A stretch of DNA of 64,000 nucleotides from Candidatus Omnitrophota bacterium (lineage in GTDB: Bacteria > Omnitrophota > Gorgyraeia > Gygaellales > Profunditerraquicolaceae). The position numbers were made by a program, and so were the translations under genes. The notes beneath the pieces were generated by a model that saw only the letters and a list, made by a program, of their open reading frames with translations, was not told where the DNA came from and did no database searches. Below, in pieces: positions 1 to 64,000 of this stretch. The stretch is taken from contig JAQTQG010000001.1 in the NCBI GenBank assembly GCA_028712375.1, positions 46,126 through 110,125 on the forward strand. Reading direction: 5' to 3'. The first letter of the stretch is position 1. The number at the start of each line of letters is the position of its first letter.

Positions 1-255
1 GTTTTTTAATATTCCGATTCGCACCATTTTAATTAGGGGCAATTCTGATTGTTCAGCGGGCAGGCCGGCTGAAATGGGAATAGGGGGAGGAATAGTCTGG
101 GACTCTACGCCTTCCGGAGAGTGGGATGAAGGGTTGCTTAAGGCTAAGTTTTTGACGGATCTTTTTAGTAAGTTTTTTTGCCCAGCTGAACCGGAAAAAT
201 GATAAGATGCTCTTTTTTAAATCAATTTTAACTGTGGATTTCATATTTAATTAGA

Positions 256-283
256 TTGACAAGCAGGAATAAAGGAGTATAAT
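256..283 (+). promoter_or_regulatory. putative sigma70-type promoter (TTGACA, 16-nt spacer, TATAAT) upstream of the helicase leader
   Basis: TTGACA at 256-261 and TATAAT at 278-283 read directly from the sequence; a ~285-nt untranslated region follows before the helicase start. Confidence 0.4.
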
Positions 284-309
284 AATTAAAAGATTAGAGA
301 ATTTTGTTT

Positions 310-350
310 GCCGCCAAGGATCCTCGAGCTAACCTTTGCGGCTTTTTTTA
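310..350 (+). terminator. terminator-like GC hairpin plus T-tract inside the helicase 5' leader; possible attenuator or cold-shock leader structure
   Basis: gccgccaagg (310-319) pairs with cctttgcggc (333-342) with one mismatch, followed by tttttttatt. Confidence 0.4.
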
Positions 351-567
351 TTGGCATACCTATTGATTTTTTGAAGTTTATTAGGTTTTAGCCTGCTGCC
401 GGGCAAAGAGAGGTGTAAGATTAAAAAAATAAAAACTTCACTTAAAGGAAGAAAATGCAAGTTTTTACATTGTAAGCATGTTTTAAGTATCTATAATCAT
501 GAGCTTTATTGTCATGTACATCTTGGCCTTTTGGCGCACGATGATAAATCTAAGGCGATGAAATAAT

Positions 568-1866
568 ATGAATAGTAAACCGCAAATTACAGATAATAAT
601 GTTCAGCCAGTAGCGAATTTTTATGGTTTGGGCATTGCTCCGAAAATATTGGATATTTTAGAGAAAATGAAGTTTAAAGTTCCTACTCCCATTCAGTTGA
701 AGGCGATCCCTTTGGCGTTGGAAGGAAAAGATATTATCGGTATTGCTCAGACCGGAACCGGCAAGACTCATTCTTTTGCTATACCGATGATTCAACGTTT
801 AGTGCAGAAAAAGGGACTTGGGTTAGTGCTTGCCCCGACCAGAGAATTGGCGATTCAAATTGATGAAGCTTTTCAGGAGCTTGCGCGCGCTTTTGGCATG
901 CGGACCGCTTGTTTGATTGGCGGGGCGCCGATGCCGCCGCAGGTAGCGGCTTTACGCCGTGATCCGCATGTAGTAATTGCTACGCCGGGAAGGTTAATTG
1001 ACCATATGTCGCAATGGAATTTTCTACCGGATAGCGTAATTATGCTGGTGCTTGATGAAGCTGACCGTATGCTGGATATGGGGTTTGCTCCGCAGATTGA
1101 TAAAATCTTGCGGTTTTTGCCCAGAGAAAGGCAAACAATGCTTTTTTCAGCTACGATGCCTAAAGAAATTATGAATATTGCTTCTAAGCATATGAAGCTG
1201 CCTTTAAGTGTGGAGATTGCTCCACCGGGAACAACCGCTGAACGAGTGACCCAGGAATTATTCATTGTTAAAAAAGAATCTAAAACGCAGTTGCTTAAAA
1301 AGCTGCTGGCACAATACCATGGTTCTGTATTGTTGTTTTCACGCACTAAACATAACGCTAAGAAAATCGTCAGGTCAATTAGGGATATGGGGCATTCGGC
1401 TTCTGAGATACATTCTAACCGTTCTCTTGCTCAGCGCCGGGATGCTTTAGAAGGGTTTAAGTCCGGTAAATATAGAGTGTTGGTGGCTACTGATATTGCT
1501 TCCCGCGGGATTGATGTTACCGGGATTGAACTGGTACTTAATTATGATTTGCCGGAGGATGCGGAAAATTACGTACATCGTATCGGGCGGACCGCCCGCG
1601 CAGGGCATAAGGGGCATGCGGTTTCTTTTGCTACTCCGGATCAGGGGCATGATGTGCGGGATATCGAAAAACTGATTAAGGCTACGCTTCCTGTTTCCAG
1701 GCATGCGGAGCTTACTTTGGATAAATTTGGCGAACCTGGCCAGCAGCAATCCGGCCGGCCGCCGTCGCACCGCCCATCCCATCATGGACAGTCAAAATAT
1801 GGCCAATCAAGACCAGGCCAGGCGAAGAAACCTTTTAAATATCCTAAGCCTAAGTTTTACCGTTAG
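568..1866 (+). CDS. DEAD-box ATP-dependent RNA helicase with a Gly/Pro/Gln/His-rich basic C-terminal tail
   Basis: motif I AQTGTGKT, PTRELA, DEAD box (VLDEADRML), SAT, motif VI HRIGRTAR; 432 aa; low-complexity tail GEPGQQQSGRPPSHRPSHHGQSKYGQSRPGQAKK. Confidence 0.9.
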   Translation: MNSKPQITDNNVQPVANFYGLGIAPKILDILEKMKFKVPTPIQLKAIPLALEGKDIIGIAQTGTGKTHSFAIPMIQRLVQKKGLGLVLAPTRELAIQIDEAFQELARAFGMRTACLIGGAPMPPQVAALRRDPHVVIATPGRLIDHMSQWNFLPDSVIMLVLDEADRMLDMGFAPQIDKILRFLPRERQTMLFSATMPKEIMNIASKHMKLPLSVEIAPPGTTAERVTQELFIVKKESKTQLLKKLLAQYHGSVLLFSRTKHNAKKIVRSIRDMGHSASEIHSNRSLAQRRDALEGFKSGKYRVLVATDIASRGIDVTGIELVLNYDLPEDAENYVHRIGRTARAGHKGHAVSFATPDQGHDVRDIEKLIKATLPVSRHAELTLDKFGEPGQQQSGRPPSHRPSHHGQSKYGQSRPGQAKKPFKYPKPKFYR

Positions 1867-1984
1867 ATTAATTTACTAAGTTAGTTTTGGAATGAGTGTT
1901 TCCCGGCAAGAGAAAGGGGGATGCTCATTTTTCTTTTTTCCTTGCTAACTAAACTCCTTTTAATTATAATAAGTTATTGAAGTT

Positions 1985-3334
1985 TTGAAAAAAGGAGTAG
2001 TTTTGGCTGTTAAACAGCGCATAATTATTAGTTTTGTTATTTTTTGCCTATTCTTTTCTAATCTCCATTTTGTTTTTTGCCAGGATGCTAAATCAAGTTC
2101 CCCCGCGCTTAGCCTTACCGAAGTGGTTCTGACCGCTTTTAAAAATAATAAAGATATTCAAATACAGGAAAAAGAAATTTCAATTGCTCAGGCCGGTATT
2201 CTTGAGGCAAGGAGCGTTTTTCTTCCGCAGGTTAATTTAAATGCAGCTTATACCCATAATGATAAAGTTTTATCTGAAAATATCTTTACCGGATATACTA
2301 ATGATAATTTAGCTAATCTTACTGTAGCGGAATCTGTCTATAGCGGCGGGGCTAATATTGCCAGCTTTAATCAGTCAAAGCTTTCTTTGGATGTCCAGCG
2401 GGAGACTCTGCGCGCTAAAAAACTGGATGTTGAGTTTGATGCCAAAAGGCTTTATTACGGGCTATTATTGGCAATAGAGTCGCTGCGCATTGCCCGCGAT
2501 GCTTTGGATCAGGCGATTGCGCATTATGAAGTTGTTAAACAGATGTATGAATCCGGTAGCGCTTCACGTTTTGATATGTTGCAATCCGGGGTGCAGGTTT
2601 CACTGCTTGAGCCCGATGTGGTTAAAGCTAAGAATGATATTGAGTCTTTGAAAGTTGACCTGAATAAACTTTTAAGCCGCAATACGGATTTTCCGGTGGA
2701 TGTAGATAATGAAAAGCTCGCCTGCACATTTCTGGAGATTAAAGAGGATGAATTCCTAAAAACGGCTTATCTCGGGCGCCCGGAGATGAAGTTAAAAGAT
2801 TTAGGTGTGGATATCGATAAATGGGGTATACAAATGGCCAAGTCCGGATACCGTCCGAATATTGATTTACTGGCCGGGTATTCCTGGCGTTCAAATAATC
2901 CGGGTAATATGCTTAATGATAAACAGTCGAATTGGAATGCCGGTATTTCGGTTAACGTTCCGATCTTTGAAGGGTTTTCTACAAAAGCCAAGGTGGATGC
3001 CGCGCGGGCACGCTATGCCCAGTCTAAACTCAGTAAAGAGAATCTTTATGATCAGATAGCCGTGGAAGTGCGTAAAGGCTGCTTGGGGCTTAAGCAGGCG
3101 CAGGCGATTATTAAATCCCAGCAGGACAATGTAGCGCAGGCCCGGGAGGCTTTGAGGATTGCCCAGGTCAGTTATGCCAATGGAGTAGCGATAAACCTGG
3201 ATGTTTTAGACGCACAGACTTCGCTGGCGCAGATACAGAAAAACCTGGTTTCCGGCATCTATGATTATTTAATGGCGCTTGCTTATCTTGAGCGGAGTAT
3301 GGGCAAGCCTTTTATTAAGGAGAGCCAAGTATGA
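1985..3334 (+). CDS. TolC-family outer membrane efflux protein
   Basis: 449 aa with an N-terminal signal-like hydrophobic segment and TolC-like coiled-coil/beta repeats; stop overlaps the start of the downstream HlyD gene. Confidence 0.7.
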   Translation: MKKGVVLAVKQRIIISFVIFCLFFSNLHFVFCQDAKSSSPALSLTEVVLTAFKNNKDIQIQEKEISIAQAGILEARSVFLPQVNLNAAYTHNDKVLSENIFTGYTNDNLANLTVAESVYSGGANIASFNQSKLSLDVQRETLRAKKLDVEFDAKRLYYGLLLAIESLRIARDALDQAIAHYEVVKQMYESGSASRFDMLQSGVQVSLLEPDVVKAKNDIESLKVDLNKLLSRNTDFPVDVDNEKLACTFLEIKEDEFLKTAYLGRPEMKLKDLGVDIDKWGIQMAKSGYRPNIDLLAGYSWRSNNPGNMLNDKQSNWNAGISVNVPIFEGFSTKAKVDAARARYAQSKLSKENLYDQIAVEVRKGCLGLKQAQAIIKSQQDNVAQAREALRIAQVSYANGVAINLDVLDAQTSLAQIQKNLVSGIYDYLMALAYLERSMGKPFIKESQV

Positions 3335-4161
3335 AGAATAAAATTAAATTTATTATTTTAATTGCCGTAATTATAATTTTAGGCGTAAGCTGTTTAGTTT
3401 ATTTCTTGGATGAAAGAGACCATAATAAACGTATTAAAGTTTCCGGGAATATTGAAGGAGATGATGTGCGTATTTCCTTTCGGGTTGACGGACAGATAGT
3501 TGAACTGCTTACTGACGAAGGTAAACAGGTTAAGCAGGGGCAAATAGTGGCGCGTTTAAATACGGATGAGTTGACTAAAGAAAGGGATAACGCTGCCGCT
3601 TCGCTGAAAGCTGCGGAGTTTGATTATGAGTTGGCCAAGATTGATTATCAAAGATCAGAGAATTTGCTGAAAGAAGGCGCGGTTTCTGTGCAGCAAAGAG
3701 ACCAGGATAAAACAACCTTTGATGCCAGTAGCGCTAAGGTCGAGCAATTGAGGGCTTCGTTGGCTTTGGCACAGACGCGCCTGGGTTTTGCGGAATTGGC
3801 CAGCCCTTTAGACGGGTTTGTTTTGGTGAAGAGCGGTTTAGCCGGCGAAGTGGTTAAGTCCGGTGCGCCGGTTTTTACGGCGATTGATTTAAATAATATC
3901 TGGGTTACCGCTTATATCAATGAAAAAGACCTGGGAAGGGTAAAGCTTGATCAAAAAGCGGAGGTGGTTACCGATACATTTCCCGGAAAGAAATATAATG
4001 GAAGGGTTTCTTTCGTTTCAAACCAGGCAGAATTCACGCCTAAGTTCATTCAAACCCAGGAAGAAAGAGTCAAGCTGGTTTACCGGATTAAGGTGCAAGT
4101 AGATAACTCCAGCCTGGAATTGAAACCGGGCATGCCGGCGGACGCCTATATTATCGAATAA
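3331..4161 (+). CDS. HlyD-family periplasmic adaptor (membrane fusion protein), YbhG-like
   Basis: 276 aa, single N-terminal TM segment, coiled-coil region, C-terminal beta domain; 4-nt overlap with the upstream gene. Confidence 0.7.
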   Translation: MKNKIKFIILIAVIIILGVSCLVYFLDERDHNKRIKVSGNIEGDDVRISFRVDGQIVELLTDEGKQVKQGQIVARLNTDELTKERDNAAASLKAAEFDYELAKIDYQRSENLLKEGAVSVQQRDQDKTTFDASSAKVEQLRASLALAQTRLGFAELASPLDGFVLVKSGLAGEVVKSGAPVFTAIDLNNIWVTAYINEKDLGRVKLDQKAEVVTDTFPGKKYNGRVSFVSNQAEFTPKFIQTQEERVKLVYRIKVQVDNSSLELKPGMPADAYIIE

Positions 4162-4164
4162 ATC

Positions 4165-4905
4165 ATGCCTGTTATTAAATCTGAGGGGTTAACTAAAAGC
4201 TTTGGTTCACTTGTGGCCGTGGATAATCTTAATTTGGCGGTGCAAGAGGGGGAAATTTTTGGTTTAGTCGGCCCGGATGGAGCAGGAAAAACCACGACTA
4301 TGCGTTTATTGACCAGTATTCTTGATCCTACGCAAGGCCAAGCCTGGGTATATAACAAGCATACCGTAAAAGAAGCGGAAAGTTTGAAAGAATGTATCGC
4401 TTATATGTCTCAGCGTTTTGGGCTTTATGAAGAATTAACTGTAATTGAAAATATAAATTTTTATGCCGATGTTTATGGGGTCTCCAGAGGTAAACGCCAG
4501 GAATCCGTTGACCGCCTGCTGGGGTTTTCCGGGTTATTGCCTTTTAAGCAGCGTTTAGCGGGAAAGCTTTCCGGAGGCATGAAACAAAAGCTCGGGTTGG
4601 CTTGCGCTTTAATTCACACCCCTAAAGTTTTATTTCTCGATGAGCCCACTAATGGCGTAGACCCGGTTTCCAGAAGGGATTTCTGGAAGATACTTTATGA
4701 TCTTTTAAAAGAAAAAGTAACAATTTTTTGCTCGACATCTTATCTTGATGAAGCCGAACGCTGTCATCGGGTAGGTTTAATGCACAAAGGAAGGCTTTTG
4801 CGTTGCGACACCCCCGATAATATTAAAAAAGAACGTAATGTTAAAACATTGGAAGAAGCGTTCATACAAATAATTAAAGAATATGAAGGAACTCCAGCAG
4901 GATAA
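4165..4905 (+). CDS. ABC transporter ATP-binding protein (NBD 1 of a split YbhF-like tandem ATPase)
   Basis: Walker A GPDGAGKTT, canonical signature LSGGMKQK, Walker B LFLDEPT. Confidence 0.85.
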   Translation: MPVIKSEGLTKSFGSLVAVDNLNLAVQEGEIFGLVGPDGAGKTTTMRLLTSILDPTQGQAWVYNKHTVKEAESLKECIAYMSQRFGLYEELTVIENINFYADVYGVSRGKRQESVDRLLGFSGLLPFKQRLAGKLSGGMKQKLGLACALIHTPKVLFLDEPTNGVDPVSRRDFWKILYDLLKEKVTIFCSTSYLDEAERCHRVGLMHKGRLLRCDTPDNIKKERNVKTLEEAFIQIIKEYEGTPAG

Positions 4906-5848
4906 TATTGCGGTAAGCGTGCAGGATCTTGAAAAAAGATTCGGCAGCTTTGTGGCCGTGAATAAGATTAATTTTAAAGTTCAAAAAGGGGAGATTTTTG
5001 GTTTTTTAGGCCCTAATGGCGCAGGAAAATCCACTACTATCAGAATGCTTTGCGGAATTATCGGGCCTACTTCCGGAAGCGGGCAGGTCGGCGGATACGA
5101 TATCATTAATGAGCAGTACAAAATTAAAGAGCATATTGGGTATATGTCACAGAAGTTTTCTCTCTATAATGACCTGACCGTAGAAGAGAATATTAATTTT
5201 TACAGCGGCATATATAAGATTCCGAAAGCCGTAAAAAAACAACGCCGGGATGAGGTGATTGCCGCGGCAGGCCTAGAGGGGATGCAGGGGGCTCTTACTT
5301 CCACATTAGCTGCCGGTTGGAAGCAGCGTTTGGCTTTAGGGTGTGCGCTTTTGCATAAGCCAAGGATTATATTTCTGGATGAACCTACTTCCGGGGTTGA
5401 CCCGATTACCCGGGCTAATTTTTGGGGGATTATTAAGGATTTGGCTAAGCAGGGGGTAACCGTTTTTATTACTACGCATTATATGGATGAAGCAGAAAAT
5501 TGTAACCGTATGGTGCTGATTTATCACGGGACAATTATTGCCATGGGTACTCCGCAAGAAATGAAAAGCAGCTGCATGAAAAATGAAGTGTTGGAGATTA
5601 CTCTGCCTTACGCACAAGGCTGGCTTGAGAAGTTAAGCCGGCTGGAAGGGGTTAAAGAAGCGGCGCTTTTTGGGTCAAATATCCATGCGGTTGTTTATAA
5701 CAGCTCTTTGGCGATACCGGTAATTCAAAAATTCCTGCAGAATGAAAATGCCGGCGGGTTCAGTATTAATAAAATTATTCCTTCGCTTGAAGACGTATTT
5801 GTTTCTTCTATAGAAGAATATGATAAAACAGAGCTTAAAAAGAATTAA
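4883..5848 (+). CDS. ABC transporter ATP-binding protein (NBD 2) with a degenerate signature motif
   Basis: Walker A GPNGAGKST and Walker B IFLDEPT are present; LAAGWKQR stands where LSGGQ is expected; 23-nt overlap with NBD 1. Confidence 0.8.
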   Translation: MKELQQDNIAVSVQDLEKRFGSFVAVNKINFKVQKGEIFGFLGPNGAGKSTTIRMLCGIIGPTSGSGQVGGYDIINEQYKIKEHIGYMSQKFSLYNDLTVEENINFYSGIYKIPKAVKKQRRDEVIAAAGLEGMQGALTSTLAAGWKQRLALGCALLHKPRIIFLDEPTSGVDPITRANFWGIIKDLAKQGVTVFITTHYMDEAENCNRMVLIYHGTIIAMGTPQEMKSSCMKNEVLEITLPYAQGWLEKLSRLEGVKEAALFGSNIHAVVYNSSLAIPVIQKFLQNENAGGFSINKIIPSLEDVFVSSIEEYDKTELKKN

Positions 5849-6962
5849 AGCCGTCGCGCACAAGGAATTTGTGCAAATTAAGCGTGATGCCCGTAGTTTA
5901 GGGTTGGCGCTGGCAATCCCTGTATTTATGCTTTTAATTTTCGGCTACGGGCTTTCTTTAGATATTGACCAAGTGCCCACGGTTGTTTGGAATCAGGACC
6001 CTTCTTCAGAAGTAACGCGTGAATTCCTGCTTAATTTTAAAAACTCCAAGTATTTTAAAATTACCGGTTATACCGATAATTACCGGGATATTCAGAAAAA
6101 AATAGACGATGGGCAGATTATGATGGCTTTGATTATCCCTAAAGACTTTTCGCATTATATTCAGTCCGGGAAAGTTGCGCCTTTACAGTTAATCGTGGAT
6201 GGTTCTGATGCCAATACCGCTACTATTGCTATGGGGTATGTGCGATCAGTAGTTTCGGAATATAATGTGGAGCTTTTGAGTAATCTCTTTGCCAAGCATG
6301 GTTTAAACCCGGCTAAATCTTTAAATGTTCATCCCCGGATTTGGTTTAATATGGGTTTAACCAGTACCTGGTTTATTGTCCCGGGAGTAATCGCGATGAT
6401 TATTATGATTATCTCGGCATTGTTGATTTCAATTACCATTGCCCGCGAGTGGGAGAGGGGGACGATGGAGCAATTAATCTCTACTCCGGTAAAAGGCTAT
6501 GAGCTTATTATCGGTAAATTCCTGCCTTATTTTGCCATAGCTTTTTTTGACCTTGGGGTAGGGGTGGTGATGGCCCAATATTTATTCGGTGTGCCTTTTC
6601 GCGGCAGCTATGTTTTGTTGATAATTTTAAGCTCTTTATTTATTACCGGGGCTTTGTCTCAAGGGATATTGATTTCAGTCTCATCTAAGACGCAGCTTAT
6701 GGCTAGCCAGATGGCTAGCATTAGTACACTTATTCCGACCATGTTATTGAGCGGTTTTATTTATCCAATTTTTAATATGCCGAAATTTATACAGTTGTTT
6801 ACCTATTTTATTCCGGCGCGTTATTATATTACAGTATTAAGAGACCTGTTCCTTAAAGGTAACGGTATTGCTACAATTTGGGATGAGGCGTTTCTTCTTT
6901 TTCTTTTTGCCGGTATTATGTTTACTTTTGCGGTAAGCAGGTTTAAGAAGAAGGTGGCGTAA
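5820..6962 (+). CDS. ABC-2 family permease (YbhS/YbhR-like)
   Basis: 380 aa; N-terminal KEFVQIKRDARSL motif, then a large extracytoplasmic domain and 5-6 C-terminal TM helices typical of ABC-2 permeases. Confidence 0.75.
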   Translation: MIKQSLKRIKAVAHKEFVQIKRDARSLGLALAIPVFMLLIFGYGLSLDIDQVPTVVWNQDPSSEVTREFLLNFKNSKYFKITGYTDNYRDIQKKIDDGQIMMALIIPKDFSHYIQSGKVAPLQLIVDGSDANTATIAMGYVRSVVSEYNVELLSNLFAKHGLNPAKSLNVHPRIWFNMGLTSTWFIVPGVIAMIIMIISALLISITIAREWERGTMEQLISTPVKGYELIIGKFLPYFAIAFFDLGVGVVMAQYLFGVPFRGSYVLLIILSSLFITGALSQGILISVSSKTQLMASQMASISTLIPTMLLSGFIYPIFNMPKFIQLFTYFIPARYYITVLRDLFLKGNGIATIWDEAFLLFLFAGIMFTFAVSRFKKKVA

Positions 6963-6965
6963 AAA

Positions 6966-7067
6966 GTAGTTCAATCCCGCTGTGTGGGATTTCACACTAG
7001 ATAAAAGCTTAAGTCGCTCAATCCCGCTGCGCGGGATTTCACGCTAGACCAAAGCTTAAGGAGTTCA
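6966..7067 (+). repeat. two 47-bp tandem direct repeats (about 85% identical) plus a partial third copy that runs into the RBS and start codon of the downstream permease
   Basis: unit A 6966-7012 gtagttcaatcccgctgtgtgggatttcacactagataaaagcttaa; unit B 7013-7059 gtcgctcaatcccgctgcgcgggatttcacgctagaccaaagcttaa; each unit contains a conserved stem aatccc/gggatt. Confidence 0.8.
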
Positions 7068-8195
7068 ATGTTTGAACGGGTAAAGGCAATTTTTATTAAA
7101 GAATTTAAACAGATTTTCCGTGACCCCCGGATGAAGATGATAATTTTTATCTCTCCGCTTATCCAGATAATTTTATTCGGTTATGCGGCGAATAAAGATA
7201 TTACTTACATTCCTACGGCTATTTATGACCAGGATAATACTGCGCAAAGCCGGCAGTTGCTGCGTAGTTTTACTTATTCTAAGTATTTTATTCCCGAGCA
7301 GTATATTTATAATGATAAAGAGCAAAATTTTGTTTTGGATAAAGGCAGGGTAGGTGTGGTTATCCGTATTGACCGTGGATTTGGCCGCAACCTAGTGGCG
7401 AATAAAGATGCCAATGTGCAGCTTGCTTTTGATGGCACGGATTCCAATACCGCGATGATTGTGCTGGGTTATGCCAATACCATTATCGCTGATTATCAGC
7501 AGGAGTTGCTTAAACAAAAAGCCCAAGCAGCGGGTTTTATCAACATTGTTCCCAGTGTTGAGCTTAGGGACCGTGCCTGGTTTAACGGGAATCTGGTTAC
7601 CAGAAATTATTATTTGCCCGGGGTAATTGCCACGATTGTAACGATGATGTCTCTTTTATTAACGGCAATGGCCATCGTTAAGGAAAAGGAGATCGGCACA
7701 ATGGAGCAGCTAACGGTTAGCCCGTTAAGGCCGCTAGAACTTATTATCGGCAAGCTGATGCCTTTTGCTTTGATCGCGCTGGTGCAGATTCTTTTGATTA
7801 CGGTTTTAGGTGTATTTTGGTTCCAATTACCGTTACGGGGTAATGTTTTCTTTTTGCTGTTTTCTACCTGCATATATTTATTTACTACTTTAGGGATCGG
7901 TTTATTTATTTCCACAATATCCGCAACTCAACAGGAAGCAAATATGTCGGTTTTCCTTTATTATCTGCCCACGGTTTTACTTTCCGGGTTTGCTTATCCG
8001 ATATCCAATATGCCCCAGGTTATTCAATGGTTCACTATTTTTAATCCAATGCGGTATTTTATGGTTGTGATTAGAAGTATCTTTTTAAAAGGTGTCGGTA
8101 TAGAGGTTCTTTGGCCGCAACTCTTGCCGCTTTTGTTTGGCGGGATTGTGGTTATTATTTTAAGTTCTTTGCGTTTTCGCAAAGGGTTAACCTGA
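7068..8195 (+). CDS. ABC-2 family permease, paralog of the upstream permease
   Basis: 375 aa; same N-terminal KEFKQIFRDPR motif and C-terminal TM bundle as the upstream permease. Confidence 0.75.
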   Translation: MFERVKAIFIKEFKQIFRDPRMKMIIFISPLIQIILFGYAANKDITYIPTAIYDQDNTAQSRQLLRSFTYSKYFIPEQYIYNDKEQNFVLDKGRVGVVIRIDRGFGRNLVANKDANVQLAFDGTDSNTAMIVLGYANTIIADYQQELLKQKAQAAGFINIVPSVELRDRAWFNGNLVTRNYYLPGVIATIVTMMSLLLTAMAIVKEKEIGTMEQLTVSPLRPLELIIGKLMPFALIALVQILLITVLGVFWFQLPLRGNVFFLLFSTCIYLFTTLGIGLFISTISATQQEANMSVFLYYLPTVLLSGFAYPISNMPQVIQWFTIFNPMRYFMVVIRSIFLKGVGIEVLWPQLLPLLFGGIVVIILSSLRFRKGLT

Positions 8196-8204
8196 TTTCT
8201 TAAG

Positions 8205-9425
8205 ATGAATATTCAAAAGAAAGCCGCGTTTAAACTTATTTTTCTTTTTGGCCTGGTCAGCCTTTTTGGCGATATGGTTTATGAAGCTGGCCGCAGTGTT
8301 AACGGCCCGTATTTAAAAACCTTGGGGGCTAATGCCGCGATTGTCGGGTTGGTCTCCGGATTAGCGGAATTTTTAGGCTATGCCGTACGTTTATTCTCCG
8401 GGTATTTTGCCGATAAAACAAAAGCCTATTGGTTATTTACCTTTTTAGGATATGGCATGTTGATAAGCGTACCGTTGCTTGCGTTGACTGGTATTTGGCA
8501 GGTAGCAGTTGTTTTTATTGTTATGGAAAGATTAGGCAAGGCGATCCGCAGCCCGGCTAAAGATACGATTCTGTCGCAAGCGACAAAGCAGGTAGGTACG
8601 GGGTTTGGTTTTGCTATCGCCGAGGTGCTTGACCAGATTGGAGCAATTACCGGGCCTTTAATTTTTACCTTGCTTTTTATGATTATCGGTAAGGGAGACA
8701 GGTCTTTGGCTGATTATCAGCATGGTTATGCATTGCTTTGGATACCGCTGATATTAGTTTTGTTTTGTATTTTCTTTGCCTATCGCGCTGTTCCTAATCC
8801 GGCAGTCCTGGAGAATTTGTCTGTTAAACATCCTGAATCGGATAAATTGGGCAGGGTTTTCTGGATTTACACCGTATTTACTTTTGTTACTACTTTGGGT
8901 TTTGCTAATTTTGCTTTAGTGGGTTTTCACCTGAAAGCCAGACATGTGCTTACCGATGCGCAAATTCCTTTGTTTTATGCTTTAGCGATGGGAGTGGATG
9001 CTGTAGCGGCAATGGCTATTGGTAAAACTTACGATATTTTTAAAGCCAAGCGAAATAATGAAAAGGCAGGTTTGATTACCTTAATTGCTATTCCCGTGCT
9101 TTCATTATTAATCCCCGGATTAGTTTTTTCTACGCAATTCTCATTGGTTCTGGCGGGAGTAATTATCTGGGGGCTGGTAATGGGTTTTCATGAAACAATT
9201 ATGAAATCGGCGATTGCCGATATCACATCTTTGAAGAAGAGAGGGACAGGCTATGGCATATTTAATGCCGCTTATGGCCTGGCGATATTTATCGGCAGCG
9301 CCCTTACCGGATTGCTTTATGAGTATTCTGTATTTTCCGTGATTTGCATCAGTATTGTGATGGAAATCACGGCAATCTTAATTTTCATTATCCTTAAAAA
9401 AGAAGCCTTGACTGTAAAATATTAG
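8205..9425 (+). CDS. MFS-type transporter
   Basis: 406 aa with about 12 predicted TM helices and a Gly-rich helix pattern. Confidence 0.55.
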   Translation: MNIQKKAAFKLIFLFGLVSLFGDMVYEAGRSVNGPYLKTLGANAAIVGLVSGLAEFLGYAVRLFSGYFADKTKAYWLFTFLGYGMLISVPLLALTGIWQVAVVFIVMERLGKAIRSPAKDTILSQATKQVGTGFGFAIAEVLDQIGAITGPLIFTLLFMIIGKGDRSLADYQHGYALLWIPLILVLFCIFFAYRAVPNPAVLENLSVKHPESDKLGRVFWIYTVFTFVTTLGFANFALVGFHLKARHVLTDAQIPLFYALAMGVDAVAAMAIGKTYDIFKAKRNNEKAGLITLIAIPVLSLLIPGLVFSTQFSLVLAGVIIWGLVMGFHETIMKSAIADITSLKKRGTGYGIFNAAYGLAIFIGSALTGLLYEYSVFSVICISIVMEITAILIFIILKKEALTVKY

Positions 9426-9470
9426 TATGCTACTATTTTTAAATTAATAGCACACTATCCAGGGAGTTTT

Positions 9471-9881
9471 ATGACATTAATTCGTTTTGGAGTTTCTATT
9501 GAAAAAGACCTCCTGAAAAAATTTGATTCTTTCATTAAAGATAAAGCATATACTAACCGTTCCGAAGCGTTTCGTGATTTAATCCGCCAGGAATTAATCC
9601 AAAAACAGTGGCAAGGCGGGCAGGAAGTGGCGGGGGCGATTACGCTAATTTATGACCATCATAAGCGGGAGCTGGTGAATAAGTTGATGGATATCCAGCA
9701 TGAATTTACAGATATGATTATTTCTTCGCAGCATGTCCATCTGGACCATAATAATTGCCTGGAGATTATCGCGGTTAAAGGCTCACCCAGGCAAGCGCAG
9801 AGGTTAGCGGATAGTTTGAAGTCAGTGAAGGGGGTTAAACACGGAACGTTGAATATGTCGACTACCGGTAAAGGTATTTAG
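9471..9881 (+). CDS. nikR: nickel-responsive transcriptional regulator NikR
   Basis: ribbon-helix-helix N-terminus (NRSEAFRDLIR); C-terminal metal site HVHLDHNNCLEIIAVKG aligns with E. coli NikR HVHINHDDCLEIAVLKG. Confidence 0.9.
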   Translation: MTLIRFGVSIEKDLLKKFDSFIKDKAYTNRSEAFRDLIRQELIQKQWQGGQEVAGAITLIYDHHKRELVNKLMDIQHEFTDMIISSQHVHLDHNNCLEIIAVKGSPRQAQRLADSLKSVKGVKHGTLNMSTTGKGI

Positions 9882-9937
9882 AAATATTATTTTTTATTTA
9901 TCAGTAACACGTATTTTATATTAATAACACTAGGAGG

Positions 9938-10873
9938 GTGGAAATGTTAAATCGGGTTTTAGTTCTGTGGTTGTTTAGTTTTGCGGTATTTTCGGTAAAC
10001 ACAGATGTTGGCGCATCAGAAGTTCCCGGGTCCGGAGTTGTTCAGGAAGAGTGGAACCCGTCTTCTGCCGGGCCGATTACCACCTGGACTGCGCCTCTTT
10101 GCGGTAAAGGGAGGTTCGTGATTCAACCGTTTGTTTTATATAATCGCTCCAGGGGTGAATTTGACTCAGATGGAAAATATCACGGGTTAGATAAAGGCAA
10201 TAAAAAATATCAATTTCAAGAACAGATATTTACGCAGTATGGCATCACGGATCAGCTTGAGATTGATTTTCAGGTAGTTTATCAGCAGAATTATGTTAAG
10301 ACGGATGGCTTAAGCGCCCATCAAAGCGGGTTTGGCGATAGTTACCTGTTTTTACGTTATTGCGGTTTTGAAGAAAAAGAATGGCTGCCGCATTTAACCG
10401 GTCTGTTACAGCTGAGAATACCTACCGGAAAATACCAGCATTTGGACCCGGATAAACTGGGAGCGGATTCTATGGGTAATGGTTCCTGGGATCCCGGATT
10501 TGGTTTTACTTTGACCAAGAAGCTGAAGCCATTTATTTTTCATGCAGATGCTGTTTTTAGTTTTCCGCAAAAAGTTATGATCGATGGAGTAAAAACAAGA
10601 TATGCCAGCTATTTGAATTATGATCTGGGAGTAGAGTATTTTTTGCCCAAAGGTTTTAATTTAATGCTTGAAGCCAACGGATACCTGCAAGGGGATGCTT
10701 GGCAGGATGGCCAAAGAACCGTATCAACGTCGGTGAGTTATTTAACATTATCTCCGGGTGTAGGCTGGTCTTGCGATAAGGTGCAATTATTATTGGCTTA
10801 CCAGAGAGTAGTAGCAGGGACTAATACTGACGCTAATGATTCAATAGTGTTCACCGGAGTTTATACTTTTTAA
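9938..10873 (+). CDS. secreted outer-membrane beta-barrel protein, putative channel
   Basis: signal peptide ending VGA|SE; alternating amphipathic beta pattern rich in aromatics; C-terminal ...GVYTF ends in Phe, the OMP signature; encoded between nikR and cbiM. Confidence 0.5.
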   Translation: MEMLNRVLVLWLFSFAVFSVNTDVGASEVPGSGVVQEEWNPSSAGPITTWTAPLCGKGRFVIQPFVLYNRSRGEFDSDGKYHGLDKGNKKYQFQEQIFTQYGITDQLEIDFQVVYQQNYVKTDGLSAHQSGFGDSYLFLRYCGFEEKEWLPHLTGLLQLRIPTGKYQHLDPDKLGADSMGNGSWDPGFGFTLTKKLKPFIFHADAVFSFPQKVMIDGVKTRYASYLNYDLGVEYFLPKGFNLMLEANGYLQGDAWQDGQRTVSTSVSYLTLSPGVGWSCDKVQLLLAYQRVVAGTNTDANDSIVFTGVYTF

Positions 10874-10919
10874 AATACATCCGGAGTTAATTGACACTCA
10901 ACGTTTAAAAGGAGAGAAA

Positions 10920-11597
10920 ATGCATATACCTGACGGATATCTGGGGCCGGCCACCTGTGGATTGTTTTACGCAATCATGCTGTCGATATGGACGATTGCA
11001 GCAAAAATTGTCAAAAAAACTTTAAGCGTAAGGCAAGTGCCGGTATTAGCTGTTGGGGCGGCATTTAGCTTTGTAATTATGATGCTTAATGTTCCTATAC
11101 CGGCAGGAACAACCGGCCATGCTGTAGGAGCTGTTTTGGTGGCGATTCTGCTTGGCCCCTGGGCGGCATGTATTGCTATAACGGTGGCTCTGGTTATTCA
11201 GGCATTATTGTTCGGTGATGGAGGAATTACGGCGCTTGGAGCCAATTGTTTTAATATGGCATTTGTGATGCCGTTTACCGGTTATTATATTTATAAAGCA
11301 ATAAGCTATAAATCTGCTGTGGAGTCCAAAAGGAGAGTAATGGCTGCGGGAGTTGCCGGATATGCCGCTTTGAATATTGCTGCCGGGTTAACCGGGTTCG
11401 AATTTGGTTTACAGCCTTTGCTGCATCATGCTGCCAATGGCCAGGCGTTGTATTGTCCTTATGGATTAAATGTTGCGGTGCCGGTAATGTTAGGTGAACA
11501 TCTTTTGATCTTTGGCTGGGTAGAAGCAATTGTTACGGCGTTGGTAGTAAAATATTTACAAAAAAAATCTCCAGAGTTGTTAACCGGGAGGGGTTAA
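10920..11597 (+). CDS. cbiM: ECF transporter substrate-specific component CbiM/NikM (Ni/Co)
   Basis: begins MHIPDGYL, the hallmark CbiM/NikM N-terminus; 225 aa polytopic membrane protein. Confidence 0.85.
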   Translation: MHIPDGYLGPATCGLFYAIMLSIWTIAAKIVKKTLSVRQVPVLAVGAAFSFVIMMLNVPIPAGTTGHAVGAVLVAILLGPWAACIAITVALVIQALLFGDGGITALGANCFNMAFVMPFTGYYIYKAISYKSAVESKRRVMAAGVAGYAALNIAAGLTGFEFGLQPLLHHAANGQALYCPYGLNVAVPVMLGEHLLIFGWVEAIVTALVVKYLQKKSPELLTGRG

Positions 11598-11601
11598 AAT
11601 T

Positions 11602-11934
11602 ATGAAAATTACTGCTAAATTCTGGATTGGTTTAGGGGTGCTGGCTGTTTTATCCCCCTTGGGTTTGTTGCTGCCCGAACATTTTAAAGCTGGCAGCGCT
11701 TGGGGGGAATGGGGTGCTAATGAAGTGCAAGAACTGGTTGGTTATATTCCCGGGGGGCTAGAGAAACTTTCGAACCTATGGACTGCGCCAATTCCTGATT
11801 ATGCGTTTAAAGGCTGGGAAGAAAAACCATTGGCAGAGTTGAGCCTGGCTTATGTTTTTTCCGCGGTTATCGGAATCCTTATTTGTGCCGGGGTGGTATT
11901 TATATTAGGCAGATTTTTAAGCAGGAAAGATTAA
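11602..11934 (+). CDS. CbiN/NikN-like small membrane component
   Basis: 110 aa with two TM helices flanking an extracytoplasmic loop (GSAWGEWGANE); starts 5 nt after the cbiM stop. Confidence 0.5.
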   Translation: MKITAKFWIGLGVLAVLSPLGLLLPEHFKAGSAWGEWGANEVQELVGYIPGGLEKLSNLWTAPIPDYAFKGWEEKPLAELSLAYVFSAVIGILICAGVVFILGRFLSRKD

Positions 11935-11938
11935 GTAA

Positions 11939-12919
11939 TTGCGCTCAAGAAGAGAAGTGATTATTTTAACTGGTGGTGCAGGTTTTATCGGTAGTTGTTT
12001 TCTCGCCAAGCTTAACAGCCAGGGCATAGATGATATTATCGTCGTGGACAATCTCGATGATTCAAGAAAATGGCGTAATCTTCTAGGTAAGCGTTTTTGT
12101 GATTATATTCCAAAAGATAAATTTATGCAGTTGCTGGAAAATAACCGCCTGCCCATACCTAAACATATTATTCATCTGGGAGCTTGCAGCTCAACTTTAG
12201 TCACGGATTATGACTATTTGATGAGTAATAATTATGAATATTCTAAAAAACTGGCTGTTTGGGCATTTAAGTATAATGTCCATTTTATTTATGCTTCTAG
12301 CGCTGCTACTTATGGAGATGGCGCGTTAGGGTATGATGATCGCGATGAAAATACTTTACTTTTAAAACCGCTTAATATTTACGGTGAATCAAAACATTTA
12401 TTTGACCTTTGGATACTTAAGAATAGTTATGCCTGCCGGGCTGTGGGATTAAAATTCTTTAATGTTTTTGGCCCCAATGAATACCATAAGGCCAAAATGA
12501 TGAGTGTGGTTTGCCGGTGTTTTGACGAGCTTAAAAGCGGCTTACCGATGAAACTCTTTAAATCATATGTGGCGCAATATCATCATGGCGAACAAAAAAG
12601 AGATTTTGTTTATGTAAAAGATGCTGTGGAAGTAATCTATTATTTTTATATAAATCCCCAAATTTCCGGGATTTATAATCTGGGTACCGGCGTTGCTCGA
12701 AGCTGGAATGATTTGGCGAAAGCGATGTTTGCGGCCCTTAATATTCCGCCGAGAATAAAATATATTGAGATGCCGGAGGGGATGAGGGATAAATACCAGT
12801 ATTTTACTCAGGCAGATACAGCTAAACTGCGTTCTTGCGGATGCCAGCATAAATTTAGCACGCTCGAAGAAGCGGTGAAAGATTACGCAATTTATCTTGA
12901 TTTAAAAACATATATTTAA
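11939..12919 (+). CDS. hldD: ADP-L-glycero-D-manno-heptose 6-epimerase
   Basis: IILTGGAGFIGS ... GACSST ... YASSAATYG ... FFNVFGPNE ... KRDFVYV; collinear with E. coli HldD/RfaD. Confidence 0.85.
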   Translation: MRSRREVIILTGGAGFIGSCFLAKLNSQGIDDIIVVDNLDDSRKWRNLLGKRFCDYIPKDKFMQLLENNRLPIPKHIIHLGACSSTLVTDYDYLMSNNYEYSKKLAVWAFKYNVHFIYASSAATYGDGALGYDDRDENTLLLKPLNIYGESKHLFDLWILKNSYACRAVGLKFFNVFGPNEYHKAKMMSVVCRCFDELKSGLPMKLFKSYVAQYHHGEQKRDFVYVKDAVEVIYYFYINPQISGIYNLGTGVARSWNDLAKAMFAALNIPPRIKYIEMPEGMRDKYQYFTQADTAKLRSCGCQHKFSTLEEAVKDYAIYLDLKTYI

Positions 12920-13028
12920 TAGCCCGCTATTGTTTATATGTTTTATTTCGCAGGTTGAATTTATTTTAAGTAAAAAAAATAATTTGTGCTATAATTTATA
13001 AAATTACTTAAAATAAATTAAAATCCCA

Positions 13029-14117
13029 GTGTTCAAAACTCCACTTTACGAAGTTCATCTTAAGCTTGGCGCAAAAATGGCTCCTTTTGGCGGATGGATG
13101 ATGCCTATCCAATATCGGGGGATTTTGGCTGAACACGCGCATACCCGTCAGCAGGTTTCCGTGTTTGATATCTGCCATATGGGTGAATTTTTGCTTCAGG
13201 CGGACCCATCTTCCAGCGGTTTTGACCGTTTAGTGACCCAGAATATCACTGCGATGCCTTTTGGCACCTGCCGTTATGGTTTTATTCTTAATGAACAGGC
13301 GGGGGTATTAGATGACCTTATTGTTTACCGGATTAATGAAACCAGCTGGATGATTGTAGTGAACGCCGCTACGATTGCCGCAGACTTTGCGCATTTTAAA
13401 GCGCATATTTCCGCAAACTGTTCTTTGGAGAATGTTTCCGATAAGATGGCTAAACTGGATGTACAGGGGCCGCAGTCTTTTGAAGTTCTTAAGAATATCT
13501 TTGGCCAAGAAATTGCGAGCCTTAAATATTATACTTTTGCGGAACTTAAGATTTTTGATCAACAAAGCTGCATTGTCAGCCGGACTGGTTATACCGGAGA
13601 GTTGGGTTATGAGATTTATATCGCTAATGAGTATGTTGGCAGGCTTTGGGAGCTTTTGCTTAAAGATGAGCGGGTTCTGCCGGCGGGCCTGGGTGCCCGG
13701 GATACTTTACGCTTAGAAATGAGTTATCCTCTTTATGGGCAGGATTTGGATCTAAATCATACGCCGGTAGATGCGGGTTTGGCGAAGTTTGTGGATTTCT
13801 CTAAAGATTTTATCGGGCGCGAAGCTTTAGCTAAAGAGCAAAAAACTGGGCCCAAAGAACATTTAATTTATTTTCAGGCAGATTCCCGGCGCGCCCCCCG
13901 TCACGGTTTTAATATATTGGATAAAGGCCGTCATGCGGGCATAGTAACCAGTGGTTCTTTTTCGCCTAGCCTGGGGGTGGGGATTGGAATGGGGTATGTT
14001 GCCGATAATTATGATATTGGCGCGCAACTTGTAGTTAAGCAGGATTCCGTGGAAATCCCGGTTGAAGTTGTGCGCAGGCCATTTTTGCATAAAACGTCAT
14101 TAATGAATCAAAATTAA
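13029..14117 (+). CDS. gcvT: glycine cleavage system T protein (aminomethyltransferase)
   Basis: TPLYEVH, GWMMPIQY and MGE motifs; 362 aa; GTG start; upstream region has an extended -10 element tgcTATAAT around 12983-12991. Confidence 0.9.
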   Translation: MFKTPLYEVHLKLGAKMAPFGGWMMPIQYRGILAEHAHTRQQVSVFDICHMGEFLLQADPSSSGFDRLVTQNITAMPFGTCRYGFILNEQAGVLDDLIVYRINETSWMIVVNAATIAADFAHFKAHISANCSLENVSDKMAKLDVQGPQSFEVLKNIFGQEIASLKYYTFAELKIFDQQSCIVSRTGYTGELGYEIYIANEYVGRLWELLLKDERVLPAGLGARDTLRLEMSYPLYGQDLDLNHTPVDAGLAKFVDFSKDFIGREALAKEQKTGPKEHLIYFQADSRRAPRHGFNILDKGRHAGIVTSGSFSPSLGVGIGMGYVADNYDIGAQLVVKQDSVEIPVEVVRRPFLHKTSLMNQN

Positions 14118-14135
14118 TAAACATAAGGGGGATTA

Positions 14136-14525
14136 ATGAATATACCAAATAATATTTTTTACACCAAAGATCATGAATGGGCCAGGATTGAAGGTAAGCT
14201 GGCTTATGTCGGGATTAGCGATTATGCCGCGCATTCTTTGGGTGATATTACTTTTGTGGAGTTGCCTAAAATAGGCCAGATGCTTAAGCAGTCGGCTTTT
14301 TGCGCTACCGTAGAATCAGTTAAAGCTGCTTCAGATGTGTATGCGCCTTTATCCGGTAAAGTTGTAGGAGTAAATGCGCAATTGGCGGCTAATCCGGAAT
14401 TAATTAATCAGTCGCCTTATGAGAAAGGGTATTTTTTCTCCATGGAATTTTCTGATGAGGCTGAAAAAAATAACCTTATGGACGCTTCTGCTTACCAAAA
14501 ATATGTAGAAGGAATTGCTAAATGA
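14136..14525 (+). CDS. gcvH: glycine cleavage system H protein
   Basis: 129 aa; lipoyl-lysine motif VESVKAASD. Confidence 0.9.
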   Translation: MNIPNNIFYTKDHEWARIEGKLAYVGISDYAAHSLGDITFVELPKIGQMLKQSAFCATVESVKAASDVYAPLSGKVVGVNAQLAANPELINQSPYEKGYFFSMEFSDEAEKNNLMDASAYQKYVEGIAK

Positions 14526-15853
14526 GTTATATTCCGCATACGCAGGAAGATATTAGCCAGATGCTTGCGGCTATCGGGGCTAAAAGTATTGATGATCTTT
14601 TTAAAGATATTCCTGTTGCTCTGCGGCCAAAATCTTTTAATCTTCCGGCGGAAAAATCAGAATTTGAAGTAACCCAGATTTTACGCAAGGCAGCGGCAAA
14701 GAATGCAACCGGCCTGGTTAATTTTGTGGGGGCAGGTTTCTATGATCATATTATACCGGCGGCAGTTGATGCCTTAACCTCGCGTTCGGAATTCTATACG
14801 GCATATACTCCTTATCAACCGGAATGTTCGCAAGGCTGGCTGCAGGCAATCTATGAATATCAAAGTATTATTTGCCGGTTAACCGGCCTAGATGTTTCCA
14901 ATGCTTCTTTATATGATGGAGGTACGGCGCTTTTTGAGGCGATGATGATGGCGCTAAGGCACACCGGCCGCAATAAAATTATATTAGATAGCGGAATTAA
15001 TTTGATTTACCGGATGATGCTTTATACTTATACTTCCAATCTTTCTATTGAGTTTGTGGAAATTCCGGTAGAACATGGGCAGAGCTGCCGTGAGGAATTG
15101 TTTAAATGCCTGGATGATAAGACTGCCGCGGTAATCTTTCAGAACCCTAATTTCTTTGGGGCAGTTGATGATCATAGCGATATTGTTGAAAAGGTGCATA
15201 AATTTGGCGCCTTGGCTATTGCTTCGGTATATCCGGTATCTTTGGGGATGCTAAAAACTCCGGGAGAGATGGGGTTTGATATTGCTACTGGAGAAGGGCA
15301 GAGTTTAGGTATCCCGCTTTCTTTTGGCGGGCCTTATCTTGGGTTTATGGCGGTAAAAAACCAGTTTGTGCGGCAGATGCCGGGTAGGATTGTGGGGGCT
15401 ACTGTTGATAGCGATGGTAAAAGGGGTTTTGTTTTGACTTTGCAGACACGCGAACAGCATATCCGCAGGGAAAAAGCAACCTCCAACATTTGTTCTAACG
15501 AAGCACTTTGTGCTTTGCGTGCGGCTGTATTTGTTTCTCTTTTAGGAAAAGAAGGTTTTCAAGAATTAGCTCAGCGTAATTATCAAAAGGCAGAGTTTAC
15601 TAAAGAGGCGCTATCGCGGATTAGCGGGGTAGAGGTAAAGCGTTCTTCGCCTACTTTTAATGAGTTTACCATTCTTCTGCCGCGCAATGCTGATGAAGTA
15701 GTGCGCCGGATGATTGAAGAAGGGTTTGCCTGCGGTTTTCCGTTAGGAAGGTTTTACAAGGGGATGGATAATTATTTACTGGTTGCAGTGACGGAAAAAA
15801 GAACCCGGGAAGAGATTGGCAGTTTTGTGGATAGTTTAGGAGCAGTATTATGA
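14522..15853 (+). CDS. gcvPA: glycine dehydrogenase (decarboxylating) subunit 1
   Basis: 443 aa; N-terminal half of the P-protein; 4-nt overlap with gcvH. Confidence 0.9.
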   Translation: MSYIPHTQEDISQMLAAIGAKSIDDLFKDIPVALRPKSFNLPAEKSEFEVTQILRKAAAKNATGLVNFVGAGFYDHIIPAAVDALTSRSEFYTAYTPYQPECSQGWLQAIYEYQSIICRLTGLDVSNASLYDGGTALFEAMMMALRHTGRNKIILDSGINLIYRMMLYTYTSNLSIEFVEIPVEHGQSCREELFKCLDDKTAAVIFQNPNFFGAVDDHSDIVEKVHKFGALAIASVYPVSLGMLKTPGEMGFDIATGEGQSLGIPLSFGGPYLGFMAVKNQFVRQMPGRIVGATVDSDGKRGFVLTLQTREQHIRREKATSNICSNEALCALRAAVFVSLLGKEGFQELAQRNYQKAEFTKEALSRISGVEVKRSSPTFNEFTILLPRNADEVVRRMIEEGFACGFPLGRFYKGMDNYLLVAVTEKRTREEIGSFVDSLGAVL

Positions 15854-15959
15854 ACCTATTCAATTACAAGTTTAGGGGTTATCTTGTGCTTCGACGAGCT
15901 CAGCATGGTTGGAAACATGGTGAGTTAAATCGAACCAAGCGACTGGAAGGAGCCGAGGG

Positions 15960-17405
15960 ATGAAATTAATCTTCGAGCTTGATAAACCCGGCCGCCGGGG
16001 ATTTTCTTATGGCGCAAACGATGTTTCCGCAACTAACCCTCTGCCTAAGAAATACTGCCGTTTAAATCAAGCGCAACTGCCTTGCCTTAGCGAGCTGGAT
16101 GTAGTGCGCCACTTTACTAATCTTTCGCGCCTTAATTTTTCCGTAGATACAAATTTTTATCCGTTAGGCTCCTGCACTATGAAGTATAATCCGAAATTTA
16201 CGGAAGCCATTGCTGCTTTGGAAGGGTTTACGCAATTACACCCTTTATTGCCGCAGCTTTCCAGCAAATTAGCGCAAGGCTCACTGGAAGTATTATATGA
16301 ATTTGAGCAATTGCTTAAGGAAATTACCGGGATGAGCGCTTTTACGTTGCAGCCGTTGGCCGGAGCGCACGGCGAGTTAACCGGAGTGATGCTGATTGCC
16401 GCGTATCATAAAAACCGGGGATCCCGGCGTAAATATGTGGTTGTGCCGGATTCATCGCATGGCACTAATCCTTCAAGTGCCGCGATTGCCGGTTATCAAG
16501 TAAAGGTTATTCCCACGGGTGCCGATGGTTATATGGATTTAGAGCAGTATAAAAAACAATTGGATAATGAAGTGGCAGCGGTAATGTTGACTTGCCCGGA
16601 TACTTTAGGATTGTTTAACCCGCGGATCAAAGAAATCGCGGATTTGGCGCATAACGTCGGCGCTTTAATGTATTATGATGGAGCCAACCTTAACGCTATG
16701 CTTGGTAAGGCGCGCCCCGGAGATCTTGGTTTTGATCTAATGCATATTAACTTGCACAAGACCTTTGGTACTCCTCATGGGGGAGGAGGCCCGGGAGCCG
16801 GCCCGGTGGGAGTTAATGAAAAGTTAGTTGAGTTTTTGCCTATTTCGCGGGTTATCCGTAAAGAAGATGCAGTATTTGCCTTAGAATATAATTATCCTAA
16901 ATCTATCGGTTATGTTGCGCCTTTTTACGGCAATTTTGGAGTGATCCTTAAAGCCTATGCTTATATTCTGGCTTTAGGCAAAGATGGCTTGACCAGAGTC
17001 GCGGAGGTTGCTGTGCTTAATGCTAATTATTGCCAGTCCAGGCTTAAAGAGTATTATGATTTAGCTTTTGATAAAACTTGTATGCATGAATGTGTTTTTT
17101 CCGCTTCCCGTCAAGTAAAACATGGCGTGCATGCTTTAGATATTGCTAAATATCTGATCGATCAGGGGTATCATCCTCCAACCATATATTTCCCCCTGAT
17201 TGTTCAAGAGGCGCTCATGATTGAACCTACAGAAACAGAATCAAAAGAATCTTTGGATGCCTTTATTGAAATAATGATTAAGATCGCCGGCTTAGCCGAA
17301 GAAAATCCCGCGTTGGTTACCCGGGCGCCGCTGAATATGCCGGTAAAGCGCCTGGATGAGGTAAGGGCAGCGCGCCAGCCGGATCTTTGCTGGAAGAAAT
17401 CCTAA
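15960..17405 (+). CDS. gcvPB: glycine dehydrogenase (decarboxylating) subunit 2
   Basis: 481 aa; PLP-lysine motif NLHKTF. Confidence 0.9.
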   Translation: MKLIFELDKPGRRGFSYGANDVSATNPLPKKYCRLNQAQLPCLSELDVVRHFTNLSRLNFSVDTNFYPLGSCTMKYNPKFTEAIAALEGFTQLHPLLPQLSSKLAQGSLEVLYEFEQLLKEITGMSAFTLQPLAGAHGELTGVMLIAAYHKNRGSRRKYVVVPDSSHGTNPSSAAIAGYQVKVIPTGADGYMDLEQYKKQLDNEVAAVMLTCPDTLGLFNPRIKEIADLAHNVGALMYYDGANLNAMLGKARPGDLGFDLMHINLHKTFGTPHGGGGPGAGPVGVNEKLVEFLPISRVIRKEDAVFALEYNYPKSIGYVAPFYGNFGVILKAYAYILALGKDGLTRVAEVAVLNANYCQSRLKEYYDLAFDKTCMHECVFSASRQVKHGVHALDIAKYLIDQGYHPPTIYFPLIVQEALMIEPTETESKESLDAFIEIMIKIAGLAEENPALVTRAPLNMPVKRLDEVRAARQPDLCWKKS

Positions 17406-17413
17406 AAAATTAA

Positions 17414-18160
17414 ATGAAAACTTTTCGCCTTATCCGATCAGGTGCTTTGAGTGCTGTTAGTAATATGGCGCTTGATGAAGAAATATTTAAACGTTATCAG
17501 GATGATGGAATCGGACTGCTACGTCTTTATCGTTGGAGAAGTCCGTCTTTTACTTATGGGTTTTCACAAGACCCCGCAACCCAGATGGATTTGTCCGCTT
17601 GCGCAGTTGATGGTGTGGAGGTGTCCAAAAGAATAACCGGCGGCGGGATTTTATTCCACGATGACGAAATAACATATAGTTTTGTCTGTAGTAAGTCTGA
17701 TGTATGTGAGCCGCAGAATGTTTTTGTGGATTACCGGAATATCTGTAAGTTTCTTATCCGGTTTTATGAATCTTTGGGCCTGGCGCCTGCTTTTGCCCTG
17801 GAGTGCGCGGGCTTTCAAAATAAATGCGCACCGCATGAGTTGTGCGGCGCCTCACATGAAAAATATGATATTGTGATAGGTACAAAGAAAATCGGCGGGA
17901 ATGCTCAAAAAAGAAACCGGCAGGCGATATTTCAACACGGTTCTATTCCTTGCAGGATAAATTGGAATTTTATGCGTAAATATATTAAGCCTCTACCGGA
18001 AGGTTTTTGTTCAGATCTGACCACTTTATCGGAAGAATTAAAGATTGTTCCTGAAAAAAATATTTTAGAGCAGAAACTTATCGATGCTTTTAGTGCCGTT
18101 TTTAATGTAAGGTTTGTTGAAATAGACCAATTCATATATGAAACCAGTATGGTTAAATAA
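17414..18160 (+). CDS. lipoate-protein ligase / octanoyltransferase (LplA/LipM family)
   Basis: BPL_LplA_LipB-type catalytic domain (RWRSPSFTYG, ITGGG, KKIGGNAQK); lies between gcvPB and lipA. Confidence 0.7.
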   Translation: MKTFRLIRSGALSAVSNMALDEEIFKRYQDDGIGLLRLYRWRSPSFTYGFSQDPATQMDLSACAVDGVEVSKRITGGGILFHDDEITYSFVCSKSDVCEPQNVFVDYRNICKFLIRFYESLGLAPAFALECAGFQNKCAPHELCGASHEKYDIVIGTKKIGGNAQKRNRQAIFQHGSIPCRINWNFMRKYIKPLPEGFCSDLTTLSEELKIVPEKNILEQKLIDAFSAVFNVRFVEIDQFIYETSMVK

Positions 18161-18974
18161 AAAGATTAGCCTTAAGGATTGTGCACAGATAAAACAGATT
18201 TTGCGCACCTACCATTTAAACACTGTTTGTGAGCAGGCAATGTGTCCGAATATCGGTGAATGTTTCGCGCAAAAAGTAGCGACATTTTTAATTTTGGGAA
18301 AGATTTGTACGCGTAATTGCAGTTTTTGTAATATCCAAAAAGCCAGGCCTTTACCGCCGGATTTAGATGAGCCGGAAAGATTGGCGCAGATGGTTAAGCA
18401 GCTTGGTTTAAAGCATATTGTAGTTACCAGTGTCACCAGGGATGATCTGTCCGACGGTGGGGCTGGGATATTCGCGGACACGGCCAGGCGGATTCACCAA
18501 CAGTCTCCGCAGGCAACCGTGGAATTATTAATTCCGGATTTCGGGTTTTCTTTAGCTTCTTTAAAAACCGTTGTTGCTTCTGGGCCGCAGATTATTGCGC
18601 ATAATTTGGAAACAGTGCCATCGCTTTATAAGGTAACGCGCCAGGGGGCAGACTATCAAGGTTCGTTGGGGTTGTTGCGTGTTCTAAAAAAAATTGCCCC
18701 CGGGATTAAAACAAAATCCGGATTAATGCTGGGGTTAGGAGAAGAGCCGGGAGAGGTTTTAAACGTGATGGATGATTTGCGTTCTGCAGGGTGTGATTTA
18801 TTGAGTATTGGCCAGTATTTGGCGCCAAGTCAAAAGCATTACCCAGTTAAGGAATATGTTAGCCCCGATGTTTTTGATGACTATAAAGAAAAAGCGCGCA
18901 GACTAGGATTCTTGCATATTGAAAGCGGTCCCTATGTACGTAGTTCATATTTAGCCGGTGATTATCTATCTTAA
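18138..18974 (+). CDS. lipA: lipoyl synthase
   Basis: radical SAM cluster CTRNCSFC plus the N-terminal auxiliary cysteines CPNIGEC; 278 aa. Confidence 0.9.
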   Translation: MKPVWLNKKISLKDCAQIKQILRTYHLNTVCEQAMCPNIGECFAQKVATFLILGKICTRNCSFCNIQKARPLPPDLDEPERLAQMVKQLGLKHIVVTSVTRDDLSDGGAGIFADTARRIHQQSPQATVELLIPDFGFSLASLKTVVASGPQIIAHNLETVPSLYKVTRQGADYQGSLGLLRVLKKIAPGIKTKSGLMLGLGEEPGEVLNVMDDLRSAGCDLLSIGQYLAPSQKHYPVKEYVSPDVFDDYKEKARRLGFLHIESGPYVRSSYLAGDYLS

Positions 18975-18992
18975 AGACTGGAGAATTATTAT

Positions 18993-19712
18993 ATGGCAAA
19001 AGTTAATTTAGATGTCAGATTATTGGAGGTGAGTCAGAATGCGATTACGCTTATTTACGTGGCTTGCCGGCAGTGTTATTCGGAAAAATTTGCCGGCGAC
19101 GTTTTTTTAGATGCCAGCGTAGATATAAAAAAACAGGAAGAGTTCGTTAAAAATATTGTTGCTTCCGGGCATATGAGCCCGCTGGAACATGTTAAATTCA
19201 GCTTTGCTATTGCGGGGGTTTCCCGGGCACTGACACATCAATTGGTAAGGCACCGCCTGGCTTCTTATTCTCAACAAAGCCAGCGCTATGTTAAAGAAAA
19301 AGATTTTGATTACATTATCCCGCCGGTAATTGAACGCAATTCTGCGGCAAAAGCGGAATTTGAAAATTTGATGGCTATTATTCAGCAGGGTTATACTAAG
19401 TTGCTTGGGCTCTTGGGCCAGGATAATTTGAGCGGAGAGATGGCTAATCAGGATGCGCGTTTTGTCCTGCCGCAGGCAGCGGAAACTAAAATTGTAGTAA
19501 CCATGAATTGCCGGGAGTTGTTGCATTTTTTTCAGCACCGTTGTTGTTCGCGTGCGCAGTGGGAGATACGTAAGTTAGCGGATAGCATGCTGGATATTTG
19601 CCGCCAGGAGTTACCGGCAGTTTTTTCCGCCGGCGGAGCAAAATGCGAAGCTTTGGGTTATTGCCCTGAAGGAGAAAAGTTTTGTTGTGGTAAATATCCC
19701 CTGAAACCCTAA
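18993..19712 (+). CDS. thyX: FAD-dependent thymidylate synthase ThyX with a Cys-rich C-terminal tail
   Basis: ThyX signature RHRLASYSQQSQRY; ends ...KCEALGYCPEGEKFCCGKYPLKP. Confidence 0.85.
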   Translation: MAKVNLDVRLLEVSQNAITLIYVACRQCYSEKFAGDVFLDASVDIKKQEEFVKNIVASGHMSPLEHVKFSFAIAGVSRALTHQLVRHRLASYSQQSQRYVKEKDFDYIIPPVIERNSAAKAEFENLMAIIQQGYTKLLGLLGQDNLSGEMANQDARFVLPQAAETKIVVTMNCRELLHFFQHRCCSRAQWEIRKLADSMLDICRQELPAVFSAGGAKCEALGYCPEGEKFCCGKYPLKP

Positions 19713-19727
19713 AACTTATTCTTAAAA

Positions 19728-20534
19728 ATGAGAAGTAATAATTTTGTTGAGCGTTCCATCGCGGGGATGTTATTTTTTTTGAAGGATACGATTTTCTCCG
19801 AGGAGTGCGCTTTACGCAAAGGTTTCCTGCAATCATTAGATCCCCGGGTTAAAATAGCAAGTTTTTTCTTATTTATTCTACAGGCATTATTAAGCGGCAG
19901 TATCCGGCCGCTGTTGTTTCTTTATGCGTTTAGTTTGTGTTTAGTATTAATTTCCAGGATAAACCTGGGGCTGTTTCTCAGGCGCACCTGGATATTTATT
20001 CCGTTATTTTCTTTATTTATCGCTTTGCCGGCGGTATTTGGGCCCGGAGAGGCGTTGTTCTCTTGGCATATTCTAGGGATAGGGTTTGTAGCTACCCGTC
20101 AAGGATTAGGCGCGGCTGCGATTTTTGTTGCACGCGTAATTACCTGTGTATCCTTTGTGGTGCTTTTAAGTCTGACTACTAAGCACTTTGAACTACTTAA
20201 GGTTTTAAGAATTTTTAAGATTCCGCAGATTTTTATTACCATTTTAGGGATGTGTTACCGGTATATCTATCTTTTTATCGGAATAATACAGAATGCATAT
20301 TTAGCGATTAAAAGCCGTATAGGTGTCGGGGTAAAATACCGGCAAGGCCAGGATATCGTGGGCTGGCATATTGTTTCTTTGTGGGAGCGTTCCGTTGGGT
20401 TGAATGAAGAGGTGTATAAAGCAATGCTTTCGCGCGGCTATCAAGGCGAACCGGTGGTTTGGAATGATTTTAAAACCAGAGGCCGCGATTATTTTTGGCT
20501 GACTACGGTGGTGGCAATTATATGGATAATATAG
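19728..20534 (+). CDS. cbiQ: ECF transporter transmembrane (T) component CbiQ/NikQ
   Basis: 268 aa polytopic membrane protein with a C-terminal AMLSRGY motif typical of CbiQ/EcfT. Confidence 0.75.
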   Translation: MRSNNFVERSIAGMLFFLKDTIFSEECALRKGFLQSLDPRVKIASFFLFILQALLSGSIRPLLFLYAFSLCLVLISRINLGLFLRRTWIFIPLFSLFIALPAVFGPGEALFSWHILGIGFVATRQGLGAAAIFVARVITCVSFVVLLSLTTKHFELLKVLRIFKIPQIFITILGMCYRYIYLFIGIIQNAYLAIKSRIGVGVKYRQGQDIVGWHIVSLWERSVGLNEEVYKAMLSRGYQGEPVVWNDFKTRGRDYFWLTTVVAIIWII

Positions 20535-21343
20535 TTTTTGAATTAAAGGATGTTTATTTTTCATACCTGGGAAAATTTCCTGCTTTGTGCGGGTTGGATA
20601 TTAAAATTAACCGGGGCCAGAAGATAAGTATCATCGGAGCCAATGGTTCCGGTAAATCCACATTTTTGCAGATGCTTGACGGCCTAATTTTTGCGGATAA
20701 GGGCAGCGTCAGTTTTTACGGTCAGCAGTTAAATGAAAAGAAATTTAATGATTGTAAGTTTTCGCAGGATTTTCGAAGCAAAGTTGGATTTATTTTCCAG
20801 AATTCTGATGTGCAGTTATTTTGCCCGACGGTTAAAGAGGATATTGTTTTTGGCCCGCTGCAATTGGGGGTGGAAAAAGACCAAATTAAAAAACGCCTGG
20901 AAAAACTTTGCGCCGCTTTAAAGATTGAAGAGTTGCTTGAGCGGCCTGTGTACCAACTAAGTATCGGGGAAAAACGTAAAGTAGCGATCGCTTCTACTTT
21001 GATTATCGACCCTCAGATACTTATTTTGGATGAGCCGACTGCCGGCCTGGATCCTTTAACTACCAGAAATATTGTTGATTTGTTGATTGAAGAAAATAAC
21101 GCGGGTAAAACAATTATTACTGCCACGCATGATTTGCATATCGTGGATGAGGTTTCGGATATCGTATATGTTTTCGGCCAACAAAGATCGGTTGTTAAAT
21201 CCGGGACAGCGGCGGATATTTTAAATGATTTGGCACTGCTTCAAGAAAATAACCTGGTGCACATTCATAGCCATCGGCATAAAGGCCGGGTACACATTCA
21301 TCCGCATTTGCATTCCGGGCATTATGTTGACGATCACCAATAA
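20522..21343 (+). CDS. cbiO: ECF transporter ATPase (CbiO/NikO) with a His-rich C-terminal tail
   Basis: Walker A GANGSGKST, signature LSIGEKRK, Walker B LILDEPT; tail HIHSHRHKGRVHIHPHLHSGHYVDDHQ; an alternative upstream start at 20495 is possible. Confidence 0.8.
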   Translation: MDNIVFELKDVYFSYLGKFPALCGLDIKINRGQKISIIGANGSGKSTFLQMLDGLIFADKGSVSFYGQQLNEKKFNDCKFSQDFRSKVGFIFQNSDVQLFCPTVKEDIVFGPLQLGVEKDQIKKRLEKLCAALKIEELLERPVYQLSIGEKRKVAIASTLIIDPQILILDEPTAGLDPLTTRNIVDLLIEENNAGKTIITATHDLHIVDEVSDIVYVFGQQRSVVKSGTAADILNDLALLQENNLVHIHSHRHKGRVHIHPHLHSGHYVDDHQ

Positions 21344-21359
21344 AAATAAAGGGTAAGCC

Positions 21360-21683
21360 ATGTTAAAAGAAAAAGTGTTTTGTAAGCAGCTTAAGGGCAG
21401 GCAAAGATTTTTACGTTTGATAGGTGATTCTAAAAAGCTAAAAGGTTTGCGCAGCGGTTATGTGATTTTAAAGCCCAAAGAATCTGTCGGTGAACATAAT
21501 ACCGGTTCTTGCGAAGAAGTTATTTCTGTAATCAACGGTTCAGGATTGGTTGCTTACGGTAAAAAATCCAGCATCAAAATTAAAAAAGGATTATTCATTT
21601 ATATCCCGCCTGCAATGCCGCATAATGTTATTAATACCGGGAAAGTTCCCTTGAAATATATCTATACTGCCGCCCGAGTTTAA
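21360..21683 (+). CDS. small cupin-fold protein, possibly metal-binding
   Basis: 107 aa; cupin motif 2-like segment PAMPHNVIN and a beta-rich composition; function unknown. Confidence 0.45.
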   Translation: MLKEKVFCKQLKGRQRFLRLIGDSKKLKGLRSGYVILKPKESVGEHNTGSCEEVISVINGSGLVAYGKKSSIKIKKGLFIYIPPAMPHNVINTGKVPLKYIYTAARV

Positions 21684-21757
21684 AAAAATAGTGAATCTTT
21701 AGTACTTAAGTTTAGGCATAAATGAGGATTTTCCAAGTTTTGGTTTGACTTTTCCGC

Positions 21758-21786
21758 TTGACAATAGTTACCTAAGATGTTAGAAT
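21758..21786 (+). promoter_or_regulatory. putative sigma70 promoter for the major pilin gene
   Basis: TTGACA (21758-21763), 17-nt spacer, TAGAAT (21781-21786); about 150 nt upstream of the pilin ATG. Confidence 0.45.
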
Positions 21787-21935
21787 TATTATGGATATAT
21801 AAGGTGTTCTTTTGGTGTGAGCTTGAAAGTTGGCTTCTTATTAGAATAAGTCATAATTATTGGATACCGAAAATAAGAGTTAGCTTTAAGTAAGCGCAAA
21901 AAGACAATCTAACCTTAGGAAGGGGGTTATTATTA

Positions 21936-22352
21936 ATGAATAGAAAAGGTTTTACCCTCGTTGAAATCATGATCGTTGTAGCCATTATTGCTCTTCTGGC
22001 TGCTATTGCTATACCGAACTTGTTAAGCGCCAAGAGAACGGCTAATACCGCAGCGGCTAAAGCCAATATTCGTGCGTTATCTACCGCAGCAGAAGTTTAT
22101 GCTACCGGCCATAACGGCGCCTATCCGGCAGATGCTACCGCAATTGCTCCGTATATAGCACCAGCTACAGTTTTGTGTGCTAGTACCGCGGCTGCTCCTG
22201 TACAAGGTTATGTGTATGATTGTACTGGTTTATCCGCTACCGGTTACACTTTGACTGCTACTCCTGCAAGTGCGACAGCCGGGGATACAACTTTCTCTGT
22301 AACTACCGGAGGGGTAATTACAGAAACAGCTTACGTAGCGCCAACACCGTAA
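21936..22352 (+). CDS. type IV pilin (major pilin candidate)
   Basis: class III signal MNRKG|FTLVEIMIVVAIIALLAAIAIP with Gly-1 and Glu+5; 138 aa; Thr/Ala/Ser-rich C-terminal third; followed by a strong terminator. Confidence 0.85.
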   Translation: MNRKGFTLVEIMIVVAIIALLAAIAIPNLLSAKRTANTAAAKANIRALSTAAEVYATGHNGAYPADATAIAPYIAPATVLCASTAAAPVQGYVYDCTGLSATGYTLTATPASATAGDTTFSVTTGGVITETAYVAPTP

Positions 22353-22376
22353 TAAGTAAGCCTGTTAAAAATAAAT

Positions 22377-22410
22377 GGGGAAGAGGAGAAATTCTCTTCC
22401 CCATTTTTTG
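22377..22410 (+). terminator. rho-independent terminator after the pilin gene
   Basis: ggggaagagg...ctcttcccc stem followed by attttttg. Confidence 0.7.
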
Positions 22411-22610
22411 TGTTTCTGCGCAAGCCTCCGATATTTTACCGGCTGCCTTTCATCTCAAATACGCAGCGTATTTAGCCCTATTTTATCCCCCGGCTATCAT
22501 AAGAATAACTATTTAGACAGATCCTAATCAGTTGATATTCATAGGCTTACTTTATTGGTTTATTAACAAAAAATGATTGCCAATCTTAAACTTTATGTTA
22601 AGATAAAATA

Positions 22611-23054
22611 ATGAAAAATAGAAGATCCGGGTTTACTTTAATTGAAATAATGATTGTTGTTTTTATTATTTCGCTTCTATTATCATTGGTGGCTCTGGAG
22701 GCTATTAAATTAAGAAGAATGGCTAATGAGATGAATGCTCAGGCCAATCTCAAAGCTATCGCGACGAGTTTTGAGGTGTACGCTGCCAGCCATACCGGCG
22801 TATATGCGCAAGCCTCTGAAGACAATATGCAGTTTTTAGTTGACGCTAAATTTGCTACGCAGGATTTCATTGCTTTGGGCCAGATTGGTAATTTTCGCTA
22901 TATGCTTGGTTCTATCGAGCCTGCCGGTTATGATATCCGGGCAATGGCAGTGAATCCGGTGCTTGCCGAACATAATTATCAGATTGTGACGGGAGCCAAG
23001 ATATTGCGTAGCGATACTTCAGTATCCAGCGATACTGATTTCAGGAGTTTTTAA
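22611..23054 (+). CDS. type IV pilin paralog
   Basis: MKNRRSG|FTLIEIMIVV prepilin leader; shares the internal motif AxANLKAI...EVYA..H.G.Y with the first pilin. Confidence 0.7.
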   Translation: MKNRRSGFTLIEIMIVVFIISLLLSLVALEAIKLRRMANEMNAQANLKAIATSFEVYAASHTGVYAQASEDNMQFLVDAKFATQDFIALGQIGNFRYMLGSIEPAGYDIRAMAVNPVLAEHNYQIVTGAKILRSDTSVSSDTDFRSF

Positions 23055-23056
23055 AT

Positions 23057-23470
23057 ATGTTTAATAACCGGGCTAAAAGTTTTGTCACAATTATGGTGGT
23101 GGTAGCCTTAAGCGCATTGTTGTTGCGTATGGCTGTGCATCGGATAATTATCTATAAGATTCAGCAAAACCAGCTGTTGGCTCAAGTGAATCTTAAACTT
23201 TTTTCTACAGCTATGGAGAATTATGCGCAAAATAATAAGAATGTTTATCCGGCCAGCGTGGATTTATTGATTAAGCATGACCCGCCTTACCTGGAGAGGG
23301 ATTATTTGGCGGCAACTTCTGTGCGCGGATATGAATATGATTGCCAGCGCTTGGACCCTGCGGGTTACAACTGTACCGCTTCGCCGGTAAACTGTCAGCT
23401 TACCGGGAAAACGGTATATACGGTATCTACCGGTGGTTTAATTTTAGCAGAAAATTGTGATCAGAAATAA
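23057..23470 (+). CDS. atypical pilin-like protein lacking the Gly-1/Glu+5 consensus; Cys-rich C-terminal domain
   Basis: N-terminus MFNNRAKSFVTIMVVVAL; C-terminal GYEYDCQRLDPAGYNCTASPVNC...TVYTVSTGGLI is paralogous to the first pilin (GYVYDCTGLSATGYTLTATPAS...TFSVTTGGVI). Confidence 0.5.
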   Translation: MFNNRAKSFVTIMVVVALSALLLRMAVHRIIIYKIQQNQLLAQVNLKLFSTAMENYAQNNKNVYPASVDLLIKHDPPYLERDYLAATSVRGYEYDCQRLDPAGYNCTASPVNCQLTGKTVYTVSTGGLILAENCDQK

Positions 23471-23486
23471 TCGGGATTATTAATTA

Positions 23487-24581
23487 ATGAAGAATATTTT
23501 TAATAAAATGAAGGTATCCGGAACAAAGGAAAGATTCAGCTTTGGGCTGGATATCGGCACGCAATCCATTAAATGCGTAAAGTTGAAGATTAATGGCAGC
23601 AATATCGAGTTGGTATCTTTTGGCCTGCAGGAAAGCCAATTGGATCCCACGGAGATTTTAAAAAAAATCAGGCATGATCAGGGGGCGGATTTAGTAAACA
23701 TTTCTTTTTGCGGCGCTTCGACGGTTATTCGTTATGTAAATTTTCTACGTATGAATAAGGTCGAATTAAAGGGCGCGCTTAAATTCGAAGCCCAGAAACA
23801 TATTCCTTTTTCGGTGGAGGAGGTTAATCTGGACGCGGAAATTCTTAAAGATGACCTGCCGGAAAACAAAATGCTGGTTTTGATTGCCGCTATCAAGAAA
23901 GAGCTGGTTTTGCAAAGGATCAAGATTTTAGAGAACGCCGGTTTAAGGGCTAATCTTATTGACATTGATTCGCTGGCTTTAGTTAATGCTTTTAGTTTTA
24001 ATTACCCTAAAATAGAGTTGCCGGATAGTGGCAGCGCTGTTTCCGGCAGCCAAAACCAAAAAACAGACGGGGTTGGCCTGGCTCCCGGCAGCCAGAATCA
24101 TAAGTCAGTTTGCCTTTTAAACATCGGTTCAGCGATTACTAATGTAAATATTTTGGATAATGGATTGGTGCGCTTAAGCCGGGATATTCATTCAGGAGGG
24201 GCAAGCTTTACTAAAAAAATAATGGATGTTTTTGATGTGGATTTTAAAACCGCGGAAGATTTAAAAATTAATCCCACCGCGGATAAAACGGATAAGGCCC
24301 GGGTTTGTATAGAAAACGTGCTCACAAGCTTAGCATCAGAGATACGCACCTCATTTGATTATTACGAAAGCCAGAATACTTCCAGTGTAGTTAAAATATT
24401 TTTAAGCGGCGGATCCAGCAAGATAAGCGGATTAAAAGAAATGTTGAGTGCCTGTTTAGGGTTACCGGTGGAAACTTGGGATCCTTTTAAGCAAATCATA
24501 ATCCCGGAAACCATAGATAAGCAGAAGTTGGATAAGCTTCACGGGGAGCTTAATGTTGCGGTCGGGCTGGCGCTAAGATAA
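23487..24581 (+). CDS. pilM: type IV pilus assembly protein PilM (actin-like ATPase fold)
   Basis: FGLDIGTQSIKCVKL N-terminal actin-fold motif; 364 aa; contains a Gly/Ser-rich low-complexity insert. Confidence 0.8.
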   Translation: MKNIFNKMKVSGTKERFSFGLDIGTQSIKCVKLKINGSNIELVSFGLQESQLDPTEILKKIRHDQGADLVNISFCGASTVIRYVNFLRMNKVELKGALKFEAQKHIPFSVEEVNLDAEILKDDLPENKMLVLIAAIKKELVLQRIKILENAGLRANLIDIDSLALVNAFSFNYPKIELPDSGSAVSGSQNQKTDGVGLAPGSQNHKSVCLLNIGSAITNVNILDNGLVRLSRDIHSGGASFTKKIMDVFDVDFKTAEDLKINPTADKTDKARVCIENVLTSLASEIRTSFDYYESQNTSSVVKIFLSGGSSKISGLKEMLSACLGLPVETWDPFKQIIIPETIDKQKLDKLHGELNVAVGLALR

Positions 24582-24583
24582 AT

Positions 24584-25189
24584 ATGATCGAGATAAATTT
24601 ATTACCGGAAGAATTAAAAGTCAGAGTTAAGGGGCGTTCTTCGGATCAAACGGCTGCGAATACTTCGTTGGCGTTGATGCGAGACCGGGTATTTATTTAT
24701 GCTATTCCGGTTATGCTGGCGGTGTTTATCTTAGCGCATTTTTATTATGCCGTTCTTTTGATATCTAAAAACGGGCAGTTGGTTTCTTTAAACCGGAAAT
24801 GGCTGGATTTAGCAGCGCAAAAAAAACAGCTGGATGAATTCAATCGGGAGTTCTCTTCGGTTTCCCAGGATGCCGGTCTTATGCAGCAGTTAAACCGCCA
24901 AAGAGTTCTTTGGGCGCAGAAATTGAATATTTTAAGTCTTTCTCTGCCCGGCGGAGTTTGGTTTAATGATATTGTATTTAATGCCGGCAGCCTTACCATT
25001 AAGGGGTCGGTTGTTTCATTGAAAAAGGAAGAAGTTGGTTTAATTAATGAATTATTAAATAGGCTGAAGACGGATCCCGGGTTTTCTAAAGATTTTTCAA
25101 ATTTTGAATTAAGCAGCGTACAAAAAAGAAGCTTTGGCGGTTATGATATTGCAGATTTTGTGCTGGTTGGAGTAATGAGGTCTAAATGA
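24584..25189 (+). CDS. pilN: type IV pilus assembly protein PilN
   Basis: starts MIEINLLPEE (PilN hallmark INLLP); single TM helix followed by a coiled coil. Confidence 0.7.
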   Translation: MIEINLLPEELKVRVKGRSSDQTAANTSLALMRDRVFIYAIPVMLAVFILAHFYYAVLLISKNGQLVSLNRKWLDLAAQKKQLDEFNREFSSVSQDAGLMQQLNRQRVLWAQKLNILSLSLPGGVWFNDIVFNAGSLTIKGSVVSLKKEEVGLINELLNRLKTDPGFSKDFSNFELSSVQKRSFGGYDIADFVLVGVMRSK

Positions 25190-25752
25190 ATCTGATGAAT
25201 ATGCAATTGGATAAACAAAAGAAAATATTAATTGCGGTATTCTTTGCTTTAATAGTTTATGTGGACAGCAGCTTTATTTTGAAAGCGCAGAGAGGGGCTT
25301 TAAAGAGTTTGGATCCCAAAATTACCAGGCTAAAAACAGATCTGGCGAATTTAGACCGCGGCCTGGAAAATATGCGTTTATCGAAAAGTAAACCGGAGTT
25401 GATGGCGCAGAAGAAAACTTCTAAGTCTTTGGGCCTTCTTCCTGAGAGCCGTCTTGCGGAGCTTCTGCAGGAAATTTCTACTACGGCGAATAAATTTAAT
25501 ATTACGATTGTTCAGATGCGTCCTGACCGCCAGGCCCAAAAAGAAAAAACACTTGTTGGCCAGGATAGGCTTGTGCCTATGTTGATTAATTTGGATTTGG
25601 TTGCCGATTATCATGATTTAGGAAGATTTATCCAGGCTCTGGAAGATTCGTTAGTTTTTATGAGTGTGCAGGAGCTGGAGATTTCAACGCAGCTGCCGGA
25701 TTATATGAAGCAAAAGATTACCCTGGTTTTAAAAACTTATGTTACTAAATAA
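25186..25752 (+). CDS. pilO: type IV pilus assembly protein PilO
   Basis: 188 aa, N-terminal TM helix, coiled coil; DLGRFIQALED resembles the conserved PilO C-terminal motif. Confidence 0.6.
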   Translation: MNLMNMQLDKQKKILIAVFFALIVYVDSSFILKAQRGALKSLDPKITRLKTDLANLDRGLENMRLSKSKPELMAQKKTSKSLGLLPESRLAELLQEISTTANKFNITIVQMRPDRQAQKEKTLVGQDRLVPMLINLDLVADYHDLGRFIQALEDSLVFMSVQELEISTQLPDYMKQKITLVLKTYVTK

Positions 25753-26104
25753 AAAACTTCTAATTTTAATATTTTGTTTAGGGATAAACCTGCCTTTGGT
25801 TTTTGGGCAGGAAGGATTTGTTTATAATGCAAAAGGTAAACGCAACCCCTTTATTCCATTGGTAACTCCCGAGGGAAGGCTGCTGAAATTAGATAAACGG
25901 GAAAATACTGCGCCGCAGGGATTAGCTATCGAAGGGATTATTTTTGATAAATTCGGGCGTTCTTTTGCTATCGTAAATGCGGAAGTGGTGGGGATCGGGG
26001 ATATGGTGGGAGATTTTCAGGTTTTAAAAATCCTTGAGAATAAGGTAATTTTTATCAGAAGCGGAGAACTTTTAGAAGTGGAGTTGAATAAGGAGGAGTC
26101 ATAA
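25739..26104 (+). CDS. PilP-like pilus assembly lipoprotein
   Basis: 121 aa, signal peptide, small beta domain; positioned between pilO and pilQ. Confidence 0.5.
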   Translation: MLLNKKLLILIFCLGINLPLVFGQEGFVYNAKGKRNPFIPLVTPEGRLLKLDKRENTAPQGLAIEGIIFDKFGRSFAIVNAEVVGIGDMVGDFQVLKILENKVIFIRSGELLEVELNKEES

Positions 26105-27802
26105 GTGAAAAAAATATTATTAATATTAGTTTTTTCTTTTACTTTTTTCATTTTTGCATTTGCCGCTGGCCAACCCTCCGGCGCGACTGGTGAAGTTAAG
26201 GAAGAAGTTCAGCCGGTGCAGTCCGGGATTTCTTTGGAAGCTAAAGAACCGGCAGCTGCGCAAGCACCCGTCCTAACCTCTTCCGGAAATGTAACTTTTG
26301 ATTTTAAAGATGCAGATATTAACAATGTGCTTAAAATCATCTCTTATAAATCAGGAATAAATATCGTAACTACTCCGGATGTAATCGGTAATATTTCTGT
26401 GCGCCTTAGCGATGTCCCCTGGGAGATAGCGATGGATGTTATTTTAAAGACCTACGGTTTCGGTTACCAGCGGCAGGGTAATGTTATTTTGGTTACTAAA
26501 ATGGAAAATGTAGCCAAAATCGCCGCCGAAGAACCACTGCAGGTAGAAATCATTACTTTAAAATATTTAGATGCCCAGGATGCTCAAAAAATTATTATTC
26601 CTCTGCTTTCTCCGCGCGGCAAGATTTCGGTTTTATATACCCGTGGGCAAAAAGGCTGGCAGTTTGGGACTTTTAAAATCGGCAGGGAATCTGCCGCTAA
26701 CCTGGCCCTGGTAAAAGAAGCTGCTGGCGCAATCAAGGCCGAGACGGTTTCTTATGAAAAGAATATTAGCGGGGAAACAATAATGAAAAAAGCGGAGTTT
26801 GACCCGGCGATAAAGTCCAAAATGCTGATCATTACTGATACGGCCAGTACTTTGGATAAAATCCGTAATGTAATTTTGCCCAAGCTTGATGTTAAACCTA
26901 AACAAGTGTTGGTAGAAACAAAGTTTATGGAAGTTAATACCACTAAATTGAAAGACCTGGGTCTTGATTGGGGTTTAGGCAGTACGACTAACGCAGAGTC
27001 AATAGCGATTGCCACACAAACTAATGGCGGACAGGCTATCGGAGGGCATGTTTTGGGTACGGCTTCCGGGGCTCTTTTGACTTCTTCTAACCCCTACACT
27101 TCCGGCGGAGAATTTGTATTCCAGAAATTAACCGGCACTAAATTTGAAGCAATTATCCATGCTTTAGAAAATGATACTGATACTAACACGCTTTCTGCTC
27201 CCAGTATACTCACCCTTGATAATCAAGAGGCATCGATGTTGGTGGGTTATCATACTCCGATACTTCAGTCTACGGTTACTGCCGGTACTAACGGAACTGA
27301 TGCTACAGTTACCCAGACACTGGATTATTATCAAGAGATAGGTATCCGGTTGAATGTTGTTCCTCAGATAAGCGAAGAGGGTTATGTGAATATGATTATT
27401 CATCCCAGTATCACTTCTTCCAGCGATAGCGTTCCGGCTACTTCTACTGCCGGCGGAGAGGTTACGGAAACAGATTATCCGATTATTGATGTGCGTGAAG
27501 CGCAGACCCAGGTCCTTTTAAAAGACGGGGAAACTATTGTGATTGGCGGCTTGCTAAAAGACGTTAAAACTAAAACAAAGGTCGGAATTCCCTATTTGGT
27601 TAATCTGCCCTGGATAGGAAAATTTTTCGGCCGGGATAGAGATAATGTTGAGAAGGTTGATCTGTTAATTTTTATCACCGCTAGGATTATTAAAGAGGAA
27701 GAATATACTCCTGAAGAGCTGGCCCGGTTGGAAAAAAGATTCGGGCGTATGGCAGTTGTTGAAGTTAAGAAAGAGTCTTTGAATATAAAGAAAAAGAAGT
27801 AA
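26105..27802 (+). CDS. pilQ: type IV pilus secretin PilQ
   Basis: signal peptide, secretin N-domains, C-terminal secretin motif VLLKDGETIVIGGL...GIPYLVNLPWIGKFF. Confidence 0.85.
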   Translation: MKKILLILVFSFTFFIFAFAAGQPSGATGEVKEEVQPVQSGISLEAKEPAAAQAPVLTSSGNVTFDFKDADINNVLKIISYKSGINIVTTPDVIGNISVRLSDVPWEIAMDVILKTYGFGYQRQGNVILVTKMENVAKIAAEEPLQVEIITLKYLDAQDAQKIIIPLLSPRGKISVLYTRGQKGWQFGTFKIGRESAANLALVKEAAGAIKAETVSYEKNISGETIMKKAEFDPAIKSKMLIITDTASTLDKIRNVILPKLDVKPKQVLVETKFMEVNTTKLKDLGLDWGLGSTTNAESIAIATQTNGGQAIGGHVLGTASGALLTSSNPYTSGGEFVFQKLTGTKFEAIIHALENDTDTNTLSAPSILTLDNQEASMLVGYHTPILQSTVTAGTNGTDATVTQTLDYYQEIGIRLNVVPQISEEGYVNMIIHPSITSSSDSVPATSTAGGEVTETDYPIIDVREAQTQVLLKDGETIVIGGLLKDVKTKTKVGIPYLVNLPWIGKFFGRDRDNVEKVDLLIFITARIIKEEEYTPEELARLEKRFGRMAVVEVKKESLNIKKKK

Positions 27803-27842
27803 TTAAATCTGGGGACAGAATTAGGGAACGTTTATAGTTATA

Positions 27843-28148
27843 ATGTACAGAGTAAGTTTTAATTTTTCTAAACAAGGGCTGATGCGTTATATTTCGCATT
27901 TAGACCTGATGCGCCTATTTATGCGCGCTATGCGCCGGGCAGAACTGCCTCTAAAAATGACCGAGGGGTTTAGCCCACATCCTAAATTAAGCTTTAAAAG
28001 AGCTTTAAAGCTGGGGGTAGAAAGTCAACAGGAAGAAGCTTCTATTGTTTTAAAGTTTCCGGTTACTCCTGAAGATTTTAAAGATAGGCTGCAGAAACAA
28101 TTACCAGAAGGGATAGAAATAAAAGATGTCCAAGGAAATTTTAATTAA
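27843..28148 (+). CDS. DUF2344-like 'radical SAM-linked' protein, apparently short
   Basis: FSKQGLMRYISHLDLMRLFMRAMRRAELPL recalls the conserved core of the DUF2344/TIGR03936 family commonly encoded next to rng; only 101 aa. Confidence 0.4.
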   Translation: MYRVSFNFSKQGLMRYISHLDLMRLFMRAMRRAELPLKMTEGFSPHPKLSFKRALKLGVESQQEEASIVLKFPVTPEDFKDRLQKQLPEGIEIKDVQGNFN

Positions 28149-29568
28149 TTCTGAACCACAGGAAAAGCGTGTGGCAATCGTCCAGGATGGATTATTGCTG
28201 GAGTTTCATATTGAGCGCCCGCAGGACCACACGATTGTCGGTAATATTTATAAGGGCAGGATTGAAGCGGTAATGCCTTCCATCGGCGCGGCGTTTGTGG
28301 ATATCGGTTTGCCCAAGAACGGGTTTTTGTATCTGTCGGAGATTGAATCTGCCTATGAATCAATTGAGGCGCCGGCCCAGACTCCGATTAAAGAAGTAAA
28401 GAAGGGGCAGGAGGTTTTAGTGCAGGTGGTCAAAGAATCTTTTGGTACTAAAGGCCCGCGCCTTTCTACGCAGATTGGTTTAGCCGGAAGGTATCTAGTA
28501 ATTATGCCTTTGGAGAAACAAGGTGGGATTTCCCGGCGTATTGAAAATGAAACGGAAAGAAGGCGCCTGCGGGATATTTTTAAAAAGCTTAAATTGCCGG
28601 ATCCGGTAGGTTTTATTGTGCGTACTGCCGCTAGCGGACGCAGTGAGCAGGAATTGGTCCGTGATGCGCAGTTTCTTTATAAGTTGTGGAAACGCCTGGA
28701 GAAAACCGCTCAGGAGAAAAAAGCTCCGGCTTTAGTTTATGAAGAATATGATTTAGCTTTACGGGCAATCCGGGATTCTTTTACGGAGGATGTTACTAAA
28801 CTGATTGTTGATTCTAAGCCGGAATTCTACCGCATTCAACATTTTATGCGTACGTTTTTAAGCTATTTATGCAAAAAAGTTGAACTTTACCGGGGAGATG
28901 ATCTTTTTGGGGCCAAAGATGTGGAGAAGCAGATTAATCATATCTTTGAGAGCCATGTTTACATGAAATCCAAGGCTTATTTGATAATTGAACCCACTGA
29001 AGGCCTGGTGGTGATTGATGTAAATAGCGGGGGTTTTAAGAAAAAAGTTAACCAGGAAGAGATGGCTTTTAAAGTTAACGCGGAAGCTGCCGTGGAGATT
29101 GCCCGGCAGCTGGTTTTGCGGGATTTAGGCGGTATTATCGTGATTGATTTTATCGATATGGAACGTGAAGGCCATCGCCGGGAATTGTTGAATATCCTGA
29201 AAAATGCTTTAAGCGGCGACCGGGCCAAATATGACATCCTGGGTATTTCTAAATTCGGAATAGTGGAGATGACTCGTGAACGTATCCATAAGACGGTGCA
29301 GATGCTTTCTTTTCATCCTTGCCCCTATTGCAAGGGCAAAGGTAAGCTGCGTTCACCGCAAACTTTGGGAATTTTCGCTTTAAAAGAACTTAAACGCTAT
29401 CTTAAGGGCAAAACCTTAAAACAGGCTTCGTTAACTTTGGCTCCGCCTGTGATCGATGAAATCTTAAAAGATAAGGAGGCCCTGCGCGCGATTGAGCATA
29501 AATACCGGATTAAGATTAACCTCATTTCTAACCCTACCGCGCACTTAGAAGACATTAAATTCAGCTAA
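28126..29568 (+). CDS. rng: ribonuclease G/E family endoribonuclease
   Basis: N-terminal S1 domain (VGNIYKGRIEAVMPSIGAAFVDIG), RNase E/G catalytic core, 480 aa. Confidence 0.85.
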   Translation: MSKEILINSEPQEKRVAIVQDGLLLEFHIERPQDHTIVGNIYKGRIEAVMPSIGAAFVDIGLPKNGFLYLSEIESAYESIEAPAQTPIKEVKKGQEVLVQVVKESFGTKGPRLSTQIGLAGRYLVIMPLEKQGGISRRIENETERRRLRDIFKKLKLPDPVGFIVRTAASGRSEQELVRDAQFLYKLWKRLEKTAQEKKAPALVYEEYDLALRAIRDSFTEDVTKLIVDSKPEFYRIQHFMRTFLSYLCKKVELYRGDDLFGAKDVEKQINHIFESHVYMKSKAYLIIEPTEGLVVIDVNSGGFKKKVNQEEMAFKVNAEAAVEIARQLVLRDLGGIIVIDFIDMEREGHRRELLNILKNALSGDRAKYDILGISKFGIVEMTRERIHKTVQMLSFHPCPYCKGKGKLRSPQTLGIFALKELKRYLKGKTLKQASLTLAPPVIDEILKDKEALRAIEHKYRIKINLISNPTAHLEDIKFS

Positions 29569-29627
29569 ACAAGGTAATTCTTTGGAAAAGAGAGGGGAGT
29601 TTCCTTTTTCGAATCTCTAATTATCGC

Positions 29628-29656
29628 TTGACCCGTGAATTATGCGGGTATATAAT
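29628..29656 (+). promoter_or_regulatory. consensus sigma70 promoter for rplU-obg
   Basis: TTGACC (29628-29633), exact 17-nt spacer, TATAAT (29651-29656). Confidence 0.6.
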
Positions 29657-29705
29657 TATCAGTTTAAGAACGGGTTGTTTAATTTACCTTTAAGGAGGTT
29701 GTCAA

Positions 29706-30023
29706 ATGTATGCCATAATTGAAGTTGGGTCAAAACAGTACAGTGTAACCAAGGATGATATTATTGAAGTAAATAAGCAGGTGGTGGTTAAGGGCGATAA
29801 TATCAGTATTGAGAAGGTTTTGTTAGTTTCAGATGGTAAAAAAGTAGAAGTCGGCCAGCCTTATATTAAAGGGGCTAAAGTAGAGGCCGCGGTTTTAAAG
29901 CAAACTTTTGGTGAAAAAACCACTGCTTATAAACACCGCAGACGTAAAAATTCGCATTGGGAAAAAGGCCATCGCGCCCAACTTACTGAGTTAAAGATTA
30001 AATCCATTGTTTTAGGTTCATAA
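29706..30023 (+). CDS. rplU: 50S ribosomal protein L21
   Basis: MYAIIEVGSKQY...; 105 aa canonical L21. Confidence 0.9.
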   Translation: MYAIIEVGSKQYSVTKDDIIEVNKQVVVKGDNISIEKVLLVSDGKKVEVGQPYIKGAKVEAAVLKQTFGEKTTAYKHRRRKNSHWEKGHRAQLTELKIKSIVLGS

Positions 30024-30027
30024 AAAA

Positions 30028-30981
30028 GTGTTTATCGACGGGGCTAAAATTAATGTGCGGGCCGGCTCTGGCGGTAAAGGCTGTCAAAGCCTCCATCGGG
30101 ATAAGTACCAACGTCAGGGTATTCCGGATGGCGGAGATGGCGGTAAGGGGGCGGATATTATTATCCGCGCCGATCGTAACCTGCTTACCCTTTTAGATTT
30201 CCAGTATCATCGTCATTTTTTTGGTGCTGGTGGCGGGCATGGTTCGAGCAATCATAAAAGAGGCAGAGGCGCTGAAGATGTGATTGTGCGTGTGCCTTTA
30301 GGCACCACGGTAAAAGACGTTTCTTCAGGCTCTATTTTACGCGATCTGGATGCTGATGGCGAACAGGTAATTGTGGCGCGGGGCGGTAAAGGCGGTATAG
30401 GTAATTGGCACCGTAAAGAGGCTACGGCGGGCCAGCCGGGCGAAGAAAAAACAATTGTATTGGATTTAAAGTTATTGGCGGATGTCGGGGTGGTGGGATT
30501 TCCCAATGCCGGTAAATCAACTTTAATTTCTGCGATTTCTAACGCGCATCCTAAGATTGCTGCGTATCCTTTTACGACTACCGGGCCGATTTTAGGGGTG
30601 GCTACGGGTACACACCGGAAATTTGTGATTGCGGATATTCCCGGTTTAATTCCCGGTGCTTCCGAAGGTAGAGGGTTAGGGATTCAATTTTTAAAGCATG
30701 TCGAACGTACCAAGGTTTTAATCCATCTGGTGGATATGGCGGGTTTTGAGGGCAGGGATCCGGTTGATGATTATAGGAACATAAATTTAGAATTAAAGAA
30801 TTATAGTAAGTCATTGTTTAGAAAACCGCAGATAGTTTGTGCTAATAAAATGGATCTGGATGGCGCAAAAGAAAATCTGAAACGGTTTAAAAAATCGGTT
30901 AAAAAAATAATTTATCCGATTTCAGCGTTGAATAAACAGGGTTTAGAGGAGTTAGTCGATGCGGTCGCAAAAAAAATATAA
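30028..30981 (+). CDS. obg: GTPase Obg (no long C-terminal extension)
   Basis: Obg fold Gly-rich N-domain GSGGKGCQS...GGDGGKGADI; G1 GFPNAGKST, DIPGLI, NKMD. Confidence 0.9.
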   Translation: MFIDGAKINVRAGSGGKGCQSLHRDKYQRQGIPDGGDGGKGADIIIRADRNLLTLLDFQYHRHFFGAGGGHGSSNHKRGRGAEDVIVRVPLGTTVKDVSSGSILRDLDADGEQVIVARGGKGGIGNWHRKEATAGQPGEEKTIVLDLKLLADVGVVGFPNAGKSTLISAISNAHPKIAAYPFTTTGPILGVATGTHRKFVIADIPGLIPGASEGRGLGIQFLKHVERTKVLIHLVDMAGFEGRDPVDDYRNINLELKNYSKSLFRKPQIVCANKMDLDGAKENLKRFKKSVKKIIYPISALNKQGLEELVDAVAKKI

Positions 30982-31726
30982 AAGAGTGGTAGTTAAAGTC
31001 GGCGCAAGCTTGTTTGCTACGGATAAGAGCAAGTTGGATACGGCTCTGGTTAACTCAATTGCCAGGCAGATTTCAGATTTAATTAAGCAGGGTAAAGAGG
31101 TAGTCGTGGTTTCCTCCGGTGCGATTGCTTTAGGTATGTCAATCCTGAAATTAACCAGCCGCCCGAAAGAGTTAAAATATTTACAGGCGGCCGCGGCGAT
31201 TGGCCAGCATGAATTAATGCATGTTTATAAGCTTGCGCTTAAGAAGTATAGCTTAAACTGCGCGCAATTACTTTTAACCTGGGATGATTTTTTGGGAGCC
31301 CGTTATATTAACGCTAAACATACTTTGGGCACATTGTTGAAATTAAACTGTGTGCCGATTATCAACGAAAATGATACAGTGGCTACGGAGGAGATTAAAT
31401 TCGGCGATAATGACCGTTTGTCTGCTTTAGTTTCCATTTTGGTGGACGCGGACCTTTTGATCATTCTTTCTGATGTGGAAGGATTATGGGATAAAAACAA
31501 AAAAATTATTCCCCGGGTTAATAAAATAACCGCCGAAATTAAGTCCCTGGCTTGCCCGACGGATAAAAAGATTTGTGTTGGCGGGATGGTTACAAAATTA
31601 GAGGCAGCGCGCATTGCGGTGGAAGGCGGGGTTCCTTGCGTTATCGCCAGTGGGCACCAGGATAGAATTATCAGCCAGTTAACTAATGACCCTTTTTCTC
31701 AAGGCACGATTTTTTTAACTAAATGA
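30959..31726 (+). CDS. proB: glutamate 5-kinase (short form without PUA domain)
   Basis: VVVKVGASLF...VVVSSGAIALG; 255 aa. Confidence 0.85.
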   Translation: MRSQKKYKRVVVKVGASLFATDKSKLDTALVNSIARQISDLIKQGKEVVVVSSGAIALGMSILKLTSRPKELKYLQAAAAIGQHELMHVYKLALKKYSLNCAQLLLTWDDFLGARYINAKHTLGTLLKLNCVPIINENDTVATEEIKFGDNDRLSALVSILVDADLLIILSDVEGLWDKNKKIIPRVNKITAEIKSLACPTDKKICVGGMVTKLEAARIAVEGGVPCVIASGHQDRIISQLTNDPFSQGTIFLTK

Positions 31727-32979
31727 AAAAGAATTTAAAAAAGGAAACAGAAAATATCGCCAAACAGGCTAAAGCGGCCTCCCGCAGCCTTGCTGTTTTA
31801 TCTTCATCGGCTAAAAATGCGGCACTTAAGGATATGGCGGCCGCTTTGCTTGAAAAACAGGCAGCCATTTTAAAGGCTAACCAAAAAGATATCGCCAGGT
31901 TATCTTCTAAAAACAAAGCTTTTATCGACCGGCTTACTTTGAACGGGGCAAGAGTTAAACAGATGGCGGAGTCTTTGTTGGAGATTTCCAGTTTTAAAGA
32001 CCCGGTGGGTGAGCTCATCCGTGCCTGGGATGCGCCAACTGGATTGAAGATTCAGAAGGTGCGTTCTCCTATCGGAGTAATCGCGATTATTTATGAATCC
32101 CGGCCTAATGTTACGGCGGATTGTATCGGGCTTTGTTTTAAATCCGGCAATAGTGTAATTCTACGCGGCGGCAGCGAAGCGATAAATTCTAATCTGGAAA
32201 TTTATAATATACTTAATGGCGTAATACAAAAACATGGTTTAGCTAAAGGTACGATTAATTTGATTACAACTATTGACCGGCAGGCCGTAGATCATTTGTT
32301 GAAATTAAATAATTATATCGACCTGGTTATTCCCCGGGGCGGAGAAGAGTTGATTAATAAGGTGGTGAAAGTTTCGCGCATACCGGTGATTAAGCACTAT
32401 AAGGGAATTTGCCATGTTTATGTGGATGAAGATGCGGATTTGAATATGGCAGAAAACATTTGTTTGAATGCTAAGCTGCAACGCCCCGGAGTTTGTAATG
32501 CCATGGAAAGCATGCTGGTGCACCGCGATGTTGCCGCCAGATTCCTGCCGGGAATGCTTAAAAAATTTAAGGATGCCGGGGTAGAGATCCGCGGATGCGC
32601 ATTTACTAAAAGAATTGCCAATTGGGTTAAGTTGGCTACGCAAAAAGATTACCGCACGGAATACCTGGATTTGATTTTGTCTGTAAAAGTCGTAGATAGC
32701 CTGGATGCGGCAATCGCGCATATTAATGAATATGGTTCGCATCACTCTGACAGTATTGTGACGGACGACAATAATGCTGCAGCAAAGTTTTTACAGCAGG
32801 TAGATTCAGCCTGTGTTTACCTGAATGCCTCTACCCGTTTTACCGACGGAAATCAGTTTGGAATGGGGGGAGAGATTGGTATTTCAACCGACAAATTACA
32901 TGCCCGCGGGCCGATGGGCCTGGAGGAGTTGACTACCTATAAATATGTCGTTTATGGCTGCGGCCAGGTTAGAACATGA
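31723..32979 (+). CDS. proA: gamma-glutamyl phosphate reductase
   Basis: 418 aa; aldehyde dehydrogenase fold with a catalytic Cys context; 4-nt overlap with proB. Confidence 0.9.
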   Translation: MKKNLKKETENIAKQAKAASRSLAVLSSSAKNAALKDMAAALLEKQAAILKANQKDIARLSSKNKAFIDRLTLNGARVKQMAESLLEISSFKDPVGELIRAWDAPTGLKIQKVRSPIGVIAIIYESRPNVTADCIGLCFKSGNSVILRGGSEAINSNLEIYNILNGVIQKHGLAKGTINLITTIDRQAVDHLLKLNNYIDLVIPRGGEELINKVVKVSRIPVIKHYKGICHVYVDEDADLNMAENICLNAKLQRPGVCNAMESMLVHRDVAARFLPGMLKKFKDAGVEIRGCAFTKRIANWVKLATQKDYRTEYLDLILSVKVVDSLDAAIAHINEYGSHHSDSIVTDDNNAAAKFLQQVDSACVYLNASTRFTDGNQFGMGGEIGISTDKLHARGPMGLEELTTYKYVVYGCGQVRT

Positions 32980-33542
32980 AAATTGGCATCTTGGGTGGAA
33001 CATTTAACCCGGTGCATATTGGGCATTTAATTTTAGCGGAAGAGGTAAGGGAAAAACTGGGATTGGACAAAATTATTTTTGTGCCTACCGCTTTGCCTCC
33101 GCATAAAGATAATTCTGATATTGCCCCGGCTAAAGACCGCTTAAAAATGCTTAAATTGGCGGTAGCTTCCAATAAGTTTTTTTCAGTCTCGGATATCGAG
33201 ATTAAGCGCCAGGGGCGTTCTTATACAATTGATACTCTTAAAGAACTTAAAGCCAAATACAGCCGGGATGAACTGTACTTTATTATTGGTTCAGACCTGC
33301 TTAAGTATTTAAATGAGTGGAAAGATTTAAGCCAGATATTAACCATGGTTAAATTTGTTGCGGCAACCCGCCCAGGTTATTCGCTGGAGGAGATTCCGCC
33401 TTATATCCATACTTTACCGATTAGGGCAGTAGATGTTTCAGGTTTTGAAGTGCGCCAATGTGTTAGCCAGCATAAATCTTTTGGTTATTTAGTGACAGAT
33501 AAGGTTTTTGATTACATAAAGAAAAGAAGGCTTTATAAATGA
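32976..33542 (+). CDS. nadD: nicotinate-nucleotide adenylyltransferase
   Basis: GGTFNPVHIGHL (H/TxGH motif); 188 aa. Confidence 0.85.
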   Translation: MKIGILGGTFNPVHIGHLILAEEVREKLGLDKIIFVPTALPPHKDNSDIAPAKDRLKMLKLAVASNKFFSVSDIEIKRQGRSYTIDTLKELKAKYSRDELYFIIGSDLLKYLNEWKDLSQILTMVKFVAATRPGYSLEEIPPYIHTLPIRAVDVSGFEVRQCVSQHKSFGYLVTDKVFDYIKKRRLYK

Positions 33543-33590
33543 ACCCCGCACCTTCCTTGTATTTAATTACAAGAAAGAGCAGGGTTCGAA

Positions 33591-34268
33591 TTGATTAATA
33601 GAATAGAAGGTGCGAGGGTGAAAATCAAAATTGCTCCATCAATATTGTCGGCAGATTTTAGTAAGCTGGGGCTGGAACTTAAAAAAATTAAACAGGCAGG
33701 GGCGGATCTGGTGCATGTGGATGTAATGGACGGGCATTTTGTTCCGAATATTACTATCGGCCCGGTAGTGGTAAAATACATGCGCCAGGCAACTACGCTT
33801 GTTTTGGATGTGCATTTGATGATTGAGCATCCTGCTAAATATGTGCAGGCTTTTGTGGATGCCGGCAGCGATATGGTTACTGTGCATATTGAGACAGTGA
33901 GCATAAAAGAATTGCGGGTAATTGCTAAAAGCCTGAAAAAGAATAAAGTTAAACTGGGAATTTCTTTAAATCCGGCCACGGCGCTAGATAAAATTAAGCC
34001 AGTTTTAGGATTAGTGGATTTTGTGTTGATAATGTCAGTAAATCCCGGTTTTGGCGGGCAGGCTTTTATTCCGCAGGTAGTAAATAAAATAAAACAGCTG
34101 CGCGCGATTTTTGCGAAGGATATCGCTGTTGACGGCGGGATTAATCAGCAAAACGCGCAGCTGGTAAAAGATGCCGGGGCGAACATATTAGTAGCAGGTT
34201 CTTATATTTTCGGAGCAAAGGATGTTAAACAAGCAATTAATAGCTTAAGACAGGAGAGACATCGATGA
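33591..34268 (+). CDS. rpe: ribulose-phosphate 3-epimerase; the true start is probably the GTG near 33618
   Basis: KIAPSILSADF...HVDVMDGHFVPN...VNPGFGGQ. Confidence 0.9.
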   Translation: MINRIEGARVKIKIAPSILSADFSKLGLELKKIKQAGADLVHVDVMDGHFVPNITIGPVVVKYMRQATTLVLDVHLMIEHPAKYVQAFVDAGSDMVTVHIETVSIKELRVIAKSLKKNKVKLGISLNPATALDKIKPVLGLVDFVLIMSVNPGFGGQAFIPQVVNKIKQLRAIFAKDIAVDGGINQQNAQLVKDAGANILVAGSYIFGAKDVKQAINSLRQERHR

Positions 34269-35659
34269 GCAATGCAACTTCACAAATTAAATTTGGTACC
34301 GATGGTTGGAGGGCAATTATTGCGGATACTTATACTTTGGAAAATGTTAAAATTCTTGCTCAGGCAGTTGCGGATTTTTTAGGCAGCGGAAAAAAAGTAG
34401 TGGTAGGGTTTGATACCCGTTTTATGTCCGCTAAATTCGCGCAAAGCGCGGCAATTGTTTTAAAAAGCAACGGGATAGAAGTGATTCTTTCTGATCAGCC
34501 GATTCCTACTCCGGCATTGAGTTTTGCGGTTAAATCGCGTAAATTCGACTTAGGAGTGATGATTACTGCTTCGCATAATCCGGCAGAATATAATGGTTTT
34601 AAAATCAAGAACGCTGCCGGCGGAGGAGCTAGCCAGGAGTTAACCCGGGAAGTTGAGGGTTTATTGACGAAAACCCCGGTGAAAGATTCAGTCTCCGCGG
34701 AATCAATCCAGGTAGTCGATCTTACCAAAGATTATATAAAGTTTATCCGTAACTATATTGATTTAAAAAAGATTAAAAATAAAAAATTTAAAGTTTTAGT
34801 AGATTCAATGTATGGCTCCGGAGATAGCTTTATCGCCCAGGTACTCAAGGGAACTAGTATTAAATTAGAATTTATGCGTAATACCATTAATCCTTCTTTT
34901 GGCGGCGGCAGGCCTGAGCCGGTAGAGGAAAATTTGGCAGAATTAAAAAAACGCGTAAAAGAAGAGAAGTTTGACCTCGGTATTGCTTTGGATGGTGACG
35001 CCGACAGGATTGCCGCGGTTGCCCCCGGTGGTGTTTTTATCCACCCGCAGAAAATCTTAGGTTTATTGGCATTACATTTAAACCAGGATCGGCATTGGAG
35101 CGGCGGGCTGGTTAAGACTATTTGCGGCTCAACGATGATGGATAACATCGCAAATTTCTTAGGGATTAAGCTTTATGAGACCCCTGTAGGTTTTAAATAT
35201 ATTTCTAATCTTATGGAAACTCAGGATATTGTTGCCGGCGGTGAAGAGGCCGGAGGGATGGGGGTTAAGGGGTATATTCCTGAGCGCGATGGGACGATGG
35301 CAGGTTTACTGCTTATTGAGATGATGGTTTACCGTAATAAAAACATCCTGAAGATTTTGAATGAAACCGAAAAACAATTCGGCAGGTATTATTATGTGCG
35401 CCAGGATTTTCATTTGGATAGGCGGGTCGAACCGAAAAAAGAAAATCTCCCCGGAGAATTATTGGGTAAAAAAGTTATAGATATTAAAGATTATGACGGT
35501 GTGAAACTTATTTGTGAGGACCAGAGCTGGCTGATGTTCCGCGGTTCAGGCACCGAGCCGATTATGCGTACTTATGCTGAGGCAAAAAGCCTCACTCAAG
35601 CCAAGAAACTTCTGGTTCTGGCTCAAGAGATAATCTTAAAGGATGGCGTACAGGTTTAG
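34265..35659 (+). CDS. phosphoglucomutase/phosphomannomutase family enzyme
   Basis: active-site TASHNPAEYNGFK, Mg loop DGDADR, 464 aa; could supply mannose-1-P or glucose-1-P for the downstream nucleotide-sugar genes. Confidence 0.85.
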   Translation: MSNATSQIKFGTDGWRAIIADTYTLENVKILAQAVADFLGSGKKVVVGFDTRFMSAKFAQSAAIVLKSNGIEVILSDQPIPTPALSFAVKSRKFDLGVMITASHNPAEYNGFKIKNAAGGGASQELTREVEGLLTKTPVKDSVSAESIQVVDLTKDYIKFIRNYIDLKKIKNKKFKVLVDSMYGSGDSFIAQVLKGTSIKLEFMRNTINPSFGGGRPEPVEENLAELKKRVKEEKFDLGIALDGDADRIAAVAPGGVFIHPQKILGLLALHLNQDRHWSGGLVKTICGSTMMDNIANFLGIKLYETPVGFKYISNLMETQDIVAGGEEAGGMGVKGYIPERDGTMAGLLLIEMMVYRNKNILKILNETEKQFGRYYYVRQDFHLDRRVEPKKENLPGELLGKKVIDIKDYDGVKLICEDQSWLMFRGSGTEPIMRTYAEAKSLTQAKKLLVLAQEIILKDGVQV

Positions 35660-36239
35660 CAGGTTTATATTATCTGTCTTTTTAAATCTTTTCTTTGAGT
35701 TCAAGGTGGAAGGAAGAGAAAATCTGCCCAAGCAAGGTGGATTTATTCTGGCCTGTAACCATATAAGTTATTTGGACCCGGTGGTTTTGGGGGTTGGCTG
35801 CCTGCGCAGCGTGCATTTTATGGCGCGGGACACGTTGTTTAATAACCGGTTTTTGGCTTTTTGGATGAAAGCGGTTGGAGTGATACCGGTTAAAAGAGAT
35901 AAGGCTGATTTTTCGGCATTAAAGAAGTCGCTGAATATTGCCAGGAGCGGGGAAGGATTGGCGATTTTTCCGGAAGGAACCCGGCGCTTGCCGGATAAGG
36001 CTTTTATGAATCCTGAGCCGGGTGTCGGATTTTTAGCGGATAAAGCCGGCGTGCCGGTAATCCCGGCTTTTATTAAAGGTACCTATGAAGCGCTGCCAAA
36101 AGGGGTTAATAGAAAAATAAATTTTGGCAGAGAGATTCGTTTGCGCTTCGGAAAAGAAATTCACATAGAAAGGGGGAAGCCTTATCAGGAAACTTCGGAT
36201 CTGATAATGGCTAATATTAAACAGTTGTCAAATAATTAA
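35643..36239 (+). CDS. plsC: 1-acyl-sn-glycerol-3-phosphate acyltransferase
   Basis: HX4D motif NHISYLDP and FPEGTR motif. Confidence 0.75.
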   Translation: MAYRFSRFILSVFLNLFFEFKVEGRENLPKQGGFILACNHISYLDPVVLGVGCLRSVHFMARDTLFNNRFLAFWMKAVGVIPVKRDKADFSALKKSLNIARSGEGLAIFPEGTRRLPDKAFMNPEPGVGFLADKAGVPVIPAFIKGTYEALPKGVNRKINFGREIRLRFGKEIHIERGKPYQETSDLIMANIKQLSNN

Positions 36240-36317
36240 AAAATGAACGTTAATAAAATGGGTTTTTAAGGATATCCTACTATTAAAATTCGAAAATAAG
36301 AAAGGAAGTAATTACCA

Positions 36318-37859
36318 ATGTCAGATACTAGAGCGGAACTAGAACAGTTGTATAATCAAAGCATTAAAGTTTTAAAAGAAGGACAAGTAGTCAGCGGTAA
36401 AATTGTTGAAATTAAAAGCAAGGAAGTCTTAGTGGATGTAGGATTCAAATCCGAAGGGATTGTCCCGATTACGGAATTTAGCTCCGGGGATTTAGTGATT
36501 GGCCGGGAGATGGAGTTTTTGCTGGAGACTATGGAAAATGATGCTGGTGTCATGACTCTATCGCGTGAAAAAGCCATGCGTATGGCCGGTTGGGATAAAA
36601 TTGTTAAATTATCCAATGATGGGACATTAGTAGAGGGTAAGCCGGTCAAGAAGGTTAAAGGCGGATTCCTGGTAGATATTATGGGAATTGAAGGATTTTT
36701 ACCCAGCTCACTTTCTTCTTTCCGTAATATTGCTGATAAGGATATTTTGTATAAGGTATTTAAGTTCAAGATTGTTAAAGTAAATAATTTACGGCGCAGT
36801 ATTATTGTCAGCCGCCGCGAGGCAGTGCAGGCGGATCGGGATGTCGCTAAGGGTAAGATTTGGGGAGAATTGAAAATTGGCGGTATCTATCCCGGGTTGG
36901 TTAAAGCGATTACTGATTTCGGGGCTTTTATTGACCTGGGCGGAGTAGATGGGCTGTTGCATATTACGGATATGTCCTGGTCCAAGATCAGCCATCCTTC
37001 GGAAATTGTAGCCATCGGAGATAAAATCGAAGTAATGATTTTAAATCTTGATCAGGCTTCCGGTAAAGTTTCTTTAGGGCTTAAACAGAGATTATCTGAC
37101 CCCTGGAAGGACATTGAAGGAAAATTCACGGTGGGCGCCAAGGTAAAAGGTAAGGTAGTCAATATCCTGCCTTATGGAGTTTTTGTGGAATTGGAAAAAG
37201 GCATTGAAGGATTAATCCATGTTTCTGAGATCTCCTGGACAAAACGCGTGAATAATCCGGGTGAGATGTTTGCTGTCGGGGATATGGTGGAAACTCAAAT
37301 CTTAAGCGTAGAAAAAGAGTCCCGCCGGATTTCGCTTAGCTTAAAGCAGTTGGAGCAGAATCCTTGGCTGGAAGCGGATAGTAAATATCCGGTAGGTTCA
37401 AGCGTTTCCGGTAAAGTCCGCGGCTTCACGGAGTATGGTGCTTTTGTGGAATTAGATTCTAATCTGGAGGGAATGATCCATGTTTCCGATATCTCCTGGA
37501 CCAAAAGAATCGGCCATCCACAGGATGTCTTAAAGAAAGGGCAAAAGATCGACGTTGCTATATTGTCGGTAGATTCTGCAAACCGCAGGATCGCTTTAGG
37601 GTTAAAGCAGTTACAGGAAAATCCTTGGGCAAAGATCGCTGAACGTTATCCTCTGGATACGCAGTTAGAAGTAGAGGTATCCAGCCTTACTGAATTCGGG
37701 GTATTTGCCAAGATCGATGATGAATTGGAAGGTTTGATTTACTCCAGTGAAATCGAAAAAGAAACAGTGGCGAATTTAAAGCCCGGTGATAAGATAAATG
37801 TAAAAGTGATTAAAGTGGATGTGGAGCAGGCCAAAATCGGCCTGACTGCAAGGCTTTAA
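36318..37859 (+). CDS. rpsA: 30S ribosomal protein S1
   Basis: 513 aa with repeated S1 domains (…GxV.G.V..I..FGAFV…). Confidence 0.85.
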   Translation: MSDTRAELEQLYNQSIKVLKEGQVVSGKIVEIKSKEVLVDVGFKSEGIVPITEFSSGDLVIGREMEFLLETMENDAGVMTLSREKAMRMAGWDKIVKLSNDGTLVEGKPVKKVKGGFLVDIMGIEGFLPSSLSSFRNIADKDILYKVFKFKIVKVNNLRRSIIVSRREAVQADRDVAKGKIWGELKIGGIYPGLVKAITDFGAFIDLGGVDGLLHITDMSWSKISHPSEIVAIGDKIEVMILNLDQASGKVSLGLKQRLSDPWKDIEGKFTVGAKVKGKVVNILPYGVFVELEKGIEGLIHVSEISWTKRVNNPGEMFAVGDMVETQILSVEKESRRISLSLKQLEQNPWLEADSKYPVGSSVSGKVRGFTEYGAFVELDSNLEGMIHVSDISWTKRIGHPQDVLKKGQKIDVAILSVDSANRRIALGLKQLQENPWAKIAERYPLDTQLEVEVSSLTEFGVFAKIDDELEGLIYSSEIEKETVANLKPGDKINVKVIKVDVEQAKIGLTARL

Positions 37860-37865
37860 ACAGTT

Positions 37866-37945
37866 GTGTCATTGCCAGGCGCGAAGCGACGAAGCAATCT
37901 CGTAAAATCTGGATCTTTGGGTGCTCCGTGGCCTTGCAATGACAC
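37866..37945 (+). ncRNA. structured element: a 14-bp inverted repeat enclosing about 52 nt, between rpsA and tyrS (terminator, leader or processing site)
   Basis: gtgtcattgccagg (37866-37879) pairs with ccttgcaatgacac (37932-37945), 13 of 14 bp. Confidence 0.35.
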
Positions 37946-37954
37946 GTATTAATT

Positions 37955-39124
37955 ATGAAAAATATTGATGAACAATTAGAAATTATTAAGCGCGGAACCG
38001 TCGGAATAATCTCTGAAGAAGAGCTGCGTAAAAAACTTCAGGCGAGCATCCAAAATAAACGCCCCCTGAAAATTAAAGCAGGTTTTGACCCGACTGCTCC
38101 GGATTTACATTTGGGGCATACGGTGCTTTTGCGCAAACTGCGCCAATTCCAGGATCTTGGGCATGAAGTTTACTTTTTAATCGGGGATTTTACCGGCCAG
38201 ATTGGCGATCCTTCCGGGCGCTCTGAGATTAGAAAACAACTTTCTAAACAGGAAGTAGCCAGGAATGCCCAAACATATAAAAAGCAGGTCGCTAAGATCT
38301 TGAATATGCGCAAACTAAAAATAGCTTTTAATAGCAAATGGTTTGAGAAGATGTCCGGGGTAGAGATGTTGCGGCTTACTACTCTGGTTTCTGTTTCGCA
38401 AATGCTGGCGCGGGAAGATTTTAAGAAGCGCTATACGCAGGGGGAGAATATTTCTATCCTGGAATTTATCTATCCTTTAATGCAGGGGTATGATTCGGTA
38501 ATGCTTGAGGCGGATATTGAGTTGGGCGGGACGGATCAGATCTTTAATTTGCTGGTGGGCCGGGAATTTCAGAAAGATTTTAACCAGCCTCAGCAGGTAG
38601 TTTTAACTATGCCATTGTTAGAAGGTACTGATGGTATACAAAAAATGAGCAAATCCTTCGCAAACTACATTGGGATAGACGAACCGGCCAAAGAAATGTT
38701 CGGGAAGGTTATGTCAATTTCCGATGAATTGATGCTTAAGTATTATGAATTGCTTACGGATGAAGATTTAGCCAATGTAAGAGCCATGCATCCTAAGGAG
38801 GCAAAGGTTAATTTAGCTAAAATTATTATCAGCCAATATCATTCTAAACAAGCAGCGGAAATAGAGGCAGAAGAATTTAGCCGGGTTTTTTCCCAAAAAG
38901 AGATTCCGCAGGATATGCCGGAATTTAAAACTACCGGCCAAAAATCTATATTGATGGTCCTTACCGAAAGCAAATTAGCCGCCAGCGGTAATGAAGCCCG
39001 TCGGCTGATTAAGCAAGGTGCAGTTAGTTTTAATGGCATAAAAGTCGAGAAAGATGATTTTGTCCCGCAGGAAACGGGTATTCTGAAAGCCGGTTCCCGG
39101 CGTTTTCTTAAAATTATTATATAG
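37955..39124 (+). CDS. tyrS: tyrosine--tRNA ligase
   Basis: HLGH motif (PDLHLGH), KMSKS, C-terminal S4-like domain; 389 aa. Confidence 0.9.
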
Positions 39125-39145
39125 CCAGCTTGCCGGTTTAGTATT

Positions 39146-39186
39146 AAAAAAGGATACTTTCTTTTAAGGAGGTATCCTTTTTTATT
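39146..39186. terminator. rho-independent terminator flanked by A and T tracts, possibly bidirectional
   Basis: aaaaaaggatac...gtatcctttttt. Confidence 0.65.
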
Positions 39187-39237
39187 CTGGTAAAAACACC
39201 TTTATTAAACAGTTATTTAGGGATATAATTATAAATT

Positions 39238-39513
39238 ATGATTTGGTCAATTATCGGCATAGCTGCAGCTACTCTCACCATGTTTTCTTTTATTCCGCAA
39301 ATAGCCAGATCCTTAAGGACAAAATCTGTCAGGGATGTCAGCCCGGTTATGTTATTTCAGTTTTTCTGCGGAGTTATGCTTTGGTTGGTTTATGGAATTG
39401 CCCGGCGTGACCCGATAATAATAATGGCAAACGCAGTTACTTTAATAACTCTCTCAGTATTAATATTCCTATATTTTAAGTACGGTTGCCCGCAAAGCCA
39501 CCAGGGAGATTAA
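39238..39513 (+). CDS. SemiSWEET-like PQ-loop sugar transporter (3-TM unit)
   Basis: 91 aa; FIPQI PQ-loop motif in TM1; overall pattern resembles bacterial SemiSWEETs (…SFLPQ…R…K…D/S…W..YG…); immediately upstream of rmlA. Confidence 0.55.
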   Translation: MIWSIIGIAAATLTMFSFIPQIARSLRTKSVRDVSPVMLFQFFCGVMLWLVYGIARRDPIIIMANAVTLITLSVLIFLYFKYGCPQSHQGD

Positions 39514-39517
39514 TTAA

Positions 39518-40384
39518 ATGAAAGGGATTGTCCTAGCAGGAGGCAAGGCCACCAGGCTTTATCCAATCACTAAGGCTGTCTGCAAGCAGATGTTGCCGAT
39601 CTATGACAAGCCGTTGATTTATTATTCTCTCTCCGTATTGATGCTTGCCGGGATTAAAGATATCCTGATAATTTCCACTCCTAAAGATTTGCCGAGGTTT
39701 AAGGAGTTGTTGGGGGATGGCGCTAATCTGGGAGTAAAATTTTCTTACGCTTGTCAGCCTGAGCCGGAAGGCATTGCGCAGAGTTTTATTATCGCCGAGG
39801 ATTTTATAGGCAAAGATAGTGTTTGCCTGATTCTAGGCGATAATATATTTTATGGTTATAATTTAAGCGGGTTATTGCAGGATGCAGCAAAACTAAAAAG
39901 CGGGGCAGTTGTTTTTGGCTGTACCGTCAGGGATCCTGAGCGTTATGGCGTATTTGATTTTGATAAAAGCGGAAAAGTAATTTCAATTACTGAGAAGCCC
40001 GGGAAGGCAAAAACCAACTGGGTAGTTTCCGGGCTTTACTTTTACGATAATCAGGTTATTAAGATCGCCAAAAAAGTTAAACCATCATCCCGCGGGGAAC
40101 TGGAGATCACCAGCGTGAATAATGAATATATTAAGAAAAATAAGTTAAAAGTGCAATTCTTAGGGCGGGGCTATGCCTGGCTGGATACGGGAACCTATGA
40201 ATCATTAATTGAGGCCTCGGCATTTATTAAAACTATCGAAGAAAGGCAATGTTCAAAAATAGGTTGTATTGAAGAGGTTGCTTACCGGATGAAGTATATC
40301 AATAAGGCGCAGCTTGCCAAGCTGGCCGAAGAGATTAATACCGGTTATGGAGACTATTTAAAAGGGCTGGTTAATGATAGATAA
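39518..40384 (+). CDS. rfbA: glucose-1-phosphate thymidylyltransferase
   Basis: MKGIVLAGGKATRLYPIT...MLPIYDKP. Confidence 0.9.
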   Translation: MKGIVLAGGKATRLYPITKAVCKQMLPIYDKPLIYYSLSVLMLAGIKDILIISTPKDLPRFKELLGDGANLGVKFSYACQPEPEGIAQSFIIAEDFIGKDSVCLILGDNIFYGYNLSGLLQDAAKLKSGAVVFGCTVRDPERYGVFDFDKSGKVISITEKPGKAKTNWVVSGLYFYDNQVIKIAKKVKPSSRGELEITSVNNEYIKKNKLKVQFLGRGYAWLDTGTYESLIEASAFIKTIEERQCSKIGCIEEVAYRMKYINKAQLAKLAEEINTGYGDYLKGLVNDR

Positions 40385-41198
40385 GAACGTTTTAGTTTTA
40401 GGTAAAGGTTTTATCGGCCAAAGGCTGCAAGAGGGCTTGAATTGCGCAATAACTGAAGTATTCATAAAAACTTACCAGGATGCCGACAGATTAATTAAGC
40501 GCTATCGGCCTAAAGTAATTATTAATTGTATCAGCGTAACCGGTAGAAGAAATGTTGATGATTGTGAACAGGAAAAAGACGCGGTTCTTTCAGCTAACAG
40601 CTTTGTCCCGGTAATTTTAGCAGAAGTATGCCTGCGCAATAAAATCAAACTTGTGCATATAAGCAGCGGATGTATCTTTAATTATGATTATAAAAAAGAC
40701 AGGCCGGTTGATGAAAACAGCCGGAATTATTTTTTTAAATTGTTTTATAGCCGCAGTAAAATTTATGCCGACAGGGCTTTAGAGGTTTTAGCCCGCGATT
40801 ATGATATTCTCATTGCCCGGATCAGGATCCCGCTACTTAATGCCCGGCACCCTAAAAATATATTAGATAAGTTAATTAAGTACAAAAAAGTTATTGATTT
40901 GCCGAATTCGGTAACTTATATTCCCGATTTTGTCCGGGCAATCAAGCATTTGATAAAAATTAATGCATGCGGTATTTATAATATTGTGAATAAGGGGGCC
41001 TTGCGTTACCCGGCGCTTATGGATATGTACCATAGGTACAAACCGTCTTTTAAGTATACTGTGATTGATCCTGGCAGCCTGGGCTTAGTCCGGACGAACT
41101 TATTGATGTCTACGGCTAAATTAGAGAAGTCCGGATTTAAGGTTAGGAACATCAATACAGTTTTAGAGGAATGCCTAAAAGAATACCTAAAATCCTAA
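40374..41198 (+). CDS. RmlD-like NAD(P)-dependent dTDP-sugar 4-ketoreductase
   Basis: GKGFIG Rossmann motif, YSRSK (YxxxK); 274 aa RmlD_sub_bind-like; no rmlC in the window. Confidence 0.55.
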   Translation: MIDKNVLVLGKGFIGQRLQEGLNCAITEVFIKTYQDADRLIKRYRPKVIINCISVTGRRNVDDCEQEKDAVLSANSFVPVILAEVCLRNKIKLVHISSGCIFNYDYKKDRPVDENSRNYFFKLFYSRSKIYADRALEVLARDYDILIARIRIPLLNARHPKNILDKLIKYKKVIDLPNSVTYIPDFVRAIKHLIKINACGIYNIVNKGALRYPALMDMYHRYKPSFKYTVIDPGSLGLVRTNLLMSTAKLEKSGFKVRNINTVLEECLKEYLKS

Positions 41199-42178
41199 TT
41201 ACCGGCGGCGCCGGTTTCATGGGCAGCGCTTTTGTGAAGTTGTTAATTAAGGGGAGCTTTTCTGTTCAAGGGGAGCTTCCCTTTGTTGTTGTGGATAGAT
41301 TAACTTATGCCGGAGATCTTAAGCGTTTGGAAAGCGTGCGGAGAAAGTTTAAATTCTATAAGGTCGATATTTGCAATAAGAGACAAATCGATTCGGTATT
41401 TAAAAAAGAGAAGCCGGAGATTGTGGTGCATTTTGCCGCTGAATCGCATGTTGACCGCAGTATTAATGATGCCCAGGTGTTTATTAAGACTAATGTTAAA
41501 GGGACGCAAATTTTGATTGATGCCTGCCGTAGATATGGAGTAAAGAAATTTGTTTATATTTCTACGGATGAGGTTTATGGGAAGCTTGTCCATGGTAAGT
41601 TCAAGGAAAACGCTTGTTTTAAACCGAATAATCCTTATGCGGTTTCCAAGGCGACGGCAGATCTTTTGGTGCAAGCATATGTTAAGGCCTATAAGTTTCC
41701 GGCGATAATCATCAGGCCGTCGAATAATTATGGCCCTTGGCAATACCCGGAGAAATTTATTTCTTTGGGGATTTTGAGAGTATTGGAGGGCGGGAAAATC
41801 CCATTGTACGGGGACGGAAAAAATATACGCCAATGGCTTTATGTTGATGATTGCATGCGCGGTATTGCCGCCATTATGCGTAAAGGCAGGGTTGGAGAAG
41901 TTTATAATTTAGGGGGGATTGGTGAAAGCAGGAATATCGATACAGCTAAGCTATTACTAAAAGTTCTTGGTGTAAGCCCGGAGCAAATTGAGTTTGTGCA
42001 GGATCGTTTAGGCCATGACATAAGATACAGCCTTGATTCATCAAAAGTTTATCGGGAGCTTGGTTGGAAGGCGCAAGTCGGGTTTATACAGGGGCTTAAG
42101 CTTACGGTAGATTGGGCGTTGCAGCATCAAAGATGGCTTAAGAGCAAGCTGCCGGATATTAACAAGCTATATAAATAG
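41171..42178 (+). CDS. rfbB: dTDP-glucose 4,6-dehydratase
   Basis: ILITGGAGFMGS, catalytic YAVSKATAD, 335 aa. Confidence 0.9.
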   Translation: MPKRIPKILITGGAGFMGSAFVKLLIKGSFSVQGELPFVVVDRLTYAGDLKRLESVRRKFKFYKVDICNKRQIDSVFKKEKPEIVVHFAAESHVDRSINDAQVFIKTNVKGTQILIDACRRYGVKKFVYISTDEVYGKLVHGKFKENACFKPNNPYAVSKATADLLVQAYVKAYKFPAIIIRPSNNYGPWQYPEKFISLGILRVLEGGKIPLYGDGKNIRQWLYVDDCMRGIAAIMRKGRVGEVYNLGGIGESRNIDTAKLLLKVLGVSPEQIEFVQDRLGHDIRYSLDSSKVYRELGWKAQVGFIQGLKLTVDWALQHQRWLKSKLPDINKLYK

Positions 42179-42244
42179 CCGCTTACCTAATTTCTGATAT
42201 CCTATTATATTATTTCATAATTACCTGCATGGAGCGCTTGGGTA

Positions 42245-42991
42245 ATGGTTAAACTAAAAGATACTGTGCGTAAACGTTTTATTGCTGTGGAGAGTAACTC
42301 TCTGGTTATTGAAACTATCCAGACTGAATCATTAAGCCATCGGGAGCGCTTGCGTATACTTAAACTTAAGGGCACCTGGCGGGCTAATGATTATAATGAG
42401 CTTTGTTTTGAAGCCGCTGCGCATAAAGGCCCACCTAAAACCTATACTTTTAAAGGAAACTGGAAGCTGAATAAGAACCAGCAAATTGAATACACATCTG
42501 ATGATGGGTTGGATACGTTAGTTTTTAATGGTTATTGGCAGATGCCTTCAGCTAAGCGTTTGGTTTATTTCTTGGAAGGAAGTTCGACCTCGCGCTTTGA
42601 ATTTAAGGCGCAGCTTGAATCGCCGACACTTTTTCCTAAAGAAGGCCAGATTCGTTACCGCCTGGGGATTGGTATTCGAAAAAGCCGCTTAACCGGGCCG
42701 GCTCCCATAGTTATTCTTTATGGTGAATGGAAGTTCGGGCGTAATTTGGAGCTGAATTTCCGGATGGATTATGGCCAGGACAGGGTTAAGGTTTTAGATT
42801 TCGGCGCAACAGTTACTTTTGGCCGCAATCAGGTAATTTTTGCGCTTAGAAATCAACTAAACCAGCCTTTGGGGATTACGATTACTATGACGCATAAATT
42901 TTTGAAAACTCTTGATGCGCAAGCTTTTATGAGATTAAGTTCCCGCCGGAATCAACAAGGCGTTGAGGGTGGAATTACTGTCCCCTTTTAA
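42245..42991 (+). CDS. hypothetical beta-rich protein, no signal peptide, C-terminal ...ITVPF
   Basis: 248-aa ORF with overlapping genes either side; no recognisable motifs. Confidence 0.3.
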   Translation: MVKLKDTVRKRFIAVESNSLVIETIQTESLSHRERLRILKLKGTWRANDYNELCFEAAAHKGPPKTYTFKGNWKLNKNQQIEYTSDDGLDTLVFNGYWQMPSAKRLVYFLEGSSTSRFEFKAQLESPTLFPKEGQIRYRLGIGIRKSRLTGPAPIVILYGEWKFGRNLELNFRMDYGQDRVKVLDFGATVTFGRNQVIFALRNQLNQPLGITITMTHKFLKTLDAQAFMRLSSRRNQQGVEGGITVPF

Positions 42992-43095
42992 TCAAAATCC
43001 CTTTTGTTTTTACCTCCTTTAATGCTATAATATTAATCTGTATTGTCTACGGTCAACAAGCAAATGTTCCTTTAGAAACCTAAGAAATAGGAGGG

Positions 43096-43926
43096 ATGAT
43101 GGATAGTCATCTGCATGTTCAGGAAGATGGGGTTGATCTAAAGAAATATATCAGTATTTTGGTTAAAAGAAAAAAACTTATACTGGGCATTTTCCTTATT
43201 ACGATAGCTATTTCCGCCGTAGCCAGCTTTTTTATCCCTAAGGTTTATGAAATTACCTCTACAATCCAATTGGGGAACATAAACGGGCCTTTGATTAGTA
43301 AAGAAGAGTCAAAAGAGATAATTCTAAATCAAAACGCAATCTCGGATCTAATTAATAAATTAAATCTTAAGCTAGGAGTTGAGGGGCTTAAAAGAAGTAT
43401 TAATATCAGCAGTATAAATGGTACTAATTTATTAACGGTAAAAATAATCTATTCTGATCTGGCCGAAGCTTTTAAGATACATGATGTGCTTTTAGACCCG
43501 CTTATCGCGCAGGGTAAAAAAATCTATCAAGAGCGGATATTTCTTGTTAATGAAAGGCTGAAGGAATTAGATGCGGAAATAAGCAACTCCGAGCAAGATA
43601 TTAGCCGGACTCAGGCTTTAATTGCCGGGCTCCCTAATGCCAGTAATATTTCTCAATCCGATGTTTCCTTAAGAATAATCCTGCTGCAAAATACCCTGCC
43701 TAATTATGAAAATAATCTTACTTCTCTTAGAGACCAAAGAAATAACCTGAAATATTTATTAAGCAACGCCAGGGATTTTATGGTTTTTGATAAGCCCATT
43801 AAACCTGAAAATGCTATGGGGCCCGATAAAAAGCAGAAAATTATTACTGCCGGCGTGTTGAGCCTGGTATTTGGTATATTACTAGCTTTTTTCCTGGAAT
43901 ATTGGCAAAAAGATAAACAAAAATGA
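43096..43926 (+). CDS. Wzz/GumC-like polysaccharide chain-length determinant (PCP family)
   Basis: N-terminal TM helix after KKYISILVKRKKLILGIFLI, a long coiled-coil periplasmic region, a C-terminal TM helix; extended -10 tgcTATAAT upstream. Confidence 0.55.
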   Translation: MMDSHLHVQEDGVDLKKYISILVKRKKLILGIFLITIAISAVASFFIPKVYEITSTIQLGNINGPLISKEESKEIILNQNAISDLINKLNLKLGVEGLKRSINISSINGTNLLTVKIIYSDLAEAFKIHDVLLDPLIAQGKKIYQERIFLVNERLKELDAEISNSEQDISRTQALIAGLPNASNISQSDVSLRIILLQNTLPNYENNLTSLRDQRNNLKYLLSNARDFMVFDKPIKPENAMGPDKKQKIITAGVLSLVFGILLAFFLEYWQKDKQK

Positions 43927-44609
43927 AAAATTCCTGTTTAGCAATAATTCCGGCCCGCGGCGGTTCGAAGGGGCTGAAAAATAAGAATATAAAGAACTTA
44001 AATGGCAAGCCGTTAATTTATTACTCGATAAAGGAAGCGCAAAAAGCAAAGTGCATAAGCAAAATTATTGTTTCTACTGATTCCGAGAAGGTAAAACGAA
44101 TTGCTTTAAAATTCGGAGCGGAAGTGCCTTTCTTACGCCCGAAGAATCTATCTTCGGATAGAACTCCGATGTATCCGGTAAATAAACACGCCCTTGAATT
44201 ATTAGAAAAAAGGGGAGAAAGATTTAATATTGTGATAGTTTTGCAGCCGACATCCCCCCTAAGAAAAGCAGCGGATATCCAAAAGGCTGTCGCCAAGCTT
44301 AATAAAACAAAAGCGGATTCTGTGGTGAGCGTTTGTTTAGCTGAACACTCCCCATATTGGATGCGCGTAATAAAAAAGGGGAAAGTTTATCCTTTTGTTA
44401 AATCGCGCCAGTATTTACGCAGGCAGGATTTGCCAAAAGTGTACAGGCTGAACGGGGCTGTTTATGTAACCAGGGCAGAGGTATTGTTTAAACAGGGGGT
44501 GATTTTAGGAAAGAATACGCTGCCATTAGTTATGCCCCAGGATTCTTCTGTGGACATTGATACAGGATTGGATTTTAAGTTAGCGGAATTAATTTTGAAA
44601 AATAAATGA
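43923..44609 (+). CDS. CMP-nonulosonic acid synthetase (acylneuraminate cytidylyltransferase family, NeuA/PseF/LegF-like)
   Basis: AIIPARGGSKGLKNKNIKNLNGKPLIYYSI is the canonical CMP-NeuAc synthetase N-terminus. Confidence 0.85.
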   Translation: MKNSCLAIIPARGGSKGLKNKNIKNLNGKPLIYYSIKEAQKAKCISKIIVSTDSEKVKRIALKFGAEVPFLRPKNLSSDRTPMYPVNKHALELLEKRGERFNIVIVLQPTSPLRKAADIQKAVAKLNKTKADSVVSVCLAEHSPYWMRVIKKGKVYPFVKSRQYLRRQDLPKVYRLNGAVYVTRAEVLFKQGVILGKNTLPLVMPQDSSVDIDTGLDFKLAELILKNK

Positions 44610-45655
44610 ATAAAATACAGATAGGAACAAGGTGGGTAGGTAATGATCTGCCAGTATTTGTTATCGCTGAAGCCGGGGTAAACCATAACGGAGATATCAA
44701 ATTAGCAGAAAAACTTATCCGGGAAAGCAAGAAATGCGGGGCAGATTGTGTTAAATTCCAGTCTTTTAAAGCTGACCGGGTTGTTTCTTTAGATGCTCCG
44801 AAAGCGCAATATCAGCTGCAGACGACAGATCCAAGGGAAACTCAATATGAGATGTTGCGTAAATTAGAGTTAAAAGAAAATGATTATTCGAAGCTTATTT
44901 CAGTTTGCCGCGATGAAAATGTATTATTTCTTTCTACCCCTTATAATTCTGAGGATGTTGATTTTCTTTACGCTTTAGATGTTCCTGCTTATAAAATAGC
45001 ATCCGGCCAGTTAATTGAACTGCCTTTTTTAGAATATGTTGCTAAAAAAGGAAAACCGGTTATTATTTCAACTGGTATGGGGACATTGGATGAGGTGAAG
45101 ACTGCAGTAGAGACTATTCGCAATACGGGGAATAACCAAATAGTTATTTTGCAGTGCACTACGCATTATCCCTCTTGTATTGAAGATGCCAACCTCAGGG
45201 CTATGTCCACGATGAGAGAAGCATGCCGCGCTTTAGTTGGCTATTCGGATCATACATCCGGAGATTTATCTGCTATTGCAGCAGTTGCTTTGGGAGCTTG
45301 TATAATAGAAAAACATTTTACATTAGATAAGGATCTCGAAGGGCCTGATCAATCGTGTTCTGCTAATCCTGAAGAATTCATGCGATTGGTTAAAAATATT
45401 CGTTTTGTAGAGCAGTCCTTGGGGTCAAGCCAGAAATATCCTACAAAGCTAGAAAGTGTAAATGCCAGAATGATGCGAAGAAGTATCTTTGCTAAACAGG
45501 CTATTCCGGCGGGGGCTATTTTATCTTTGGAGAATATTTCGTTTAAGAGGCCGGCAATAGGGATTTTAGGGACTCAGAGTGGTTGCGTATTTGGAAAACG
45601 AGCTAAACATAACATATCAGAAAACACGCTTATAACTATGGATTTAATTGAATGA
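44606..45655 (+). CDS. nonulosonic acid synthase (NeuB/PseI/LegI family)
   Basis: VFVIAEAGVNHNGDIKLAEKLI...; 349 aa with a C-terminal SAF-like domain. Confidence 0.85.
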   Translation: MNKIQIGTRWVGNDLPVFVIAEAGVNHNGDIKLAEKLIRESKKCGADCVKFQSFKADRVVSLDAPKAQYQLQTTDPRETQYEMLRKLELKENDYSKLISVCRDENVLFLSTPYNSEDVDFLYALDVPAYKIASGQLIELPFLEYVAKKGKPVIISTGMGTLDEVKTAVETIRNTGNNQIVILQCTTHYPSCIEDANLRAMSTMREACRALVGYSDHTSGDLSAIAAVALGACIIEKHFTLDKDLEGPDQSCSANPEEFMRLVKNIRFVEQSLGSSQKYPTKLESVNARMMRRSIFAKQAIPAGAILSLENISFKRPAIGILGTQSGCVFGKRAKHNISENTLITMDLIE

Positions 45656-46260
45656 AAAAAGCTGCGATATTTGGTGCGGGAGGGCACGCCAGGGTAGTTG
45701 CTGCTGCTTTAAAAGCGAATGGAATTCCGATATTTGGCTTTTTTGATGATAATTTTTCTGCGGAGGAGAAAATTCAGGGGGCGCCAGTTTTAGGTAAGTT
45801 TAACGATATCCTTTCTTTTAAAAAAGATATCGCTGACGTTTATTTAGGAATTGGTGATAACTTGAGAAGGCGTTGTTCATATGTTTTTTTGGAAGAGAAC
45901 AGATTTAGTATGCCTCGCCTAGTGCATCCAAAAGCTTACGTTGAAGATAATGCTAGTATTAAAGATGGAACAATCATTTGTATTGGAGCTGCAGTCTGTG
46001 CAGAAGTAAAAATAGGGCAAGGTGTAGTTATTAATACTGGTAGTTCTGTAGACCATGAGTCTTCTCTGGCTGATTTTGTTCATCTGGCTCCTGGAGCAGT
46101 TATTGCCGGAAGAGTGAGTGTTGGCTCTAATTCTTTTGTGGGAATTAATGTTTCGGTTAAAGATAAAGTGAAAATAGGCAGCAACGTTATTATTGGGGCA
46201 GGAGCAATTGTTCTTAAGGATGTTCCCGATAATACAACGGTCGTTGGAATATGGAAATAG
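45652..46260 (+). CDS. hexapeptide-repeat sugar N-acetyltransferase (NeuD/PglD family)
   Basis: AAIFGAGGHARVV N-terminal Rossmann-like motif and a left-handed beta-helix repeat region. Confidence 0.75.
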   Translation: MKKAAIFGAGGHARVVAAALKANGIPIFGFFDDNFSAEEKIQGAPVLGKFNDILSFKKDIADVYLGIGDNLRRRCSYVFLEENRFSMPRLVHPKAYVEDNASIKDGTIICIGAAVCAEVKIGQGVVINTGSSVDHESSLADFVHLAPGAVIAGRVSVGSNSFVGINVSVKDKVKIGSNVIIGAGAIVLKDVPDNTTVVGIWK

Positions 46261-47129
46261 ATAAAAGCAAGGTTTTCGTTTCGACTAGGGCATTTTGCAA
46301 TAATAACCTGGCAGGCGTTTTAGAATTGTGTCAAAAACAGGGTATTAGCAATCTTGAATTGGGGTCTAATTTAAGATTCGTAAATAAAAATATTTCGGAT
46401 TTGATGTATTTCAAGAATTGCTTTAAAGGCAAATTATTAATTCATAATTATTTTCCGTCTCCCCAAAAGGCATTTGTAATCAATTTGGCTTCTAGCGATA
46501 AAGGTATCTTAAAAAAAAGTAAACAGCATTGTCTAAGAGCGATAAAATTGTGTGCCAAGTTGAAAGTTCCTTTTTACAGCGTGCACTCCGGATTTTGTTT
46601 TGAAGCTGCTCCCAATAATCTTGGTAAAAAGTTAACAAGATTGCCGCGTATTTCTTTGGCAGAAGCGGAAGATATATTTGTTAATAGCCTGAGGGAATTA
46701 TCGCATTTGTCCGCATCATACGGGGTGGAAATTTTAATCGAAAATAATGTAGTGACTTTAGGCAATACTATTAATTCTAAAAATCTTCTTATGTTGGGAG
46801 TGAGCTCTGAGGATTTGCTGCGTATTTTAAAAAAAGCAGGTGCGGATAATATCTCTATCCTGCTTGATATTGCGCATCTTAAGGTATCTGCTAACAGCCT
46901 GGGATTTTCTCCCGTATCTTTTATAAAAGATATTAAGCGGCATGTCCGGGCGTTGCACCTTAGTGATAATGATGGAAAAAATGATCAACACCTTAGTTTT
47001 TCGGATAAATCCTGGTTTGTTCCTTTTTTAGGTAATTTTAAAGGTAAGTACTTGATTATTGAATGTGATAATTTACAGATAAAAGATATATTCAAATGCC
47101 GTGATGTTATTTGCGGCGCGCTACAATAA
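46251..47129 (+). CDS. sugar-phosphate isomerase/epimerase (xylose-isomerase-like TIM barrel)
   Basis: 292 aa with AP-endonuclease-2/TIM-barrel-like composition; weak assignment. Confidence 0.45.
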   Translation: MEIDKSKVFVSTRAFCNNNLAGVLELCQKQGISNLELGSNLRFVNKNISDLMYFKNCFKGKLLIHNYFPSPQKAFVINLASSDKGILKKSKQHCLRAIKLCAKLKVPFYSVHSGFCFEAAPNNLGKKLTRLPRISLAEAEDIFVNSLRELSHLSASYGVEILIENNVVTLGNTINSKNLLMLGVSSEDLLRILKKAGADNISILLDIAHLKVSANSLGFSPVSFIKDIKRHVRALHLSDNDGKNDQHLSFSDKSWFVPFLGNFKGKYLIIECDNLQIKDIFKCRDVICGALQ

Positions 47130-47148
47130 AATTAAACTTAGGGCTAAA

Positions 47149-48597
47149 ATGGCGATAGATATACGTAAGCTAAAGACAGACAGCGAATCAAGTATAAAAG
47201 AGGCTATGAGGGTTATTGATAAAAATGGCCTTGGACTTGTTTTAGTTACTGATAAACGCAAGAAATTCTGTGGTTTAGCAACGGATGGCGACGTGAGAAG
47301 AGCGGTGTTGGCTGGGTGTGGATGGAAAACTAGAATTAAAGATGTTATGCAAAAAAATCCCGTGGTGGTAAGAGCGGGTACGGATAAAGAAGAGATATTG
47401 AAGTTAATGAGTTCGAAGATCAGGCATATTCCGATTCTTGATGAAAATAACAAAATAATTAATCTTGCTTCATATGCGCATTTTTTCCATATCCCGGTTA
47501 CCGAACCTGAAATAGAGGGCAAAGAGTTGGAGTATGTCACGGATTGCATCGCTACAGGCTGGGTCTCTTCCGGTGGTAAATATGTTAAATTATTTGAAGA
47601 TAATTTTAGTGAATTTTGCCAAACTAAGTATAGTATTGCTGTTTCTAATGGAACGGCTGCTCTGCACTTGGCTTTAGCGGTTTTGGGCGTTGGAAAAGGG
47701 GATGAAGTTATTGTGCCAACTTTAAGTTTTATTGCTACGGCAAATGCGGTTAGTTATACCGGAGCAAAGCCGGTATTTGTAGATGTTCAAAAAGACACTT
47801 GGAATATAGATCCGGAAAAAATTAAAGATGCGATAACCTCTCGAACTAAAGCAATTATCCCTGTGCATCTTTATGGACATCCAGCGGATATGGATCCGAT
47901 TCTTTCTCTTGCGAAAAAGCATAAGCTTTATGTTATTGAGGATGCGGCGGAAGCTCATGGAGCTGAATACAAAGGCAAAAAGGTCGGTTCTTTCCCGGAT
48001 GTGGGTTGTTTCAGTTTTTTTGGCAATAAAATTATTACTACCGGTGAAGGAGGAATGATCACCACGAATAATCCGGATATCGCGCAAAAAGCAATAATAT
48101 TGCGTGATCACGGAATGTCTAGAGAAAAGAAATATTGGCATCCGTATATCGGATTTAATTACCGCCTTACGAATATTCAGGCGGCCATCGGAGTAGCGCA
48201 ACTAGAGAAAATAGCAAGCTTGATAAAAAGAAAAAGAGAGAATGCGCGCTTGTATTCTTGTCTTCTTAAAGGCGTAAAAGGTATCGTTCTGCCTGTAGAG
48301 AAAAAATGGGCAAAGAGTGTTTATTGGATGTATTCCATACTTGTTGAAGATAGTTATGGTATTTCAAGGGATCTTTTAATGCGCAAACTGTCTGAGCGCG
48401 GTATTGATACTAGGCCGGTATTTTATCCTATTCATATTATGCCTCCTTATGCGGATAATAAGAAATTTCCGATTGCAGAAGAGATATCTAGAAAAGGTAT
48501 AAGTCTCCCTTCAGCAGTGTCATTAAAAGAAGATGAAATTAGGAGAATCGCGGCTGCGATTAAAGAAATCGGAAGGGGCAGGGGGAAGCGATGTTAA
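47149..48597 (+). CDS. CBS-domain pair fused to a DegT/DnrJ/EryC1-family sugar aminotransferase
   Basis: N-terminal ~120 aa CBS pair (…VLVTDKRKKFCGLATDGDVRRAV…IPILDENNKIINL…), then the aminotransferase with PLP-Lys context FSFFGNKIITTGEGG; an alternative start at 47101 is possible. Confidence 0.8.
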   Translation: MAIDIRKLKTDSESSIKEAMRVIDKNGLGLVLVTDKRKKFCGLATDGDVRRAVLAGCGWKTRIKDVMQKNPVVVRAGTDKEEILKLMSSKIRHIPILDENNKIINLASYAHFFHIPVTEPEIEGKELEYVTDCIATGWVSSGGKYVKLFEDNFSEFCQTKYSIAVSNGTAALHLALAVLGVGKGDEVIVPTLSFIATANAVSYTGAKPVFVDVQKDTWNIDPEKIKDAITSRTKAIIPVHLYGHPADMDPILSLAKKHKLYVIEDAAEAHGAEYKGKKVGSFPDVGCFSFFGNKIITTGEGGMITTNNPDIAQKAIILRDHGMSREKKYWHPYIGFNYRLTNIQAAIGVAQLEKIASLIKRKRENARLYSCLLKGVKGIVLPVEKKWAKSVYWMYSILVEDSYGISRDLLMRKLSERGIDTRPVFYPIHIMPPYADNKKFPIAEEISRKGISLPSAVSLKEDEIRRIAAAIKEIGRGRGKRC

Positions 48598-50093
48598 AGG
48601 GGGCGTTAAAAATATTGGGTGGTAATATTATTTCGTACCCGTTTAATCTTGCTAAAGTATTTATTATCGCTAAGGTCTTGGATCCGGGAACATATGGGGT
48701 ATTTAGTTTGTTTACCGTTATTCTTTCTTATAGTCTTTGGTGCGAATTCGGTATACTTAGCGGCATGGATAAAATAATTCCTTATTTAAGAGGTAAATCT
48801 GATTATACGGAATTAAATAACATAAGAAACGCGGCGTTTACATGGTTTATTTTTGTGTATTTATTTTTAATAATAGTTTTATTTTTTGTAACTTTTATCC
48901 CAGGTTTTTCATTTTCCAAAGAAATTAATGTTGGTTTACGATTATTATCTGTTGTCATTTTTTTATCTGTGGTGCAGAATTTTTTCTTGACTATTGCGAG
49001 AGCGGAGAAACGATTCGGTACCATCGGCATGACAAATGCAGTATTTGCAGTTTCATCGGTTTTATTATTGCTCTTGTTTTTTAAAGCTCCCTTGGATCGG
49101 CTGCATGCTACTTTAATATCATTTATTCTGGCGTACGCAATTTCACTTTTGTTCTGTATGCTGCGTTCAGAATTTAACTTTAAAATGAATTTAAGTGTAA
49201 GCAAGTTAAAGAAAATTATTCATATGGGTTTTCCTATAGTAGTTATCGGCATTAGCTTTACGATATTTACTAGTATTGACCGTTGGGTAATTGTGAAGTA
49301 TTTAGGCAAATCTCAGCTGGGTTATTATGCTTTTGGTATGTCTATTGCCAATTTCTTGTTCGGGCTAATGGCTGTATTTGCTTATGTCTCATTTCCATTG
49401 GTGCGGGAAAGATTTGCTAAAGAGAGTGATTTAACTAAATTTAATCCATATATGCATAACACAATGTTGTTAATGAGTTATATAATTGCTTTTTCCAGCA
49501 GTATTTTAATAGCAACCCTTCCCTTTGTTTATAAAAACATTTTTTATAAATATGCGTCAGGCTTGGAATCAGCTTATTTTTTAATAATCGGTATTTTTTT
49601 TATTTCTATGGCAACAATTCCCGGAAATTTCATAGTAGCAATAAATAAGCAAAAAGTTATTATATTCGCTCAGGCTATCGGAATTGCTGTTTTATTAATC
49701 GCAGATTACCTTGTGGTAAAGCTTACAGGTAGTATAACCGGAGTCTCTGCCGTGACAGCAGGGACTTTTTTCATTTACAGCGTTTTTGTTATTTCTTGTT
49801 CATTCAAGTATGTGGGGGATACTTACGCTAAATCATTTAAATTGATATTGAAGTTACTTTTACCTTTTGCTTTAGGTTTATTGATTGTGTTTTTGTTAAG
49901 GGTAGTATTTAATTCTTTAAGTGCTCCGGAATTATTTGTAACTCTGTTTAAAGTTGTTACTTTGGTTTTTTTCTACCCGTTATTATTTTATTTACAAAAT
50001 AAAGACATGGGAATTTTCAGAAAAACTAAGATTCTGCTAGGCAATAATGTTCAACCAGTTACGGAAAATTATACGCCGTCTGGTTTATTCTAA
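48591..50093 (+). CDS. Wzx-like polysaccharide flippase (MOP superfamily)
   Basis: 500 aa, about 12-14 TM helices, N-terminal segment typical of polysaccharide-biosynthesis flippases. Confidence 0.7.
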   Translation: MLKGALKILGGNIISYPFNLAKVFIIAKVLDPGTYGVFSLFTVILSYSLWCEFGILSGMDKIIPYLRGKSDYTELNNIRNAAFTWFIFVYLFLIIVLFFVTFIPGFSFSKEINVGLRLLSVVIFLSVVQNFFLTIARAEKRFGTIGMTNAVFAVSSVLLLLLFFKAPLDRLHATLISFILAYAISLLFCMLRSEFNFKMNLSVSKLKKIIHMGFPIVVIGISFTIFTSIDRWVIVKYLGKSQLGYYAFGMSIANFLFGLMAVFAYVSFPLVRERFAKESDLTKFNPYMHNTMLLMSYIIAFSSSILIATLPFVYKNIFYKYASGLESAYFLIIGIFFISMATIPGNFIVAINKQKVIIFAQAIGIAVLLIADYLVVKLTGSITGVSAVTAGTFFIYSVFVISCSFKYVGDTYAKSFKLILKLLLPFALGLLIVFLLRVVFNSLSAPELFVTLFKVVTLVFFYPLLFYLQNKDMGIFRKTKILLGNNVQPVTENYTPSGLF

Positions 50094-50236
50094 CGGTATG
50101 TATCTTTAAACAGATTGATTGTGCCGCAATGCTATAAAGTGACTGTGAAGTAGCTTATGCGGTAAATTCAGCCAAATTTAGTTTATAAGCCGGTTTTAAC
50201 CAATTGTAGAAATTATTAAGCTAAAGGGGTTAATAA

Positions 50237-51406
50237 GTGCAAAATAGAGAGTCAGTGCTTAGTAAAGCCAAGCATGAACAGCAATCTATGGATTCCATCA
50301 AGTTTTTAACGAAAAATAAACTTGATGATTATTTTCTTGCAGAGGTTATTGACCAGCTTAAGCATGATAAGGATGATAAGCGCTATGCCCAGGAAGTGGG
50401 TATACTCAATGAGATTATATGTAATTTAGAGGATAATGTGGAATTTTCCGGAGATAAAAGCAGGTTTGTAGTTTTACCAAACGAATATAATTTTTTATCC
50501 CAGAATAATAAGTTTCTTTGGGCTGAATATCTTATTTTTAGATATAAATTCAGAATTTATCCTAAGTTTGGGCGGTTGCCTGATTTTCCAATACACTTGT
50601 TAATTGAGCCGGTATCTTATTGTAACATTAAATGCTCTATGTGTTTCCAGACGGATGCTGATTTTACAAAACCCCCGTATATGGGTAACATGGATATTGG
50701 GTTATTCAGAAGCATTATAGATGAGGCTGTAGAAAATAAGTGCAGAGCTCTAACTTTGGCTTCTCGCGGTGAACCAACACTGCACCCGAATTTTGCTGAA
50801 GTTATAAACTATGCTAGGGGTAAATTTTTTGATTTTAAATTGAATACAAACGCTGTCAGTTTAGATGAGAAAAAATGTCATCAAATATTGCAAGGCGAGG
50901 TTACTGAGCTTGTTTTTTCAGTGAATGCAGTCAACAAGAATGAATATCAACAAGTTTGTAAGATTGATAAATTCGAGCAAGTAGTTAATAATATAAAACA
51001 GTTTCATAGAATTAGAAATAAGGATTACCCTGAATCGAAATGTAAGACACGGGTGAATGGGGTAGAGTATGGCCCGGATTTTAGTGAAGAGCAATTTTTA
51101 AACTTTTGGGATAAGATTGTTGATAATGTTGTGTGTTTAAAAGTTTTTAAGCGTTGGGATACTTATAACAATATTCTTTCTTCTGTTAGCTCTCCCTGTG
51201 CTTTATTGTGGCAACGAATTTATGTTTGGTTTGATGGTACTGCTAGCCCCTGTGACCGTGATTATAAAAGTTTATTGAAAATAGGCAACATCCGGGAATC
51301 TTCCGTTAAGAGCATCTGGAATGGTGAAAAAATGAACCTATTACGTAAGAAGCATAAAGAAGGCTTCCGCAGTTGTTTTTTTCCCTGCGATCGTTGCGAG
51401 GACTAA
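50237..51406 (+). CDS. radical SAM enzyme with ~120-aa N-terminal extension and Cys-rich C-terminus (possible SPASM/twitch)
   Basis: CNIKCSMC (CxxxCxxC) at about aa 129-136; C-terminal cysteines C..PCDRD...SCFFPCDRCED. Confidence 0.7.
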   Translation: MQNRESVLSKAKHEQQSMDSIKFLTKNKLDDYFLAEVIDQLKHDKDDKRYAQEVGILNEIICNLEDNVEFSGDKSRFVVLPNEYNFLSQNNKFLWAEYLIFRYKFRIYPKFGRLPDFPIHLLIEPVSYCNIKCSMCFQTDADFTKPPYMGNMDIGLFRSIIDEAVENKCRALTLASRGEPTLHPNFAEVINYARGKFFDFKLNTNAVSLDEKKCHQILQGEVTELVFSVNAVNKNEYQQVCKIDKFEQVVNNIKQFHRIRNKDYPESKCKTRVNGVEYGPDFSEEQFLNFWDKIVDNVVCLKVFKRWDTYNNILSSVSSPCALLWQRIYVWFDGTASPCDRDYKSLLKIGNIRESSVKSIWNGEKMNLLRKKHKEGFRSCFFPCDRCED

Positions 51407-51408
51407 TT

Positions 51409-52413
51409 ATGCGGGAATATAAAATTGGATTTATAGGTTATAAAGGACAGGCTGGCCGCTTAATCAAGATATTTGAAAATATTAAACGGTGTAAGATTTC
51501 TTGTTTTTATCATCCTGAAAAACATATTGATGTTAAGCAGATTGCTGTTTGTAACCATCCGGACTTGTTTGCAACCAGGAAGTTATCTGACCTGTATTCA
51601 TGCGCCGGTATTGTAATATGTGCTCCGAATTATATGCATTTTTCTTATCTTAAAGAACTCATTAAGGATTACAGGGGGTACATCTTTTGTGAAAAGCCTC
51701 CTGTGTCTAATTTTCGGGAGTTAGCATCTTTACGGAAGTTTTCAACTGCAGATAAAAAGAGAGTTTATTTTAATTTTAATCAGCGTTTTGGTTTTCTTGC
51801 GGAGCTGCTTAAGGTGTTTCCTAAAAGATATAATCTTGGAGAACCAATCAGGGCAGCTATTGTTAGCGGTCATGGGCTTGGTTTTCAGGAATCCTATAAA
51901 TCATCATGGCGGGCTAAAAAAGAGCTCCATGAGGGTGGGGTGTTAGAGACTTTAGGGATTCATTTTATTGATTTATTGAGTTTTACCTTTGGTGCATCGA
52001 AAAACATTTTTTGTTTCGCAGAAAATCTCTCTCCTTATGGTGATGCAATTGATACTTGTCATTTTTCTTGTATTTTTGGCAGTAAATTATATTTTAATCT
52101 AACCTGTAGCTATTGTATGCCTTTTACACATAGTATAAAGATAGATTATACTAATGGGTCAATTGATATTGATGATAAGGAAATTAAAGTTTTTACACCT
52201 AGGGAGGTGTTTGACAAAAACGGAAGATTTGTCCGCCCTCCGTTGCGTTATAGGAAGCTTATAGATTATAATAAGTTATATTCTGAATCTTTAGAAGTTT
52301 CGTGCCAGTATTTTATGGATTGCCTTTGTAAAAGACGTGAGATTAATTTGGAGTATTTTAAGCAAAGTATTCTTTCCAATGAAATTTATCTGAAGGCTTT
52401 GGAAAATGTATAA
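51409..52413 (+). CDS. Gfo/Idh/MocA-family NAD(P)-dependent oxidoreductase
   Basis: N-terminal Rossmann IGFIGYKGQAGR...ICAPNYMHF...EKP; starts 3 nt after the radical SAM stop. Confidence 0.7.
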   Translation: MREYKIGFIGYKGQAGRLIKIFENIKRCKISCFYHPEKHIDVKQIAVCNHPDLFATRKLSDLYSCAGIVICAPNYMHFSYLKELIKDYRGYIFCEKPPVSNFRELASLRKFSTADKKRVYFNFNQRFGFLAELLKVFPKRYNLGEPIRAAIVSGHGLGFQESYKSSWRAKKELHEGGVLETLGIHFIDLLSFTFGASKNIFCFAENLSPYGDAIDTCHFSCIFGSKLYFNLTCSYCMPFTHSIKIDYTNGSIDIDDKEIKVFTPREVFDKNGRFVRPPLRYRKLIDYNKLYSESLEVSCQYFMDCLCKRREINLEYFKQSILSNEIYLKALENV

Positions 52414-52449
52414 AATCCGGTTTTAGAATTAAAAAAAGGAGAATAGTAA

Positions 52450-53505
52450 ATGCATAAAAAAGCACTGATTACAGGTATCACCGGCCAGGACGGGTCTTAC
52501 CTTGCGCAATTTTTACTTAACAAAGGTTATAAAGTATATGGTACTTACCGCCGGCTTTCTTCTCCTAATTTTTGGAGGCTGCAGTATCTTAATATATTTG
52601 ATAAGGTGGAATTGATACCGGCTGAGCTTTCCGACAGCGCTTCGTTGTTCGAAGCAATCAGGATTTCAAGCCCGGATGAGATATATAATCTTGCTGCGCA
52701 AAGTTTTGTCGGCGCATCTTTTGAACAGCCGATCAACACGACAGATGTTTCCGGAGTGGCGACTACCAGGATCCTGGAGATAATCCGCCAGATAAATCCC
52801 AAGATAAAATTTTATCAGGCTTCTACCAGCGAGCTGTACGGCGGAATCTATGACCATAAACAAAACGAAGAAGTCCCTTTTCATCCCCGCAGCCCTTATG
52901 CGGCTGCCAAGTTATACAGCTACTGGACAACCAGGATATACCGGGATGCTTATGGGTTGTTCGCTGCTAACGGGATTCTTTTTAACCATGAGTCTCCGCT
53001 CAGGGGGTTGGAATTCGTAACCCGTAAGATTACTAATGCGGTTGCCAAGATCCACCTCGGGTTTAGTAAAAATATAACCCTGGGCAATATTAATGCGCAA
53101 AGAGACTGGGGCTTTGCCCTGGATTATGTAGAGTCAATGTGGATGATTTTACAGCAAGATAAGCCGCAGGATTTTGTAATTGCCACCGGGCAGATGCATT
53201 CGATAGAAGAATTGCTGGATATTGCTTTTAAATTGGTTAACCTGGATTATAAAAAGCATATCGTAATAGACAAGAAATTTTTTAGGCCGCTGGAAGTTCA
53301 TAAACTCTGCGGTGATTCTTCGAAAGCCAAAAAGGTCCTGGGCTGGGTTCCTAAAGTTGCATTTAAGCAATTAGTAGAAATTATGGTTAAAGAGGATATT
53401 AAGCGTTGGGAAGGATGGCAAAAAGGAGAGCGGTTTCCCTGGGATGCAATAAATTACCCGGATGAAAGAAAAACATTATCCCGCTATATTAGTATAGATG
53501 ATTGA
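52450..53505 (+). CDS. gmd: GDP-mannose 4,6-dehydratase
   Basis: ALITGITGQDGSYLA, catalytic ASTSELYG (Thr and Glu) and YAAAKLY (Tyr, Lys); 351 aa. Confidence 0.9.
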   Translation: MHKKALITGITGQDGSYLAQFLLNKGYKVYGTYRRLSSPNFWRLQYLNIFDKVELIPAELSDSASLFEAIRISSPDEIYNLAAQSFVGASFEQPINTTDVSGVATTRILEIIRQINPKIKFYQASTSELYGGIYDHKQNEEVPFHPRSPYAAAKLYSYWTTRIYRDAYGLFAANGILFNHESPLRGLEFVTRKITNAVAKIHLGFSKNITLGNINAQRDWGFALDYVESMWMILQQDKPQDFVIATGQMHSIEELLDIAFKLVNLDYKKHIVIDKKFFRPLEVHKLCGDSSKAKKVLGWVPKVAFKQLVEIMVKEDIKRWEGWQKGERFPWDAINYPDERKTLSRYISIDD

Positions 53506-53902
53506 AAAAATTATTCATGATAATAAACTGATAGCAATAATCCTGCGTAAAGATTTTCATAAAGAAGGGATTTCTTTTCTTACGGATAATGATGCGCAGT
53601 TGCAGTTGGGGTATTTAAGCCATCCGGCAGGCCACGAGGTAAAACCGCACACTCATAAACCGGTGATCAGGAATACTTTGGGAACCCACGAAGTGCTCTT
53701 TATCAAAAACGGAGTAATCGAAATTGATTTTTATTTAGCTGATAAAACTTATCTGGAAAGCAGGAAGTTGTTGGCGGGTGATGTAATTTTATTGGCAGAG
53801 GGCGGGCATGGGATAAAAGTTTTAGAGGCAGCTACGATTGTTGAAGTAAAGAATGGGCCTTATATTGAGGATAAAGAAAGATTTCAGAGGAAGAAGGATT
53901 AA
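53498..53902 (+). CDS. small cupin, FdtA/WxcM-like candidate NDP-4-keto-6-deoxyhexose 3,4-ketoisomerase
   Basis: 134 aa; His pair HEVKPHTH; cupin beta-sandwich pattern; lies between a dehydratase and an aminotransferase, as fdtA does. Confidence 0.5.
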   Translation: MIEKIIHDNKLIAIILRKDFHKEGISFLTDNDAQLQLGYLSHPAGHEVKPHTHKPVIRNTLGTHEVLFIKNGVIEIDFYLADKTYLESRKLLAGDVILLAEGGHGIKVLEAATIVEVKNGPYIEDKERFQRKKD

Positions 53903-53906
53903 TTAT

Positions 53907-55025
53907 ATGATACCGGTAAATCAACCATTATTAAACGGTCGCGAAAAAGAATTATTAGCTGAATGTATTAATTCCGGGTGGATATCTTCTGATGGCCCTT
54001 TTGTCGGTAAATTTGAGCAGTTGTTTTCTGCATATATTGGAGTAGATCATGGAGTCGCGGTTTGTAATGGTACGGTAGCATTAGAGACTGCTTTATTTGC
54101 GGCGGGAATTAACAAGGGGGATGAAGTGATCCTGCCGGCGTTTACCATTATTTCTTGCGTTTTGGCGGTTTTGCGTTTGGGGGCTGTGCCAGTTTTAGTG
54201 GACGTAGAACCGGATACCTGGAATATGGATGTGGCGCAGATAGAGTCAAAGATTACTTCCAAAACTAAAGGGATTATGCCCGTGCATATTTACGGGCATC
54301 CGGTGGACATGGATCCGCTTATGCAGATAGCCAAAAAATATAAATTGATTGTTATCGAGGATGCGGCAGAAGCCCATGGGGCAGAGTATAAGCATCAGAA
54401 GTGCGGCAGTATCGGCCATATCGCTGCCTTTTCTTTTTACGCGAATAAAATTATTACTACCGGTGAGGGAGGGATGGTGCTCACTAAAAATAAAGAGATG
54501 GCAGAGCGGGCAAGGAGTTATCGTAATCTTTGTTTTCGCCCCGAAAAAAGATTCTACCACACCGAATTGGGCAATAATTACCGCATGACAAATCTGCAGG
54601 CGGCAGTCGGAGTAGCGCAAATTGAGCGTATTGAGGAGTTTGTGGGAATTAAAAGAAATTTAGGGGAGTATTATAAAGAAAAATTTTCATTAATTAACGG
54701 CATAAAGACGCAGGTTGAGAAACCTTGGGCAAAGACGGTTTATTGGATGTATTGTATAGAGCTTGCTGATTCTTTAGGCGTAAATGCTGATGACTTAATG
54801 GTTGCTCTTAAGCAAAAGGGTATCGAAGCCCGGCCTTTCTTTTTGGGAATGCATCAGCAGCCGGTTTTGCAGCAACTGGGCTTATTTGCCGGAGAAAAGT
54901 ATCCGGTAACAGAAAGAATTTCCCGGCAGGGGCTATATTTACCATCCGGGCTTGCTCTTAAAGAGGCTCAAATAGATGAAGTAGTTTCGGCAGTCAAAGT
55001 TTTTGTGCTCAAGCAGCGCGGATAA
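53907..55025 (+). CDS. DegT/DnrJ/EryC1-family NDP-sugar aminotransferase
   Basis: FSFYANKIITTGEGG PLP-lysine context; about 65% identical over long stretches to the CBS-fused aminotransferase at 47149-48597. Confidence 0.85.
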   Translation: MIPVNQPLLNGREKELLAECINSGWISSDGPFVGKFEQLFSAYIGVDHGVAVCNGTVALETALFAAGINKGDEVILPAFTIISCVLAVLRLGAVPVLVDVEPDTWNMDVAQIESKITSKTKGIMPVHIYGHPVDMDPLMQIAKKYKLIVIEDAAEAHGAEYKHQKCGSIGHIAAFSFYANKIITTGEGGMVLTKNKEMAERARSYRNLCFRPEKRFYHTELGNNYRMTNLQAAVGVAQIERIEEFVGIKRNLGEYYKEKFSLINGIKTQVEKPWAKTVYWMYCIELADSLGVNADDLMVALKQKGIEARPFFLGMHQQPVLQQLGLFAGEKYPVTERISRQGLYLPSGLALKEAQIDEVVSAVKVFVLKQRG

Positions 55026-55849
55026 TGGGAAATACTAAAGGGTGGTGGGATAATTTTTGGGTAAAAAGAACTTCTCCCTCAACGGTCGGTAGCGGCGATT
55101 ACCCTTATAGCGATTTAATGGGGAAGGTAGCTTGCGAGTATTGGCATGATAAGTTTAAGCAGCTTGCCCCCGGCAAGAGGATGCTTGAATGCGGATGTGG
55201 TAGTGCCAGAGTTTCTGCGTATATGGCGCAACATGGTTATCAGTGTACGTTACTTGATTATTCCGGGGCAGCCTTAGCGCAGGCCAAAGCAAATTTCACC
55301 CGCATGTCTTTGGATGCCGGGTTTATTATTGGAAATTTAAACCAACTCTGCTTTAAAAATGGGCAGTTTGATATAGTCTTTAGCGGAGGGGTATTGGAAT
55401 TCTTTGAAAATGCGCAACAGCCAATTAATGAAATGGTAAGTGTTCTAAAGCCAGGCGGTATTTTCGCCGCTCATTTAGTGCCTAGAAAATTTAGTATTCA
55501 AACGATCGCTGATATTGAAAGAACTATTGCCTGTTCGATTGCGAATTTATGCCGGTGCAGATTTAAGAATGTTTTTAAAGTAGTAAGGAATATTCCTGAT
55601 GATTATGAGGTAAGCGGTTTACCTTTAGAGAAATATATTGAGATGTGTAAAAAAGCAGGGTTAAGTTCAGTCACAGGTTTTGTTACAACGCCTTTTCCGG
55701 TTCTGGCTTTACCAGGGGCGTTTCAGAAAGCATATGTTAGTTTAATGCGGAAGCTGATGCCGTTTTGGCGCAGATTCAACGAATCTAATAATTTCTTTAG
55801 TAAGCATTTAGGAATAACCTATACGATTTACGGGATAAAAGATAATTAG
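55025..55849 (+). CDS. class I SAM-dependent methyltransferase
   Basis: motif I MLECGCGSA; 274 aa. Confidence 0.7.
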   Translation: MGNTKGWWDNFWVKRTSPSTVGSGDYPYSDLMGKVACEYWHDKFKQLAPGKRMLECGCGSARVSAYMAQHGYQCTLLDYSGAALAQAKANFTRMSLDAGFIIGNLNQLCFKNGQFDIVFSGGVLEFFENAQQPINEMVSVLKPGGIFAAHLVPRKFSIQTIADIERTIACSIANLCRCRFKNVFKVVRNIPDDYEVSGLPLEKYIEMCKKAGLSSVTGFVTTPFPVLALPGAFQKAYVSLMRKLMPFWRRFNESNNFFSKHLGITYTIYGIKDN

Positions 55850-55858
55850 GGGATATAT

Positions 55859-56980
55859 ATGAAAATTGGAATAGATGCCAGGTGCCTGGAATGGAATATC
55901 GGAGGAGTTACCAGGTATTTGATTAATATGCTTAAACTTTGGCCGCAGATATCAAAACAGCACAAATATGTGCTGTTTTTCCAGAATCATATTCCGCAGG
56001 AAGAGTTTTTAAACAATAGTTTATTTGAGTGCATATTGATTAAGGGGCCGAAAATTTTAAAAACCCGCAGGATCGTCGGAGAGCAATTACTAATGCCTTT
56101 TGCCATTAAGCAGGCTAAGCTCGACTTGTTTTTTGCTCCGTGGTATTCTGCGCCTTTATTATCACCGTGCTCCAAGACAGTGATTGGCTGCTGGGATGTT
56201 TCCTGTAATTCTCATGGTGCGCATTACAGTATTTTGGAGAGGATATCTTTTGGTTTTTTTTCTCCCCGTTCATGCCAAAAAGCACAAGGGATAATTACCT
56301 GCTCCCAATATGATTCCCGGCAAATCCAGAAATATTTTAGAATTCCTGCTGAGCGCATATGCGTGGTGCAGTTTGCCGCCGATGATAAATTTAAGCCGGT
56401 AGACAGCCCGGATCAGCTGGATACTTTCCGCGCAAAATACGGTTTACCTAAAAAATATATTCTTTCTATGGGGATAATTATAAAACGCAGGAGCGTAGAT
56501 GTGGTGATTGATGCTTTTAAGGAAATCTACCGCGATTATCCTGATCTGGGACTAGTGGTAATCGGGCGTAATGCCACAGTTCCCTTTGTAGATATTCAAG
56601 GGAAAATGCAGGATTTAATTGAGCAGAAAAGAGGATTCTATTTTCTGCGCGCTCCCGAAGAAGATGTGGCCAATTTTTACCGCGGGGCATGGTATTATAT
56701 TTGCACCACAACTACTGATGGTGAATCGCTTATGCTCAAAGAAGCAATGAAATGCGGCACCCCGGTAATTACCTCTACCTTGCTAAAAGAGACAGCAGGG
56801 GGCAATGCCGTTATCCTGGATGATCCTACTGACTGTAAGCAAACCGTGGCGGCTTTTAGAAAGGTCGCTTTAGATCAGAATTTGAGGGATCGTTATTCTG
56901 CCGAAGGAATTAAATGGATGCAGCCTTTATCTTGGGAAAAAGTTGCCCGTGAGAGCCTGCAATTTTTAGAAAGCCGTTAA
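55859..56980 (+). CDS. GT-B glycosyltransferase (GT4-like)
   Basis: C-terminal EX7E motif ESLMLKEAMKCGTPVI; 373 aa. Confidence 0.75.
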   Translation: MKIGIDARCLEWNIGGVTRYLINMLKLWPQISKQHKYVLFFQNHIPQEEFLNNSLFECILIKGPKILKTRRIVGEQLLMPFAIKQAKLDLFFAPWYSAPLLSPCSKTVIGCWDVSCNSHGAHYSILERISFGFFSPRSCQKAQGIITCSQYDSRQIQKYFRIPAERICVVQFAADDKFKPVDSPDQLDTFRAKYGLPKKYILSMGIIIKRRSVDVVIDAFKEIYRDYPDLGLVVIGRNATVPFVDIQGKMQDLIEQKRGFYFLRAPEEDVANFYRGAWYYICTTTTDGESLMLKEAMKCGTPVITSTLLKETAGGNAVILDDPTDCKQTVAAFRKVALDQNLRDRYSAEGIKWMQPLSWEKVARESLQFLESR

Positions 56981-56993
56981 GGAGTGTTCATAA

Positions 56994-58202
56994 ATGGAAA
57001 CGATTAAACGTAGCACATGTCGACTTTGTGGGGGAACTCAGTTACGCCCGGTATTTTCAATCGGGGATCAGTATATCAATGATTTTGTCCCTTTGGAAAG
57101 AGTGGGAAAAGGTTTAAAAGCTCCCTTGGATATGGTTGTGTGCGGGAAATGTTCTTTGCTGCAGCTTTTACATACTGCCCCGCAGGAGCTTTTGTATTCC
57201 CGTTACTATTGGTACCGCTCCGGAGTTACCGATACCATGCGCGGCGCCTTGCGCAATATTACTGAAGAGATAGAGTCAATGGTTGATTTAAAGGCTGGGG
57301 ATGTTGTCCTGGATATCGGCGCTAATGACGGGACTATGCTCAAGAGTTTTACAGCAAAAGGAATTCATCGTGTTGGCTGCGAGCCGGCTAATAATCTTGT
57401 TGAGTCTTTAAAAGAGAATGCTGATTATGTGATGAATGATTTCTGGAGCTATGAACGGTATATGGAATTGGCCAAAGGATGGAAGATTGGAAAAGCTAAA
57501 GTAATTACTGCTATTGGCATGTTCTATGATTTGGAAGACCCCAATAAATTTATTAGGGACGCTCAACAGGCATTAACTGAAGACGGTATTTTTGTTGCTC
57601 AGCTGATGTGTCTTACTCCGATGCTTAATAAAAATGATTTGGGGAATATTTGCCATGAGCATCTGGAATATTATTCTCTTGATTCTTTGAAATATCTTTT
57701 CGAAAAAAACGGATTGGAAATGTTTAAGATTGAAGAAAATGATGTAAATGGCGGAAGTTACCGTATATTTGCCCGGCAATATAAAGGCACAGGTATTGCG
57801 TATAATGAAAAGGTTACTCTGGAAGATATTTTAGCGTTTGCCAGCCGTATTCAAAAAAACCGTGAAAAATGCGTGGAATTTATCAAGGCAGAGGTTAAAA
57901 AAGGAAAGACCGTTTATGTCTATGGAGCTTCCACTAAGGGTAATGTTATCCTACAGTATTATGGCCTGGATAACAGTATTATTACTGCGGCTGCTGAGCG
58001 CAGCCCGCAGAAGTGGGGTAAATATACGATCGGCACCTGGATCCCTATTGTATCTGAAGAAGAAGCCAGGCGCGCCCAGCCGGATTATTTTTTGGTTTTG
58101 CCTTGGGCATTCTTTAACGAATTTTATGAGAGGGAAAAGCAATGGCGGCAGCGGGGAGGGAAATTTATTGTGCCATTGCCTGAATTTCGGGTAGTTGCAT
58201 GA
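56994..58202 (+). CDS. NDP-sugar C-methyltransferase (Zn-ribbon + SAM MT + C-methyltransferase C-terminal domain; TylCIII/NovU-like architecture)
   Basis: N-terminal CRLCGG...CGKC zinc ribbon; MT motif VLDIGANDG; 402 aa. Confidence 0.6.
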   Translation: METIKRSTCRLCGGTQLRPVFSIGDQYINDFVPLERVGKGLKAPLDMVVCGKCSLLQLLHTAPQELLYSRYYWYRSGVTDTMRGALRNITEEIESMVDLKAGDVVLDIGANDGTMLKSFTAKGIHRVGCEPANNLVESLKENADYVMNDFWSYERYMELAKGWKIGKAKVITAIGMFYDLEDPNKFIRDAQQALTEDGIFVAQLMCLTPMLNKNDLGNICHEHLEYYSLDSLKYLFEKNGLEMFKIEENDVNGGSYRIFARQYKGTGIAYNEKVTLEDILAFASRIQKNREKCVEFIKAEVKKGKTVYVYGASTKGNVILQYYGLDNSIITAAAERSPQKWGKYTIGTWIPIVSEEEARRAQPDYFLVLPWAFFNEFYEREKQWRQRGGKFIVPLPEFRVVA

Positions 58203-58642
58203 AGTTGATTCCTGCCCATGCATATTCAAGGATGATTAAAGCGCTGCCTATATTGTGTGTTGATGTAGTGATTCGGAATAATAAAGGTGAATATTTATTG
58301 ATCCGGCGGGCAAATGAGCCTTTAAAAAATCGATGGTGGGTGGTTGGCGGCAGAGTATTAAAAGGCGAAACATTAGAAAAAGCAGCGATAAGAAAAGTTA
58401 AACAAGAAACCGGGCTTGTGGTTAAATCTGCCCAGCCGATCGGTTTTTATGAGGATGTTTTTGAAAAAAATCATTGTTGTAAGTCGCCCTTGCATTCTGT
58501 GAGCGTGGTTTTTTCAGTAAAAATCGGCCAGGATTGGAAAATAAGATTAGATAAGCAGAGTTGGAATTTTAAATTTTCATTAAGCTTGCCCAAAAGGCTC
58601 GTTATAAAACCGTTTATTAAAAAGTTAAATAGTCAACATTAA
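58199..58642 (+). CDS. NUDIX hydrolase, GDP-mannose mannosyl hydrolase (Gmm/NudD)-like
   Basis: Nudix-box-like GGRVLKGETLEKAAIRKVKQETGL; 147 aa; sits between GDP-sugar genes. Confidence 0.55.
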   Translation: MKLIPAHAYSRMIKALPILCVDVVIRNNKGEYLLIRRANEPLKNRWWVVGGRVLKGETLEKAAIRKVKQETGLVVKSAQPIGFYEDVFEKNHCCKSPLHSVSVVFSVKIGQDWKIRLDKQSWNFKFSLSLPKRLVIKPFIKKLNSQH

Positions 58643-58667
58643 TAAAACTGGAAGAGGTAAAATAAAA

Positions 58668-59657
58668 ATGAAAAAAGCTTTAATTTTCGGGGTTACCGGA
58701 CAGGATGGAAGTTATCTGGCGGAAGTTTTATTGGATAAAGGGTATGAGGTGCATGGGATGGCCAGGCGTTCGGCAACAGGTAATACTAAGAATATTGAAC
58801 ACCTGCTGCAGGATGTAAAAATATTTAATAAGAAGTTTTTTCTTTGCCGGGGAGATTTAGCGGATGCGACATCTCTTTATCGTATAATTAATTCAGTCCG
58901 GCCGCAGGAAATATATAATGAGGCGGACCAGGACCATGTCAGCTGGAGTTTTGATATGGTGGGGTATTCGGCGGATATTACCGGCTCGGCTGTCGGCCGT
59001 ATCCTGGAAATTATCAAACAGATTGATCCTTCCATACGTTATTTTCAACCCTGTACTTCTAATATGTTCGGCAAGGCTGAGGTTACTCCTCAAACAGAGT
59101 TAACTCCTTTTAACCCGCAGAGTACTTATGCCTGCGCTAAGATTTTTGCTTATCATCTGACCCGTTATTATCGTGAAGCTTTTGGTATTTTTGCATCCAC
59201 GGGGATATTTTATAATCATGAATCCCCCCGCAGGACGCAGGAATATGTTACGCGTAAAATTACTAAAGCAGTAGCGCGGATTGCCTGCGGAAAACAGGAT
59301 AAATTGGTCCTGGGAGATTTAAGCGCGCGCGTTGACTGGGGTTATTCAAAAGAATATATGGAAACTGCCTGGAAGATTTTACAGTTGGATAAGCCCGATG
59401 ATTTCGTCATTGCTACCGGAGAACTGCATTCGGTTAAGGAGTTTGTGGATGAAGCTTTTTCCGTGGTTAATCTTGACCCGGAAAAATATGTTTCTACTGA
59501 TAAAAGTTTGCTGCGCCCGACTAAAACCAGCGCGCTCATCGGTGATATTGCCAAAGCAAAGAAGGTTTTTGGGTTTGCGCCGAAAATCAAGTTTAAAGAA
59601 TTAGTAAAATTAATGGTAGAAGCGGATCTTCAGAAAGAAAAAAGCAGCCAAAAATAG
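58668..59657 (+). CDS. Gmd-family SDR paralog with an altered active site (catalytic Glu lost); candidate GDP-4-keto-6-deoxyhexose reductase (Rmd-like)
   Basis: ALIFGVTGQDGSYLA; has CTSNMFG where Gmd has STSELYG; retains YACAKIF (YxxxK). Confidence 0.65.
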   Translation: MKKALIFGVTGQDGSYLAEVLLDKGYEVHGMARRSATGNTKNIEHLLQDVKIFNKKFFLCRGDLADATSLYRIINSVRPQEIYNEADQDHVSWSFDMVGYSADITGSAVGRILEIIKQIDPSIRYFQPCTSNMFGKAEVTPQTELTPFNPQSTYACAKIFAYHLTRYYREAFGIFASTGIFYNHESPRRTQEYVTRKITKAVARIACGKQDKLVLGDLSARVDWGYSKEYMETAWKILQLDKPDDFVIATGELHSVKEFVDEAFSVVNLDPEKYVSTDKSLLRPTKTSALIGDIAKAKKVFGFAPKIKFKELVKLMVEADLQKEKSSQK

Positions 59658-59658
59658 A

Positions 59659-61227
59659 ATGGATAAGCAGCAATTTGAATTTTCAGTCAAAATTTTTAAC
59701 CAACTGGGAGAATCCCGGCTGAAGTCAGGCAGGACTTTGCGGGAAGAGCTATGCTTGGGGCAGGAAATATCCTTTTGGGATATTTTAGCTCCTTACTTAG
59801 TGCTTTACCGTTTTCCTCTGTTATTTCTTAAAAATAATCAAAACTTTACGGTAAAAGAATGGTGGAAGTATTATCTGCGGCCTTTTAGGGGGCGGGTTGC
59901 GCAATTTATGGATTCGGCGATTTTTTATTTCTGCAGGAATGTTAAAGATTGTTTACGTTGGCCGGCAGGCAGGCAACCAGTATTGTTCCTGGCTTTTACT
60001 CAAACATTTTATCGTGATGTTTTGCATCCGGTAACGGAATTCTTTATTAAGAAAGACAGCAGACAGGTTGTGGTGCTTGAGCATAACAGAAGTCTTCCGG
60101 ACAATTTTAGCCCGGATAGCAAAATAGAATTTCAATCACTTTGCGGGCATTGGGGAATTGAAGCCAATAATTTAGGTAAAAATTTGTTAGAGCGGCTCAA
60201 GGCTCTGCAAAAATCCCTATTGAATAAAAATCAGCTAATGGTATTAACGCAAAGTGTTTCCGGGGATTTTAGCAAGTTTGCTTTACGCCAAGAGTTTTAT
60301 TGGATTTTTTGGCGTGAACTAAGGCGTTTAATTCCTATGTACGCTGTGGCTAAGCATATTTTGGAAGAACATAAGCCTGCTTTGATTGTTTCTGCGGATG
60401 ATGCTGACCAGCGTCATAGAATTTTTTCTTTGCTTGCCCGGAAAAAAGGAATTCCGGCTTTACTTGTACAGCAGGGCCTTTGTCATAAAGATTATCCGGA
60501 GTGGTTATTTTTTTCTCATACTATGGTCGCTGCTATGGGGCAGGCTTCGGCAGATGATATGATTTCGCAAGGTGTTCCTCCTGAAAAAATTATGGTTACC
60601 GGCAATCCTGGATTCGACCAGTTTAGCTTTATTGAGCCTGAGGCTGTTGCGTTTTTGCGTAAACGGCTAGGGGTGTTGGATAATGAAAAGATGGTATTGT
60701 TTGCCTGCCAGCCATATTATGTTGGAGTTTTTAATACCCCCCAGATACGCAGCCAAATGATTGAGGCGATTGCTCAGGCAGCGGGTTCTTTAAAGAACAT
60801 TAAACTTGTGGTTAAGCCGCATCCGGCTGATAATGTGCGTCAGCTTAAAAAGTTATTGGATAAATCGCCGCAGGCAGTTATGGTAGACCGTAAGATGGAT
60901 ATTTCGCCTTTGATTAAAGCCTGTGACGTTCTAGTCACTTTTTTTTCAACTGCAGCTTTACAGGCGCTTTATGCCGGTAAGCCGGTTATCAATGTAGAAT
61001 TCCCGGATAGTTCCGGCAATAATATTTATTCTGAAAGCGGAGCAACCCGGGTAGCTCGTTCGACTGGTGAAATTATTAAGTGTCTCCAGGATTTAATTCA
61101 ATACAGGGTTGAGGATCCTGGATACGAAACTAACCGTCAGCTTTTTTTACGTAAAATGCTGCATTTTCCCGATGGGTTAGCTAGCGAGCGTGTTTTAAAG
61201 GTTGTTGCAGAAATGTTATCATCTTAA
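59659..61227 (+). CDS. hypothetical polysaccharide-biosynthesis protein (possible GT-B-like; VKPHP motif reminiscent of glycerophosphotransferase/capsule-synthesis enzymes)
   Basis: 522-aa ORF, no TM segments, alpha/beta composition; weak assignment. Confidence 0.3.
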   Translation: MDKQQFEFSVKIFNQLGESRLKSGRTLREELCLGQEISFWDILAPYLVLYRFPLLFLKNNQNFTVKEWWKYYLRPFRGRVAQFMDSAIFYFCRNVKDCLRWPAGRQPVLFLAFTQTFYRDVLHPVTEFFIKKDSRQVVVLEHNRSLPDNFSPDSKIEFQSLCGHWGIEANNLGKNLLERLKALQKSLLNKNQLMVLTQSVSGDFSKFALRQEFYWIFWRELRRLIPMYAVAKHILEEHKPALIVSADDADQRHRIFSLLARKKGIPALLVQQGLCHKDYPEWLFFSHTMVAAMGQASADDMISQGVPPEKIMVTGNPGFDQFSFIEPEAVAFLRKRLGVLDNEKMVLFACQPYYVGVFNTPQIRSQMIEAIAQAAGSLKNIKLVVKPHPADNVRQLKKLLDKSPQAVMVDRKMDISPLIKACDVLVTFFSTAALQALYAGKPVINVEFPDSSGNNIYSESGATRVARSTGEIIKCLQDLIQYRVEDPGYETNRQLFLRKMLHFPDGLASERVLKVVAEMLSS

Positions 61228-61231
61228 AAGA

Positions 61232-62677
61232 ATGAAATTAAGCTTAGCAGGAAAAAATTTTATTTTGCCCGGTAAAATGCAATTATTTCTAAGTTGTATA
61301 GCAGCAGGGGCTGCTGCTTATCTTGCTTTTTTTTGCAATCTGCAGCTCTTGCAGGTAATTACGATAGCTTCAGGCTTATTTTTGGCAGGTTTAGCTTTTA
61401 AATCCGATAAGACCTGGATCCCTATCTTGTTTATTTTATTGCCCATGAGAGGTTTTCAGTTGGGCAGTGTTTGGGGGGCAGGGGCAATCAGGGCAGGGGA
61501 TATCTTTATTGCGTATATATTCTTATTGTGGTTATTTAAATATGCCCATAAAGATAAGCCGGGTAATTTTATCAGGTCTAAGCTGGATTTATTTATAGTA
61601 TTATTCCTTGTTTTTTATATGCTTTCCTTATTTTGGTCCAGCAAGATCGACTTAGGTTTAATTCGAGTTATGAAATTTATCCGTAATTTTTGTTTTTTCC
61701 TATTAATCCGGGAGTTGTTTATTAAAGATTTCCGTGATAACTATAAAAAATTAGTCATTTGTTCTATGGTGATGGGGTTAGCGGTGGGGTTAGTGTACCT
61801 TTTTTCGATCTTTAAAGATGTAACCCCGTTACAGTTTAATTCACTTTATGAGAAAGAAGTATTGACTTCTATTGACCTGGGATTTTGGAGAAAACGCATT
61901 ACCGGAGGAGGGATTTTTCTTAACGGAGCCAGTAACTTTTTGATGTTATCAGGAGTATTTATTTTTGGCTCGCTTGTCTTAGCGCAGAATAAATTTAAGC
62001 GTTGGCTAAAAATAGTTCTAATTATATTTATGTTTTCGGTAGCATCTATAGGAACATTGTCCCGTTCGGCAATGGTGAGTGTGGCTTTAATACTGGTTAT
62101 TTTGTTAGTCGGTAATTATAAAATTAATTTGAAGCAAAATAAAAGATTTTTTATTAGTATTGTTTTGTTTTTTGCGATTGTGATTTTTTCTTTAGGTGTA
62201 CATAAGCTTGTTTTGAAGAGATTTGTTAATCCGTTTCAGGACGGTTCTTGGGCTCAAAGGGTAGATTTAGCTAAGGTGGCGCTTAAGGGTTTCTGGCATA
62301 GCCCGGTTATCGGAATAGGCCCGGGGAGTAATTTTACCTGGCAGTCACTTTATGCTGAGCAGGTTGCTTCACGGGTTCCGGATAATTTGTATTTGAATAT
62401 TCTAAGTGAAGTGGGGGCGGTGGGTTTTCTTTTGTTCTTAGTGATAATATTTTTATGGTTGGAATGTCTTATAAAATGCATGCAAGATAGGGACGCGGAT
62501 ATTTATCTGCGCAATATTTGTCTTGCGATTTTTGCTTTTGGTTTAAGTTATCTTTTGGCAGCATTAATCAGCCAGGAATTCGAATCTTTTGAAGCCTGGA
62601 TTATGCTAGGAATTACATCTGCCATATGTAGTATCCGGGCAAGAAGTAAAGAACTGTCTGTGCAAGGGGCTAGCTAA
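61232..62677 (+). CDS. Wzy_C-family membrane protein (O-antigen polymerase, ligase or O-oligosaccharyltransferase family)
   Basis: 10+ TM helices; large periplasmic loop containing RVPDNLYLNILSEVGAVGF, resembling the O-antigen ligase motif with Asp in place of His; an alternative start at 61202 is possible. Confidence 0.5.
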   Translation: MKLSLAGKNFILPGKMQLFLSCIAAGAAAYLAFFCNLQLLQVITIASGLFLAGLAFKSDKTWIPILFILLPMRGFQLGSVWGAGAIRAGDIFIAYIFLLWLFKYAHKDKPGNFIRSKLDLFIVLFLVFYMLSLFWSSKIDLGLIRVMKFIRNFCFFLLIRELFIKDFRDNYKKLVICSMVMGLAVGLVYLFSIFKDVTPLQFNSLYEKEVLTSIDLGFWRKRITGGGIFLNGASNFLMLSGVFIFGSLVLAQNKFKRWLKIVLIIFMFSVASIGTLSRSAMVSVALILVILLVGNYKINLKQNKRFFISIVLFFAIVIFSLGVHKLVLKRFVNPFQDGSWAQRVDLAKVALKGFWHSPVIGIGPGSNFTWQSLYAEQVASRVPDNLYLNILSEVGAVGFLLFLVIIFLWLECLIKCMQDRDADIYLRNICLAIFAFGLSYLLAALISQEFESFEAWIMLGITSAICSIRARSKELSVQGAS

Positions 62678-62692
62678 CTTTAGTTGTTATCT

Positions 62693-64000
62693 ATGAAAAG
62701 TAAACATATCTATATCCTGCTTTTGATCATCCTTGGTTTGGGGGCTTTATTAAGATTCTACCAGTTAGGTGCAAAGAGCCTGTGGACGGATGAATTGGCT
62801 ACTATGGTAAATACTGCTAACATTGTTGATTTTAAGACCTTTCTTGAACATACCGTTAATGATGACCTGCCGAAATTTTATTCTTTGCTTTTAAAATTTT
62901 GGATAACTTTGGGTAATTCAGAGTTTTTTATGCGCGCACTTTCTGTTATATTCGGGATTTTATCAATATGGGTAGTTTATGTTTTAAGCCGGTTATTTTT
63001 CGATGCGAAAGCGTCTCTTTCTGCGGCCTTCTTGACTGCCATTTCACCGTTTCTTTTACTTTATGACCGTGAAATCCGTGTTTATTCCTTGTTCACTCTG
63101 CTTTCTTTGTTGGCTACCTATTTATTTGTTAAATCTATAAGGGATAATAAAAAATATCTCTGGCTACTTTTTACAGCCGTCAGCATATTGAATGTTTATA
63201 CCCACTATTATGCTTTTTTAACTTTGGGAGTACAGTGGTTGTTTCTGATCATCCGTAAGCGCAGTTATCGGCAGTTGGTTAAACCTTGGCTTATTGCAAA
63301 CTGTACCATATTTTTATTTTTTATGGTGAGGATGATGGCATTTATTAAGGATATCGCGTATTTTGCCCCTTGGGCAATACCTAGGGAGAGATTCCCGTTT
63401 ATTTTTACCAAAGAAATTGTTGAAATTTTTTATATCTTTTTTTCATTCACTGTTGGCCAAACGATAATGCCCTGGAATTTTTATGCTGTGCCTATCTTAT
63501 TGGTTACTATAGCTTGTTTTGTTTTAGGTATAAGAAAAAATAGTTCCTTAGCCCGGGAATCGCTTTATCTGTTGTTGTTAATATTTGTTCCGGTACTGAT
63601 TGGGGTGGTTTTTAGGATTTCTTTACCGAGATATTTTATGTTTATTGCTCCGCTTGTTTATATTTTTATTGCTAAAGGAATTTGGGTGCTTCCTAAAAAA
63701 GTCATGGTCATAGCCGGATTAGTGATTATCCTCGGGTGGGGTTATGGCTTAAAAAATTATTATACCGATAAAGAATTTCATTTTTTAGGCAGCGTAGATC
63801 CCTGGAGAGAAGTAGGGGGTTATTTAAAGGAGAATGTGCGGGAGAAAGATGCCTTGTATTGTTTGGGGTTAGGCGTAGTTCCTTTGCGCCATTATTATAA
63901 TAGTTCGATACCGGGTTTTGAGGGTCCGGGGTTAATTAAGAAATTAGAGAGTTTGGATAAAGCCGGTACTAAAAGGATTTGGTTAATTTTTACATATCAG
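62693..64000 (+). CDS. GT-C glycosyltransferase (GT39/GT83, ArnT/PMT-like), 3' end beyond the window
   Basis: ATG at 62693 with the ORF open to the window end; N-terminus MKSKHIYILLLIILGLGALLRFYQLGAKSLWTDE is typical of the ArnT/PMT family; multiple TM helices. Confidence 0.6.
   Translation, partial: MKSKHIYILLLIILGLGALLRFYQLGAKSLWTDELATMVNTANIVDFKTFLEHTVNDDLPKFYSLLLKFWITLGNSEFFMRALSVIFGILSIWVVYVLSRLFFDAKASLSAAFLTAISPFLLLYDREIRVYSLFTLLSLLATYLFVKSIRDNKKYLWLLFTAVSILNVYTHYYAFLTLGVQWLFLIIRKRSYRQLVKPWLIANCTIFLFFMVRMMAFIKDIAYFAPWAIPRERFPFIFTKEIVEIFYIFFSFTVGQTIMPWNFYAVPILLVTIACFVLGIRKNSSLARESLYLLLLIFVPVLIGVVFRISLPRYFMFIAPLVYIFIAKGIWVLPKKVMVIAGLVIILGWGYGLKNYYTDKEFHFLGSVDPWREVGGYLKENVREKDALYCLGLGVVPLRHYYNSSIPGFEGPGLIKKLESLDKAGTKRIWLIFTYQ

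What the first reader, a model, noticed from the sequence alone, without database searches (positions are those of the whole stretch)
39238..64000. ~25 kb composite glycan locus mixing dTDP-, CMP-nonulosonate- and GDP-sugar chemistry, next to a pilus cluster with Thr-rich pilins
Read from the sequence:
- a SemiSWEET-like transporter, rmlA, an rmlD-like gene and rmlB, with no rmlC
- a Wzz-like protein
- neuA-like and neuB-like genes, a NeuD-type acetyltransferase, a TIM-barrel isomerase and a CBS-fused DegT aminotransferase
- a Wzx-like flippase, a radical SAM enzyme and a Gfo/Idh/MocA oxidoreductase
- gmd, a cupin, a second DegT aminotransferase, a SAM methyltransferase, a GT4, a C-methyltransferase, a Gmm-like NUDIX hydrolase and a Gmd paralog lacking the catalytic Glu
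- a hypothetical protein, a Wzy_C-family membrane protein and a GT-C (GT39) glycosyltransferase

The locus contains only one soluble GT. By established knowledge, Wzy_C-family enzymes include the pilin and protein O-oligosaccharyltransferases (PglL/PilO type), and GT-C enzymes such as TfpW glycosylate pilins. The major pilin at 21936-22352 has a Thr/Ser/Ala-rich C-terminal third.

Inference: the locus may build a nonulosonic-acid and methylated amino-deoxyhexose glycan that is transferred to pilin or another surface protein, or it may be an unusual O-antigen.
Basis: partly seen in the sequence, partly recalled or inferred. Interest (0 to 1): 0.75.

Follow-up and report, generated by a model that had tools for sequence, protein, structure and literature searches.

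The report
O-antigen-like polysaccharide gene cluster, Omnitrophota
This is a large surface-polysaccharide (O-antigen-type) gene cluster in an uncultivated Omnitrophota bacterium, built around a sugar-making cassette shared with other anaerobes; nothing ties it to the pilus genes 17 kb upstream, so it is mostly ordinary apart from two unusual enzyme variants.

Summary
The gene list holds up. HMM searches confirm SemiSWEET, RmlA, RmlB, a weak RmlD-like reductase, Wzz, a Leg-type nonulosonate set (NeuB, NeuD, a PseF/NeuA-like gene, CBS-LegC), Wzx, an rSAM-SPASM enzyme, Gfo/Idh/MocA, Gmd, a perosamine-synthase-like DegT, a methyltransferase, a GT4, a sugar 3-C-methyltransferase, a Gmm-like NUDIX, a Gmd paralog with Glu replaced by Asn, a Wzy_C protein and a PMT_2 GT-C.

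Two premises fail:
- The "hypothetical" gene at 59659-61227 is a second soluble GT-B transferase, probably a nonulosonate transferase.
- The pilins lie 17 kb away, behind about 12 housekeeping genes.

The block cupin-(DegT)-MT-GT4-CMT-(NUDIX)-Gmd2-GTB-Wzy_C-GT-C recurs, wholly or in part as contig ends allow, in 12 other stretches from about nine independent metagenome or MAG sources (Omnitrophota, Syntrophaceae and others). None has a pilin-like ORF. The Wzy_C protein keeps the two Arg of WaaL and PglL but has Asp at the His those enzymes need. It has no PglL_A domain and co-travels with the sugar genes.

With Wzx, Wzz and an LPS heptose gene in the window, the best reading is a Wzx/Wzy-dependent O-antigen-like polymer, with the Wzy_C protein as polymerase (about 0.55). 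A ligase role and a protein O-glycosylation role remain possible. The locus runs off the window end, and no initiating transferase is visible.

The parts
39238..39513 (+). SemiSWEET / PQ-loop 3-TM protein; first gene after TyrRS. Its role in the locus is unknown.
   Evidence: NF037968 87.6 bits (cutoff 80), PF04193, PF03083; 3 TM segments.
39518..42178 (+). dTDP-sugar genes: RmlA (39518-40384), divergent RmlD-like SDR (40374-41198), RmlB (41171-42178). No RmlC.
   Evidence: TIGR01207 447 bits and TIGR01181 393 bits, both above cutoff. The RmlD-like gene scores only 49 bits against a cutoff of 224 but keeps GxGxxG and YxxxK.
42245..42991 (+). Soluble 248-aa protein of unknown family.
   Evidence: No Pfam or NCBIfam hit, no TM segment, no homolog in related loci.
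43096..43926 (+). Short polysaccharide co-polymerase (Wzz/PCP) with N- and C-terminal TM helices.
   Evidence: PF02706 3e-10; weak TIGR01006/TIGR01005 hits; TM at 29-47 and 249-267.
43923..48597 (+). Nonulosonate (legionaminic-type) genes: CMP-transferase, NeuB/LegI-type synthase, NeuD/LegH-type N-acetyltransferase, TIM-barrel enzyme, CBS-fused LegC-family aminotransferase.
   Evidence: TIGR03569 415 bits (cutoff 400); TIGR03570 211 bits (cutoff 161); TIGR04181 400 bits (cutoff 420); PseF 193 bits (cutoff 206); PF01261.
48591..50093 (+). Wzx-type flippase, about 13 TM segments, in the lowest-GC part of the locus.
   Evidence: PF13440 and PF01943; TM count; GC 0.33-0.34.
50237..52413 (+). Radical SAM/SPASM enzyme and Gfo/Idh/MocA oxidoreductase (sugar-modifying; substrates unknown).
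   Evidence: PF04055 + PF13186; PF01408 + PF22725.
52450..53505 (+). Canonical GDP-mannose 4,6-dehydratase (Gmd1), motif T-S-E.
   Evidence: TIGR01472 413 bits (cutoff 415); PF16363 5e-121; STSE at residue 128.
53498..55849 (+). Start of the conserved cassette: small cupin (53498-53902), GDP-perosamine-synthase-like aminotransferase (53853-55025), SAM methyltransferase (55025-55849).
   Evidence: Cupin: weak WbuC hit, no PDB sequence hit. DegT: best PDB hits are perosamine synthetases 3DR7/3BN1/3DR4, E about 1e-95, against 2e-56 for QdtB. Conserved in related loci.
55859..56980 (+). GT4 glycosyltransferase (soluble GT number 1).
   Evidence: PF00534, PF13692, PF13439; 57-84% identical in related loci.
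56994..58202 (+). NDP-hexose 3-C-methyltransferase (TylC3/TcaB9 type).
   Evidence: PF08421 + PF08484. Full-length PDB matches: 4RV9 (5e-45), TcaB9, KijD1. 73-89% identical in related loci.
58199..58642 (+). NUDIX hydrolase, GDP-mannose mannosyl hydrolase-like.
   Evidence: PF00293; NF011963 62 bits, below its cutoff of 146.
58668..59657 (+). Gmd-derived paralog (Gmd2). Catalytic Glu is Asn132; Tyr/Lys are kept. Proposed 4-keto reductase or oxidoreductase acting with the C-methyltransferase.
   Evidence: TIGR01472 393 bits (below cutoff 415). Alignment to 1N7G shows SSE versus TSN. 118 of the 120 nearest homologs have C[TS]SN. More than 2597 homologs at E<1e-100.
59659..61227 (+). Soluble GT-B transferase (GT number 2), probable CMP-nonulosonate transferase.
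61232..62677 (+). Wzy_C-domain membrane protein, about 12 TM segments (a TTG at 61202 is an alternative start). Proposed O-unit polymerase. Asp384 (nt 62381-62383) sits at the canonical His position.
   Evidence: PF04932 8.7e-17, the only family hit. AF2 model's best PDB match is WaaL 7TPG, E 2e-5, followed by FtsW. R278 and R343 align to EcWaaL R215 and R288. D384 versus His in 121 of 143 relatives.
62693..64000 (+). GT-C (PMT_2, ArnT/PMT-like) glycosyltransferase, truncated by the window end. Proposed periplasmic glycosylation from a polyprenyl-phosphate sugar.
   Evidence: PF13231 3e-13; weak match to Rv1635c-type mannosyltransferase; WTDE motif in the first loop; at least 8 TM segments. 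Conserved downstream of Wzy_C in related loci.
21936..27802 (+). Type IV pilus cluster: pilins 21936, 22611 and 23057; PilM, N, O, P-like and Q. Listed only because the finding invokes it; not part of the glycan locus.
   Evidence: PF07963 hits; prepilin motif G-F-T-L-[VI]-E.

Best explanation
The region is the first ~25 kb of a Wzx/Wzy-dependent surface-heteropolysaccharide locus of an LPS-bearing Omnitrophota bacterium. It is most likely an O-antigen and is cut by the window end.

**Proposed mechanism**
1. Cytoplasmic enzymes make at least three classes of activated sugar (gene families shown; products inferred):
   - a dTDP-6-deoxyhexose, from RmlA, RmlB and an RmlD-like reductase, without a 3,5-epimerase;
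   - a CMP-5,7-diamino nonulosonate of legionaminic type, from NeuB/LegI, a LegC-like aminotransferase, a NeuD/LegH acetyltransferase and a CMP-transferase;
   - GDP-6-deoxyhexose derivatives starting from Gmd: a perosamine-type 4-amino sugar via DegT2, and/or a 3-C-methyl sugar via the C-methyltransferase. The Glu-to-Asn Gmd paralog is proposed to act as the 4-keto reductase. The cupin and the methyltransferase would add epimerisation and methylation.
2. On an undecaprenyl-PP primer laid down by an initiating transferase that is not in the window, GT4 and the GT-B enzyme extend the repeat unit (inferred). The GT-B enzyme probably adds the nonulosonate from its CMP donor.
3. Wzx flips the unit. 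The Wzy_C protein polymerises it and Wzz sets the chain length (inferred).
4. The GT-C enzyme adds a side-branch sugar in the periplasm from a polyprenyl-phosphate donor (inferred).
5. A ligase encoded elsewhere attaches the chain to lipid A-core (inferred).
For: - Wzx, Wzz and a Wzy_C-fold membrane protein are co-directional in one cluster.
- The window encodes ADP-L-glycero-D-manno-heptose 6-epimerase above its trusted cutoff (381 bits, cutoff 275), so the organism makes an LPS core.
- The Wzy_C gene is inherited together with specific sugar genes. Parts or all of cupin-(DegT)-MT-GT4-CMT-(NUDIX)-Gmd2-GTB-Wzy_C-GT-C appear in 12 other stretches from different lineages. This is expected of a repeat-unit-specific polymerase, not of a promiscuous ligase or OTase.
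- Asp replaces the His that ligases and O-OTases require. Both Arg are kept, and Wzy polymerases depend on Arg in their periplasmic loops (PMC3643930, PMC9829042, PMC12004945).
- In a sister Omnitrophica locus (L016), the Wzy_C embedded among the GT genes also lacks the His (AS). A second Wzy_C next to a Glycos_transf_4 initiating transferase has the canonical HN. This is a polymerase-plus-ligase layout.
- No other candidate polymerase lies within 10 kb downstream of the Wzy_C gene in the Pfam-annotated relatives L002 and L003.
- Low-GC wzx and wzy genes are typical of O-antigen loci.
- A hypervariable O-antigen/capsule cassette has been reported in Omnitrophota (bioRxiv 10.64898/2026.05.20.726742).
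Against: - No initiating phosphoglycosyl transferase, export gene or ligase is in the window.
- Pfam Wzy_C cannot separate Wzy from WaaL or O-OTases (PMC3643930, PMC4594306).
- Half of the protein's own clade keeps the His, so Asp384 is not a clean discriminator.
- The Wzy_C clade matched neither E. coli WbbH nor WaaL convincingly, so it does not cluster with a proven polymerase.
- The Leg pathway is incomplete in the window: no LegB or LegG equivalent is identified.
- The GT-B donor is inferred, not shown. Its nearest structures are 2-epimerases and TagF/TarL.
- No experimental data exist for this organism.
Confidence: 0.55

Rival explanations
1. The Wzy_C protein is the O-antigen ligase (WaaL type). 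It would transfer the finished glycan, polymerised by an enzyme encoded beyond the window or attached as a single unit, onto lipid A-core.
For: - The only PDB structure resembling the AF2 model is WaaL 7TPG (E 2e-5, TM 0.49/0.57).
- The Arg residues equivalent to EcWaaL R215 and R288 are invariant.
- NCBI names the protein "O-antigen ligase family protein".
- Seven of the 13 aligned clade members keep the His.
- The organism has an LPS core gene.
Against: - His338-equivalent is Asp384 in this protein and in 7 relatives. This His is required in WaaL (cited in PMC3643930 and PMC9829042).
- Wzz is present, yet no other polymerase candidate is in the window or within 10 kb downstream in L002 and L003.
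- Tight co-inheritance with specific sugar genes is unusual for a ligase.
- In L016 the His-bearing Wzy_C is a different gene, next to the initiating transferase.
Confidence: 0.2
2. One reading: the locus makes a lipid-linked oligosaccharide that is transferred to pilin or other surface proteins. The Wzy_C protein would act as a PglL/TfpO-type O-oligosaccharyltransferase, and/or the GT-C enzyme as a TfpW/PMT-type protein glycosyltransferase.
For: - All known O-OTases carry a Wzy_C domain, and GT-C/PMT_2 enzymes include protein O-mannosyltransferases (established knowledge; PMC9829042).
- PilA1 has a Thr/Ala-rich C-terminal third (35% Ser+Thr).
- No ligase or initiating transferase is visible to prove an LPS destination.
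Against: - The pilins are 17 kb upstream, behind about 12 housekeeping genes.
- No prepilin-like ORF occurs in any of the 12 related stretches.
- No PglL_A or Wzy_C_2 hit appears in any of the 13 clade members at E<=1.
- The His essential in PglL and TfpM is Asp here.
- pglL genes are typically outside polysaccharide loci and next to their targets (PMC3643930). TfpO, TfpM and TfpW genes abut their pilin gene.
- A Wzz gene is unnecessary for single-unit transfer.
- The Thr-rich pilin segment shares the motifs GY.YDC and TGG.I.E with the non-Thr-rich third pilin, so it looks like structured strand rather than a low-complexity sequon.
Confidence: 0.12
3. The locus makes a capsule or exopolysaccharide, or another lipid-anchored glycan not joined to lipid A. 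It would still use Wzx and Wzy chemistry, with the short Wzz acting as a CpsC-like co-polymerase.
For: - The Wzz protein is short (276 aa). Its weak NCBIfam hits are to CpsC/EPS chain-length families rather than to enterobacterial Wzz.
- No ligase is visible.
- TagF/KpsS/polyST-like signatures in the GT-B enzyme are common in capsule systems.
Against: - No Wza-type exporter, BY-kinase or phosphatase gene is in the window or in the related loci inspected.
- The sister locus L016 carries a WaaL-like gene.
Confidence: 0.1

Closest known systems
Wzx/Wzy-dependent O-antigen gene clusters that combine GDP-perosamine genes with gmm (e.g. E. coli O157 gmd-fcl-gmm(wbdQ)-per; from my own knowledge) and the E. 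coli K-12 rfb cluster (rfbBDAC-wzx-glf-wbbH)
   Same: One co-directional block holds nucleotide-sugar genes (rmlA, rmlB, gmd, a perosamine-synthase-like DegT, a Gmm-like NUDIX), Wzx, a polymerase-like membrane protein and GTs. The membrane-protein genes have low GC.
   Different: - It adds a nonulosonate branch, a sugar 3-C-methyltransferase, a Glu-to-Asn Gmd paralog, a GT-C enzyme and radical SAM enzymes.
- It has no rmlC.
- No initiating transferase is seen.
- The polymerase candidate is a strong Wzy_C-domain protein, unrelated in sequence to WbbH.
Proposed GDP-virenose pathway of Coxiella burnetii LPS (Gmd CBU0689, TylCIII-like C-methyltransferase CBU0691, GMER CBU0688; PMC3539893)
   Same: [quoted passage not shown]
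   Different: - The reductase candidate here is a Gmd-derived paralog (T-S-N), not a GMER/Fcl enzyme.
- A cupin, a perosamine-type aminotransferase and a further methyltransferase accompany it.
- The Coxiella pathway itself is an in silico proposal.
Tannerella forsythia Pse/Leg-derivative transferases Tanf_01245 / TFUB4_00887 / BFO_1060 (PMC5420450)
   Same: Both are soluble, TagB/GT-B-like enzymes encoded beside CMP-nonulosonate genes. They share a C-terminal domain carrying an HP motif. The window protein matches the C-terminal 160 positions of the NCBIfam BFO_1060 model (E 8e-23).
   Different: - The score of 81 bits is far below the family cutoff of 200.
- The window protein is 522 aa, against about 445 aa, and has a different N-terminal half.
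- The T. forsythia enzymes serve protein O-glycosylation.
- Donor specificity here is untested.
Legionaminic acid pathway (LegB, C, H, G, I, F of Campylobacter jejuni and Legionella; from my own knowledge)
   Same: A NeuB/LegI-type synthase scores above the trusted cutoff. A LegC-family aminotransferase, a NeuD/LegH-type acetyltransferase and a CMP-transferase are present. A PtmE-like CBS-nucleotidyltransferase sits upstream of NeuA in the related locus L013.
   Different: - No LegB dehydratase or LegG hydrolysing 2-epimerase is identified in the window.
- The CBS pair is fused to the aminotransferase.
- Extra TIM-barrel, rSAM-SPASM and Gfo/Idh/MocA genes are present.
WaaL O-antigen ligase (E. 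coli WaaL; C. metallidurans WaaL, 7TPG) and the PglL/TfpO/TfpM O-oligosaccharyltransferases
   Same: It shares the Wzy_C domain and a WaaL/SEDS-like fold. The two conserved Arg are kept: R278 aligns to R215 and R343 to R288.
   Different: - The essential His is Asp384.
- There is no PglL_A domain.
- The gene is embedded in and co-inherited with sugar-synthesis genes, not with core genes or a target-protein gene.
TfpW pilin arabinosyltransferase of P. aeruginosa group IV pilins, and ArnT/PMT GT-C enzymes (from my own knowledge)
   Same: It is a multi-TM GT-C enzyme with an acidic D-E motif in the first periplasmic loop. It presumably uses a polyprenyl-phosphate sugar donor.
   Different: - It is not adjacent to any pilin gene.
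- It is conserved next to Wzy_C in loci without pilins.
- In relatives it is followed by GT2, DegT or SDR genes, as in three-component periplasmic glycan-modification systems.

Membership tests
Wzx/Wzy-dependent O-antigen / polysaccharide locus | Wzx flippase | tested here: met
   48591-50093: PF13440 and PF01943, about 13 TM segments.
Wzx/Wzy-dependent O-antigen / polysaccharide locus | Wzy polymerase (polytopic SEDS/WaaL-fold protein with essential Arg in periplasmic loops) | tested here: inconclusive
   61232-62677 has the right fold and invariant Arg. No sequence link to a proven Wzy, and Pfam Wzy_C does not discriminate.
Wzx/Wzy-dependent O-antigen / polysaccharide locus | Chain-length regulator (PCP/Wzz) | tested here: met
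   43096-43926: PF02706 3e-10, with two terminal TM helices.
Wzx/Wzy-dependent O-antigen / polysaccharide locus | Initiating phosphoglycosyl transferase (WecA/WbaP/PglC type) | tested here: not met
   None among the ORFs scanned across the window (the + strand ORFs of roughly 100 aa or more, except PilM-Q, 19728-21683 and 27843-30981, which were read by eye only). The locus is cut at 64000. The sister locus L016 has Glycos_transf_4.
Wzx/Wzy-dependent O-antigen / polysaccharide locus | Organism makes lipid A-core | tested here: met
   ADP-heptose 6-epimerase at 11939-12919, TIGR02197 381 bits (cutoff 275). Lipid A genes themselves were not seen in the window.
WaaL O-antigen ligase | Conserved Arg pair (EcWaaL R215, R288) | tested here: met
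   hhalign puts R278 on R215 and R343 on R288. Both are invariant in A1.
WaaL O-antigen ligase | Essential His (EcWaaL H338) in the H-N...E-x-G motif | tested here: not met
   Asp384 (GAT, nt 62381-62383). His occupies this position in 121 of 143 relatives; Asp in the 8 sequences of the window subclade.
PglL-type O-oligosaccharyltransferase | PglL_A (PF15864) region flanking Wzy_C | tested here: not met
   Only PF04932 is found in all 13 clade members, even at E<=1. Definition from PMC3643930.
PglL-type O-oligosaccharyltransferase | Essential His (NmPglL H349; TfpM H286) | tested here: not met
   Asp384; PMC3643930, PMC9829042.
PglL/TfpO/TfpM-type O-oligosaccharyltransferase | Gene adjacent to its target (pilin) gene and outside polysaccharide loci | tested here: not met
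   The Wzy_C gene is about 39 kb from PilA1 and lies inside the sugar cluster. No pilin-like ORF in the 12 related stretches.
PglL/TfpO/TfpM-type O-oligosaccharyltransferase | Transfers glycan to Ser/Thr of a protein | not testable with these tools
   Needs glycoproteomics or heterologous glycosylation assays.
TfpW-type pilin GT-C glycosyltransferase | Encoded immediately downstream of the pilin gene it modifies | tested here: not met
   The genes after PilA1 are two more pilins and pilMNOPQ. The GT-C gene is at 62693.
GDP-mannose 4,6-dehydratase (Gmd) | Thr-x-Glu / Tyr-xxx-Lys catalytic set | tested here: met
   Gmd1 (52450-53505) has STSE and YAAAK; TIGR01472 413 bits against a cutoff of 415.
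GDP-mannose 4,6-dehydratase (Gmd) | Catalytic Glu in the paralog at 58668-59657 | tested here: not met
   TSN: Asn132 aligns with the Glu of the SSE motif in 1N7G. Tyr and Lys are kept. 393 bits, below cutoff. The same change is in 118 of the 120 nearest homologs.
NDP-hexose 3-C-methyltransferase (TylC3/TcaB9) | Zn-binding N-domain + SAM domain + C-terminal domain, full-length homology to solved enzymes | tested here: met
   PF08421, PF13489 and PF08484. 4RV9 5e-45 over residues 7-400; TcaB9 about 3e-35. The nucleotide (GDP or dTDP) of its substrate was not tested.
Legionaminic acid biosynthesis | LegI/NeuB synthase, LegC aminotransferase, LegH acetyltransferase, LegF CMP-transferase | tested here: met
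   TIGR03569 is above cutoff. TIGR04181 scores 400 against 420 (just below). TIGR03570 is above cutoff. The CMP-transferase is PseF-like, 193 against 206.
Legionaminic acid biosynthesis | LegB 4,6-dehydratase and LegG hydrolysing 2-epimerase | tested here: not met
   No protein reaches TIGR04180; the best is RmlB at 140 bits against a cutoff of 475. The only Epimerase_2-like protein is the 522-aa GT-B, which by my reading of the sequence (not a computed alignment) has Gln where the epimerase Glu should be. These genes may lie beyond 64000.
BFO_1060-family nonulosonate transferase | Match to NF046086 above cutoff | tested here: not met
   81 bits against a cutoff of 200. Only the C-terminal 160 model positions match.
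BFO_1060-family nonulosonate transferase | HP motif and acidic motif in a GT-B/TagB-like soluble protein encoded with CMP-NulO genes | tested here: met
   H388-P389 and D247/D250 are invariant in 23 homologs. No TM segment. NeuA and NeuB lie 15 kb upstream in the same operon-like block; motifs as described in PMC5420450.

The most novel reading that the evidence does not exclude
The conserved core cupin-(DegT)-MT-GT4-3-C-methyltransferase-(NUDIX)-Gmd(Glu->Asn) is a widespread, uncharacterised pathway for a C-methyl-branched GDP-6-deoxy (amino)hexose. The product would be kansosamine- or evalose-like (my own recollection of such sugars). In this reading a dehydratase-dead Gmd paralog has been recruited as the 4-keto oxidoreductase. 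The paralog has thousands of members, all currently annotated as GDP-mannose 4,6-dehydratase. The GT-B/Wzy_C(Asp)/GT-C trio that travels with the core in Omnitrophota, Syntrophaceae and related anaerobes would be a dedicated assembly module for one shared glycan. Its acceptor (LPS or protein) is still open.
Probability: 0.3. Interest if true: 0.55.

Novelty: new member of a known kind. Interest (0 to 1): 0.33.

Why it matters
- Omnitrophota are uncultivated, often tiny and possibly host-dependent bacteria. Their surface glycans are unknown and probably shape attachment, predation and phage susceptibility.
- The analysis gives a concrete, testable inventory of their surface sugars: a nonulosonate, a perosamine-type sugar and a C-methyl sugar.
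- It shows that a 10-gene cassette is shared across distant anaerobic lineages, which points to lateral transfer of a whole glycan trait.
- It flags a very large Gmd-like subfamily lacking the catalytic Glu, which is probably mis-annotated in every database.
- It does not open a new category of system. Mixed dTDP/GDP/CMP O-antigen clusters are common.

Tried and rejected
**Getting sequence beyond 64000.** All attempts failed, so the downstream end is inferred only from relatives.
- The exact-protein look-up found only a 3-kb Logan contig or nothing.
- The genome scan did not contain this MAG.
- The first metagenome scan, with the GT-C fragment, found nothing.

**Linking the Wzy_C protein to solved or proven enzymes by sequence.**
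- The PDB profile search gave no hit.
- hhalign to E. coli WbbH was noise.
- hhalign to WaaL gave only an 83-column segment at probability 2.6%. I used it solely to map the two Arg, which fall exactly on R215 and R288.

**Fold search of Wzy_C.** It returns WaaL and FtsW. It cannot separate polymerase, ligase and OTase.

**Is the cupin an FdtA/QdtA-type 3,4-ketoisomerase or RmlC?** No Pfam or PDB support. Only a weak WbuC hit. Left as "cupin, probable epimerase/isomerase".

**Is the DegT-MT pair a dTDP-mycaminose-like branch?** Rejected in favour of GDP, because the DegT is far closer to GDP-perosamine synthase than to QdtB.

- By my reading of the sequence, the epimerase catalytic Glu position appears to be Gln.
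- Its best sequence families are TagF-like and BFO_1060.
- It is 150 aa longer.
- It always sits next to Wzy_C.

It is not excluded.

**Other checks that led nowhere.**
- Promoter and terminator scans were no better than shuffles.
- No tRNA gene was found. Repeats and mobile elements at the locus border were not searched.

Full report
**Origin and layout**

The Wzy_C, GT-B and Gmd-paralog proteins are 100% identical to NCBI proteins of a Candidatus Omnitrophica MAG, on a 181,996-bp contig. Every ORF with a family assignment in the 64 kb lies on the + strand, and GC skew is positive throughout.

The first 39 kb are housekeeping and transport genes:
- a DEAD helicase, TolC/HlyD/ABC genes, an MFS transporter, NikR-CbiM, hldD, glycine cleavage, lipoate genes and ThyX;
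- a type IV pilus block at 21.9-27.8 kb;
- then RNase E/G, L21, Obg, ProB, ProA, NadD-like, Rpe, PGM/PMM, PlsC-like, S1 and TyrRS.

The glycan locus starts directly after TyrRS at 39238 and runs off the window end. Its GC drops to 0.33-0.37 over the wzx/rSAM genes and over the Wzy_C/GT-C genes.

**Checking the observation**

- RmlA, RmlB, NeuB, the NeuD-type acetyltransferase and the SemiSWEET score above trusted cutoffs.
- Gmd (413 bits, cutoff 415) and the CBS-LegC aminotransferase (400 bits, cutoff 420) are borderline.
- The RmlD-like protein is only a distant SDR (49 bits, cutoff 224) but keeps GxGxxG and YxxxK.
- The "Gmd paralog lacking the catalytic Glu" is correct. Against Arabidopsis GMD (1N7G) the S-S-E motif reads T-S-N, with Asn132, while Tyr-xxx-Lys is retained.
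- The pilin description is correct: PilA1 has 16 Ser/Thr in its last 46 residues.

Two statements do not hold.

*First, the "hypothetical protein" at 59659-61227 is a second soluble glycosyltransferase-like enzyme.*
- It hits Glyphos_transf, Epimerase_2, polysialyltransferase and Capsule_synth in Pfam.
- It hits the BFO_1060-family GT, TIGR04396 and LIC12162 models in NCBIfam.
- It models with pLDDT 90 as a GT-B fold.
- It has an invariant His-Pro motif and an acidic DDxD cluster across 23 homologs.
- BFO_1060 is the strain 92A2 homolog of the Tannerella forsythia enzymes shown genetically to add pseudaminic or legionaminic acid derivatives. That paper points to the same HP and acidic motifs and a TagB-like domain (PMC5420450).
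- The families it resembles use CMP- or CDP-linked donors (my own knowledge), and the locus makes a CMP-nonulosonate. A nonulosonate transferase is therefore the most economical assignment, but it is an inference.

*Second, the pilus cluster is not adjacent.* 11.4 kb and about 12 unrelated genes intervene.

**Comparative evidence**

Homologs of the Wzy_C protein are rare:
- 15 in the word-indexed search;
- 21 cluster representatives below 1e-30 in the exhaustive HMMER search, within a superfamily of about 14,600.

Fetching their contigs and mapping the window proteins onto them shows a conserved cassette: cupin-(DegT)-MT-GT4-3-C-methyltransferase-(NUDIX)-Gmd2-GTB-Wzy_C-GT-C.
- It appears, wholly or in part as contig ends allow, in 12 stretches (L002-L014 without the 3-kb L001). 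They come from about nine independent sources, because L003/L004 carry the same protein and L005/L008 are one MAG. Among them are MAGs labelled Planctomycetales, Deltaproteobacteria and Syntrophaceae.
- The C-methyltransferase (73-89% identity) and Gmd2 (74-92%) are far more conserved than Wzy_C (36-69%).
- Where upstream sequence is available, Wzx precedes the cupin (L007, L013, L014).
- L013 also has NeuA and a PtmE-like CBS-nucleotidyltransferase, so nonulosonate genes accompany the cassette there too.
- Downstream, relatives continue with GT2, DegT, SDR, acetyltransferase and further GT-C-like genes. The window therefore shows only part of the locus.
- A regular-expression scan for prepilin leaders found the two window pilins and none in any related locus.

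**What the Wzy_C protein is**

It has about 12 TM segments, and Wzy_C is its only Pfam domain. None of the 13 clade members touches PglL_A or Wzy_C_2, even at E<=1. The AF2 model (pLDDT 73) matches only WaaL (7TPG) and FtsW in the PDB. That fold is shared by ligases, polymerases and SEDS proteins, so it does not discriminate.

Three residues are required in E. coli WaaL and conserved in PglL: R215, R288 and H338 (PMC3643930). The same His is essential in TfpM (PMC9829042).
- hhalign places window R278 and R343 exactly on R215 and R288.
- At the H-N-x-Y-L-Q-x-L-x-E-x-G-x-x-G motif, 121 of 143 relatives have His. The window protein and 7 close relatives have Asp (P-D-N-L-Y-L-N-I-L-S-E-V-G; Asp384, GAT).
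- Because independent homologs share the Asp, it is not a sequencing error.

A sister Omnitrophica locus, reached through a Gmd2 homolog (L016), carries two Wzy_C genes.
- One sits among the GT genes and lacks the His (A-S).
- The other sits next to a Glycos_transf_4 initiating transferase and has the canonical H-N.

That is the layout expected for a polymerase plus a ligase. A Wzz gene is also present, and there is no other polymerase candidate in the window or within 10 kb downstream in annotated relatives. The gene is co-inherited with particular sugar genes. I therefore favour polymerase over ligase, and ligase over protein OTase. The caveat is that half of the clade keeps the His, so the Asp is suggestive only.

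**Sugar chemistry (inferred from families)**
- *dTDP branch:* RmlA and RmlB plus a divergent reductase without RmlC, suggesting a D-configured 6-deoxyhexose.
- *CMP branch:* NeuB/LegI-type rather than PseI-type (415 versus 301 bits), with a LegC-family aminotransferase and a NeuD acetyltransferase. No LegB or LegG is visible. The roles of the TIM-barrel, rSAM-SPASM and Gfo/Idh/MocA enzymes are unknown.
- *GDP branch:* Gmd1 is canonical. DegT2 is closest by far to GDP-perosamine synthase (about 1e-95, against 2e-56 for the next distinct family). The C-methyltransferase is a full-length TylC3/TcaB9 homolog.
- *Gmd2:* it lacks the dehydration base but keeps the redox residues. I propose it reduces the 4-keto group after C-methylation, by analogy with the proposed Coxiella virenose route (PMC3539893).
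- In L010 and L013 the aminotransferase is missing while the rest of the cassette stays. The amino group is therefore optional, and the C-methyl/Gmd2 pair is the constant core.
- Gmd2-type proteins are very numerous: more than 2597 at E<1e-100. 118 of the 120 nearest have C[TS]SN, and 117 of 120 have IYNEADQDH in place of the Gmd IYNLAAQS motif. In Acidobacteria and Omnitrophica contigs they again sit beside the C-methyltransferase.

**The GT-C enzyme**

It is PMT_2/ArnT-like, with a W-T-D-E first-loop motif. In relatives it is followed by GT2 or DegT/SDR genes. This fits periplasmic decoration from a polyprenyl-phosphate sugar. Nothing links it to pilins.

**Verdict**

The pilin-glycosylation inference rests on a wrong premise and on a loose neighbourhood, and has no positive support. 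The locus is best read as an O-antigen-type Wzx/Wzy/Wzz polysaccharide cluster in an LPS-bearing organism (hldD). This agrees with a recent report of hypervariable O-antigen/capsule cassettes in Omnitrophota. It is a new member of a known kind.

The more interesting residue is threefold:
- the cross-phylum cassette;
- the Glu-to-Asn Gmd subfamily paired with a sugar C-methyltransferase;
- a Wzy_C clade in which the "essential" His alternates with Asp.

Noticed in passing
window 58668-59657 (and L002-L016): The Gmd paralog belongs to a very large, highly conserved subfamily: more than 2597 proteins at E<1e-100, 75-92% identical across phyla. It has T-S-N instead of T-S-E and IYNEADQDH instead of IYNLAAQS. 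It sits next to a sugar 3-C-methyltransferase in every locus inspected that covers the upstream side. All sources name it GDP-mannose 4,6-dehydratase, which is probably wrong.
   Followed up: partly
L016 12096-13415 and 18288-19457: Another Omnitrophica contig with the same sugar core has two Wzy_C genes. One, among the GT genes, lacks the canonical His (A-S). The other has it (H-N) and lies directly after a Glycos_transf_4 (WecA-like) gene. This looks like a polymerase-plus-ligase pair.
   Followed up: partly
window 9471-21343: The Ni/Co uptake genes appear split. NikR (9471), CbiM (10920) and a PDGLE/CbiN-like gene (11602) lie about 8 kb from the CbiQ-like (19728) and CbiO-like ATPase (20495) genes; the last two were identified only by reading their sequences. 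Between them are hldD, the glycine-cleavage genes, lipoate ligase/synthase-like genes and thyX.
   Followed up: no
window 11939-12919: ADP-L-glycero-D-manno-heptose 6-epimerase (HldD) scores well above its trusted cutoff, so this Omnitrophota genome makes a heptose-containing LPS core.
   Followed up: partly
window 42245-42991: A 248-aa soluble protein lies between rmlB and wzz. It has no Pfam or NCBIfam hit and no counterpart in the related loci.
   Followed up: partly
window 23057-23470: The third pilin-like gene lacks the G-F-T-L-x-E prepilin motif and the Glu5. It shares the motifs GY.YDC and TGG.I.E with PilA1, which suggests the Thr-rich C-terminal part of PilA1 is a structured strand region.
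   Followed up: no
window 39238-39513: A SemiSWEET (above the NCBIfam cutoff) is the first gene of the polysaccharide block, immediately upstream of rmlA. It also weakly matches the LAB_N lipid A biosynthesis N-terminal domain. Its role in a glycan locus is unexplained.
   Followed up: no
window 1-64000: All assigned genes over 64 kb are on one strand, and GC skew is positive in every 2-kb window.
   Followed up: no
L002 6629-8143, L010 1555-3246, L014 644-2041, L016 1-413 and 4297-5892: B12-binding radical SAM enzymes recur inside or beside the cassette in relatives. The window instead has an rSAM-SPASM enzyme after wzx. They may be further C-methylases or other sugar modifiers.
   Followed up: no

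What the first reader, a model, noticed from the sequence alone, without database searches (positions are those of the whole stretch)
43923..48597. Nonulosonic-acid module lacking a recognisable dehydratase/2-epimerase and carrying a CBS-aminotransferase fusion
NeuA-like and NeuB-like proteins with canonical N-termini, a NeuD/PglD-type acetyltransferase and a DegT aminotransferase are contiguous. Canonical Pse and Leg pathways (established knowledge) also need a PseB/LegB 4,6-dehydratase and a PseG/LegG/NeuC hydrolysing epimerase. Neither is recognisable here. Instead there is a xylose-isomerase-like TIM-barrel protein. The aminotransferase also carries an N-terminal CBS pair, whereas in Campylobacter CBS domains sit on the nucleotidyltransferase PtmE. 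The Gmd-family enzymes downstream might substitute as the dehydratase on a GDP-HexNAc; that is inference.
Basis: partly seen in the sequence, partly recalled or inferred. Interest (0 to 1): 0.6.

Follow-up and report, generated by a model that had tools for sequence, protein, structure and literature searches.

The report
NeuC-less sialic-acid-like sugar module
The five genes are one copy of a widespread but undescribed operon that probably builds a sialic-acid-like nine-carbon sugar from GDP-mannose, with a metal-dependent TIM-barrel enzyme in the place of the usual NeuC/LegG step; that would mean a new core sugar and a new enzyme activity in many environmental bacteria.

Summary
NeuA-like, NeuB, NeuD-type acetyltransferase, xylose-isomerase-like TIM barrel and CBS-pair/DegT aminotransferase genes are contiguous at 43923-48597 in a Candidatus Omnitrophica contig. 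No NeuC/LegG, LegB or PseB/PseG homologue occurs in the 64 kb.

This is not a defective cluster. Among 86 loci from many phyla that carry the TIM barrel, NeuB is present in 83, DegT in 76, NeuA in 68 and an N-acyltransferase in about 70, usually in the order NeuB-acyltransferase-TIM-CBS.DegT-NeuA. A NeuC-family gene occurs in 4, never inside the module.

The aminotransferase domain is 49% identical to Caulobacter GDP-perosamine synthase. The acetyltransferase's best solved relative is perosamine N-acetyltransferase. The dehydratase found beside the module elsewhere is true GDP-mannose 4,6-dehydratase (16 loci within 3 kb; LegB once). The window has a Gmd at 52450.

The TIM barrel keeps all nine residues that bind the trinuclear zinc site of endonuclease IV.

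Inferred pathway: GDP-mannose, GDP-4-keto-6-deoxymannose, GDP-perosamine, GDP-N-acetylperosamine, free sugar released by the TIM barrel, condensation with PEP, CMP activation. The predicted product is a 7-acetamido-3,7,9-trideoxy-nonulosonic acid. The CBS pair probably regulates the branch point.

I found no paper describing this. No step has been tested biochemically.

The parts
43923..44609 (+). NeuA-like CMP-nonulosonate synthetase (cytidylyltransferase), 228 aa
   Evidence: PF02348 102.9 bits. PseF equivalog 193.1, below 205.7. Best solved relatives are CMP-Neu5Ac synthetases 6ifd and 1eyr. A homologue is present in 68 of 86 related loci.
44606..45655 (+). NeuB-type nonulosonate synthase (PEP condensation), 349 aa
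   Evidence: PF03102 314 bits plus SAF. TIGR03569 415.4, above 399.65; PseI 301, below 340. A homologue is present in 83 of 86 loci. Module NeuBs average 43% pairwise identity. All 69 lie on one side of a neighbour-joining split, together with the NeuC-associated NeuBs.
45652..46260 (+). NeuD/PglD/PerB-type N-acetyltransferase, 202 aa
   Evidence: TIGR03570 210.8, above 160.8. Best solved relative is perosamine N-acetyltransferase PerB 4ea7 (109.7 bits), nearly tied with PglB and VioB. In other loci a GNAT or a formyltransferase fills this slot.
46251..47129 (+). TIM-barrel metalloenzyme of the AP_endonuc_2 superfamily, 292 aa; proposed GDP-sugar hydrolase replacing NeuC/LegG
   Evidence: PF01261 66.5 bits. 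AlphaFold2 model pLDDT 95. Nearest structure is MJ1311 3wqo. H65, H112, E164, D206, H209, H236, D245, H247 and E271 correspond to the nine endonuclease IV zinc ligands. Eight are invariant in 86 homologues; the ninth is N or H.
47149..48597 (+). CBS pair (residues ~1-110), flexible linker, then a GDP-perosamine-synthase-like PLP aminotransferase, 482 aa (ORF open from GTG 47101)
   Evidence: CBS x2 58.7 bits; DegT 457 bits. 49% identity and 383 bits to C. crescentus GDP-perosamine synthase 3bn1/3dr7. LegC-family HMM 400, below 420. In the AlphaFold2 model the CBS pair has pLDDT 86-95 and the linker 112-120 is below 50. The CBS1 motif GLxTDGD[IV]RR is at least 95% conserved.
52450..53505 (+). 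GDP-mannose 4,6-dehydratase, the probable source of the 4-keto-6-deoxy substrate (shared with a second pathway)
   Evidence: TIGR01472 413 against 415; PF16363 404.6 bits. 55% identical to the SDR that sits inside the module in L007. A true Gmd lies within 3 kb of the module in 16 related loci.
59659..61227 (+). 522-aa GT-B protein, candidate transferase for the CMP-activated sugar
   Evidence: NCBIfam BFO_1060 family 81 bits and TIGR04396 70.7 bits. Weak Pfam hits to polysialyltransferase, Capsule_synth, GT52 and the C-terminal half of Epimerase_2. LIC12162 is a weak hit.
43096..43926 (+). Wzz-type chain-length determinant (context: surface-polysaccharide locus)
   Evidence: PF02706 40.7 bits.
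48591..50093 (+). Wzx-type flippase (context)
   Evidence: Polysacc_synt and Polysacc_synt_3.
61202..62677 (+). Wzy/O-antigen ligase family membrane protein (context)
   Evidence: PF04932 61.8 bits.

Best explanation
The five genes are a self-contained, NeuC-independent route to a CMP-activated nonulosonic acid that branches from GDP-mannose metabolism. (1) Gmd (52450 in this window) makes GDP-4-keto-6-deoxy-D-mannose. (2) The CBS-aminotransferase, a GDP-perosamine synthase homologue, aminates C4 to give GDP-perosamine. This is the first committed step. Its CBS pair is a tethered regulatory module that probably senses a nucleotide ligand such as the CMP-sugar end product. (3) The NeuD/PerB-type enzyme N-acetylates the amine. 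(4) The TIM barrel, with an endonuclease-IV-like multinuclear metal site, hydrolyses GDP-N-acetylperosamine and releases free 4-acetamido-4,6-dideoxy-D-mannose. No 2-epimerisation is needed because the sugar is already manno-configured, which would explain why NeuC/LegG is absent. (5) NeuB condenses the sugar with PEP to give 7-acetamido-3,7,9-trideoxy-D-glycero-D-galacto-non-2-ulosonic acid, C11H19NO8, 293.11 Da. This is the 5-hydroxy analogue of legionaminic acid, or equivalently 7-acetamido-7,9-dideoxy-Kdn. (6) NeuA makes the CMP-sugar, which the 522-aa transferase adds to a Wzx/Wzy-dependent surface polysaccharide. Shown: gene content, conservation of the module, family assignments, Gmd adjacency and metal-ligand conservation. 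Inferred: every substrate and product, the hydrolase role of the TIM barrel, the stereochemistry and the role of the CBS pair.
For: Module conservation: in 86 TIM-containing loci from Omnitrophota, SAR11, Prochlorococcus, SAR86, Verrucomicrobiota, Nitrospira, Bacteroidota and several proteobacterial classes, NeuB occurs in 83, DegT in 76, NeuA in 68, NeuD in 56, with a GNAT in 12 and a formyltransferase in 4 taking the NeuD slot. The order is mostly fixed. Two arbitrary CBS-DegT homologues, checked in reverse, sit in the same module. Absence of NeuC: a WecB/NeuC homologue occurs in 4 of 86 loci. In three of these (L035, L037, L048) it lies beside a second NeuB/NeuA set, and none is in the window. 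GDP-mannose origin: ten module-adjacent SDRs were scanned with NCBIfam. Seven are Gmd at 473-587 bits against a cut-off of 415, two are GDP-fucose synthases that lie next to a Gmd, and one is LegB. Gmd lies within 3 kb in 16 loci and within 10 kb in 21, and again in L093. The aminotransferase is 49% identical over 359 residues to C. crescentus GDP-perosamine synthase, at 383 bits against 330 for the next solved protein. The acetyltransferase's top solved hit is PerB. NeuB is of the Neu/Leg type, which takes manno-configured sugars: TIGR03569 is above its cut-off, PseI is below, and the module NeuBs fall in the same tree partition as the NeuC-associated NeuBs. TIM barrel: all nine endonuclease IV ligand positions are occupied. 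GNAT-TIM fusion proteins link acetylation to the TIM step. Five chemical steps remain after Gmd and there are five genes. CBS as branch-point control: all five TIM-adjacent DegTs that lack CBS have a dedicated Gmd within 1.7 kb, against 8 of 52 CBS-bearing ones (Fisher p = 3e-4). L093 is a sixth such case.
Against: Nothing here is biochemical. Gmd lies within 10 kb in only about a quarter of the loci. Gmd is also common in glycan loci generally, and I did not compare its frequency with that in glycan loci lacking the TIM barrel. In this window Gmd is 5.3 kb away, separated by a flippase, a radical-SAM gene and an oxidoreductase, and it sits directly beside a second perosamine-synthase-like DegT (53853, 324 bits to Per) that may be its main partner. 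One locus (L025) pairs the module with a true LegB, and the TARA loci L004-6 and this window have RmlA/RmlB next to it, so the nucleotide sugar may differ between loci. LegC works on a GDP-linked substrate with the same C4 stereochemistry, and the LegC-family HMM scores 400 against 420, so sequence cannot exclude a GDP-HexNAc substrate. The TIM barrel's nearest structures also include ketose 3-epimerases, and its closest one (3wqo) was deposited as 'D-tagatose 3-epimerase-like'. No member of this superfamily is known to me to hydrolyse a nucleotide sugar. The ligand mapping to endonuclease IV is by motif inspection, because hmmalign aligned only one segment. The loci were chosen by TIM similarity and are not phylogenetically independent. 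I know of no reported natural glycan that contains the predicted sugar.
Confidence: 0.5

Rival explanations
1. This is a legionaminic (or related 5,7-diamino) acid pathway. GDP- or UDP-GlcNAc is dehydrated by a LegB/PseB-type enzyme encoded elsewhere. CBS-DegT acts as LegC and NeuD as LegH. The TIM barrel replaces LegG by both hydrolysing the nucleotide sugar and epimerising C2 through a metal-stabilised enolate.
For: The LegC-family HMM is the best NCBIfam hit, at 400 against 420. L025 has a true LegB (525 bits) and an NTP-transferase beside the module. GFO and SDR genes resembling PtmF and PtmA flank NeuA in about 16-21 loci, as in Campylobacter Leg loci. Amidotransferase/HisH/HisF sets typical of Leg/Pse acetamidino modification occur in 12-13 loci and in Azospirillum. 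The TIM superfamily is known for epimerisation next to a carbonyl.
Against: LegB is adjacent in 1 locus, against 16 with Gmd within 3 kb. No LegB or PseB is in the window. The aminotransferase is 49% identical to a characterised GDP-perosamine synthase. The multinuclear ligand set is not needed for epimerisation.
Confidence: 0.2
2. The TIM barrel is an epimerase or isomerase acting on the 4-keto nucleotide sugar (C3 or C5) or on the free sugar. It sets a different stereochemistry. Nucleotide release is done by another enzyme, for example the Nudix hydrolase at 58199-58642, or by an unlinked gene.
For: The best structural neighbours include D-tagatose/psicose 3-epimerases, UlaE and the 3-keto-glucoside 4-epimerase YcjR. 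The four ligands of the epimerase family are present (E164, D206, H236, E271). A GDP-mannose-mannosyl-hydrolase-like Nudix gene is in the window.
Against: This leaves the conserved module with no nucleotide-release step, although it recurs as a five-gene unit. No Nudix family appears among the recurrent neighbour clusters. Four extra invariant residues (H65, H112, H209, D245) have no role in the mononuclear epimerases but match endonuclease IV.
Confidence: 0.15
3. The precursor comes from dTDP-glucose. RmlA and RmlB (39518-42178) make dTDP-4-keto-6-deoxyglucose, which is aminated and acetylated (VioA/VioB-like) to dTDP-Qui4NAc. The TIM barrel then hydrolyses it before NeuB condensation.
For: True RmlA (447 bits) and RmlB (393 bits) lie just upstream, with no RmlC and only a degenerate RmlD. 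An RmlB-like gene plus RmlA directly precede NeuB-NeuD-TIM in the TARA loci L004-6. VioB is a near-tied hit for the acetyltransferase.
Against: The aminotransferase is far closer to GDP-perosamine synthase (383 bits) than to any dTDP-sugar aminotransferase (233 bits or less). RmlA/RmlB adjacency is rare among the 86 loci; the RmlA cluster occurs in 9.
Confidence: 0.08
4. The five genes do not form one pathway. The TIM barrel is an unrelated passenger, and canonical dehydratase and epimerase genes elsewhere complete an ordinary Leg/Pse/Neu pathway.
For: Only 64 kb of the genome could be inspected.
Against: The TIM gene is wedged between the acetyltransferase and the aminotransferase with overlapping stop and start codons. 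It keeps that position in dozens of phylogenetically distant loci and is fused to a GNAT in some.
Confidence: 0.04

Closest known systems
CMP-legionaminic acid pathway of Campylobacter jejuni (LegB, LegC, LegH, LegG, LegI, LegF, with PtmE/PtmA/PtmF making GDP-GlcNAc; Schoenhofen et al. 2009, cited from my own knowledge and as summarised in PMC4481668)
   Same: It uses GDP-linked intermediates. A 4-aminotransferase is followed by a NeuD-type N-acetyltransferase, then a Neu/Leg-type NeuB and a NeuA-type CMP-transferase. A CBS pair occurs in the pathway, on PtmE there and on the aminotransferase here.
   Different: There is no LegB and no LegG/NeuC. A TIM-barrel metalloenzyme takes their place in the operon. 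The associated dehydratase is Gmd, so the C5 substituent of the product should be OH rather than NHAc. The CBS pair sits on a different enzyme.
GDP-N-acetylperosamine pathway (Gmd, Per, PerB) of Caulobacter crescentus; PDB 3bn1/3dr4 and 4ea7
   Same: The aminotransferase is 49% identical to Per. The acetyltransferase's best solved relative is PerB. Gmd is the recurrent neighbour.
   Different: There the GDP-sugar is used directly by glycosyltransferases. Here the enzymes are embedded with NeuB and NeuA, which implies that the sugar is released, extended to nine carbons and re-activated with CMP. Per has no CBS pair.
Endonuclease IV (Nfo) and MJ1311 (PDB 3wqo), within the xylose-isomerase-like TIM-barrel superfamily
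   Same: The fold is the same (Foldseek TM 0.63-0.82). All nine residues equivalent to the trinuclear zinc ligands of Nfo are present. MJ1311 is the closest relative by sequence (E 2e-17).
   Different: Identity is only 14-23%. The gene context is sugar biosynthesis, not DNA repair. The function of MJ1311 is unknown. No nucleotide-sugar hydrolase is known in this superfamily (my own knowledge).
NeuC/LegG hydrolysing 2-epimerases and PseG (GT-B fold)
   Same: They fill the same proposed role: releasing the free 6-deoxy-hexosamine that NeuB needs.
   Different: The fold and chemistry are unrelated. NeuC/LegG eliminate the nucleotide through a 2-acetamidoglucal, which needs a 2-acetamido group. 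A manno-configured 2-hydroxy sugar would need neither that route nor epimerisation (inference).
Kdn (2-keto-3-deoxy-D-glycero-D-galacto-nononic acid) biosynthesis
   Same: The predicted product shares the 5-hydroxy D-glycero-D-galacto core, which derives from a mannose-configured hexose.
   Different: Kdn is made from mannose or mannose-6-phosphate, with no amination or 6-deoxygenation. The predicted sugar is 7-acetamido and 9-deoxy.

Membership tests
Legionaminic acid pathway (LegB/C/H/G/I/F) | LegB NAD-dependent GDP-GlcNAc 4,6-dehydratase (TIGR04180) | tested here: not met
   The best score in the window is 139.6 bits (the RmlB gene) against a cut-off of 475; the Gmd genes score 91.6 and 78.1. 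phmmer with a true LegB (L025) finds only those three.
Legionaminic acid pathway (LegB/C/H/G/I/F) | LegG/NeuC hydrolysing 2-epimerase (PF02350 Epimerase_2) | tested here: not met
   No WecB/NeuC homologue in six-frame ORFs of the whole window at E<=1. The only hit is partial, to the C-terminal half of the 522-aa transferase. The rest of the genome was not available.
Legionaminic acid pathway (LegB/C/H/G/I/F) | LegC aminotransferase (TIGR04181) | tested here: inconclusive
   400 bits against a cut-off of 420. The same domain is 49% identical to GDP-perosamine synthase.
Legionaminic acid pathway (LegB/C/H/G/I/F) | LegI/NeuB synthase (TIGR03569) and NeuD-type acetyltransferase (TIGR03570) | tested here: met
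   415.4 above 399.65, and 210.8 above 160.8.
Pseudaminic acid pathway (PseB/C/H/G/I/F) | PseB, PseC, PseI and PseF equivalog scores; presence of PseG | tested here: not met
   PseB 48 against 408; PseC 319 against 423.5; PseI 301 against 340; PseF 193 against 205.7. No PseG-like GT-B was identified.
GDP-perosamine / N-acetylperosamine pathway (Gmd, Per, PerB) | GDP-mannose 4,6-dehydratase (TIGR01472) | tested here: inconclusive
   The window gene 52450 scores 413 against 415 and 58668 scores 393. It is 5.3 kb from the module. In related loci the adjacent gene scores 473-587.
GDP-perosamine / N-acetylperosamine pathway (Gmd, Per, PerB) | GDP-4-keto-6-deoxymannose 4-aminotransferase (Per) | tested here: met
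   383 bits, E 1e-113 and 49% identity over the whole catalytic domain to C. crescentus Per, including the GNK lysine motif. This is similarity only; substrate specificity was not tested.
GDP-perosamine / N-acetylperosamine pathway (Gmd, Per, PerB) | Perosamine N-acetyltransferase (PerB) | tested here: inconclusive
   PerB is the top solved hit at 109.7 bits, but PglB (109.0) and VioB (108.2) are effectively tied.
Endonuclease IV-type metallo-phosphoesterases (AP_endonuc_2 superfamily) | TIM-barrel fold and PF01261 membership | tested here: met
   66.5 bits against 31.1. AlphaFold2 model pLDDT 95. Foldseek hits to Nfo/APN1 with E about 1e-11 to 1e-12.
Endonuclease IV-type metallo-phosphoesterases (AP_endonuc_2 superfamily) | Nine ligands of the trinuclear metal site (Nfo H69 H109 E145 D179 H182 H216 D229 H231 E261) | tested here: met
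   The motif-matched equivalents are H65, H112, E164, D206, H209, H236, D245, H247 and E271. Eight are invariant in 86 homologues; position 247 is N in 78 and H in 8. The mapping is by motif, not by structure superposition.
Endonuclease IV-type metallo-phosphoesterases (AP_endonuc_2 superfamily) | Phosphoester hydrolysis activity and metal content | not testable with these tools
   This needs enzymology and metal analysis.
Ketose 3-epimerase family (DTE/DPE) | Mononuclear Glu-Asp-His-Glu site and activity on ketoses | tested here: inconclusive
   The four residues are present (a subset of the nine). The profile E-value to DTE is 2e-5, about the same as to endonuclease IV at 1.6e-5.
CBS pair (Bateman module) | Two tandem CBS motifs forming one module | tested here: met
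   PF00571 with two stretches, 58.7 bits against 24. The model shows two beta-alpha-beta-beta-alpha units at pLDDT 86-95. Ligand binding was not tested.

The most novel reading that the evidence does not exclude
The module makes a fourth core type of bacterial nonulosonic acid, a mono-amino 7-acylamido-3,7,9-trideoxy sugar with a 5-hydroxyl, built from GDP-mannose. Its TIM barrel would be the first nucleotide-sugar hydrolase of the endonuclease-IV-like superfamily. Because the module is common in SAR11, Prochlorococcus, SAR86, Omnitrophota, Verrucomicrobiota and others, this sugar would be a major unrecognised component of environmental bacterial surfaces.
Probability: 0.4. Interest if true: 0.8.

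Novelty: new variant of a known kind. Interest (0 to 1): 0.7.

Why it matters
Nonulosonic acids shape how bacterial surfaces are recognised by phages, grazers and immune systems. [quoted passage not shown]

If this module works as proposed, it would matter in four ways:
- It defines a further core structure.
- It explains why many genomes have NeuB and NeuA without NeuC.
- It gives genome annotation a simple marker, the TIM barrel next to a CBS-perosamine-synthase.
- It adds a new reaction to a well-studied enzyme superfamily.

The module occurs in some of the most abundant marine bacteria, within their variable surface-glycan regions, so the sugar could bear on phage-host dynamics in the ocean.

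The proposal is directly testable with six recombinant proteins and commercial GDP-mannose. It could also give an enzymatic route to 7-N-acyl-9-deoxy sialic acid analogues.

Tried and rejected
- **Literature.** Nine full-text searches (one search was a rejected query) combined nonulosonic, perosamine, xylose isomerase, CBS, Pelagibacter, MJ1311 and systematic sugar names. None found a description of the module, of the predicted sugar or of the TIM family's function. The library covers open-access papers only.
- **Global alignment of E. coli Nfo to the family HMM.** hmmalign aligned only one segment, so I mapped the ligands by motif instead.
- **Extending beyond the window.** The Wzy ORF is not on record, and the 522-aa protein returned only a 3-kb contig. 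A genome-wide search for legB/legG was therefore impossible.
- **P0133 (753 aa).** I suspected a TIM-DegT fusion. It is a tandem DegT-DegT.
- **Phage collection.** No TIM homologue.
- **Plasmid collection.** One hit, Azospirillum sp. TSA2s.
- **Sugar-phosphate routes.** I considered an NtdA-like aminotransferase on a keto-sugar phosphate, the TIM barrel as a NulO-9-phosphate phosphatase, and the TIM barrel as an aldose-ketose isomerase feeding the aminotransferase. I rejected all three. The aminotransferase is an orthologue-level relative of a GDP-sugar enzyme. A 6-deoxy precursor cannot carry a 6/9-phosphate. Transamination of a 2-ketose would give an aminoalditol.
- **The Epimerase_2 hit in the 522-aa protein as a cryptic NeuC.** Rejected. 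Only the C-terminal half matches, and the NCBIfam hits are to glycan-transferase families.
- **Solved NeuB-family structures.** They could not assign the NeuB to a product type: PseI, SpsE and NeuB score 205, 198 and 185 bits.

Full report
**What is in the window.** The window comes from a Candidatus Omnitrophica metagenome-assembled contig of 181,996 bp (100% match). Every ORF is on the + strand.

Bases 1-39,000 carry housekeeping genes: a DEAD-box helicase, efflux and ABC transporters, glycine cleavage, type IV pilus genes, RNase G, S1 and TyrRS.

A surface-polysaccharide locus runs from about 39.2 kb to the end of the window. In order it contains:
- SemiSWEET
- RmlA (TIGR01207, 447 bits)
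- a degenerate RmlD-like gene
- RmlB (TIGR01181, 393 bits)
- an unknown 248-aa protein
- Wzz
- the five genes of the finding
- a Wzx flippase
- a radical-SAM/SPASM protein
- a GFO/IDH/MocA oxidoreductase
- Gmd (413 bits against a cut-off of 415)
- a 134-aa unknown protein
- a second DegT
- a methyltransferase
- a GT1 glycosyltransferase
- a sugar C-methyltransferase
- a Nudix hydrolase resembling GDP-mannose mannosyl hydrolase
- a second Gmd-like SDR
- a 522-aa GT-B protein of the BFO_1060/TIGR04396 kind
- Wzy
- a membrane glycosyltransferase-like gene

**Checking the observation.** The five domain calls are right.
- NeuA-like: CTP_transf_3; the PseF model scores 193, below 205.7.
- NeuB: TIGR03569 scores 415.4, above 399.65; PseI scores 301, below 340.
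- NeuD family: 210.8, above 160.8.
- TIM barrel: PF01261, 66.5 bits.
- Aminotransferase: a protein with two CBS motifs followed by a DegT domain of 457 bits.

The last gene most likely starts at ATG 47149 rather than GTG 47101.

The claimed absence is also right for all 64 kb:
- No WecB/NeuC-family ORF appears in six frames at E<=1.
- No ORF approaches the LegB or PseB models.
- phmmer with a verified LegB finds only RmlB and the two Gmd-family genes.
- The Pfam Epimerase_2 hit in the 522-aa protein covers only the C-terminal GT-B half. It co-occurs with hits to polysialyltransferase, capsule-synthesis and teichoic-acid transferase families, so I read this protein as the transferase for the activated sugar, not a NeuC.

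**The arrangement is a conserved module.** Homologues of the TIM barrel (30-49% identity) are numerous. An exhaustive profile search gives 990 cluster representatives at E<=1e-30, nearly all 280-300 aa long.

The first three contexts I inspected already showed NeuB-NeuD-TIM-CBS.DegT-NeuA. I then fetched 80 genome loci from many lineages:
- Omnitrophota
- SAR11, including Ca. Pelagibacter ubique HIMB4
- Prochlorococcus single-cell genomes
- SAR86
- Verrucomicrobiota
- Nitrospira
- Bacteroidota
- Desulfobulbia
- several proteobacterial classes

I clustered all their ORFs. Of 86 loci with the TIM barrel:
- 83 have NeuB.
- 76 have a DegT, with a median length of 483 aa.
- 68 have NeuA.
- 56 have NeuD.

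In 12 further loci a GNAT sits exactly where NeuD should be, and in 4 a formyltransferase does. In some Bacteroidia the GNAT is fused to the TIM barrel.

As a reverse check, two arbitrary CBS-DegT homologues from 4.9- and 6.8-Mb contigs lie in the same module, in the same order as in the window.

A cultured example is Azospirillum sp. TSA2s plasmid p2. There NCBI's annotation pipeline (PGAP) gives the TIM protein only the generic name 'sugar phosphate isomerase/epimerase family protein'.

A NeuC-family gene occurs in only 4 of the 86 loci. In three of them (L035, L037, L048) it lies beside a separate second NeuB/NeuA set. So the TIM barrel is not a passenger, and the lack of NeuC is a property of the module.

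**Which nucleotide sugar feeds it.** Four lines of evidence point to GDP-mannose.
- **The aminotransferase.** Its catalytic domain is 49% identical over 359 residues to Caulobacter crescentus GDP-perosamine synthase. It scores 383 bits against 330 for the next solved protein and 233 or less for dTDP-sugar aminotransferases. JGI annotators also call many homologues 'perosamine synthetase'.
- **The acetyltransferase.** Its top solved relative is perosamine N-acetyltransferase PerB, although PglB and VioB are effectively tied.
- **The adjacent dehydratases.** I scanned ten SDR genes lying next to the module in other loci. Seven are true GDP-mannose 4,6-dehydratases (473-587 bits against a cut-off of 415). 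Two are GDP-fucose synthases that sit beside a Gmd. One is a true LegB. Classifying all SDRs by BLAST gives a Gmd within 3 kb of the TIM gene in 16 loci and within 10 kb in 21. Often it is inside the operon, for example Gmd-NeuB-NeuD-TIM-DegT-NeuA in L014 and L060, or TIM-Gmd-DegT in L049. The GNAT-TIM locus L093 also has DegT-Gmd-NeuA.
- **The window's own Gmd.** It is 55% identical to the SDR found inside the module in L007.

The NeuB is of the Neu/Leg kind, which uses manno-configured sugars. TIGR03569 is above its cut-off. All 69 module NeuBs lie on one side of a neighbour-joining split together with the NeuC-associated NeuBs, and apart from the DHDPS-linked second NeuBs. N-acetylperosamine is 4-acetamido-4,6-dideoxy-D-mannose. 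That is the legionaminic acid precursor with OH in place of NHAc at C2.

**What the TIM barrel may do.** The AlphaFold2 model is confident (pLDDT 95).

Its nearest solved structure is MJ1311 (3wqo), which has no known function. Next come ketose 3-epimerases, TTHB071, endonuclease IV/APN1, UlaE and YcjR. Profile E-values to endonuclease IV (1.6e-5) and to D-tagatose 3-epimerase (2e-5) are about equal, so overall similarity does not decide the question.

The conserved residues are more informative. Matching motifs to E. coli Nfo gives these pairs:
- H69 to H65
- H109 to H112
- E145 to E164
- D179-x-x-H182 to D206-x-x-H209
- H216-L-N-D to H236-L-S-D
- D229-x-H231 to D245-x-H247
- E261 to E271

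The identities of the Nfo positions were verified. That they are the zinc ligands is from my own knowledge of Hosfield et al. 1999.

Across 86 family members, eight of the nine positions are invariant. The ninth is Asn in 78 and His in 8, including the window protein. Mononuclear sugar epimerases of this fold need only four of these residues. From memory, the MJ1311 structure paper (Uechi et al. 2014) made the same observation about the nine ligands; I could not retrieve that paper.

A multinuclear metal site that activates water against a phosphoester is what one would want for the step the module otherwise lacks: freeing the hexose from GDP. After Gmd, five chemical steps remain (amination, acylation, nucleotide release, condensation, CMP activation), and the module has five genes. 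The GNAT-TIM fusions tie the TIM step to the acylation step.

A manno-configured 2-hydroxy sugar needs no 2-epimerisation. It also cannot follow the 2-acetamidoglucal route used by NeuC/LegG. That would explain why a different enzyme is used here (inference).

**The CBS pair.** The fusion is the norm: 57 of 86 loci have it, and in 52 it is directly next to the TIM gene.

In the model, the CBS pair forms a separate Bateman module (pLDDT 86-95) joined to the aminotransferase by a disordered linker. The first CBS motif carries a strongly conserved G-L-x-T-D-G-D-[IV]-R-R. This is the usual ribose-binding signature (my own knowledge). The second motif is degenerate.

All five TIM-adjacent aminotransferases that lack CBS have a Gmd within 1.7 kb, against 8 of 52 that carry CBS (Fisher p = 3e-4). 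L093 is a further case. The loci are not independent, so the p-value is only indicative.

My reading is as follows. Where the module must draw on a shared pool of GDP-4-keto-6-deoxymannose, which is also the precursor of GDP-fucose and other sugars, the first committed enzyme carries an allosteric sensor. Where the module has its own Gmd, the sensor is dispensable. The ligand is unknown; the CMP-sugar end product is an obvious candidate. CBS pairs also occur on other enzymes of such loci: PtmE in Campylobacter (my own knowledge) and a sugar-nucleotide dehydrogenase in L004-6.

**Caveats for this window.**
- Gmd is 5.3 kb downstream of the module. It is immediately followed by a second perosamine-synthase-like DegT (324 bits to Per, 48% identical to the first), methyltransferases and a Gmd-like reductase candidate. 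So at least two branches probably share one GDP-4-keto-6-deoxymannose pool.
- RmlA and RmlB upstream offer an alternative dTDP-linked precursor.
- One related locus uses LegB.
- I did not measure the background frequency of Gmd near NeuB genes that lack the TIM barrel.
- The rest of the genome could not be searched.
- Nothing has been tested biochemically.

**Comparison with known systems and novelty.** The module works like a hybrid. The first half resembles the GDP-N-acetylperosamine pathway (Gmd, Per, PerB). The second half resembles the sialic/legionaminic acid pathway (NeuB, NeuA). An unrelated enzyme takes the place of NeuC/LegG.
- It fails the membership tests for the canonical Leg and Pse pathways: LegB, LegG, PseB, PseC, PseI and PseF are all not met.
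- Nine full-text searches found no description of the module or of the predicted 7-acetamido-3,7,9-trideoxy-nonulosonic acid.

I therefore rate this a new variant of a known kind of system. It is widespread and directly testable, and the mechanism is plausible but unproven.

Noticed in passing
L001-L003, L010, L014, L018, L026, L030, L040 (downstream of the module): The module is often followed by a DHDPS/N-acetylneuraminate-lyase-family gene and a second, divergent NeuB (about 27% identity to the module NeuB, on the other side of the tree split). This may be a second ulosonic-acid-forming or chain-extending step. A 2026 preprint reports unexplained C10 CMP-ulosonic acids in Magnetospirillum (10.64898/2026.04.20.719630).
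   Followed up: partly
P0107/P0108, L093:5157-6440; P0342, P0366, P0367: GNAT N-acetyltransferase fused to the TIM barrel (427-444 aa) in Bacteroidia. In L093 the order is NeuB-[GNAT-TIM]-DegT(no CBS)-Gmd-NeuA.
   Followed up: yes
L042, L055, L076, L086: A formyltransferase (PF00551) takes the NeuD slot next to the TIM barrel. This suggests N-formyl variants of the sugar, analogous to N-formylperosamine.
   Followed up: partly
L004-L006 (TARA contigs), 14479-16161: A CBS pair is fused to a UDP-glucose/GDP-mannose-dehydrogenase-family protein in a locus that holds three NeuA-like and two NeuB genes. CBS fusions seem to recur on different enzymes of nonulosonic-acid loci.
   Followed up: no
about 16-21 related loci, e.g. 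L045, L071, L077: A GFO/IDH/MocA oxidoreductase, NeuA and a short-chain dehydrogenase recur as a triplet beside the module. This mirrors the ptmF-legF-ptmA order of Campylobacter (my own knowledge). A class-III-like aminotransferase (c43) and an unknown 400-aa protein (c58) often accompany them, which suggests further tailoring of the sugar.
   Followed up: no
window 50237-52413: A radical-SAM/SPASM protein (389 aa) and a GFO/IDH/MocA oxidoreductase lie between the flippase and Gmd. They are not part of the conserved module and their role is unknown.
   Followed up: no
window 53498-53902: A 134-aa ORF with no Pfam or NCBIfam match lies between Gmd and the second DegT. Homologues occur in L008, L009 and L074.
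   Followed up: no
window 39518-42178: True RmlA and RmlB are separated by a 274-aa protein with only weak RmlD similarity (49 bits against a cut-off of 224). No RmlC was seen in the window, so the dTDP-sugar made here is probably not rhamnose.
   Followed up: partly
window 53853-59657: This looks like a second GDP-mannose-derived pathway: a perosamine-synthase-like DegT, a SAM methyltransferase, a GT1 glycosyltransferase, a sugar C-methyltransferase (Methyltransf_14), a Nudix GDP-mannose-hydrolase-like protein and a second Gmd-like SDR.
   Followed up: partly
window 1-64000: All ORFs of at least 100 aa that look like genes are on the + strand. Cumulative GC skew rises steadily across the whole 64 kb.
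   Followed up: no
P0133: A 753-aa protein made of two tandem DegT aminotransferase domains. The first is 59% identical to the window's catalytic domain.
   Followed up: yes
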